Below, in pieces: positions 1 to 48,854 of a DNA stretch of 48,854 bases. The position numbers and the translations under genes are program-made. Origin of the DNA: Atractiella rhizophila (taxonomy: Eukaryota); assembly GCA_021432655.1 (NCBI GenBank), contig MU271218.1, positions 39,277 to 88,130 on the forward strand, given 5' to 3'. Every line of letters starts with the position of its first letter. Within the stretch, counting starts at the first letter, position 1. The notes under the pieces are model-generated. The model ran no database searches. It was not told the DNA's origin and saw only the letters and a program-made list of their open reading frames with translations.

Positions 1-1599
1 AGGTGGGGCGACTTGCTTAGGCAATGGTGGACAACAAGCCGCGATGGCGAAAGATGGCTGCGTGAGTTGGGGACTGCGGCGTCGCAGCCTTCAATCACAT
101 GCCCGTACGCTTCGCAGTTGATTTCTAATGTCTAGCGCAAAGCAAGTTGGTTCGAGGCGAAGGGCGGCTGAAGAGGCTTGAGGTATGGAGTTGGAGGGCG
201 AGATGTGACGAGAGGGAAACAGTGGTGAGAGAAAGCGTAGGATGCCTCTTCGATGTCAATCTTTAATCCCCGTACCGCTCTGTCACCTCCGTCCCATGCT
301 TTCGCGATCCGACGTCCAGCTTTTACTTGCCGCTCATTTCAGAGTGCACAGAAGTTGCTTGAGGAGCAGAGGACGACGGACGGCGATGGTAGCACGGAGG
401 TGAGGAGAGGGACGGTGGAGCGAGAGAAACAGGGCGAGGGTTACGGGAAAGCAGGATAGGTTGGAGGGGTGGTGTCAAAACTGGTGCAGGGCGGCGCGCT
501 CACTCGGTACTCCTCCTTTCGTTTGGCTCCGACGCTTCCCTCGCACTGCTATCTCGTTTTGAAGCCCAGCTCGGACGGTAATTCGGAAGACTGGGAAGGT
601 CGAGCAGTGCTGAGGCGGGATGGGGCTGCAGGAGGGAGCAGGGTGAGGAGCGTCCTTGCTGAGGGGGCGAGGAACCTGATCCCTATGTCATTAAGCACAA
701 ATGCAAAAGAGGGAGAGGGGGAGGGAGGGTCACCTCATCTCTGCCACCTCCCTTTACTATAACAGTTTGAGTCCTCGGTTGACCATAGTCGGATCCATAC
801 CTAGCCGCTCTTTCAACCTTCCTCGCTCGTTCTTGCCTCCACTGCACATCGCGTGCCTCCTTTGTCGTGCTGTGCCGTCCTCAGGCGCACTTTCACTGGG
901 CAGCAGATAGCGGTGCTGGCACCTTCCTTCTCAGTCAGTGCTGTCCGTCATGGTCTCGTGCCTCGCTGTCCCTTCCATCTCTGCACTCTTCATCCACCAT
1001 TACGTACCATCTGTTCACAATGCATCTCACTTCCCCTCCCATCTTCTCACTAATTATACTCGTCCACTCATCACTTGCTCACACCAGCGCTACCGATTAC
1101 ATCGGCCGTCCTGTGTGGGGAGGTACATGAGGAAAGAGGACGGTGGGGGATAGCTAAGACGGACTAGGAATGCGGAAGAGGGCGGGGCTGGGGCTGGCGG
1201 AGTGGCGAAGGTGCTAAAACAGGAGAGGGACACACCAGGACCGGCCAGAGTGAAGGAGACCAGGGACAGATGAGAGGATGCGAGAGAGGTGTGCTGGGGA
1301 CTGCATGAAAAACGCAGCAAAGTGAAAGCGTGAAGGGCAAACGACGGCGAAGATACGATAGACGGGGAATGAAGGATGGAAGGTGTGAAGAACAGTGAGT
1401 GGACGGGAGACTGCGACGCGGAGGCCGGAGGAGATGACAGAAAAGGAGCTGCTCGCAGGTCATCCACATCCTGGCGATCGTAGAATCGTAGAACATCATT
1501 CAACTTCTTGAACTTTCACGCAACCATCTACCCGAACAAAGGCTGTCGCGATTTGCGCCTCCCTCCGCACCGTATTCCCCCTTCCCCTGTAGCGGTTGA

Positions 1600-3330
1600 T
1601 GTTCTTAGGCAGACTAGACTAAGAGATGGAGTTGGTAGGAATGAGACTGAGAGGAAGCTGATCAACGGCGTTAACTTGTGTGTTCTTCTTCATTGTGAAG
1701 TGTTGGTTATACTGTGATATGTCGAGAATGCTGCTGAGAGCATCTCAAAGTAGAATTGCTGCCGGAGGTATTATGCACAGACTTGCAGAGCTGATCGATG
1801 CTCTCCAGCTGCAAACATACCTTCCATATCTCCAATCGGTTGGGAGAACAACTCCCATTTATCGTGGCAACACGTCGCTCTCTGTACTTAGTGTACGGTC
1901 TATACTGTGGTGCCTTCCAGCTGTCCGTGTCTTCCTTCCACACGCATGGAACGGTGGCTGAAGGAGACTCCTGAGCAGGAGAGTTAACCCTAACTGCCCC
2001 CTTGTTACAATGTTAGAGGGTGTGAAGATTTCCAGCAAGTTCATGATCCCGTTGATGTGAAAGCATCAAATCATCATTTCCAGTTATCGATGACCAATGT
2101 CAACCTTTCCCTCCAAATGCCGGGCAAAAACACCAATGAAAGATATTAGTGCGACAGATGCTCCTACAACTGCTCTTCTCAATTCCACATTCGACACCTT
2201 CCTCATCCGTATGGAGCGTTCGCGGATATTGTGACTGTCTCTTGACGCATCTCGCGTTGCAGTTCAACGATGGGAAGCGGGATAAGTACATTGTATTGCG
2301 AATATGAAGCTGAAGGACACGGTGTGAATATGTGCCAATATATTGGAGCTGCAGGAAGAGGGAGCGGAGAAGGCAGGCGTGGGATTATCATTGTTGATAC
2401 TATCAGTGATGAGGAGCAAGAGTCTCCTTACGTGGATGGACAATTTGAGTGCGTTTCTGTTTCGTTTGTCTTCCGTGAACACTGATACATGATATTTGAG
2501 CTCTTCAAGAACTCAATAAGGGCGAGAGAGGAACACCGGGAAGGTCCTGAAGAGTTTCCCATCACTGCCACGGTGTTGATAAATCGATGGGCCAGCCCAC
2601 CGAGACCTTTGAATATCAGATCACGGGCGAGCAACTTCCAATCTGTCCTAGCCCCTGCTAAAAGACGACAGGTGGTGTGATCTCGCCTCTCCCCAGAACC
2701 AGTAAGAAGCATACTTCCGCTCCTTCAATTCTTGCAACAACAGCAACATCATCTGGCACCGTTTCTCCTCCTCCGCTTCCAATCCTTTCTGTAGTTCCTC
2801 CAGCTCCAACACCAGTGAACGTCGACTCTCCCTAGCGATGCGTTGACCTCAGCACCATCTCCTGTGCCTGCATCTGCGACAGCTAGCCCAGATCTCACTG
2901 CTCCAGTGATGACATCTGGTCTGGCTGGTTCTACCTCTTCAATGCCTCAGGGCAACCTGCACAGGAGAGAACGAATACGGCAGTGAAGAGCCACCAACGC
3001 TTACACTTACTCCTCGTCCGCAGACGCTTTCTACTCTCCATCCCTTATCAGAGCCCAAATGAACAAGTACAGGCTACAGAGACCACCCTCCCCTCGATTT
3101 CTTAAATCACTCAGTCCAGTGGTGGTGCGTTGAATAGTAGGTTCTCTGTTTTTTCGTTTAGATAACGAATGAAGGTGGGTTTGGTTTCAGATATAAGAAC
3201 GAGGCGGAAGCGAAGGAGGAAACTGTGAGGAAGGATGGCATTGTGTAGGAAGATGCGGTCAATTCCACCGGAAATCTCGACAGCATCTTCTTCCTTCTCC
3301 ATGGTTCTAACATGTGGAGGGAAGTCAAGC
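1600..3330 (+). pseudogene. Decayed spacer gene A, unknown product with Pro/Ser/Thr-rich part (also about 11330-13100, 35320-37050, and 37570-37696 plus 41258-42730)
   Basis: Recurring peptide fragments on the plus strand in changing frames, e.g. MHRLAELIDALQLQ, EEFxIxATxLxxxWASPPRP, KKHTSAPS, PVMTSGPA, CTxxNE. Every copy is broken by stops or frameshifts. Confidence 0.45.
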
Positions 3331-6041
3331 CGAATCATTCGTTCCTCGCAAACATGCGTTCCTGTCAGATTCGTGTTCTGTCTTATGTTTCTGTTTCTTG
3401 CATGTGGCATGTTGATGTTGATGCTTTAGTGAAGAAGGGAGAGCGGTTGATTCGTATCCGATAGTGGTCACAGGGATCAGGAAGAAAAGTTCAAGATGGC
3501 AGATAGGGGATTGCATGGTATCGACCTCGCCGTAGACTGCCTGGAGCTAAGGTCCGTTTCTCCTTGCTTCCCACCCTGCCCTTTGGATCCCGGTGTATGG
3601 ATAACTGATAGATGGACGGGTACATGTGTGAATCCAGACTGCTAGTTTCATCAAGGACGACAGAACATATACATCTCAACTGAATCCTTCCCATCACAGC
3701 CATCCTCACAAATAAGTAGCCGTCAAAGTTCATATAGGCGCAAAGATTCGATGGTCTTGGGTCACGACACCGCTGGTGTAGTCGTCGCTGGAGTGTATCC
3801 ACCTCTCCGCTCCACCTCTCATCTACTTAGCTAAACAACATGAACGCTGGGAGGCCCACATTCATGCAGCTCCAGCAGGGAGACCGCGTCGCCCTTGAGC
3901 CCAAACAGACATGAAGGACGCAAAGCGGGCAGTCTGAGCTCTGCCCGTCCATCGACTTCGCCGCTACGCTCCTTTCGTGAGTTCTTCTCCCCTTCCTTTC
4001 TCCTCTTTGTGGTACGCGCTGACTGCATTACATAGCAGCATAGAACTCTGCAAGGCTTCTACAAGATCCTAAGAGACTGGTAAGTCCTCTCCCTCTCTCT
4101 CCTATCACTGACTTATCCCGTCTGATATCAATATAGGCAAACTTCCTGACATGACTTCCAACTCTACTTCATCGAAAATCTTGTATAACGATATCGGCTG
4201 CTGCTGTGGTAACAGAATGTCTCCCTAAAAGAGGAAGCGGTGATCGAGCCGCGCTCTATGGTGCAAATTATGGCGCGTATCGGGGGGATGAAAGCTCGGT
4301 TGAACATTTCCATCTGCGGGTTCATCTTCCTCCCCTTCTCCTCCTCTACTCGTAGAAGAAAAGAATAATAACGGTGTTGTGAAGATCTGGTCCTGTACGA
4401 CTCCTTGCACAGTCAGCCGCAAAGGCCTTAGACGCCAGAATGATAATCGCTGTCGACATTCAAGTGCGGCAGGCTCGCTTCGGAGACTGTCGTTCCTCCC
4501 AACGTGTGTCAACCTCTAGCCTCTCTCATGCATGTTTTGCCTTAGGTTTCTGTTCCTTTTTATGGGTGTAGTGGATTTGTGTTTCTGGGTATGAGGAGAG
4601 GAGAGGATTGCGTATTCCAGGAGGGTTGCAGGGATCATGAAGGAGGAGCTTAAGGTTGCAGACAAAGGATTGGAGGGTATTGACCTCCCCGTAGACTGCA
4701 CGGAGGTGATGTCCGTTTGTCCTTGCTTTCCATCCTACAGTTTGCAGATCAGTGTCCTGATAGTGATGGACGGACGAGAATAGGCGTGCCTTCGTGCTCT
4801 CTATCTCGTCATGGACAGCGGAACATACGCCTAAGTCGGCAAGGCAATGAGTTCGTCCAGATGCCCGTCGCTGCTATTCTCACGGAGGGGACAATCGACG
4901 ATTCTTTCCGGTCCGTCCTCCCTCCTACCGCTTCCACTATAGTGTGGTTCTGACGCTTCTTAGATTTACTCGATGGATGCGGACGGGCAAGCAATTGATT
5001 TGTTCGCTGGGGGCGTCGTAGACTGCTGAGCCACTCATCACACATCGCTTCAAGTTCAGGGATGCAATTCGCACTTTTAAGATAATACAGTCTCGCCACC
5101 TCTCTTCTCTTCTGCCTTGATGTCGCGAAGTTGCAACCTAATGACGATAGTTCGCCCTATGACGAGAAGGGAGGGGATGGGGGGGACGCGATAATGATCA
5201 TCATCGACAGATACGACGACGACTGACCTTGCAGCTACGCGAATGCAAGGCTCGGGACTATTAAAAATTGAAGGAACAAAAGATGAGATAAGTACTACAC
5301 AAAGGGTTCAACAAATGGTACCATTGTTATACCACAGCTTCAATCTTCGATGGCAGCTCCGTTTGTTCTCTTAACTACTCCGCCATCGATTGCACAAGTT
5401 GTCGTCAACCGTAAGAACAAATCAGGCAAGATTGAAAGGGTGGGTCGGCTCGTTTACATTATGGCACTTTTTGGACAGAATTTGACGTCTTCAGCACTTC
5501 TAAAGGGAATCAGTAGAATTGTTGCATGAGAAGACATCCGTAATACACACAGCTAGCGTCCTCCTCACAAACTCGGTCTCTCATGCCCTGAAGTTTCCTC
5601 AAGGAATGAAATAATCATCAACAGCAATTCTACTTCTCCCCATCCATCATCGTCATTGCCTGCATCCCTCATTTCCTGATCCCCAAGAACCCGCAGATAA
5701 ACACTGGGAGACCGACTCACTCCCGAAATAGCTATGACCTTTACATCATTCTGTTCTAATAGTGCGCAAGGACAGACTTGGTACGGGCCGGTTCCAAGAT
5801 TGCTCATAACCATCAAGCACGAGGTGTCGAGTACGAGTGAGGTGACCTTTGTGTGGTGGCCCTTGAGGAGTAGTCTGTTGAACAGTGGGGGGTACGGATG
5901 GAGGGATGGCATGGTCCCCAACGAAGTCCAGCCCTGTTCCTGCCACCCATTTCAATGCTGTGTTCGATGGAGAGGGATACGAACTGCGCAACTTTCTCTT
6001 GCGTCTTATCGAGAACGAGTGAAATCTAAGTATCTCCAGCA

Positions 6042-7871
6042 TCACTCCTCCCCACCCTCCCGAACCCATATCCATTTTCTCCCTTCACTCACCCCAAACT
6101 CTCTCAATGTGCTCCTTGCCTTGCATATCTCATCCTCAAGCCACCCTCCAAAGAATAGAAGAACCCTCAACTCGCGTCCTCTTGTCGTCTTCACCTCTTC
6201 AGCCCCATCCTCCGTATCCCCCTCCCCCTTCACCCCCCTGTCCCCAAAGAACCAGCAGATGAAATCTGAGAATACGAACGGAGTGAATTCCCAGTCCACC
6301 ACACAATACCGAACCTCTATATAGCCTATCGCTTTTGCATTTGTGAGGGTGTGGAAGAACTGAGGGGAAACGAGGTTGGAAGTTTGTTCACCGCCGTCGA
6401 GGTAGAGGCTAGTGAGATGTTTGAGGTGTGAAAAGTCGAGTGGACTGGGTAGCATGGAGGTCTTTCCATCAGGCGAGTAGGGGGCGAGGGTGATCTCGAG
6501 ATGTTCAAGGAGACTCGGCAGACAGGAGCCTGAGACGGAGGGAGGGAGGGGACACAGATTGGAGAGAAGCAGCTGTGTGAGGGTGAGTGTCAGGGAGAGG
6601 GATGGGAGAGGTGGGTATGTGTCAAGCGTTAGGCTCTTGAGGTCAGATGATAATCGAAGGGTTGGTGATGTTGACGAGGAGTCCTCCACCTCGCAAGTAC
6701 TGAAGGTTCTGATCCTGTCACCCATCCTCTGTGTGAAATTCTCGACCTCGTCCTTCTTCCACTTTCTCGAACCTTGCCCATTAAAGGTTACCTCATCCAA
6801 CTTCCTCAAGCCTTCAATCGCATGCAACACAATCTTCGCCTCCTCTTCATTCCAAATTGCGTCCAAGTGCACATATGTGACATTCGGCGAGCCGGCGATG
6901 ACGTCTTTCGCCATCTCAACACTGATGTCATCGTCCTCACCCCTAAACAAGAGATATGTCCACAAATGCCCGGCATTAGGATAAGCCTTCAAGCGAGCAT
7001 GCATCTCCTTCACAGAAACATTTTCACGCAAATAAGGGACTGAAACAGCCTTCCAAAGCTGACAGACAGCAGAAAGTCGCTCGAAGGAAACGAGATATCC
7101 AGTACCCAGCCTTTCATATTTATCGAATGAAAGAAACTCGAAGATGAGTGAGAGGATCTCAGGAGGAAGGTGTGTGATACTGCATAAACTAATACCTGTA
7201 GGCCGAGTTGTGGAGAGGGAGAGTTGGATGGTTGCCCCCCCCAGACCGGTGGATGGGATGGTCGATTCCTCCCATTCGCTGAGAGGAATGAAACGCTCTT
7301 GCCCCTCGGAGTATGAGTATAGGGCGACGGGGTCAAAGATGGTCTCAGAGCGATTATCTGCAATAGGAACCGTGGATGTGAAGGGCTTCAGAAGCAGGTC
7401 CCTTGGATCCACGGATGTATGATGTTTGGAATCCTCAAAAGCTACCGTAATACTTTCCTCCCCCAAAGTCATGGAAAGGTTCAATGCGTCGTCGCAATCG
7501 GCTGCATTTTCGAGACCGTCCAGACAGAAGTAGGACGATTTTGACGGCCCAAATTCGAACCTCCACAATCGAAGGGGTAAGACAAACGTGATGTGGAGCG
7601 TTTGAATTGATGAAGGTAGGCAAGCAAAGAAAGAGGGAAGAATAGAGAGGTGTAGCGGACTGCCATGTCGTAATTCTTTTGCGGTGATGAGATGGGCCAG
7701 TGCGATTGACTCTGTCCCCTGATCATCCTTGCATAAAATCGATGTTTTTCTCTTTTTCGCTCTGGGAGATAACACGTTGGACTAAAGCCCACGAACGTAC
7801 ATTAACGAGTTAACGAGACAAGAGGGGGACAGATCAGATCATGCCTCAGCACATTGTCCAACTTGAGCCAT
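6042..7871 (-). CDS. F-box-like / leucine-rich-repeat protein, array copy 1 (exon 1 7845-7871, extendable to in-frame ATGs at 7901/7910; GC-AG intron 7782-7844; exon 2 6042-7781)
   Basis: 577-codon open frame. F-box-like motif HLPPEILSLIFEFL...LSAVCQLWKAV at about 7038-7172, followed by LxxLxL strands (LKSLTLD, LTQLLLS, LEHLEIT, LTSLYLD). The ORF-track start is GTG; splicing GAG|GCATGA...TTTAG|TCC joins an upstream ATG exon in frame. Confidence 0.85.
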
Positions 7872-8199
7872 CTCCACATTCTCAGCACAATGACCAGGCA
7901 TCACCATCATGAGGATTTAGATTGCAACACCGTTCGTTCGTGAGAGTCAATGGATTGGGCCACCGTTTGCAGTTAGGACCGATTAGGATGGGGATGGTGT
8001 TGGGTGGAAGTCGGTGTGTGGACGTTGAAGGCTTTAGTTCTCGAGCACCGTTTTACCAGATAGTGATAGGAAATCTTTAAATATGTAAAATAACTGAAAT
8101 CCTTTTGCAATACTAGCACCTAAATTACACTGCAATTCAAACGAGAGCCAGAGCAGAACACTTTGCTATTGATGCTTCGTCCCATGATGATCTGACTGT

Positions 8200-10057
8200 G
8201 AGAAGGGGGGCTAGATAGGGCTGGGACAGTCAGGGACGGCAGTTACCTATCTGGACGACAGAGGAGGCAGAAAAAACTATTTGCGAAAACATAGATGACA
8301 CTTGAGTCACTAGCTGGAGACAAGAGGGATGGAGGACGGAGGCTCAGGAGCACGAGAGGGACCAACCTAGATGTCCACTTGTGGTCCTTGATGCCACACT
8401 GCACACTTTGCCCTCCTCTTTCTCCATCAGCCATTTCGTTGTTGCCCTCAATGTCATGAAGCAAACGACGGTGGAAAAGGAGCCATGCAGTGCAAGCCAG
8501 AGTGTGACAGAAGGTGGGGGATGAGGTGGGAGGGGGAATAGAAAGGCGGGTGGACACGGGGGCGGCATAGGATGACAAGGGATGGCGAGGGAGTGCGAAC
8601 GGAGGTGCGAGACAAAGTGTGACGCGAACCTGTGATATCCCATCTTGACTATGGACCCGTTGTCACTTCTTCCTTCCGCTTTCGCTATTGAACATTCAAC
8701 CTCCACTCCGTGTTCAGCTTCCGAGCCACGGGCTTGGTAGAGGCGTGAGGGCCGGTGGAGTGCGATAGGAGGTGGAGTGGGACTGCCAGGAAAGGGGAGC
8801 GGCGGAGGAGGGGGCCTAGTGTGCATGGCAGTTAGGACACTCATAGCTGGAGAGAGGAAGGGAGAAACGAAATACACTGCCAGCAGAAAGAAATGGCCCA
8901 ATGCGGCCATAATGCGAAAAGGCGGAGGGGTTGGTGGAAGGCGAGATGAAGGGTGAATGTTGGCAGACAGGGATGCGAGGCAGAGTGAGAGGGTAAGCGA
9001 AGTGAAAGGAGAATGGTGGAGACTAGGAGAACGCCGGGACGACTTCTCACGTTTTTCTGCCGTCACCAACCACGTTCCCTCTATCCCCTCCGTCTACCCT
9101 TCGCCATTTGATGTGTCCGCCGTGCTCTGTGTTGATATTAAATGGCCAGTATGCGAAAAAAGGTAGAAGCGCTCAGTGGAGGGAGGTGACTTGCCTAGGC
9201 AATGGTGGAGAACAAGCCAGGATGGCAAAAAAGATGGCGGCGCGAGTTAGAGATTGGCAGCATCGCAGTCTTCCTTTTTCTCCATCTCATGCCCCTACGC
9301 TTCGCGGTTGGATTCTGATGCCTAGTTTAGAAGCGAGTTTTTGAGGCGAAGGAGGGCGGAAGCGGACTTGAGGGGTGGTGCTGGAGAGCGTACTGAAACG
9401 GGAGGGCAACCGTGGGTGAGAGAAAGCATACCATGCTGCTCCGACGTCAATCCTCAATGCCGCACCGCTCTGTCGCCTCCATCCTCTGCTTTCGCGATCC
9501 GACGTCCAGCATTCACGCGCGGTTCTTTGCGGAGTGCACAGAAGTTGCCGGAGGAGCAGAGGAGGACGGATGGCAAGAGTAGCACGGAAGCGAGGCAAGA
9601 GGATTGTTGGAGCGAGAGGCACAGGTGTACGGGAAGCGGGAAAGGGGGGATAGATCGGAGCAGGTATTGAAACTGGAGCTGGACGGCGCTGTCCTGTCTC
9701 CTTTTGCATCCCACGCTTCCCTCGCACTGCTCTCTCGTTTCGAAGCCCCATCACCAAAGGTGACTCGGAACACTGGGAGGGTAGAGGGGTTTTGTGCTGG
9801 GGCGGCGATGCAGGAGTCGGTGCAGTGATGAGCGTACAGGGTGAGGGGGCGACGAACCTAATCCCTATGTCATTAAGCACAAACGCAAATAGGCAGAGGG
9901 GGAAGAAGGTCACCTTTTCTCTCGCACCCCTCTTTGCTATAAAAGTTTTAGCCCTCCGTGGACCATAGTAGGAGCCACACCTGGCCTCTCTTTCGCCCCT
10001 CCTCGCTCGCTCTTGCCCTCCAGTGCACATCGCGCGCCTCCTTTCTTGTGCTATGCC
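8200..10057 (-). pseudogene. Possible decayed intron-containing gene upstream of each F-box gene (also about 1-1450, 17700-20000, 25200-27400, 32920-35150, 46300-48700)
   Basis: An intron-like segment AG|GTGACC-pyrimidine tract-TGACATAG|G recurs at 683-733, 9865-9913, 19346-19396, 34536-34587 and 48157-48208. No reading frame is shared intact between copies. Confidence 0.3.
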
Positions 10058-11077
10058 TAGGGATGGCAATCGGATCGCACCGTCCCAGACGTACGTGTCC
10101 GATACGTGTACCGTACCCGTCCGTCCTGCTTGACTGTTCTTCGGGACGATACGATACGATACGCCATCCTCCACGTCCCGTCCGTTTTCATCCAGAAAAT
10201 CCGTCGTATTACGGGTTACGGTGGCGGAAGGCAATTTGCAGCTGGAGCAATGGGTTACAAAGGAAGACAGTGGAGGCGATGGTCCGTGCTTCCTTTTCAG
10301 CGTTCTTAGATTCTTCAACAAAACTGACACATTGAGACTGCAGCTTATGAAACAAGACGAGCGCTCGCACCGATAACACATCCTTCCTCTCCTCAAACAT
10401 ATAAACGTCTTCGACTCTCTCCATTCTCGATTATCTCGCTTCTATCGGTCATGGTCCAAAGGCGGGAGCGGATGAAAATAGAGTAATGAAGGAAATTAAC
10501 CATCTCTTCAAGCATGTAACCCTGGCTTGGGAGCTGATCCACTTTCCTTTTGAAGTAATAGTCAAAAGCAACTTGCACAACTTGTCTTTTCTGGCGTGAG
10601 ATATTCTGGCTATTCAGAACGTGTCTCCCCAAAGTGTTCTCACTTGTTTTCAGGTTTTTCAGTGCTATATGTTGTGCTGTGGGAGTCAAGCACATCTTCT
10701 CTGGTGCTCGTGATACCATAGGTATTTGCTGTCATTGTCCAGATACTGAGATACACGACCTTATCATGCTCAAGGATCACATTGCGCGCTTCCTTCGGAA
10801 ATCTCAGCTTGCAGAGTTTGCAAATAGAGCTGATGACATTGGAGGATGACGTTGCAGAGCTGGTCAGAAGCGACGAAAGTGTGACACGTGACACTTAAGA
10901 CGTGATGAAATTGCTATATGCCATATAACCCGTAATCCGTCGTATTCTCCCGTTTTCCGCCGTACTCGTACGTATCTGACAATGGAAATTTGTTACGGTA
11001 CGATACGAGCCGAGACAGGGACACGTACCGTCCGGAAGTGGTGCTGAGACGACGATACGGTACGATAGCCATCCCTA
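10058..11077. mobile_element. Non-autonomous hAT-superfamily DNA transposon (1,020 bp) with internal cargo
   Basis: TIRs TAGGGATGGC...GCCATCCCTA (10 bp perfect, 18/22 extended). 8-bp TSD GCTATGCC at 10050-10057 and 11078-11085. Empty site GTGCTATGCCGTCCTCAGG at about 34721. Subterminal CGTAC/GATAC repeats. No recognisable hAT transposase. Confidence 0.9.
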
Positions 11078-14000
11078 GCTATGCCGTCTTCAGGCTCACT
11101 TTCACTGAGCAGCGGATTAGCAGTGCTGGCTCTCCCTTTTCAGTCAGTGTTGTATGTCATGCTCTCGTGCTTGGAGATGACACACAAAAGGGAGCTGGTC
11201 ACGGAGCCATCCACATCCTGGCGATCGTAGAACATCATTCAACAACATAGTTTGCACGCAACGATCTGCCCGAACAAAGGCGTCGCGATTTAAGCCTCCC
11301 AGCCGTGTTTCCCATTCCCCTGTGGCGGTTGACATTCTTAGGCGGACTAGTCTCTGGATGGAGTTGACAGGAATGAGACTGAGAGGAGGTTGATCAACGA
11401 CACCAACTTGTGTGTTCTTCTTTAGTTCTTGAAGCAAATTGCCAGGGGAAGCGTTGAGTATACTGCGATATGTTGAGAATGGTGCTGAGAACCTCTCAAA
11501 GTAGAATTGCTACCAGAGATTTTATGCACGGACTTGCAGATGTGATTGTTGCTCTCCAGCTGCAAACATAGCTTCCATATCTCCCATCGCTTTGGAGAGT
11601 ACCTCCCATTCATCGTGGCAACAGGTCGCTCTCTGGACTTTTGTGCATAGTCTACACTGTGATGCCTTCGAGCTGTTAGTGTCTTCTTTTCACACGCTTG
11701 GACCGTTGGCCGAAGGAGTTTCTGGAGAGTTATTGCCCCATTGCTACAACATTAGGGGGGGGTGAAGATTTTCTGCAAGTTCATAATAACGTTGATGAGA
11801 AAGCATCAAATCATCATCTCAGTTAGCATGGCGATCTCAGTCCTTACCCCTAGACACCCGGCAAAAGCACGAATGAAAGACATGAGCTCAGCAGAGGCTC
11901 CTAAGACTGCTCTTCTCATTTCCACACTCAACACCTTCCTCACTCATAAAGTGCGTTCATGGATATCAAGATGAGTGATTGCTTCTCACCACATCTCGCT
12001 TCCGCGACAGTTCAACAATGGGAAGGAGGATAAGTATGTTGGATTGCGAATATGAAGCTGAAGCCGGAGGACACGGTGCAAATATGTGCAGGAAGAGGGA
12101 GGGGAGAAGGGGGGCAACGGAGTATCAATCTTGATATTGTCAGTGACGAGGAGCGGAGCGAGAGTCTCCTTACGTGGGCGGACATCTTGAGCGCATTTCT
12201 CTTTCGTTTGTGTCTGGTGAACACTGATGGAGACAAAGATACATGATATTTCAGCTCCTTAAGAACTCCATAATGATGTGTGAGAAGCGCCGGGAAGGTC
12301 CTGTAGAGTTCCCCCATCACTGCCACGTCTTAGCGCATCGATACGCCAGCCCACTGTGACCATTCCAATATCGGATCAAGGTGAGCAGCTTCCATTCTGT
12401 GCTAGCCTCTGCTAAAGCTGACAGGTGGTGTGATCTCGACTCTCCGCAGAACCAGCAAGAAGCATACTTCTGCTCCTTCATCACTTGCAACAACAGCAAC
12501 ATCTTTTGGCACCATTTATCCCCTCCGACGCCAAACCCTTTTGTCGTTCTTCCAGCTGCAATCCAAGTGTGCGTCAACTCTCCCTAACCGATGCTTCTAC
12601 CTCACCAGCACCATCTCTGTGCCTGCATCTGCGCCAGCTGGTCCAAATCTCACAGTTCCAGTGATGACATCTGGTCCGGCTGTTCTACCGCTTCAACGCC
12701 TCAGAGCCACCTGCACAGGACAGAACGAATACGGCAGTGAAGCAACACCTACGTTTACACTTACTCCCGTCCGCATCCGCTTTCTGTCGCTCCATCGCCC
12801 TTACCGGAGCCCAACCAACAAGTATGGCTCCAGACACCCTCCCCTCGTTTTCTTACATTGCTCAGTCTGACGGCGGTGCGTCGAAGAGTAAGTTCTCCAT
12901 TCCTTATCTTCGGCGAAAGAATGAAGGTGGGCTTGGTTTCAGATGTTAAGACGGAGGATGGACCAGTGCCGAAGAGTAAGGAGGAAGCGAAGGATATGGC
13001 TCTTAGGAAGGATGGGACTGTGGAGGAAGATGCGGTCAGTTTGTACCGAAAAATCTGGACAGCTCTTCCTCCTCCTTCTAGCTTCTGGCCCCGCTGTTCT
13101 CGACTGCCGATTGTCGAGAGGTAATTTATTCAACATGTGCCTTAACATCTAAGTGGGGATGGGCAGTGATTTCGACCAAGAGCTCATCGTTGCCATCCTC
13201 AAGGCAGAAGTGACTTTCTATGGTGCCTCCCGGTCCATCCTCCCTCGTACTTCCTGTGCATAATCAGTTAGCGAGCAAGCATCGCTAGGGACCATGTAGG
13301 CTTGAAGCCGCCGCCCACTACTCATTGCTACAAGCTCAAAGATGCAATGCGCGAATTAAGGCCGCTCAGGTTCGTCTCTCCCTGCTCCCGCGATTTTCTA
13401 AAGTTGACACTTGGTCATGTAAATGGCAGAGAGATGAGATGATTTCAAGGAGACCGCACCGCCCTCGAGCACGGAGAGTCACGTAGGACGTGCTACGACT
13501 GCAATGCAGGAAGGTGCTAGGTCTGTCCCTTCGTTGAGTTCCTCGCTACCTTTCCTTCCGTGAGCTTTCCCTCCTCCTTCTCTCCTCTTCCTGGTACGCA
13601 GCTTCGTGCTGACTAGATTGGTTGGCAGGCTGGACGCTGCGAGGTTTCTACAGACTACGGCGAGACCTGCACATTATTTTCCTTACATGTCCGCTCTCCA
13701 AACGCTGACTTATTGTGTCCGTGATGACAGAACCTACAGATTTCCCAATGTACGTTTCAAGCCCTCTACTCCCGTCGAATATGTCGTATAACAGACTACT
13801 GGTGTGGGAACAGACATCTCATCAGAAGATAGAGCGGATCGAACAATACCCTGTGCTGATTCAAAAGCATAGCACATATTGTGGAACGAAAGTGGGGCTG
13901 AAGGTTGAATTTTACCTTCTTCGGGTTCTGCTCCTCCATTTCTGCTGTCCCCTTCGAATAAATGCTAATAACTGAACAGCCAGTCTAAGGTGCTCCTCGC

Positions 14001-15542
14001 ATAGGCAGGTGCGAGACCGTTAGATGCTAGAAGGATAATCGCGGTCGACATTCCAGAGTGGCAGGCTCGCTTCGCAAACAGGTATGTGGGATCGGAGACT
14101 TTCATGCCTGCCAAATGTGCGTCCAACTCTAACGTCTCTGTCCTTTTTGCGTTTGTGGTTTAGCGGATGACAGAGAGCATAGGATAGCGCATTCGAGGAG
14201 GCTCGCGGCTCGCGGAGGAGTCCAAGGTTGCAGACAGGGGATTGCAGGGTTACGACCTCCCCGTCGACTGCACGGCGGCGAGGTGTGTTTGCCCTTGCTT
14301 TCCCTTTCCATCCTACACTTTGCAAATCGGTGTACTGATAGTGATGGACGGACGAGAACAGGCGTGCACGCAGACTGTCTACCTCGCCAAGGACGGCGGA
14401 ACATACGTCCAAGTCGGCATGGCATCGAGTTTGTCCAGGTGGTGCCCGTCACTTGCCATCCTCACAAAGGAAGTGACCGCCAACGGTTCTCTTCGGTCCG
14501 ACCTACTGTTGCACTTCGTTCTGACGCTTCATAGTTACTGAGTTGCTCAATGAATACGGACCAGGGTGTTATGAGCAAGCATTCAATTTATTCCCTAGGG
14601 GCCTGGCCGCATAGACTGATGAGTCGCCATCACACATCGCTTTAAGTTCAAAAATGCAATCTGTGCTCTTAGGACCGCTCAGGTTCGTCTCTCCCTTCTC
14701 CTGTGATGTTCTGAGGTTGACACTGGGTGATGCACGTTTCTAGGAAGCGAAGGCAGAGGATGAAGAGAACGCAATCACGACCATGCGTGACGGATACGAC
14801 GATGGCTGAACCTCAAAGAATGCTTGAATGGAACTCTTTGGACGAAGATTAAGGAATGAAGGACAACAAGATGGGAACTTTGTACTTCGACAAGGGACTG
14901 AAGGAATTCCATTGTCGGCATTGTTGTACCACGTCTTCGACCTCCGACAGCAGATCCTTCTGTTCCCCCAACTAGTCTATCATCGGAATGCAAGAGTCAT
15001 CGTCAACGGTGAGAACAGCTCAAGCAAGACCCCACATTGTGACACTCTCGAGGCGGAATTTGGTATCTTAAACCTTTTACAGGGAATCAGCAGAATTGTT
15101 TGCATAAAAGTAGACACCCGTGATACACAGCAAGCATCCCCCTCACGAATCCCCTCATACCTATTCAAGGAACTAAATAATCCTTCCCCCCTCCTCCCCA
15201 TCCATCATTGTCCATATCCCGCTTCGATAAACTTTGGGAAACCGAATCACTCCGGGCAGTAGGACATAGGAAAACTTTAACCACATTGGGCTCTAACGGT
15301 GCGTGCAGAAGAATTTGGTGCGAACAGGGTTGGGCGAATGTGGTTGAAGATTCCTTGCAACCGTCGAGCGTGAAGTGTTGGGCACGAGGGAGGAGAGATA
15401 TGTGACATCTGATACGATGAATAGCGTTGGGGGATGGATGATCGACGTCGTCCTATACGAATCCCTATCATTTGAATTCTGTGTCCAATAGAGAGAGATA
15501 CGAACTCCGCACCCTCTTCTTCTGTCTTCCCTAGACCGTGAA

Positions 15543-17400
15543 TCAATCTGACTCCTCCCCACCTTCTCCAACCCATGTCAATCTGTAGAATTCGTCCTCC
15601 TCGTCTACAGACTCACTCAACGTGCTCCTAGCCTTGCATATCTCTTCCTCAAGCCAGCCTCCAAAGAATAGCTGAACGTTCAACACGCGTCCTCTCGTTG
15701 TCTTCACCTTTTCAGCACCATTCACCGTATCCGCCTCCTCCTTCACCCCCCTGTCCCCAAAGAACCAGCAGATGAAATCTGAGAATACGAACGGAGTGAA
15801 TTCCCAGTCCACCACACAGTACCAAACATTTACCCAACTTATCGCTTTTGCATTTGTGAGGGTGTGGAAGAACTGGGGGGAAACGAGGTTGGAAGTTTCC
15901 TCACCGCCGTCGAGGGTGAGGGAGGTAAGTTGGTTGAGGTGTGATAGGTCGAGCGGAGTGGGCAGGATGGAGATCTTTCCACCAGGCCAGTAGGGGGCGA
16001 GTGTGATATTGAGATATTCGAGGAGAGGCGGCAGACAGGAGCCTGAGACGGAGGGAGGGAGGGGACACAGATTGGACAGCTCCAGCCATGTGAGGGTGAG
16101 TGGGAGGGAGAGCGATGGGAGAGGTGGGTATGCATGAAGCACTAGTCTTTTGAGGTCAGAAGACAATTGAAGGCCTGGTGATGTCGACAAGGCAGAGTCC
16201 TTGACGTCGTATGCACTGAAGGTTCTGATCCTGTCACCCATCCTCCGCATAAAATTCTCGACCTCATCCTTCTTCCACTTTCTCGAACCTCGCCTCTCAA
16301 AGACTACCCAATCCAACTTCCTCAAGCTTTCAATCACATGCAACACAATCTTCGCCTCCTCTTCATTCCAAATTGCATCCATTGCCAAATACGTAACGTT
16401 CAGCGAGCCAGCGATGACGTCTTTCGCCATCTCAACGCTGACGTCATGGTCCTCACGCCGAAGCGAGAGATTTGTCCACAAACGCCCGGCATTAGGATAA
16501 GCTGTCAAACGAGCATGCATCTCCTTCACAGAACCATTTTCACGATGCAGATAAGGGACTGAAACGGCCTTCCAAAGCTGACAGACGGCAGAAAGTCGCT
16601 TGAAGGAAACGAGATAAGATCCAGTACCTTCTATGAGGCTTTCAGATTTATCGAATGAAAGAAACTCGAAGATGAGTGAGAGGATCTCAGGAGGAAGGTG
16701 TGTGATATTGCATAAACTAATACCTGCAGGTCGAGTTGTGGAGAGGGAGAGTTGGATGGTTGTCCCCAGACCGGTGGATGGGATGGTTGATTCCTCCCAT
16801 TCACTGAGAGGAATGAAACGGAATGTCTCCTCGGAGAATAGGGCAACGGGCTCAAAGAGGACCTGAGAGCGATTATCTGGAAGATGAAAAGTGCATGTGA
16901 AGGGCTTCCAAGACAGGCCCTCCATATCCACGGATGCAAGATATTTTGTATCCCCAAAAGCTACCGTAATACTTTCCTCCTCCAATGCAATGCAAAGAAT
17001 CATTGCACCGTCGGGTTCGACTTCATTTTCGAGACCTGCCAGAGAGAAGTAGGATGGTTTCGAGTGGAAATAAGAATCGGTCCAGAGTTTAAGAGGCAGG
17101 TCAAATGTGATCCGGAGCATGTGAATTGATGGAGGTAGGCGAGAAAGGAAGGAGGGGAGAATGGAGAGGTGGATCGGAGTGCTATGTCGTACCTTTACTG
17201 GGGTGATGAGATGGACCCGTGCGATTGACTCTGTTCCCTGATCATCCTCCTGTGAAATCATTCTGTGAGATAACATGCTGGACTAAAGACCACGAATTCA
17301 GGTTAAACGGACAAAGAGAAGGGAAAAGAGCGTCTCATGCCTGCAGCGCATCCGCGAGTTGTCCAACCATCTCGACGTTCTCCGCGCAATGATCAGACAT
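15543..17400 (-). CDS. F-box-like / LRR protein, array copy 2 (exon 1 17341-17400, or from ATG 17370; GC-AG intron 17283-17340; exon 2 15543-17282)
   Basis: 577-codon ORF collinear with copy 1, with the same F-box-like motif and LRR strands. CAG|GCATGA...TTTAG|TCC splice is in frame. Confidence 0.85.
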
Positions 17401-17690
17401 CACGATCGTGAGGATGGAGATGGCAAAACTGTTCGTGGGAGCCGGTGGATTAGGCGACCGTTGCAATTAAAACAGATTAGGATGGTGTTGGGTGGAAGAA
17501 GTCCGCGTCCGGACGTTGAAGGCTTTAGTTCTCTAGCACATGACTACTAGATAGTGCCACAGGAAATCCTAAAATATGTAAAAGAACTGAAATCCTTTAC
17601 AATACTAGGACCTAAATTACACTGCAATTCAAACGAGAGCTAGGGCAGTACGCTCTGATAATGATGCTTCGTTCCCTAATGATCCGAATG
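17401..17690 (-). promoter_or_regulatory. Conserved upstream non-coding block, putative promoter/5' UTR of the F-box genes (also about 7915-8190, 24896-25190, 32640-32910, 46020-46290)
   Basis: GGACGTTGAAGGCTTTAGTTCTC, AAATATGTAAAA and CCTAA(A)TTACACTGCAxxTCAAACGAGAGC are retained upstream of all five copies, more faithfully than the adjacent spacer DNA. Confidence 0.5.
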
Positions 17691-20399
17691 CGAGATGAGG
17701 CTACATAAGCCTGGGAGAACTATGGTGGGTAGTCGGCAATCTGGCTGGCGGAGGTGGTAGAGGAGCTCGCTTGCATCTCAGCGAAAACATCGGTGATGTT
17801 CGAGTCAGGAGGGAAGGCAGAGGTGTAGGGGCCTAAGAGATGGGCCAACGCAGACTGTTTGTTGTGGTCCTTGACTAAACAGTCCCCCTTGCGCTCCTCT
17901 TTCTCGATGAGCCGTTACATCGTCGACCTCGATGTCACGAAGCAAGCGTCGGTCGAAGGCGACCAACGGAGTGTGAGACAGGATGAGGTCGAGGAGAGAA
18001 TAGGACGGCGTCATGGAACAGAGCACAGGTATAGGATGGCGAGATGGCGAGAGAGTCCGAACAGAGGTGTGAAGAAAGTGTGACGCGGCCATCTGACATC
18101 CCCTTGACACATCTGCCCTCCCTGCTATTCGACATTCAACCTCAAGTCCATGTTCGACGTCTGACTTCCGACCGCTCATGGCTTGGTGCAGGCGTGAGGG
18201 GGGGGGAGTGCAAGAGGACGTGGAGTGAGACTATCAGAAAAGGGGGCAGTGAAGGATCTAGTCTACATGTCAGTTAGGACCCTTGTGGGAAGGAAAGAGA
18301 GGGAGAAAGGGAATATCCTGCCAGCAGAAAGAAAAGTCGTAACCAGGCTAGCGTGCGAAAAAGGCAGAGGGGTTGGCGGAGTGCGAAATGAAAGGCGAGC
18401 TTTGGCGCAGAGGGTATGAGTAGCAAAAAGAGGAGGCAGAGGTCAAAAAGGAGTAGAAGAGACACCGGGACGGCCCTTCTCACGCCTTTTTGCGATCACC
18501 GACCGAATTCGTCCGCTCTGTCCACCATTTTCACCATCTGAAGTGACTCTCATGCTTTGTTTTGCGAGAGAAACTTGAACGGATTGGTGGAGGGGGAATA
18601 GCAATAGTAGACGGCAAGACAATAGGCGAGGCGCCGAAAGACGGCCGCACGAGTGGGATGCGCGAATGGGTTGGCAGGGACTTCTTTCTGACCTCCTTTC
18701 TGACTCCATCTGAGCCACAGTCCACCTCCTTCGCCATCACGGTGCCTCTACAACGCCTCGCGGTTGACTTGCGATGTCTACCGTGGAGCAAGTTGCTCAG
18801 AGTCGAGGGATGGCTGAAGCGGGGATGGGGATGGTAGAGAGCGAGGCGAAGCGACAGGGCAACCGTGGGTGAGAGAAAGCATATCATGCCTCTCCGATGT
18901 CCAGGCTCAATCCCCGACCCTCTGTCTCACTCCGTCCTCTGCTTTGGCGATCCGACGCCCAACTCGGCCTGGCGTTCGTTTCGGAGGACAGAAAGGTTGG
19001 TGGAGGAGCGGGAGGATGATGGATGTCGGCGGGGGTGTAGGGAGAGGGCGGGGGTGTAGGGAGAGAGCGATGATGGAGCGAGAGAGGCGAGAGGCTTGGC
19101 AAGGGTTACGGGAAAGCGGGATAGGTCGGAACGGGGTATTGAGACTGGTGCAGGATGGCGCTTGCTGGGCGCCCGCGTCACCTTTTGCGTCCCGCACATC
19201 CCTCGCACTGCTCTCTTGCTTCGTAGCCTCAGCAGCGAAGGTAAGTAGGGACACTGGGAGCGTCGAGCAGTGCTGAAGCGTGAAAGGGCTGCAGGAGGCA
19301 GAGTGGTGATGGGTGTACAGGGTGAGTTGGCGAGGAACCTAATTCCTATGTCAGTAAGCGCGATTGCAAAATAGGGAGAAGGGAAGGGAAGGTCACCTTA
19401 TCCGGTAACTCTTTGTGCCATAGACTTTTTAGCCCTGTGTTGATCCATCCCTGGCCCCTGTTTCGCTTTTTTCGCTCCTTCCTGCCCTGCACTGCCCATC
19501 GAATTACCTGCTGCTCACACTCTCTTTCGCTGGTTAGCAGCCCAGGCACTTCCTTCTCGGTCAGTGCCGTCCGTCATGCTGTCGTGTCGTGCTTTGCTCT
19601 CCCTTTCCATCTGTGTCAACTTCACCTTCCATTACGACCCATTCTGTTCACAATGCATCTTGAGATCTTCCCTTCCTTCCTCTCGCTGATTGTCCTTGTC
19701 CATTCATCACTTGCTCACACCAGTGCAACCGACTACGTCATCCTTCGCGTGTGGGAAGGGCACATGAGTAAAAGCGGGCGGTGGAAGGTAGCTACGGCTA
19801 AAGAGAATGTGGAGGGTAGCGGAGCTGAAGGATGCCGGAGTAGGCTGAAACAGGATAGGGACACCAAACCATCCAGAGCGAAAGAGACTGTGGACGGATT
19901 GGACGACGCGAAAGAGGTGAGGCGGAGTGAGGCGGAGTGGATTGGGACTGCATGACAGCTCAGAGCGGAAAGGAGGGAAGAACGGCGGAGGGACGGAAGA
20001 CGAGGCACAGAGGCGTGAGATGTTCGTAGTTTCGGAGGGGGACTAACTGAAACTCATCCACTTTCGCTTTCACCGGTCACATTCGCGACGCGGCGCGTTC
20101 CGAATATTGAATGGGCAAGATCTCACCACAGCCGTCTGTCATCTTTTTCTTCCTGTGCCCAACTTGCAACTAATCAAATGATGGATGCAGGATCCACGCA
20201 AAGTCGTCGGTGATTCCGACGTCCCCGAATGGGAAGATCGCGGATTTCAGCGTCAAAGACGCTATGGTCTAGGATCACCACACTGCTCACGTAGTCGTTG
20301 CTGGTACGTCTCCACCTCTCCCCGCTGCCCGCCTCTCATCCTCTTGCTAAGAGAAAATGAACATAGTTTGGCCCAAAGTTAGCTACCTCAAGAAGGTAG

Positions 20400-22120
20400 A
20401 ATGCATCGCGCCTGAGCCTGGAGACAGACTCCTAGGACGTCTTACGACCGCAAAGCGGGAAGGTATGCCCTTCCACCAAGGTTTGGCTACTCCTCCTTTC
20501 GTTCGTCATTCCTCTTCCTTCCGTCCGCTCTGTGGTACGTGTTTCGGTGCTAACAGCATTGGATGGGCAGGACGGAACTCTCCAAGGGTTCTACGAGCTC
20601 CGCGGCGACTGTACGACCGCTCCATCTCGTCTACTCCTTACTGCCATCGCTGCCCTATCGTGTCTGTGCTGGAAGCGCTTACAACTTCAGGATGTGCGTT
20701 CCATTCCCACTGCGCCATGGAAAATCTTGTGAACCAGACCGAATGGATAGAACGTTTCCCTGGTCGAACCGCTCTCGTGGCTGTCCAAAGCATGGCACGT
20801 ACTAGTGGATAAAAGCTGGCTTGAACGTCGTCATCTGCGGGTTCATCTCACTCCCCCTTCTCCTCTGTCTGTTGAATAAAGAATAATAATGTAGTTGTAA
20901 AGAGCTGGTCCTGTTGGACTCTTCAAACTCAGCCACGAGATGCTAGAAAGACCATAGCCATTGACACCCAAGAGCGTAAGCTGGCTTTCGCGAAGAGTGT
21001 GTGGGGTCGGAGGAGTTTGTTCCTCCTAAACGTGTGTCCCATTCTCACTGTTATGCGTGTTTTGTCTTACGTTTCTTTTTGCGTGTGGCGTGTTTGTGGT
21101 CGTGGTTTAGTGGAGGAGGGAGAGGATAGGATTGCGTATTCGGGGAGGGTCGCGGAGATCATGAAGGAGGTCAAGGTTGCAGACAGGGGATTGGATGGTA
21201 TAGACCTGGCCGTAGACTGCATGGGGCTGAGGATCGTTTCTCCGTCACTCCCGTTCTGCACTTTTGGATATTGGTGTATCGATGCACGAATGAGAACAGG
21301 TGTGCATCCAGACCGCCCTCTATCTTGTAGAGGAAGGCAGAACGTGGCCCGGGTCGGAATGGGTACGAGTTCGTCCAAGCTCCCATCACCGTCGTCCTCA
21401 TGAAGGAAGGCTCCTTAGGCTCCTTCTGTTGCTTCTCCTTCTACTGCCTGTACGCATTTCCGAAGCTTCCAGGTTGGTTATTGATTTGCGTGATAGATAA
21501 GGGCTAAGAGAGTTGAGCCAGTGATTGATCTGGTTGCTAGGGCTCTTGTCGACTTGAAGTCGCTCGAAATACAGCGCTACAAGTTTAAAGATGCAACTCG
21601 CGCCTTTGAGACAATGCAGGCTCATCTCCCGTGTTCTCTTCCGCCTCGATGTCACAAAGTTGAAAATCTGGTGATAATGGTTCGCCCTATACGACACGAA
21701 GGGACAGGATGTGGAGGGACGCGATAAAGAGTGTCATCGATGGATTACGACAACGATTGAACCTTGCACCTACGTGCATGCAACTCTCGGAAGTATTACG
21801 GAAATGAAGGAGCAAAAAGATGGATTTGTACTACTACAAAGGGTTCAAGGAATGGTACCATTGTTATACCACATCTTCGATCTTCGACTACAGCCTTCTC
21901 TTCTCTTAAGTAATCCATCGTCGAATGCACGAGTCGTCTCAACTGTAAGAACAACTCCAGCAAGACTCAAAGGGTGAATCAGCATCTTTACATTGTGGCA
22001 CTGTTTGACAGAACTTACTGTCTTCGGCGCTTTTACAGGGAATCAGCAACATTGTTTGCATGAGAGAAGACATCCGTAATACAGAGAGCATGTTCCTCAC
22101 AAACCCAACCTCTCAATCCC
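20400..22120 (+). pseudogene. Decayed spacer gene B, convergent with the F-box gene (also about 4000-5560, 13500-15270, 27850-30420, 42730-43750)
   Basis: Recurring fragments such as IAYSxRVAxIMKExKVADxGLxGIDLxVDC, GxEFVQxPVxxILT, YVxATLGxIxExKE, LLYHxFDLR, LLQGISRIV. All copies are interrupted and no family is recognised. Confidence 0.45.
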
Positions 22121-22129
22121 CGAAGCTTC

Positions 22130-22432
22130 TGTTGGAGATCCGTGGATGTCACATGTTTGTTCTATTTGCATTGCGTTCCGGATGCCGTGCCAAACATGTG
22201 CACTTCACCACTAGTCCGGACTTATAAGTATGCTTGATGTGTTTTCTTTCCTTTTCTTTTTCCCCAATCACATATTCGTTTATACCATTTGCACTCACTA
22301 ATAAGTGATTGGGGATTGTTATGTATGTACGATTATTTATACTGCAATCACATATTCGTTTATACCATTTGCACTCACTAATAAGTGATTGGGGATTGTT
22401 AGTGCAAAGTGGTAGAAAGTACATTTCTCACT
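22130..22432. mobile_element. Probable solo LTR (303 bp)
   Basis: AT-rich insertion absent from sister units (empty site GAAGCTTCCTCAA at about 30368). 5-bp TSD GCTTC at 22125-22129 and 22433-22437. Starts TGTTGGAGA but ends ...TCTCACT rather than CA. TATAAG at about 22223. Confidence 0.7.
22265..22401 (+). repeat. 57-bp perfect direct repeat (22265-22321 and 22345-22401) inside the solo LTR
   Basis: CAATCACATATTCGTTTATACCATTTGCACTCACTAATAAGTGATTGGGGATTGTTA occurs twice with an 80-bp period. Confidence 0.95.
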
Positions 22433-22558
22433 GCTTCCTCAAGAATGGAATCATCAACAGCAATTCTACTCCTTCCCATCTATCGTCATCATTGCCGGTA
22501 TACCTCATTTCCTGATCCCCACAGAACCAGCAGATAAACACTAGGAACCGACTCACTC

Positions 22559-22742
22559 TGTTGTCGTTCATGATTCATCCTGCCATCTCACTTGAGTGGC
22601 AATTCTAGAACGTTCCTTTTTGCCACCAGTTCTCGCATTTTGTCTTATCTTAGTTTTCTGAAGATTCTAGAACATTGTATCCACAAGTATATAAAGGCTC
22701 TGAAAAGCGAAATAATTATTATGACATTGTACAATAACAACA
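22559..22742. mobile_element. Solo LTR (184 bp)
   Basis: TGTTGT...ACAACA termini. 5-bp TSD CACTC at 22554-22558 and 22743-22747. TATATAAA at 22688. Absent from homologous sites at about 5715, 30458 and 43820. Confidence 0.85.
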
Positions 22743-23070
22743 CACTCTACGCAGTACGAATAGCTATGACCTTTACCACATTGTGTTCTAATAGTGCGCA
22801 CGGAAAGACTTGATGTGGATGGGGTTCCAAGATTGCTCATAAATACCGAGCAAGAGGTAGCGAGTACGAGGGAAGTGACCTCTGTGCGGTGACGTTTGAG
22901 GAGCAGTACATTGAATGGTGGGGGGGGACGGATGGAGGGATGGCATTGAGTCCAGCCCTATTCCCAGTCACCAATTTCAATGCTGCGTTAGATGGAGAGA
23001 GGGATACAAACTGCACACCTTCTTCTCGTGTCTTCCATAGACCGTTGGTGAAATCTGAGTATCTCCATCA

Positions 23071-24895
23071 TCACTCCTCCCCACCCTCCTCAACCCATAT
23101 CCATTTAATCCCCTCACTCACCCCGAACTCTCTCAACGTGCTCCTTGCCTTGCATATCTCTTCCTCAAGCCACCCTCCAAAGAATAGCTGAACCCTCAAC
23201 TCGCGTCCTCTTGTCATCTTCACCTTTTCCACTCCATCAGCCATATCCCCCTCGTCCTTCACCCCCCTGTCCCCAAAGAACCAGCAGATGAAATCTGAGA
23301 ATACGAACCTTGTGAATTCCCAGTCCACCACACAGTACCATACATCTATGTACTTTATCGCTTTTACATTTGTGAGGGTGTGGAAGAACTGGGGGGAAAC
23401 GAGGTTTGAAGTTTCCTCACCGCCATCGAGGTAGAGGTTAGTGAGATGTTTGAGGTGTGAAAAGTCGAGTGGACTGGGTAGGATGGAGGTCTTTCCATCA
23501 GGCGAGTAGGGGGCGAGGGTGATCTTGAGCCAATGTAGAAGAGGCGGTAGACAGGAGGCTGAGACGGAGGGGGGGAGCGGACACAGTTTGCAGAGACCCA
23601 AGTATGTGAGGGTGAGTGGCAGGGAGAGCGATGGGAGAGGCAGGTATGTGTGAAGCTCTAAGCTTTCGAGGTCAGATGATAATTGAAGGCCTGGTGATAT
23701 CAACGAGGCAGAGTCCTCCACGTAGAAAGAACGGAAGTTTCTGATCCTGTCACCCATCCTCTGCATAAAATTCTCGACCTCGTCCTTCTTCCACTTTCTC
23801 CAACCTTCCTCTCCAAACATTATGTCATGCAACCTCGTCAAGCCTTCCAACGCATGCAACACAATCCTCGCCTCCTCTTCATTCCAAATTGCATCCATCC
23901 TCACCTTCGTAACATTTGGCGCACCGGCGATGATGTCTTTCACCATCTCAACGCTGATGTCATCTCTCTCAAATGAGAGGGATGTCCGCAAACGCCCGGC
24001 ATTAGGATAAGCTGTCAAACGAGCATGCATCTCCTTCACAGAAACATATGCACTCAAATATGGGACTAAAACAGCCTTCCAAAGCTGACAGACGGCAGAA
24101 AGTCGCTCGAAGGAAGCGTGATATTCAGATTCATCGAATGAAAGAAACTCGAAGATGAGTGAGAGGATCTCGGTAGGAAGGTGTGTGATACTGCATAAAC
24201 GAATACCTGTAGGTCGAGTTGTGGAGAGGGAGAGTTGGATGGTTGTCCCCAGACCGGTGGATGGGATGGCTGATCCTCCCCATCCACTGAGAGGAATGAA
24301 ACGTTGTTGCTTCTTGGAGTATAGGGCAACGGGTTCAAAGAGCGTCGCAGAGCGATTATCTGGAACACGAAGCGTGCAAGTGAACGGCTTCACGTCCAGG
24401 TTGTCCGAATTCAGGGATGCAAGATTTTTGGTATCCCCAAAAGTCACCGCAATACTTTCCTCCTCCAACGCGACGCAAAGAATCACTGTACTGTCGGGTT
24501 CATTTTTGAGACTTGCCAGGGAGAAGTAGGAATATTTCGACGGCCCATACCTGAGCTTCCAGAATCGAATAGGTAAGACAAACGTGATCCGGAGCATGTG
24601 AATTGATGGAGGTAGGCGAGAAAGGAAAGAGGGAAGGATGGAGAGGTGGATCGGAGTGCGATGTCTTAAGTCTACTGGGGTGATGAGATGGACCAGTGCA
24701 ATTGACTCTGTTCCCTGATCATCCTCAGGGGAAATCAATGTTTCATTCTCAATCCTTCGCAGAGAAGATACGCTGGACTGAAGGCCACGAATTCATGTCA
24801 AACGAGACAAGAGAAGGGGAAAGATCAAATCATGCCTGCAGCGCATCCGCGCGTTGTCCGACCATCTCGACGTTCTCCGCGCAATGATCAGACAT
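23071..24895 (-). CDS. F-box-like / LRR protein, array copy 3 (exon 1 24836-24895, or from ATG 24865; GC-AG intron 24778-24835; exon 2 23071-24777)
   Basis: 555-codon ORF whose track start is TTG. The frame stays open up to the acceptor TTCAG|TCC. Paralogous to the other copies throughout. Confidence 0.85.
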
Positions 24896-27098
24896 CACGA
24901 TCGTGAGGATGGAGATGGCAAAACTGTTCGTGGGAGCGGGTGGATTAGGCCGCCGTTGCAATTAAGACGGATTAGGATGGTGTTGGGTGGAAGAAGTCTG
25001 CGTCCGGACGTTGAAGGCTTTAGTTCTCTAGCACTTCACTACCAGATAGTGCCACAGGAAATCCTAAAATATGTAAAAGAACTGAAATCCTTTACAATAC
25101 TAGGACCTAAATTACACTGCAATTCAAACGAGAGCAAGAGCAGTACGCTCTGATACTGATGCTTCGTTCCCTAATGAGCCGAATGCGAGAGGAAGGCTAC
25201 ATAAGCCTGGGAGAACAATGGTCAGCAGTCGGCAATCAGGCCGGCGGAGGTGGTAGGGGAACTCGCTTGCATCTCAGCGAGAACATCGGTGATGTTCGAG
25301 TCGGGAGGGAAGGCAGAGGTTTAGGGGCCCCAGAGCTGGGCCAACGCAGATTGTTTGTTGTGGTCCTTGACTAACCAGTCCCCCTTGCGATCCTCCTCCC
25401 CGATGAGCCGTTACATCGTCGACCTCGATGTCACGAAGCAAGCGTCGGTAGAAGGTGATCAACGGAGTGTGAGACAGTGTGGAAGAGGATGAGGTCGAGG
25501 AGAGAATAGGACGGCGTCAGGGAACACAGGACAGGCATAGGATGGCGAGGGAGTCCGAACAGAAGTGTGAGGAAAGTGCGACGCGGGAATCTGACATCCC
25601 CTTGTCACATCTGCCCTCCCTGCTATTCGACATTCAACCTCAAGTCCACATTCTACGTCTGACTTCCGAGCGCTCACGCTTGATGCAGCCCGTGAGGGAC
25701 AGTGGAGTGCGAGAGGAGGTGGAGTGAGACTAGCAGAAAACGGAGTAATGGGCCGAGTGCGCATGTCAGTTAGGACACTGGTGGCAAGGAAAGAGAGAGA
25801 GAAAGGGAATACACTGCCAGGAGAAAGAGAAGTCCCAACGAGGCTACCGTGCGAGAAAGGCGGAGGGGTTGGCGGAACGAGAGCCTCGGGGTAGAGAGTA
25901 AGTGCAGCAAAAAGAGATGGCAGAGGTCGAAAAGGAGTAGTAGAGACGCCAGGACGGTGCTTCTCACGTCCTTCTGCGCTCGCCGACTACATTCGTCCCC
26001 TCTGTCCACCATTTTCAGCATTTGAAGTGCCTCTCCTACTTTGGGTTGATTTTAGATGACCATTTTGCGAGAGAAGGTGGAAGGGATTGTTGAAGGGGGA
26101 TAGGCAATAGTGGAAGGCAAGAGAATAGGCGAGGCGGCGAAAGAAGGTGGCACGAGCGGGCTGGGCGGATGGGGTGGCAGGGACTTTTGCCTGACCTCCT
26201 TTCTTACCCCATCTGAGCCACAGTCCACCTCCTTCGCCATCACACGCGTCCCTACTACGCTTCGCGGTTGACTTGCAATGCTACGGTGAAGCAGGGTGCT
26301 AGAGTCGAGGGGGACGGCTGAAGCGGGCTTGGGGATGTTAGAGAGCGCGGTGAAACGAGAGGGCAATGGTGGGTGAGAGAAATCTTGTCACGCCCCTCCG
26401 ATGTCCAGGATCAATCCCCGACCCGCTGTCTCACTCCGTCCTCTACTTTCGCGATCTGACCCCCAACTCGGCCTGGCGTACATTTTGGAGGACAGAAAGG
26501 TTGGTGGAGGAGCGAAGAATGATGGATGTCGGCGGGGGTGTAAGGAGAGAGCGATAATGGAGCGAGAGAGGCGAGAGGTGTGGCAAGGGTTAGGGGAAAG
26601 ACGGATAGGTCGGATGGAGGTATTGAGACTGGTGCAGCGGGGCGGCGCTTCCTGCTTCCCCCTAACTGCCCTCTCGCTTCTTAGCCCGGCAGTGAAGGTA
26701 AGTCAGGACGCTGAGAGGGTGGAGCAATGCTGAGGCGGGACGGGGTTGCAGGGGGAGAGGGGGGATGGCTACCAGGGTGACAGGGAGGAACCTAATACCT
26801 AATGTCAGTAAAGGCAAATGCAAAAGAGGGAGAGGGAACGAGACGGTCACCTCTTCTCTCATACCTCTCTGCCCCCATCTCTTTCACACGTCGCCTTCCA
26901 TTATGCACCATTCTGTTGCCAACTTATTCCCTCCCTCCTTCGCGCTGATTGTACTTGTCCATTCATTGCTTGTGCACACACACTACCGTCTCCCCTTCCT
27001 GCGCCTCCCCACCTGGCGAGCCTTCTCTGTCACCAGCTGTCCAAGTATTTCGGTTCGTACCACCTCCTCACCCGTAGTCTAGGAAGGGTCCATCAGCA

Positions 27099-27210
27099 AA
27101 AGAGTGCGGTGGGGGATAACTGCGGTGAAAGAGTACTGAGGAGGAGAAAGGAGCAAAGAGTGCGGTGGGGGATAACTGCGGTGAAAGAGTACTGAGGAGG
27201 AGAAAGGAGC
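27099..27210 (+). repeat. Perfect 56-bp tandem duplication
   Basis: AAAGAGTGCGGTGGGGGATAACTGCGGTGAAAGAGTACTGAGGAGGAGAAAGGAGC twice; single copy in the homologous block at about 48467-48522. Confidence 0.95.
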
Positions 27211-30200
27211 CGGAGGCGATGACGAAGTAGGCTTAATGATGAGAGGGACACCAGAACCAGCCACAGCGAAGGAGACCAGCGAGACGCAAGCATGGGGCTG
27301 CATGAAAGGAACGGCTAGCTCAGAGCGAGAAGAGGAAGGGCGGCGGACTCGGAGATCGAGAGACGATGGAGGACGTTCGGAGACGGTGTACTAGTGACTG
27401 CTTGCGGAGGCGGAGGAGATGAAAGGAGCTGGAGCAGTTAGGTCATTTCTGATGACCAAAAATTCGCTTTCATGGGTCAAATTCGCGATGCGCCGCGTTC
27501 CCAATCATGATGCGCAAGCAAGGATCTCACGAGACACCACTCTGTCTTCCTTTTTTTCCTATGTTCGACTTGCAAAAGAATGGATGCAGGATCCACGCAA
27601 GAACATCTGTGGTACCACTGTCGGTGCATGGGCTAGATCGCACATGTCATTATCGAGATCCTACAGTATCGTCTAGAGTCACGAAACTGCAATAGTCGCT
27701 GCTGGTACGTCTCCACCTCTCCTCTCTCGTCTCGCTTGCTAAAGAAAATGAACATAGTTTGACACAAAGCCATCCACTCAAGAAGGGAGATCGCGTCGCA
27801 TTTGAGCCCGGAGAGAGACTCTTAGGACATGTCATGACTGCAAGGCGGGAAGGTATGAGCTATGCCCTTCCCTCAAGTTCGTCGTGACCCCGCCTTTCGT
27901 GAGTATTCCTCTTCCTTCTGTGGTACCTGTGTGGGTTCTAACTCATTGGATAGCAGGACGGAACTCTCCGCGGGTCTACAAGCTCCAAGGCGACCTGTAC
28001 GATCTGTCCCTCCCGTCTACTCCTCTCTCCAATCGCTAACTTTGACTTATCATGTACTTCCGGATTTGCTTTCGATTCCCTGCTCGCAGGGATTATCTTG
28101 TAAAGCAACACCGACTGGAGTGAACGTTTCCCTAGAAGAAGGAGCGATGGTCGAACCGCTCTCCGTGGCTGTCCAAAGCGTGGGACGTATCAATGGATGA
28201 AAGCTGGGTTGAACGTCGCCATCTGCGGGTTCATCTTCCTCGCCCTTCTCCTCCTCCACCGGTAAAAGAAAACAATACTAACGGTGTTGTGAAGAGCTGA
28301 TCTGTAGGAACCGTCGCACAGGCGGTGGCGAAGGCCTTTGCCGCTAGAACGATAATCGCCGTCGAGATTCAAGAGTGGTAGGATCACTTTGGCGAACAAA
28401 GGGGCGTGGGATCGAAGTTCATGCCTCCCAGACGTGCGTCCAACTCTAACGTCTCGTATGCATGACTTGTCTCATGTTTCCGTTTCTTTTTGACCGTCGT
28501 GTTTTGCGTTTGTGGTTTCGCGAAGGAGGGATAGCAGAGGATAGCGTACTCGAGGACGACGGAGAGGATCATGAAGAGGAGTTCAAGGTTGCATACTACG
28601 GATTGGAGGGTATCGACCTCCCTGTAGACATCACGGGAGGTGTGGACCAGGAGAATGGTGTCTCGTTCCCCGTTCCAACCTCGACATCCCAGCACAACAT
28701 TGTGTGAGCCGGGAGTAGGCGCTCGTGTGTCTTAGGCGGTATGTTACCGCTCCTTCATGTGCCATGTATATATGGCAGAGTGTTGAGGTCAGTTTCGAGG
28801 AGACCGTATCTACCTCGAGCACGGAGAGTCATGTAGGATATGCTACGAATCCAATGCGGGAAGGTGCGAGCTCTGTCCCTTCATCGAATTCCCCGCTACT
28901 TTTCTTTCCGTGAACTTTCCCTCTTCCTTCTCTCTCCTTTTCGTGGTACGCAACTTCGTGCTGACTTGATTGGTTGGCAGGGCGCTAGCTGCGAGACTAC
29001 AGACTATGCAAGACTTGTACATTATTTTACAATACCCCTCCGCTCTCCAAACGCTGACTTATCTGGTCCGTGATGACAGAGCCTACAGATTTCCCGATGT
29101 ACGTTCCAGGTCCCCTACTCTCGTCGAATATGTCGTATAATGGACTGCTGGTGTGATAACAGAACATCTCCGTAGATGAAGGGTTCCATGATCGAACCGC
29201 TCTCCGTGATCCTTCAAAGCCTAACACGTGTCGGAGGATGAAAGCAAAGTTGAAGGTTGAACTTCACCTTCGTCGGGTTTATCTCCCTCCCTTTCTCTTA
29301 TACCCTTCCAATAAAACCTCAATACGCGCCAACTTGTGTTGTGAACAGCCGATCCAAGAGTGCTACTCGCACAGGCAGTCACGAAGCCGTTAGGTACTTG
29401 AAGGATAAAGCTGTCGATATTTAGGAGCGTAGGCTAGCTTTCGCAAACAAGTACGTGGGGTTGGAGACTTTCGTTCCTCCCAAATGTGTGTCGACCTCTA
29501 GCCTCTCTCATGCGCGTTCTGTCTGACGTTTCCGTTCCTTTTACGAGAACAGGTGTGCATTCAGACGGTCTAACTTGTCAAGGACGGCGGAACGTACATC
29601 TAAGTGGGAATGGGCACCGAGTTCGTTCCAGGCGCCCGTCACTGCCATCCTCACGAAAGAGGTGACCCTCAAGGTTCTTTCAGTTCAGTCCTCCCTCCTA
29701 CGTTTTGCACTATAATGTTGTTCTGACGCTTCGTAGTTATTGATTTGCTCGATGAATACAGAGCGAGTGTTATGAGTAAGCAAATGATTTGCTCGCTAGC
29801 GGCCCTCGTAGACTGCTCAGCCGCTCATCACACATCGCCTCAAGTTCAGGCATGCAATTCGCATCTTTAAGACAATAAAGACTTGCCAACTCTCTTCTCT
29901 GCTGCCTTGATGTCACAAAGTTGAAACCTAGTGATGATAGTTCGCCCTAGGACGTGAAGAGAGGGGATGAGGAGGACGCGATAAAGACCACCGACGGATA
30001 CGACGACAATTGAGCCTTGCACCTACGTGAATGCAACTCTCGGGACTATTAAGGAATTGAAGGAACACAAAGTACTACACAAACGGTGGAATGGTACCAT
30101 TATTATACCACAGCTTCGATCTTCAATGGCAGCTCATTCCGTTTTCTTGATTAGTCCATCATCGAATGCACAAGTCGTCGTCAACCGTAAGAACAACTCA

Positions 30201-30756
30201 GGCAAGACTTAAAATGTGAAGGGCTTTTTACATAGTGGCACATTTTGGACGGAACTTCATGTCTTCGGCGCTTCTACAGGGAATCAGTAGAATTGTTTGC
30301 ATGAGAAAAGACATCCGTAATACAAACAGCTAGTGTCCTCCTCACGAACCCGGTCTCCCATGCCCTGAAGCTTCCTCAAAGAAATGAAATAATCATCAAG
30401 AGCAATTCTACTTCTTCCCATCCATCGTGAACCCACAAATAAACACTGGGAGACTGACTCACGCCACGCGATACGAAATAGCTATGACCTTTACCTCATT
30501 CTGTTCTAATAGTGTGTAAGGACAGACTCGGTGCAGACGGGGTTGTAAGATTGCTGACAACCATCGAGCACGAGGGAGGTGACCATTATGAGGTGCAGTA
30601 TGGGGAACAGATGGAGGGATGGCATTGTCCCGAACGAAGTCCAGCCCTGTTCCTGTCACCCATTTCAATGCTGTGTTCGATGCAGAGGGATTCGGACCAC
30701 GCACCTTCTTCTCGTATCTTCTCTGGGACACGAGTGAAATCTGAGTATCTCCAACA

Positions 30757-32589
30757 TCACTCCTCCCCACCCTCCCGAACCCATGAATTTCTGTCCTCCT
30801 CGTTCACACCAAAATCTCTCAAGGCGCTCCTGGCCATGCATATCTCTCCCTCAGGCCACGCCCCAAAGAATAGCTGAACCGTCAACCAGTGCCCTCTAAT
30901 TGTCTTCATCTTTTCAGCTCCATCCACCGTATCCGCCTCCTCCTTCACCCCCCTGTCCCCAAAGAACCAGCAGATGAACTCTGAGAATACGAACCCTCTG
31001 AATTCCCAGTCCACCACACAGTACCCAACATCTATGTACTTTATCGCTTTTGCATTTCTGAGGGAGTGGAAGAACTGGGGGGAAACGAGGTTGGAAGATT
31101 CGTCACCACCATCGAGGTAGAGTCTGGTGAGATGTTCGAGGTGTGAAAAGTCGAGTGGACTGGGTAGGATGGAGGTCTTTCCATCAGGCGAGTAGGGGGC
31201 GAGCGTGATGTTGAGATACGATAGAAGAGGTGGTAGACAGGAGCCTGAGACAGAGGGAGGGAGGGGACACAGGTTGGAGAGATCCAAATACGTGAGGGAG
31301 AGTGGGAGGGAGAGCGATTGGAGAGGCGGGTATGCATGAAGCTCTAGTATTTTGAGGTCCGATGATAATTGAAGGCCTGGTGACGTCGACGAGGCTGAGT
31401 CCTCCACATCTTCAGCATCGAAGAATCTGATCCTGTCACCCATCCTCCACATGATATTCTCGACCTCGTCCTTCTTCCACTTTCTCGAACTTAGCCCATA
31501 CAATCTTATGTGTTCCAACTTCGTTAAGCCTTCAATCGCATGCAACACAATCTTCGCCTCCTCTTCATTCCACAATGCATCCATCGCCAAATACGTAACG
31601 TTCGGCGAGCCAGCGATGACGTCTTTCGCCATCTCAACGCTGATGTCATCCTCAACCTCTCTCTGAAACCTGAGGGATGTCCTCAAACGCCCGGCATTAG
31701 GATAAGCTGTCAAAAGAGTATGCATCTCCTTCACAGGAACATATTCACCGAAATATGGGGCTAAAACAGCCTTCCAGAGCTGACAGACGGCAGAAAGTCG
31801 CTCGAAGTCAACAAGATGTCCAGTACCTTCTATGAGCCTTTCATCTTCATCGAATGAAAGAAACTCGATGATGAGTGAGAGGATCTCAGTAGGAAGGTGT
31901 GTGATACTGCATAAACTAATACCTGTAGGTCGAGTTGTGGAGAGGGAGAGTTGGATGGTTGTCCCCAGACCGGTGGATGGGATGTTTGATTCCTCCCATT
32001 CGCTTAGAGGAATGAAACACTGTTCCCCCTCGGAGTCTGAGTATAGGGCGACGGGGTCGAAGATAGCCTCAGAGCGATTATGTGGAAGGTGAAACGTGCA
32101 TGTGAAGGGCTGCACGTCCAGGTCATCCACATCCACGGATGCAAGATATTTGGCATCCCCAAAAGTCACCGCAATACTTTCCTCCTCCAACGCGATGCAT
32201 AGACTGCCTGTACCGTCGGGTTCGACTTCATTTTCGAGACCTGCCAGAGAGAAGTAGGATGATTTCGACGGCCCATAATACTCGCTCCAGAAGCCCATAG
32301 GCAAGACAAATGTGATCCGGAGCATGTGAATTGATGGAGGTAGGCGAGAAAGGAAAGAGGAGAGAATGGAGAGGTGGATCGGAGTGCCATGTTCTACCGT
32401 TACTGCGGTGATGAGATGCGCCAGTGCGATTGACTCTGTTCTCTGACCATCCTTGCATAAAATCGATGTTTCCTTTTTTTCACTCTGGGAGATAACATGC
32501 TGGACCACGAACGCACATTAAACGAGATAAGAGGGGGAGAGATCAGATCATGCCTGCAGCGCATCAGTACATTGTCCAACTTGAACCAT
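30757..32589 (-). CDS. F-box-like / LRR protein, array copy 4 (exon 1 32554-32589; GC-AG intron 32500-32553; exon 2 30757-32499)
   Basis: 583-codon ORF whose track start is GTG. The acceptor used in the other copies is deleted; the next AG (GGTCCAG|CAT) is in frame with the main ORF. Confidence 0.8.
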
Positions 32590-35500
32590 CTCGACGCTCT
32601 CCGCGCAATGATCAGGCAGATCAGATATCACTACTCGTGAAGATGGAGATCCCAGAACTGTTCGTGGAGTCGATGGATTAGGCGATCGTTGCAATTAGGA
32701 CGGATTACGATGGTGTTGGTGGAAGGAAGTGGGTGTCCGGACGTTGAAGGCTTTAGTTCTCTACCACTTGACTACAAGATAGTGCTGCAGGAAGTCTTAA
32801 AATATGTAAAAGAATCCTTTGCAATACTAGTACCTAAATTACACTGCAAATCAAACGAGAGCTAGTGCAGAACGCTCTGATATTGATGCTTCGTTTCGTA
32901 ATGATTGATTGTGAGAGGAAAGGCTAGATGTGGCTGTCACAGTTAGGGAGGCAGTTACCTATCTGGATGACAGAAGAGGCAGAGGAAACTACTTCTGAGA
33001 ACGTAGATGACACTTGAGTCACTAGCGGAGACGAGAGGGATGGAGGACGGAGGCTCAGGAGCACGAGAGGGACCAACCTAGATGTCCACTTGACGTCCCT
33101 GATGCAACACTGCACACTTTGCCCTCCTCTTTCTCCATCAGCCATTTCATTGTTGCCGTCAATGTCATGAAGCAAGCGTCGGTCGAAGGTGATCCATAGA
33201 GTGAGAGCCGGAGTGCGACGGGAGGTGGGAGGATAAGCTGGGAGAGAGGGTAGGAGGGCGGGATGGAACACGGGAGAGGTATAGGACGGCGAGTGCGAAT
33301 AGAGGTGCGAAAGAAAGTGCAAGGCGTCCCTCTGGCATCCTATGTTGATTATAGGCCCTTCGACACATCTCGCTTCCCATTTCGCTATCCGACTTCCCAC
33401 CTTCAGTCCACATTCACCTTCCGAGACTGACGAGCCTGGTGGAGGCTTGCGCGAAGTTGGAGTGAGGCAGGGGATGGATGAGATTAGCAGAAAAAGGAGC
33501 GGCGCAGCCAGGGATTACTGTGTGCACATATCAGTTAGGACACTTGTAACAAGAGAGAGAGAGGAGAAGGGGAATACATTGCGAGCGGGAAGGAAAGGTC
33601 TAACGAGGCCGGAGTGCGAAAAGAGGCGGAGGGTTGGTGGAAAGCCAAATGAAGGGTGAACGTTGGCGGAGAGGGTTGAGAGGTGGGGCAAGAGAGTATG
33701 TGAGGCGAAAGGAGATGGCGGAATGTGGGAGAGACGCCGGGACGAACCTTCTCACGTTTTTCTGCCATCACCAACCGCGTTCCCTCTATTCCCCTCTGTC
33801 TACCCTTTCGCCAGTTGATGTGTCGCCCGTGTCCTGGGTTGACTCCAAATGACCAGTATGCGAGAGAAGATAGAGGTCTCAGAGGGGGGGTACCTTGCCT
33901 AGGCAATGGTGGAGAACAAGTCGGGATGGTGAAAGATGGGGCGTGAATTGGGGATTGGCGGCGTCGCAATCTTCCATCACGACCTCTACGTTTCGCGGTT
34001 GACTTCTGGATGTCTAGTGCAAAGCAAGTTGGTTCGAGGCGAAGGATGGCGGAAGCGGGCTTGAGGGAAGGTGTGGGAGAGCGAGATGAAACGGAGGGCA
34101 TCAGTGAGTGAGAGAAAGCGTACCATGCCTCTTCAATGTTCATTCTCAATCCCCAACCCAAACTGCCACCTCCTTCGTCTGCCTTCACACTCGCCGTCCA
34201 TTTGGGAGGGCACAACGGTTGCTGGAGGAGTAGAGGACGATGAATGAAGAGAGGGGAGCGGAGGTGAGAAGAGGAGGATGCTGGAGCAAGAGAAGCAGGG
34301 CGAGAGTTACGAAAGCCAGATGAGTTGGGGAAGTATTGAGACTAGTGCAAGACTGCGCTTACACGGTACTCCCGCGGCTCCTTTTGCCTCCCATGCTTCT
34401 CTCATACTGCTCTCTTAGATCGAAGCCCCAGCAGCGGAGGTAAGGGAGGACGCGGGACGGGGCTGCCGGAGGGAGAGAGGTGATGAGTGTCCTTGGTGAC
34501 GAGCATCCTTGGTGTGGGGGCGAGGAACCTGATCCCTATGTCATTAAGCACAAATGCAAAAAGAGGGAGAGGGGGAAGGAAGGTCACCTCTTTTCTCGCA
34601 CCTCTCTTCGTTATAAAATTTTAGCCCTCCATTGACCATAGTGGGATCCACACCTGGCTTCTCTTTCGCCTTTCCTCACTCGCTCTCGCCCTCCACTGCA
34701 CATTGCGTGCCTCTTTCGTTGTGCTATGCCGTCCTCAGGCTCACTTTCACTGGGCAGCAGATAGCGGTGCTGGCACCTTCCTTTTCAGGCAGTGTTGTCC
34801 ATTCATTGCTCGCTCACACCCACGCTGCCGACTGCATCAACATTTGCATGTGGGAAGGGTACATGAGCAAAAGAGACGGTGGAGGATAGCTGAGGTGAAA
34901 AGGAATGTGGAGGAGAGCGAGCTGGAGGGCTGACGAAGGGGCTGGAACAGGAGAGGGACACTAGAACTGGTCAGAGTGAAGGAGACTGAGGACGGATGAA
35001 TGCCGCGAGAGAGGTGGGCTTGGGACTGCGAGAAAAGCAGCGAACTGGAAGCGTGAATGGCCGTAAGACGGTGGAGATACGATAGACGGCGAACGAAGGA
35101 TAGAAGGCGTGAAGCACAGTGGGTGGACGGGAGACTGTAGCGGAGGTCGAAGGAGATGACACAAAAAGGGAAGGGAGCTGCTCGCAGAGTCATCCACCTC
35201 CTGGCGATCGTAGAAAATCATTCAACAACATCCCAGTTTCATGCAACGATCTTCCCAACCAAGGCTGTCCCATTTATGCCTCCAAGCCGTGTTCCCCATT
35301 CCCCGGTGGCGGTTGACATTCTTAATTAGACTAGACTGAAGGATGGACTTGACAGGAATGAGACTGAGAGGAGGCTGATCAACCGCGTTAACTTGTGTGT
35401 TCTTCAGTTCTTGAAGCAGATTGCCACGCGGAGCGTTGGTTATACTTTGATATGTCGAGAATACTTCTGGGAGCCTCTTAAAGTAGAATTCCTGCTGGCG

Positions 35501-37892
35501 ATTTTTATGCACAGACTTGCAGAGCTGATTGATGCTCTCCAGCTGCAAAAAAAGCTTCCCATCCATCTATCCCATCGAGGGGGAGGAACTCCAGTAGCTC
35601 CCAGTCATCGTGGCAGCGCATCGCTCTCTACACTTCCTGCATAGCCGATACTATTATATCTTTGAGCAATCCATATCTTCTTTTCACAAACATGGGACGT
35701 TCGCTGAAGGAGATTCTGGAGCAGTTATCTCTAACTACCCATTGTTACAATGTTAGGGGTGGTGAAGATTTTCATGATCACGTTGATGGGTTAGGCATCA
35801 AATCATCATTCCCAGTTATCAATGGCCTATGTAGATGCTTCTCTCCTGATGACGGGTAAAAGCACCATTGAAAGATATTAGTTTGTCAGCGGCTGTTAAG
35901 GCTGCTCTTCTCCTGTCCACACCGGACACCTTCCTCACCCATATGGTGCGTTCATGGATATCAAGATGAGTGATTGCCTCTCAACAAATCTCGCTTTCAC
36001 AATAGTCAAACAAGGGGAAGGAGGATAGGTACGTTGGTATTGTGCATACGAAGTTGAAGCAGGAGGGCGTGGCGTGAATATGTGCCACATGTTAAAGCTG
36101 CAGGAAGTGGGAGCGGAGAAGGTGGGCGAGGGAGTATCATTCTTGATACTGTCAATGACAAGGAGCGAGAGTGTCCTTACGTGGACGGACATCTTGAGTG
36201 CGTTTATCTTTGTCTCTGGAGAACACTGATGGAGACAAAGATGCATGATATTTGAGCCTCGAGAAATCCATAAGGATGAGGAAGTAACACCGGGACGGTC
36301 CTGAAGAGTTCCCCATCACTCCCGCAGAGTTGGCGCATCGTGAGCGAGCCCACTGTGAGCATTCGAATATCAGATCAAGGTGAGTAACTTCCTTTCTGTC
36401 CCAGCTTCTGCTAGAAGACGACAGGCGGTGCGATCTCGCCTATCCCCAGAACCAGCAAAGAAGCACACTTCTGCTCCTTCGACACTTGCAACAACACAAC
36501 ATCTTTTATCGCCATTTCTCCTCCGCCCGCAAGCCCTTCTGTCGTTCCTCCTGCAGCAACCCCAGTGAGCTTCTACATCACTAGCGCCATCTCCTGTGCA
36601 AGCATCTGCGCCAACTGGCCCAGATCCAGTGATGACATCTGGTCCCGCTAGTTCTACGTCTTCATTGCCTCATGGCGACCTGCACAGAAGAGAACGAATC
36701 CTGTAATGAAAAACCACCAACGCCTACACTTACTCCTCGTCCACAGCTACTTTCTATCGCTCCATCGCCCTTACCGGAGCCCAAATCAACAAGTACAGCT
36801 GCAGACACACTCCCCTCGATTTCTCGAATTGATCAGTCGAACGGTGGTGTGTTGAAGAGTAGGTTCTCTGTTTTTTCTCCGAGATAAAGAATGAAGGTGG
36901 GTTTGGTTTCTGAAGTCAAGAAGGAGGACGAACCGGTGCAAAAGAGTAAGGAGTAAGCGAAGGAGGCAACTGGGAGGAAGGATGGGATTGTGAAGGAGAT
37001 GCGGCTAATTCACACCGGAAATCTCGACAGCATCTCTTCTCCACTGTCCTCGACTGGCACTCGCCGAGATATCTTTTCTGTCGGACACTTGCATCTACCA
37101 ACCAAATCTCATGCCGAACGGTACCATGTTGAGAATGAGATGATTGCTACGGTGTGGAGGAAGCCAAGGTGAATCGGATATTTTCGTTCCTCTCAAGCAT
37201 GCGTCCACCTCTAGCCTCTCTCGTCCACTTTTTTTCTTACGTTTCTGTTCATTTCTATGCATGTAATGTATTTATGTTCAGTGGAGGAGGGAGAGGAGAG
37301 GATTGCATGTTCTAGGAGGGTCGTAGGGATCTTGATGGGAGCTTGAATTTCCAGGTTACAGGCCATACACAGTGGGTGTGCAGGAGACTGCACGCGGAGG
37401 GCGGAGGAGATGACACAAAAGGGAGCTGCTCGCACAGTCCACATCCCATCCTTGCGATCGTAGAAAATCATTCAACTACTGGAGGCAACTATCTACCCAA
37501 ACCCAAGACTGTCGCGATTTACACCTCGCCGCCGTGTTTCCCATTCCCGTGTGGCCTTTGACACATTCTTCGCTAGACTAGACTGAGGGATAGAGTTGAC
37601 AGGAATGAGACTGAGAGGAGGCTAATCAACGGTGCCAATGTGTTTTTCTTCAGTTCTTGAAGCAAATTGTCAGGGGAAAATTTGGTTATACTGCGACAAG
37701 TGTGCAGTGCCCTCGTCCCTCGAGCATCCCCCCCCGCCAGGGGCTTCTCCCCTTGGCCCCAGCCTCTGGCGGCCACTGCGTGAGGCCTCGCCTTCGGCGA
37801 GCACAGACTCACCATATGTACTCTACTGTCTTCAAAAAACAATGAAAGCTGAGTGGTCTCCTCATACCTCGGAGAACCACTTCAGCTTTTGA

Positions 37893-40464
37893 CTATACTG
37901 TTAGGAACATTTGTAACACTTCCTTGTAAACTACATTATCTGTTTGCTTGGTTTCTTCTCCTTGCTTTGTTTTGACCAATACTCGTAAATTGTTTGCGTT
38001 TGAAACCCGTGAAAGACCAACATAAAGCTGCCCATGAGAGAAAGGAGAAGACTCTAAGTACAAACCCACATGTCCAACAGATTGTCCTTGCACTTTATTC
38101 AGAGTTAAGGCAAACGCTAAGCGCACAGGGAATTGAAAGCGCCAGAATTGAAAAGGAAGCTGGTTTGATACTGCACTGTCAATGCCAATTCGAGGAATGA
38201 GAACTGATTCGCCACTGTGTGCACCTGCAATGATGGTTGCTTTGATGACTCGTCGGAGAAGCTGAGTGACAATGAGCCACGTGCCGTTGCACAGGCCAGC
38301 AGATGGATTGAGATTTTGCAGAAGAATGATGGGTGTACCGGTCTTGAGGTGTAAATGATGCGAAGGGAATCCAGAGATCTCCAGGGTATTCAGGTACTCG
38401 ACAGAGAAGCGATTTCTGAGATCTCCCTCGTCATCTATAATTTGATCTGCACTATAATATACCCGATCTCCTATGGATTCGAGCCACTGAATCAAGTGAT
38501 CGTTGATACCATCCGCATGATGTGGGCATGTGGTAGACCTCTCTTCTGACATTCAATGCCCCAGACATATCCGATAACCCTTCCAAAGATCTGTCGTACC
38601 ACTAAATCCTTGATGTACTCCAGAGCCTTTAGTCGAAAAACCCTGGAAACCAAATCTGGTCGATCCTCTGGTTTTTGTCCTGGTAGGAGGCCTTCCGTGA
38701 TCTCTGCCCAGTGTGGGTTGCAAGTGAAGGTTGTAAAGATATTGGGGGTCCTTTGGCACCACCAATACTCATTGCATCCTGGAACGGCTGATTCATTGAA
38801 CATGGACCGCTAATGAAACTTGATGGTAATATAGTCCGCCTCCCAATATCTTCTAAAGAATAGCCTTCTGCAAGGGCATCCATAAGACCTTGATACACCT
38901 TGGCTCGAAGAATGGACTGATTGAACTGCAGATAGCAGAGTCGATTCGCCTCAATTTGAGCATAAGCATCGACTACCAATTCTTGCAGTAGCCGACCACC
39001 GTAGAGAGGGAGTGAGAATATATCATTTCGTTGATGCAACATGTAAGAATAGAACTCCATTTGGCTGACACATTGTCAAACCCCAGAATTACCAACTTGC
39101 ATGCCGTCATTATTGAAGTGCTCTTGCTGGCGAGGAGGAAGATCTGCAGGCAGGTCTCGATATGGAATCTGCGGATGCCATCCTTGGTCCCCATATAGAA
39201 ACAGAAGAGGAAAACAAAGTGGAAGATAATTTGAGTTGAGCTCATTGACACGCTGTAAGTTGCTACCAGTCGTGGTTGCCCTGAGCTGGATGATAATATC
39301 TCTGGCCACTCCATATTCTTCTCTGTTACTGTCTCCTACCATCACTACAGCAACTTCACTGGCTACAGGAATATTGTAGTGCCTTGGGTCCCTATCTCAT
39401 GGAGCGACTGTGTAAAGATGTAGTGTTGTAGTGGGATCCTATTCTATTCTTTCTTTTGCAAATTTGTAGATCCTGGGATATGGGTGACACGGAAGAGCAT
39501 AGCCTGAAGGTCTTCAAGTGTCCTATGATTCAGTGATATTGAAGTGTTGCCAACTCTTCGTTCAGTCTGTACAGCTGAATCTGTAATGTAGACCTGTGCA
39601 AATGTTTCACACCCTTCTTGTTGTGGGAAAAGAGTGCCAATAAGGTGGCACAGCTCTCCCTGAATTTTAAAGGAGTAGGGACCATGTCCAGGAATTGATA
39701 CCTGGCGGACGTCTTAGGACGTAAAGGCAAAAGCATTATTGAATACCCTGATATGCTCTCGAACTGCCTTTGACTCTATAATGATTGTTCCTCTCAGATA
39801 TGTATACGCAATAAGTTGAATAGAAATACTTACCTGTTGTATTGTGATGTGTAAAGAGCTTTCGTAGCTCTTAAGGCGGAGGCGGAGGAACAGGTAGCAG
39901 CACCTTGCTGTGGAGACAGCACAATGCACACTTTGGATTTTGTTGTGGGCTGTTAACGATATTCTCTTCCATCCAATGAAAGGCTTTGCAATGTGTACAA
40001 AGTAATCCTCAAGTAGAGAGGTGGTGTGCCTCAAGATCCATATCAGGTGAGTAGTTGAATGCAGGATAGTGATGTTGCCTTATTTCGCCTCGCAACAACG
40101 GGATTAATGCCCTATCCTCATCACTGTCCACATCATCAAGATCAGGAGAGGATGGGTATGATCGGGCTTCTTCTTCACTGTACTCCTCAGGGGAAGGTGA
40201 ACGCTGTCTCCAATGTCGTCGAGCTGGTCGTGATGATATAGATAGTAAAGAGCTTCGACAGCGCCGCTGACACTGACGTGGAGCCCTAGTTGATCTTGTC
40301 TCATGTTGAGATGGAGTTGGTGGAGTAGGATTAAAACATGCAGGGCGTCGCCTCTCTCTTACAGGTCGACCTTGGTGTAGTGGTGCCTCCTGCTGCAGAG
40401 ATTGATGCCGTTTGGATCGGAGCTCTCGATTTCTTGTTTGATTTCTCTGAATTGCACGTGGCAT
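37893..40464 (-). pseudogene. Helitron Rep/helicase (RepHel) remnant: Zn-finger region, Helitron_like_N/HUH Rep, C-terminal PIF1-type helicase
   Basis: Motifs across several frames: CxxCKAFHW...CCxxxKVxLP, IRVFNNAFAFTS, PLLFLYGDQGWH, GGRLLQELVVDAYAQIE, ILPSSF, TFTCNPHW, DRPDLVSRVF, QKRGLPHAHI, NLNPSAGLCNGT, QFPVRLAFALTLNKVQGQS, FSHGQLYVGLSRV, NVVYKEVL. Contains stops and frameshifts. GTAAGT...ATAG intron at 39776-39833. Start position approximate. Confidence 0.92.
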
Positions 40465-40776
40465 GAGAGTGTAGCTTGCTGCACATAACAAAATGATATG
40501 AGTGAAGAATATATAAGCCAGAGTCCACACACCTATGCTTTTTTTGCTTGATTTGATTTGATGCTAACAGGCTCAGGGATACTATAGTAGACTGTTAGGA
40601 AGCATATTCATGGTGAAAGAAACTGTTTCACTTGCATGAATGCTTGCTCACTTTCCCTCATAGTTGGCAAACAACAGTTTTTGGCGCATGACATGAGAAG
40701 TCTCAGAAAGCTGTGAAGAAGTTAGAAATTGCGGGCACGCAGTTTGCACACAATAGGATTTAGCAGTGACAAAATG

Positions 40777-40861
40777 TGACATGACTGAGAATCGAACCCA
40801 CACTAACACCAATCAGTCAAGACTCAACTACCCAACCATACACCAACTACACCATCACGCA
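40777..40861 (-). other. tRNA-like / Pol III A-box and B-box remnant in the Helitron 5' region
   Basis: Minus strand TGCGTGA-TGGTGTAGTTGGT...GTGGG-TTCGATT-CTCAG-TCATGTCA. A-box-like 40843-40854, B-box GGTTCGATTCT 40788-40798. Acceptor and T stems pair partly; the anticodon arm is degenerate. Confidence 0.5.
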
Positions 40862-40917
40862 AATTCTGTACCTGGCTGGCTTATTTGAGTAGGTAAGGAA
40901 ATTTTTGTCAAAGTGAC

Positions 40918-41186
40918 GAAGTCAATCACTTGACTCAGTCATGGAAGACAACTATTTTTTATCCTTTAAATAAGCTTTATTGTATACGGTTGGAAAGGTG
41001 CTGACATGCGTATTCTGGTGGTATGCTCAGAATTTTGATGGGGTTGTTGTGGACCAAGAAGTCACCTGACTCAGTCAGGAAAACAATTTTTTTTCGTCTT
41101 TCAAACAGGCTTTGCTGTATACGGTTCGAAGGGCGCCGACACGCGTATTCTGTTGGTATGCTCAGATTTCTGACAGGGTTGTTGTG
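40918..41186 (+). repeat. Diverged two-copy tandem repeat of about 135 bp near the Helitron 5' end
   Basis: GACTCAGTCA...TGTATACGGTT...GCGTATTCTG.TGGTATGCTCAGA...GGGTTGTTGTGG at about 40918-41052 and 41058-41186. Confidence 0.85.
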
Positions 41187-44142
41187 GGGGGTGATATAAG
41201 AGCTCAAAAGTACATGCGTGAGTCATGGTCAAACCCGTCGTGCTTTTTATATAAGGATATGTCGAGAATGCTGCTGAGAACCTGAAAGAAAGATTGTTGC
41301 CGGAGATTTTATGCACGTACTCGCAGAGCTGATTGATGCTCTCCTGCTGTAAACAAAGCTTCCTATCCATCTCTCCCATCGTGTGAGAGAGGGACTTCTG
41401 TAGCTCTTCATTATGGCATCGCTCTCTGGACCTCGTGCACACGCGACACTGTGATGCCTTCGAGCCGTCCTTGCTTTTTTGCATGCACCGAATGTTGGCT
41501 GCAGGAGATTCCAAGCAAATAAGGAACCACCCCACCGTTAAGACGCTGGAGCAGTGAAGATTTTCTGCAAGTTCTTGGTCACGTTGATGGGCAAGCATCA
41601 AATCGTCATTCACAGTGAGCAATGGCCTATGCCAGTCACTCCTTTCATCCAGATGCCAGGCAAAAGCGCCAGTGAAAGATATCAGTCCAGCAGATGCTCC
41701 TTTGACTGCTCTTCTCATTTCTACACTCGACACGTTCCTCACCCATATCGTGCGTTCACTGATATCATGATGAGTGATTACCGCCTCTCAAAAGATCTCG
41801 CTTTCACGACAGTTAAACGAGGGGTAGATGATTGGTATGTCGGAATTATGCATATGAAGCTGAAGCCGGAGGACCTGGTGTGAATATGCGCCAACATTTT
41901 GGAGCTGCAGGACGTGGGAGGGAAGAAGGTAGGCGAGAGAGTATCATTCTTGATCTTGTCTGTGACGGGGAGCGAGAGTCTGCTCGCGTGAATGGATATC
42001 TTGAGTGCGTTTCTTTTCTGTTTGTCCCTAGTGAACACTGATGGAGGCAAAGCTACATGAGATTTGGGCCTTGAGAACATCCATAAGTGCGAGGGAGGAT
42101 CACCGGGAACATCAGGAGGAGTTCTCCATCCATGCCACGGCGTTGGTACATCAATGGGCTAGCCCACCGAGACCATTCATATATCAGATCAAGGTGAGAA
42201 CTTCCATTCTGTCCCAGCCTCTACTAAAAGGCGACAGGTGGTATGATCTCACCTCTCCCCAGAACCGGTAAGAAGCATACTTCCGCTCCCGCTCCTTCAA
42301 TACTTGCAACAACAGCAACATCCTCAGTCACCGTTTCTCCTCCTCTTCCAATCCTTTCTGTAGTTCCTCCAGCTCCAACACCAGTGAGCGTCGACTCTCC
42401 CTAGCCGATGCTCCTATGTCACCAACACTATTTCCTGTGCCTGCATCTGTGCCAGCTAGCCCAGATCTCACTGCTCCAATGATCTCAACTGGTCCATCTG
42501 GTTCTCCTTCTTCAATGCCTCAGTATCACCCGCACAGGAGAGAACGAATACAGCAGTGAAGAAACGCCTACCTTATTCCTCATCCGCAGACGCTTTCTAT
42601 CCCTCCATCGCCCTTATCAGAGCCCAAATCAACAGGTACAGCCACAGACATCTTCCCCTCGATTTCTTAATTGCTCAGTCCAACGGTGGGGTGTTGAGAG
42701 TAGGTTCTCTGTTCTTTCGCCCAGATAAGGAATGTGTTGTCTCACGTTTATATTTCTTTTTGGCAGGGTGTGTTTGCGTTTGTGATTTAGCGAAGGAGGA
42801 GCGCAGAGGATAGCATAGTCAAGGAGGTTCGTGGAGATCATGAAGAAAAAATTCAAGTTGCAGATTCGAAGTTATGGACGCTCGATGCAGAGTGTAACAG
42901 GGAACAGTCGTGCATTCAGATTGTCTACCTCATCAAGGATGCTGGAGCCTACGTCTAAGTCGGAATGAGCAACTAGTTCGTCCAGCTGCCCATCACGCCA
43001 TCCTCACGCAGGAGGTGAACCTCAAAGGTTCCTTCCGGTCCATCCTCCCTCCTACCGCTTGCACTATAATGTTATTCTGACGCTTCTTAGATTTACTCAA
43101 TGATACGGACGGGCAAGCAATTGATTTGTTCGCTAGGCGCCTTGTAGACTGCTGAGTCGCTCATCACGCATCGCTTCAAGTTCAGAGATGCATTTCGCGC
43201 CTTTAAGACAATACAGGCTCGCCTGCCCTCTCCTCTTCGCCTTGATGTCACAAAGTTGAAACCTGGCCGTGATGCTTCGCTCTAGGACGGGAAGGGATGG
43301 TGAGGACGCGATAAAGACCATCACCGAAGGATACAACGGCAATTGAGCCTTACAGATACGTGAATGCAACTCTTGGGACTATTACGGAAATGAGGGAGCA
43401 AAAAGATGGATTTATAATACCACAAAGGGTTCAAGGAATGTTACCATTGTTATACCACATCTTCGATCTTCGATGGCACCGCTTTCTGTTCTGTTAAGTA
43501 GTCCTTCGTTGAATGCATGAGTCGTCGCCAACCGTAAGAACGACTCGAGTGACACTCAAAGGGTGATCGGCTTCACTACATTGTAGCACATTTGGACGGA
43601 ACTTGATGCCTTAGGCGCTTTTGCTGGGAATCAGCAGAATCATTTGCATGGCTGAAGACATCCGTAATACACAGAGAGAGCATCCTCCTCGCCCGATCTC
43701 GTCATGCCCTGAAGCTTCCGAAATAATCATCAACAGCAATTCCTTCCCATCGTCATCATTGCCAGTATCCCCTGTTTCCTGATCCCCCGAGAACCAGCAG
43801 ATAAGCCCAAGGAAACTGACTCACTCCACCCAATGCGAAATAGCTATGGCCCCTACCGCATTGTGTTCTAATAGTATGCATGGAAAGACTTAGTGCGGAT
43901 GGGGTTCCAAGATTGCTCATAACCATCAAACACGAGGTATCGAGTGTGCGGGAGGTGACCGTTGACGAGCGGTACGTTGAATAGCGGGGGTACAGATAGT
44001 GCGATGGCATTGTCCCAAACAGATTCCAGCCCTGTTTCCAGTCACGAATTTTCAATGCTGTGTTAGATGGAAAGGATACGAACTGTGCACTTTCTTATCA
44101 TGTCTTCTCTAGAACATGAGTCAAATATGAGGATGTCCAGCA

Positions 44143-45971
44143 TCACTCCTCCCCACCCTCCCAAACCCTTCTGTATGCATCCTGCTCGCTCACCCCACAC
44201 TCAATCAACATGCTCCTGGCCATGCATATCTCTTCCTCATGCCACGCTCCAAAGAACAGCACGATCCCCAACCAGAGTCCTCTCCTCATCTTCATCTTTT
44301 CCTCTGTATCCAACTCCTCCTTCAACCCCCTGTCCCCAAAGAACCAGCAGATGAAGTCTGAGAATACAAACCCTGTGAATCCCCAGTCCACCACACAATA
44401 CTGAACATCTATGTGTCTTATCGCTTTTGCATTTCTGAGGGAGTAGAAGAACTGGGGGGAAACGAGGTTTGAAGTTTCCTCACCACCGTCGAGCTGGAGT
44501 CTGGTGAGATGTTCGAGGAGTGATAGGTCGAGCGGAGTAGGTAGGATGGAGATCTTTCCACCAGGCCAGTAGGGGGCGAGTGTGATCTTGAGCAATTCTA
44601 GAAGAGGCGGCAGACAGGAGCCTGAGACGGAGGGAGGGAGGGGACACAGATTGGAGAGATCCAACTTCGTGAGGGTGAATGGGAGAGAGAGCGATGGGAG
44701 AGGCGGGTATATGTGAAGCTCTAGTGATTTGAGGCCAGATGATAATTGAAGGCCTGGTGATGTCGACGAGGCAGAGTCCTCCACGTCAAAAGCACTGAAG
44801 GTTCTGATCCTGTCACCCATCCTCTGCGTGAAATTCTCGACCTCATCTTTCTTCCACTTTCTCGAACCTTCTCCTCTAAAGTGTACCTCATCCAACCTCC
44901 TCAAGCCTCCAATCGCATGCAACACAATCTTCGCCTCCTCTTCATTCCAAAATGCATCCATCGCAAAATACGAAACGTTCGGCGAGCCAGCGATGACGTC
45001 TTTCGCCATCTCAACGCTGATGTCATCGTCAAGCCCACTCACAAATTCGAGGTATGTCCACAAATGTCCAGCATTAGGATAAGCTGTCAAACGAGCATGC
45101 GTCTCCTTCACAGAAACAGGTTCATTCAGATAAGGGACTGAAACAGCCTTCCAAAGCTGACAGACGGCAGAAAGTCGCTGGAAGGAAATGAGGAGGTATT
45201 CACCATCTTCGATGAGCTCTTGATTTTCATCAAGTGAAAGGAACTCAAAAATGAGTGACAGGATCTCAGGAGGAAGGTGCATGATACTGCATGGACTAAT
45301 ACCTGTAGGTCAAGTTGTGGAGAGGGAGAGTTGGATGGTTGTCCCCAGACCGGTGGATGGGATGGTTGATTCCTCCCATTCGCTGAGAGGAATGAAACGC
45401 CGTTGCTCCTTGGAGTATAGGGCAATGGGTTCAAAGAGGACCTGAGAGCGATTATCTGGAAGATGAAAAGTGCATGTGAAGGGCTTCCCAGACAGGGGCT
45501 CCAATTCCACGGATGCATGATGTTTGGTATCCCCAAAAGTTACCGTAATACTTCCCGACTCCAACGCGATGCAAAGAATCACTGTACCGTCGGGTTCGAC
45601 TTCATTTTCGAGGTCTTCCAGAGAGAAGTAGGATAATTTCAATGGCCCATAACGCTCCCTCCAGAAGTCAAGAGGCAAGACAAATGTGATCCGGAGCATG
45701 TGAATTGATGGAGGTAGGCGAGAAATGAAAGAGGGAAGAATGGAGAGGTGGATTGGAGTGCCATGGAGTAATGTTACTGGGGTGATGAGATGGATCAGTG
45801 CGATGGACTCTGTCCCCTGATCATCCTTGCATGAAATCGATGTTTTTCTTCTTTTCATTCTTGGAGATAACACGCTTGACTAGAGCCCGCAAACGCACAT
45901 TAAACGAGACAACAAGGGGAGAGATCGGATCATGCCTGCAGCGCATCAGTGCATTGTCCAACTTGAACCAT
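44143..45971 (-). pseudogene. F-box-like / LRR gene, array copy 5, with premature stop at 45310-45312 (exon 1 45936-45971; intron 45880-45935)
   Basis: ORFs 45310-45873 and 44143-45282 are in the same frame and are separated by TGA where the other copies encode Arg (TTRP). The gene is otherwise intact and collinear. Confidence 0.75.
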
Positions 45972-48708
45972 CTCGACGCTCTCCGCGCAATGATCAGGCA
46001 GATCAGATATCACTACTCGTGAAGATGGAGATCCCGGAACTGTTCGTGGAGTCGATGGATTAGGCGATCGTTGCAATTAGGACGGATTAGGATGGGTTGG
46101 TGGAAGTCGGCGTCCGGACGTTGAAGGCTTTAGTTCTCTAGCACTTGACTACCAGATAGTGCTACAGGAAGTCCTAAAATATGTAAAAGTCCTTTGCAAT
46201 ACTAGTACCTAATTTACACTGCACTTCAAACGAGAGCTAGAGCAGAATGCTCTCATAGTGATGCTTCGTCCGTCATGATCTGATTGTGAGAGGGATCCGG
46301 ACGGACAAAGGAGGCAAAGGAGGCATAGGAGCTTGTGAGAAGATATATGACACTTGAGTCAGGGCAGGAAACGAGAGGGATGGAGGGCAGATGCTTAGGA
46401 GCACGAGAGCGGCCGACCTAGACGGCCTCTTGTGGTCCCTGATCCGACACTGTCACCATTGCCCACCTCTTTCTCCATCAGTCATTTTATTGTTGTCCTC
46501 AATGTCACAGAGCAAGCCCCAGTGGAAAGTAACCCATGGAGTGCCAGCCGTGGTGCGACAGAAGGTGGAGGATGACGGAGGGAGAGAATAGGATATCGGC
46601 ATGGAACACTGGAGAGGCATCGGATGGGCAGGGGGTGGCGAGGGAGTGTGAACAGAGGTGCGAAAGAAAGTGCGAGACGTCCCTCTAACATCCCATGTTC
46701 GTTATCGATTCCTTGTCACTTATGTCCTCTCTTTTCGCTATCCAAGGTCCAAACCTCCAGCCCAAGTTCAACTTCCGGAAGGCATGAGGGACGGTGGAGC
46801 GCGAGAGGAGGTGGAGTGGGACTAGCAGAAAAGGGAGCAGCAGAGCAAGGGGCTCTGTGCGCATGTCAGTTCGGATACTTGTAGTAGGGAGAGACGAGCG
46901 GAGAATGGGAATACACTGCCAGGATCAAGGAAAGCCCCCAGGAGTCCAGAGTGCAGATAAAGGCGGAGGTTTGGTGGACGACGAAATGAGGAACGTCGAC
47001 GAGGGATGAGAGTTCGAATGTGAGGGCGAGCGGGAGTGGAGACGCCGGGACGGTTCTTCTCACGTCCTTCTTCTATCACGGACCGAATTCGTACCTTCTT
47101 TCCACCTTTCGCCATTCGATGTGCCTCTCCCGCTCTGGGGATGATTTCAGATGGGCATTCTGCGAGAGGAGGTGGAAACTTTCGGTGGGCGGCGAATGCT
47201 TTCGAAGCAATGGTGGAGAGCGAGAGAAGGGGTGAGTGTGCGAAAGACCGCGGCAGGGCTCTGGAGGATGGGCGAATGACCTCCTAAAAGAGGAGGCAGA
47301 GGTCGAAAAGGAGTAGAAGAGACGCCATGACGGTCCTTCTCACGTCCTTCTGTGATCACCGACCGAATTCGTCCCCTATGTCCACCAGTTTCAGCATTTG
47401 GGTTTATTTTAGATGCTTATTTTGCGAGAGAAGATGGAAGGGATTGGTGGAGGGGAATAGGCAATAGTGAAGGGCCAGAGAAGGGCGAGGCGGCGAAAGA
47501 CGGCGGCTCGAGCGGGATGGGCGAATGGGTTGGCAAGCACTTTTTTTTGACCTCCTTTCCCACCCCATCTGAATCACAGTCGACCTCCTTCGCCATCACG
47601 CGTCCCAACTACGCTTCGCGGTTGACTTGCGATGTCCACGGTGAAGCAAGTTGTTTAGAGTTGAGGGAGAGCTGAAGCGGGCTTGGGGATGTTAGAGAGC
47701 GGAGTGAAACGAGAAGGCAACTGTGGGTGGGAGAAAGCATATCATGCCTCTCCGATATCCAGGCTCAATCCCCCACCCGCTCTGTCACCTCCATCCTCTA
47801 CTTTCGCGATCCCACTTCCAACTTGGCCTCAGCGTTCATTTCGGAAGACAGAAAGGTTCCTGGAGGAGCGGAGGATGATGGATGTTGGGGGAGGGCAGGG
47901 GTGTGGGGAGAGAGGGATGCTGGAGCGAGAGTGGCGAGAGGGGTGGCAAGATTGTGGGAAGTGGGATAGGTCGGACGGAGGTATTGAGACTGGTGCAGCG
48001 GGGCGGCGCTTCCTGCTTCCTCCTAACTGCCCTCTCGCTTTGTAGCCCGGCAATGAGGGTAAGTCAGGACGCTAGGAGGGTAGAGCAATGCTGGGGGGAC
48101 GGGGTTGCAGGGGAGAGGTGTTATGGCGGCCACGGTGACGGGGAGGAACCTAATACCTATGTCAGTAAACGCAAATGCAAACAGAGGGAGAGGGAACGAG
48201 ACGGTCACCTCTTCTCTCGTACCACTCTGTCCCTTCGATCTCTGTCACACTTCGCCTTCCATTATGCAACATTCTGTTGGCAATGCATCTTATTCCCTCC
48301 TTTCCTCCCACTGATTGTACTTGTCTATTCATCACTTGCGCACACCCCCACTACCGTCTCCCCTCCCTGCGTCTCCCCACCCTGTGAGCCTGCTCTGTCA
48401 CCAGCTGTCCAAACATTTCGGTTCGTACCGACTCTATCACCCGTAGTCTAGGAAGGGTCCATCAGCAAAAGAGGACGGTGGGGGACAGCTGCGGTGAAGA
48501 GTACTGTGGAGGAGAGAGGAGCCAGAGGGGATGCCGACGGAGGCTGGGACAGGAGAGGGACACCAGCACTATCCACAGTGAAGGAGACCAGCGAGACGCA
48601 AGCGAGGTGAGGCATGGGGCTGCATGAAAGAGACGGCTAGCTCAGAGCGAGAAAGAGGGAAGGGCGGCGGAGATCGAGAGACGATGGAGGACGTTCGGAG
48701 ACGGTGTA

Positions 48709-48854
48709 TGTTGGAGATGGAAATGTGAATCGGGAAGCAGACACGACAGACTGGAACACACCACACTAACTTATGCATGTTTTGTTTATTGCGGATTTAT
48801 CTTTGCATTTCACTCCTCCGCTCTGCAGCACTATTAAAGCTTTTCTTCCTTTCT
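48709..48854. mobile_element. Start of a probable LTR insertion truncated by the window end
   Basis: Homology to 27300-27390 stops abruptly after GGAGACGGTGTA. The new sequence begins TGTTGGAGAT, identical to the first 10 nt of the 22130 element, and is AT-richer than the flank. Confidence 0.6.

Follow-up and report, generated by a model that had tools for sequence, protein, structure and literature searches.

Five tandem F-box/LRR-type genes of Atractiella rhizophila, probable ubiquitin-ligase adaptors, differ mainly at predicted ligand-facing positions

Atractiella rhizophila, a member of the Pucciniomycotina and a plant-root endophyte, carries in one stretch of its genome five homologous paralogs, all on the minus strand and arranged head-to-tail. 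The locus raises the questions of what kind of protein these genes encode and whether selection lies behind the differences between them. In the window (the whole stretch of DNA analysed, 48,854 nucleotides), the starts of neighbouring copies are separated by 9513, 7516, 7686 and 13377 nt; the tandem unit is a whole block of 7.5-13 kb, duplicated with its non-coding DNA included. Every copy consists of a short exon 1 and a single long exon, the former placed approximately by tblastn with the N-termini of annotated paralogs. The main exon of copy 1 is an open stop-to-stop frame at 6042..7781 (stop codon at 6042-6044), with exon 1 at about 7842-7901. That of copy 2, at 15543..17282, encodes 577 aa from an ATG at 17276 and is preceded by an exon 1 at about 17338-17400; residue numbers in this article refer to this copy. 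Copies 3 and 4 have open frames at 23071..24792 and 30757..32517, with first exons at about 24833-24895 and about 32551-32589, respectively. In copy 5, the stop-to-stop span of 44143..45879 contains an in-frame TGA, and exon 1 lies at about 45933-45971, position 45971, where the region singled out by the first-pass annotation ends, being the ATG of this short exon. The TGA results from a nonsense change, CGA>TGA, at 45310-45312, a codon that reads CGA or CGG in the remaining four copies. Copy 5 is probably a pseudogene or an N-terminally truncated form; the other four of the five frames are intact.

The first-pass annotation had described a tandem array of F-box and LRR proteins, and this description holds: the five homologous minus-strand ORFs are there, they give Pfam F-box-like matches, and FBXL17 and FBXL2 are the top fold matches. 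The sequence blocks that it quoted as invariant occur throughout the five copies, the one exception being copy 3, with WNEEEARIVLH in place of WNEEEAKIVLH, and every variable LxxLxLxx string was found as written in its copy. The F-box-like motif of copy 2 (residues 191-243, 16548..16706, HLPPEILSLIFEFLS ... LSAVCQLWKAV), which contains an inserted loop of low confidence, matches PF12937 with an E-value of 5.4e-5 and 23.3 bits against a cut-off of 24.3. This Pfam F-box-like model matches 5/5 copies (E 2.6e-5 to 9.5e-3, 16.1-24.3 bits), the gathering cut-off of 24.3 bits being reached by copy 3 only (1/5), and, at E<=0.01, 31 of the 42 family members (best E 5.8e-9). Residues L194, P195, E197 and W235 are invariant across the 42 paralogs, and a profile of the family, searched against the PDB, matches the F-box of F-box DNA helicase 1 (E 0.0086). 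As a sequence match, the F-box is weak in single copies and convincing over the whole family. The AF2 model of the region has helices at 196-206 and 230-238 and a disordered insert at 208-227, with a pLDDT of just 36-62 per 10-residue block (residues 191-250).

Residues 260-540 of copy 2 (15657..16499) make up a predicted LRR solenoid, delimited by the DSSP strands of the AF2 model, fold matches and site analyses. Strand-helix repeats alternate in the model, at a pLDDT of 82-94 over residues 251-360, and ten LxxLxLxx strands start at 267, 294, 321, 350, 375, 395, 419, 450, 479 and 529, a spacing of 20-50 residues. The solenoid structure envisaged in the first pass is borne out by VIA-align comparison with 48,161 PDB representatives, in which FBXL17 comes first (Z 13.8, 294 residues aligned, model 188-577) and FBXL2 second (Z 13.2), with Rad7 at Z 11.6 and FBXL3 at Z 10.2; nearly all of the top 50 rows are LRR proteins, with the caveat that repeat proteins can reach middling Z values by arrangement alone. 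The alignments to FBXL17 and FBXL2 begin at model residue 188, and both structures were solved with SKP1. Foldseek returned nothing from the PDB at E<=1e-3, its top matches being nearly all LRR proteins at E about 1e-2. No Pfam LRR model reached E<=0.01 in any of the 5 copies or 42 family members, the closest being LRR_FBXL18 in copy 4 (E 0.27). FBXL17 (6w66), FBXL2 (6o60) and FBXL3 (4i6j) share with the array proteins an F-box followed directly by a curved LRR solenoid. They differ in sequence (8-14% identity), in lacking the 185-aa N-terminal domain that the array proteins add to a solenoid without Pfam LRR match, and in being conserved genes rather than a diversifying array; all three genes are believed to be single-copy. 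The N-terminal domain, which occupies roughly 185 aa ahead of the F-box (residues 10-185 of copy 2, 16722..17249), is beta-rich in the full-length AF2 model, where pLDDT per 10-residue block is mostly 63-89 over residues 20-160 and 48 at 111-120. It has no Pfam match; folded alone from a 15-row alignment, it gave an unusable model (pLDDT 45), and an ESM Atlas feature search returned 0.80, which is chance level. Neither NB-ARC nor NACHT was matched by Pfam in any of the 5 copies or 42 family members. Judged from sequence and predicted fold, the five tandem copies are probable ubiquitin-ligase adaptors of a fungus-specific kind.

Hypervariability across the five copies is found at LRR strand positions 3, 5 and 7. 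At positions 3 and 5 the nonsynonymous p-distance reaches 0.53 and 0.55, compared with 0.074 for the core (positions 1, 4 and 6); the silent p-distance of the gene is 0.16-0.19, and the flanks have mean p-distances of 0.21 and 0.33. Sites inferred as selected fall on alternate positions of the predicted strands, and chance does not account for the pattern: within residues 260-540, 17 of the 22 sites whose posterior for omega>1 exceeds 0.8 are located in the ten predicted beta-strands, vs 39/253 other sites (Fisher p=2.4e-9). In 38 independent paralogs the most variable columns are those of the five copies, so that the concentration of variability on strand x positions, originally described for the array, is repeated outside it; among 16 close independent paralogs, entropy reaches 2.63 bits for position 3 and 2.16 bits for position 5, vs 0.32-0.41 at the core (1, 4, 6). 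The variable columns of the 38 paralogs are enriched for Tyr (4.6x), His (3.3x), Gln (3.0x), Asp (2.5x), Arg (2.4x) and Trp (2.0x); four of these residues, Tyr, His, Arg and Trp, are typical of binding surfaces. That the copies differ mainly at ligand-facing LRR positions suggests a repertoire of changing target specificities. The N-terminal domain has variable loops as well (residues 63-74, 118-123 and 152; M1a/M2a LRT 45.8), a feature absent from the first description of the array.

Standard site models, applied in our own implementation to five sequences only, strongly favour positive selection. The M1a/M2a comparison gives an LRT of 131.4 and assigns 12.4% of sites an omega of 6.3, and M7/M8 and M8a/M8 give 133.7 and 130.7; the value is 73.5 for the LRR domain by itself and 138-147 under four alternative topologies, and 14/14 M1a-null simulations stayed at or below 3.03. 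Support is weaker once the synonymous rate varies. When silent-rate classes are allowed, the replacement excess that had been anticipated shrinks to an omega of 2.63 in 11% of sites and an LRT of 12.9, which 0/35 null simulations reach (maximum 8.19). For the expectation of dN/dS>1 at the strand x positions, the placement of the high-posterior sites is favourable and the a-priori x sites taken alone are equivocal: their omega, 3.5-5.1 under a uniform silent rate, drops with a free silent rate to 1.33 (p=0.2), or to 1.81 (p=0.053) if only positions 3, 5 and 7 are counted. The apparent silent rate at these sites is 2.6-2.7 times that of the gene, and NG86 dN/dS inside x-site codons is 0.84. The ratio is 0.53-0.56 in the F-box and 0.35 at LRR core positions; the site models place about 36-43% of codons under strong purifying selection, with omega near 0, and gene-wide omega is high (0.66-0.77 by NG86, 0.92 under M0). 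These comparisons indicate that the scaffold (hydrophobic LRR core, F-box, inter-strand helices, open frame) is under purifying selection and that replacement outpaces silent change several-fold at LRR positions 3, 5 and 7, as well as in some loops of the N-terminal domain.

How much of this pattern could arise without selection on the binding face? Under neutral birth-and-death, or genomic drift, the family would expand by tandem duplication with no selection for specificity, exposed residues would be unconstrained (omega about 1) on a conserved scaffold, and many copies would be redundant or on their way to being lost. The x-site omega of 1.3-1.8, not significantly above 1 with a free silent rate, and the high gene-wide omega are in keeping with such a process, as is the nonsense codon of copy 5; the fit of a model that includes a fast neutral class is about equal to that of M2a (lnL -5425.7 vs -5426.6), and the authors of PMC7829749 state that they had earlier proposed genomic drift for the plant F-box superfamily. 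However, the dual-rate model still favours omega 2.6, nonsynonymous distances at positions 3 and 5 exceed those of silent sites and of both flanks, the variable positions are enriched for Tyr, His, Arg and Trp, and four of the five frames are open; we regard drift as a serious contender, if a doubtful one. One could also envision a mutational or recombinational origin, in which patchy gene conversion from diverged paralogs, or local hypermutation, would have created the variation without selection on the protein. The copies have evidently exchanged short tracts. Each of the ten possible two-copy splits has the support of 5-16 sites, so that the site tests could be inflated by recombination; the longest shared runs are significant for copies 2 and 4 (p=0.002) and copies 2 and 5 (p=0.0025), uncorrected for 10 tests; a dimorphic cassette (APYWPGGKISILPTPLDL vs APYSPDGKTSILPSPLDF) sets copies 2 and 5 against copies 1, 3 and 4; and the flanks are mosaic, copies 2 and 3 diverging by 4-9% upstream vs 16-21% in the ORF. 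The raised silent rate of the variable codons (s 2.6-2.7) points the same way, with codons differing in 78/219 same-amino-acid pairs there vs 422/3718 elsewhere. Yet part of this excess consists of Ser AGC/TCC-type and Arg CGT/AGA-type differences, which are expected from repeated amino-acid replacement. Moreover, the variable codons alternate with core codons whose silent rate is normal (s=0.92) and which frequently do not differ among the five copies, and neither a conversion tract nor a hypermutation patch can skip every second codon, which speaks against both and leaves a purely mutational origin very unlikely. Repeat-induced point mutation, considered as a source of hypermutation, seems unlikely (transition/transversion ratio just 1.2-1.4 in the flanks, kappa 2.0-2.5 in coding sequence).

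A last alternative holds that the array is non-functional repeat DNA or transposon cargo, its ORFs being relics on a mobile element such as the Helitron of the window. A degraded Helitron remnant does occupy 37893..39072 of the minus strand; it does not belong to the gene family but lies in the spacer that separates copies 4 and 5, which is enlarged, and its broken frames carry Helitron_like_N fragments as well as a Pif1 2B domain (Pfam E 6.4e-28, 7e-18 and 7.2e-22). Cargo status would also be compatible with the presence of non-coding DNA in the repeated units and with the sparse content of the window: the remnant was the sole Pfam match among 59 further ORFs, an all-against-all comparison of 549 ORFs yielded short multi-frame similarities only, with no other conserved long ORF in 48.9 kb, and no window protein is represented at >80% identity in the protein collection. 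But there is a single Helitron fragment, in one spacer, the open frames are well above the neutral expectation (just 26/5000 simulated copies kept an open frame), strong purifying selection acts on the codon fraction given above, and annotated paralogs are spread over many separate contigs; we consider the cargo explanation highly improbable. Upstream of each gene are long ORFs rich in Pro, Ser and Arg that appear to be non-coding, and an Rfam scan of the window gave zero RNA family matches. The window has two tandem repeats, both small. A search of sequencing reads for the array returned short, fragmented contigs only. Two runs of one sample contained 0.40-0.47 of the words, and since the flanks were covered as well as the gene, these runs look like DNA. 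A root metatranscriptome contributed a few pieces of 61-228 nt at 95-99% similarity, of which some lay beyond the gene, and no joint across the first intron was seen in these fragmentary read contigs.

The family extends well beyond the window. The protein collection contains 61 clusters at 90% identity, and a profile search produced 98 matches among 1.84 billion representatives; all 61 cluster matches, and 10/10 further matches looked up, come from Atractiella rhizophila. A metagenome scan with three family motifs returned 481 pattern matches, zero of which encode a relative. The family is large and has so far been seen in Atractiella alone.

The reading that we favour, with moderate confidence, is that of a large family of predicted FBXL-type SCF (Skp1-Cullin-F-box) substrate receptors whose specificities have been diversified by selection. 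Its growth is by tandem duplication of whole 7.5-13 kb units, with short-tract exchange between copies. The F-box would dock on Skp1, the variable concave LRR face would bind substrate, and each paralog would send a different protein to ubiquitination, variation being kept by selection for new or different specificities. The array is a real, fast-diversifying repertoire of putative SCF adaptors, a fungal form of a type known from nematodes and plants.

Several known systems invite analogies. In plant NLR/R-gene LRRs and jawless-fish VLRs, which are under diversifying selection, hypervariable residues occupy the x positions of xxLxLxx strands. Like the array, these genes form tandem clusters with sequence exchange, and a hagfish VLR (2o6q) is among the fold matches (Z 10.6); the array proteins, however, are without NB-ARC/NACHT and show no sign of somatic assembly, and a ubiquitin ligase would serve as their output. 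In nematodes and plants, expanded F-box families have undergone positive selection in the substrate-binding domain (Thomas 2006, as cited in PMC8120010). They resemble the Atractiella family in their tandem expansion and in combining an F-box under purifying selection with a rapidly diversifying recognition domain, and foreign or changing protein targets have been hypothesised for them too (PMC8120010). The substrate domains of C. elegans are of FTH and FBA types (PMC8120010), whereas the Atractiella array has an LRR solenoid after an extra N-terminal domain; its host, moreover, is a basidiomycete fungus. Within the basidiomycetes, the F-box genes of Agaricomycetes are likewise fast-evolving and multiplied mostly by recent tandem duplication. 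Unlike our reading of the Atractiella family, whose named matches come from A. rhizophila only, the accounts of that expansion interpret it as developmental regulation of fruiting bodies and, in the sections available, do not describe site-specific diversification of an LRR face (Krizsan et al., 10.1101/349894; PMC10282164). In fungal NLR-like receptors, the hypervariable repeats are of the WD, ANK or TPR type (Dyrka et al. 2014, PMC4986451), and the accessible portion of this systematic survey reports no LRR motifs among fungal NLRs. They too form large, fast-evolving repertoires with positive selection on repeat-surface positions and a proposed role in non-self recognition (PMC4986451, same portion). 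The array proteins differ in having LRRs and an F-box, in lacking a NOD domain, and in that the repeats inside one protein are not near-identical. F-box and ubiquitin are never mentioned in the accessible text of a 2023 review of the fungal immune system (PMC10197012), and our search of a limited literature found no paper on a fungal F-box/LRR family under diversifying selection.

Could the array belong to such an immune system? An arms-race or immune-like role, as suggested in the first pass, is one that we can only infer. In its specific form, a germline-encoded set of some 60-100 LRR receptors, intracellular and tied directly to SCF, would recognise non-self or selfish proteins through their LRR faces and N-domain loops and deliver them to the proteasome. 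Candidate targets would be mycoviruses, transposons, and bacterial or plant effectors or toxins, or alternatively allorecognition partners. We hold this scenario to be unlikely as it stands. Should the variation be neutral, the locus would be a clean example of an orphan family shaped by tandem duplication, short-tract exchange and scaffold constraint. A large F-box family diversifying on its LRR binding face would be a testable candidate for a recognition-then-degradation logic in fungi, parallel to an idea long proposed, not proven, for the F-box expansions of nematodes. If true, the immune scenario would give fungi a branch of innate immunity that is built on LRRs and coupled to degradation, apart from their known LRR-less NLRs.

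The window carries five homologous genes, all on the minus strand, whose long open frames (stop to stop) occupy 6042-7781, 15543-17282, 23071-24792, 30757-32517 and 44143-45879; we call them copies 1 to 5 by rising position and give residue numbers for copy 2 (577 aa). Each long frame is preceded, about 50-110 nt upstream, by a short first exon encoding some 20 residues (M.DHCAENVEMV.Q..DALQ), which was placed with the help of N-terminal sequences from annotated paralogs; position 45971, where the first-pass annotation had ended the array, is the ATG of this exon in copy 5. Duplication has taken in whole units and extends beyond the genes: gene starts are spaced by 9513, 7516, 7686 and 13377 nt, and several kilobases of flanking DNA align between units at 65-82% identity in self-BLAST. 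Between copies 4 and 5 the spacer is enlarged and holds a degraded Helitron (37893-39072, minus strand; Helitron_like_N in two broken frames, E 6.4e-28, and Pif1 2B, E 7.2e-22). A spacer segment of about 2 kb, single in the other units, flanks this remnant on both sides (34797-37039 and 41256-42734). Upstream of each gene, every unit also repeats a G+C-rich block (0.54-0.56; at about 8.2-10.4, 17.8-19.9, 25.3-27.2, 32.9-34.8 and 46.4-48.4 kb) whose GC skew is strong (0.17-0.22, plus strand) and in which long Pro/Ser/Arg-rich open frames, apparently non-coding, occur in several frames. A perfect tandem repeat of 56 nt in two copies lies in an intergenic block at 27099-27210. Apart from the genes and the Helitron, searches of the 48.9 kb turned up no conserved long open frame, no Pfam domain and no Rfam RNA.

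The combination of F-box and leucine-rich repeats (LRRs) originally read from the sequence is supported. The near-invariant blocks behind that reading occur in all five copies, with one K-to-R change in copy 3, and each of the variable strings was found exactly as quoted. All five copies contain the Pfam F-box-like motif at weak significance (E 2.6e-5 to 9.5e-3; 16-24 bits, the Pfam cut-off being 24.3). Since the motif matches 31 of 42 family members (best E 5.8e-9) and L194, P195, E197 and W235 are invariant across the 42 paralogs, the case for a predicted F-box is convincing at the level of the family. Pfam LRR models gave no match in the five copies. The AlphaFold2 model built from the 42-row alignment (mean pLDDT 69.6; 82-94 over residues 251-360) has ten beta-strands with helices or loops in between, spanning residues 269-535. 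Foldseek matches to it are weak (E about 1e-2), yet nearly all are LRR proteins. Among 48,161 PDB representatives, model residues 188-577 best match FBXL17 (Z 13.8, 294 residues aligned), followed by FBXL2 (Z 13.2), scores to be read with the knowledge that middling values come easily for repeat proteins; Rad7, NLRP3, hagfish VLR and FBXL3 come next. The top two have precisely the F-box-plus-LRR architecture, and both were solved with SKP1 bound. The first 185 or so residues form a beta-rich domain to which our searches assigned neither family nor fold.

Coding sequences differ between copies by 15.8% of nucleotides on average. When half of this divergence was applied per lineage to 5000 copies in a neutral simulation, the open frame was kept in only 26, with a mean of 4.8 stops; of the five real copies, four have it open. 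In copy 5 one CGA-to-TGA change creates an in-frame stop just upstream of the F-box (45310-45312, minus strand), at a position that is CGA or CGG (Arg) in the other four. An ATG at 45282 could still begin a copy 5 protein without the N-terminal domain. In the site models, omega is close to 0 for 36-43% of codons, which means that purifying selection acts on the scaffold. The contigs obtained from public runs were all fragmented, and none bridged the intron. Contig depth summed over the gene body at 15582-17230 in runs X1 and X2 is roughly 10-30 times that of the flanks, a figure not to be read as copy number; the contigs in this stretch are very short, and an excess of this kind would be expected from words common to many near-identical members of the family.

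Against this conserved background, variation is concentrated at particular places of the LxxLxLxx strands. With ten repeats defined from the model strands and the invariant hydrophobic positions of the family (starts at residues 267, 294, 321, 350, 375, 395, 419, 450, 479 and 529), nonsynonymous p-distance is 0.525 at position 3, 0.552 at position 5, 0.329 at position 7, 0.228 at position 2 and 0.180 at position 8, vs 0.074 at core positions 1, 4 and 6 and 0.079 in the rest of residues 260-540. Posterior support for the omega>1 class exceeds 0.8 at 45 of 556 codons (0.95 at twenty-one); of the 22 such sites in residues 260-540, 17 fall in predicted strands, vs 39 of 253 other sites (p=2.4e-9). 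Strand sites above 0.8 fall at alternate positions, as would be expected if, as modeled, their side chains share one strand face. Sixteen close A. rhizophila paralogs, independent of the codon analysis, show entropies of 2.63 bits at position 3, 2.16 at position 5 and 1.26 at position 7, and of 0.32-0.41 bits at core positions; sites selected in the window average 2.10 vs 0.73 bits in these paralogs (p=1.4e-19). The hypervariability ascribed to the strand x positions by the first-pass annotation is thus confirmed. At positions 3, 5 and 7 the over-represented residues are Tyr (4.6x), His (3.3x), Gln (3.0x), Asp (2.5x), Arg (2.4x) and Trp (2.0x), a composition typical of protein-binding surfaces. 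Candidate sites also occur in loops of the N-terminal domain (63-74, 118-123, 152) and in the C-terminal tail.

The copies have not evolved independently of one another. A tree of the coding sequences is star-like, its internal branches poorly supported; each of the ten ways of setting two copies against the rest has 5-16 sites in its favor, and the longest shared runs are significant for copies 2 and 4 (p=0.002) and 2 and 5 (p=0.0025), uncorrected for ten tests. A two-state cassette at about residues 427-444, APYWPGGKISILPTPLDL in copies 2 and 5 vs APYSPDGKTSILPSPLDF in copies 1, 3 and 4, cuts across other site patterns and, judged by sequence, looks like short-tract gene conversion. Flanks and coding regions have conflicting histories: copies 2 and 3 differ by 4-9% upstream (17400-18200 vs 24900-25700) and by 16-21% in the open frame, which points either to recent homogenisation of the promoter region or to faster change in the coding part. 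The family thus evolves in part by exchange of short tracts, which is also a caveat for tree-based selection tests.

Such tests were made with our own GY94-type site models (F3x4 codon frequencies, five taxa, 556 gap-free codons). M0 gave omega 0.92. M2a was preferred to M1a (LRT 131.4), its class with omega 6.3 holding 12.4% of sites; M8 was preferred to M7 (133.7) and to M8a (130.7). The signal is distributed over the LRRs (LRT 73.5), the N-terminal domain (45.8), F-box plus linker (9.7) and the C-terminal tail (3.5). It stands under four alternative topologies (138-147), and the LRT did not exceed 3.03 in any of 14 simulations under M1a. Positive selection is thus strongly favored by M1a/M2a and M7/M8. 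The x sites fitted with a free silent rate fall short of significance: s=2.6, omega=1.33, p=0.2 for all of them, and s=2.7, omega=1.81, p=0.053 for positions 3, 5 and 7. With s fixed at the gene value, omega becomes 3.5 and 5.1, respectively. Pairwise NG86 dN/dS within the 50 a-priori x codons is only 0.84, because their apparent silent distance is also high (pS 0.41 vs 0.16-0.19 elsewhere).

A constrained model with a fast neutral class fits about as well as M2a (lnL -5425.7 vs -5426.6). A three-class model with its own silent rate per class still favors a class at omega=2.63, holding 11% of sites, over omega<=1 (LRT 12.9, reached by none of 35 simulations under the constrained model; maximum 8.19). 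For the core codons interspersed among the variable positions the silent rate is normal (s=0.92), and many of these codons are identical in all five copies, which makes a local mutational cause unlikely. Some of the "silent" excess comes from Ser differences of the AGC/TCC type and Arg differences of the CGT/AGA type, as expected after repeated replacement. Replacement at the variable positions is clearly faster than every neutral yardstick available (gene silent p-distance 0.16-0.19; flank means 0.21 and 0.33), and positive selection is therefore likely, though not proven, in these five recombining sequences.

The family has so far been seen only in Atractiella. A word-indexed search returned 61 clusters, every one named Atractiella rhizophila, with best identities of 72-80% to the window proteins and no identical protein among them; the region may be unannotated in that collection, perhaps repeat-masked, or the collection may derive from a close relative of this strain. 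A profile search of 1.84 billion representatives gave 98 proteins at E<=1e-3, the weakest covering the F-box segment only; all ten matches looked up, distant ones included, are from A. rhizophila, and no relatives were found in a metagenome scan. Several annotated paralogs have a contig in common, six of them one of 82 kb, which suggests that tandem arrangement is usual in the family.

If these proteins work like the FBXL complexes of known structure, Skp1 would be bound by the F-box, and a substrate to be ubiquitinated would sit on the concave face of the LRRs; the substrate would then vary from paralog to paralog. The immune-like arms race originally proposed for the array may be entertained as a hypothesis. 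In C. elegans, comparisons of paralogs and of wild isolates have shown tandemly expanded F-box families in which purifying selection acts on the F-box and positive selection on the substrate domain, and an anti-pathogen role has been put forward for them as a hypothesis (PMC8120010, citing Thomas 2006); the Atractiella family is likewise tandemly expanded and fast-diversifying. Agaricomycetes are described as having expanded F-box genes by recent tandem duplication (67-1,199 copies), with a developmental interpretation (10.1101/349894, PMC10282164). Fungal NLR-like receptors carry hypervariable WD, ANK or TPR repeats but lack LRRs (PMC4986451), unlike the LRR-based family described here, and a term search of a 2023 review of fungal immunity found neither F-box nor ubiquitin (PMC10197012). 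The literature searched yielded no fungal F-box/LRR family under diversifying selection. Set beside the known F-box expansions, the Atractiella array is therefore a fast-diversifying, LRR-based F-box repertoire with an additional N-terminal domain, so far seen only in this genus.
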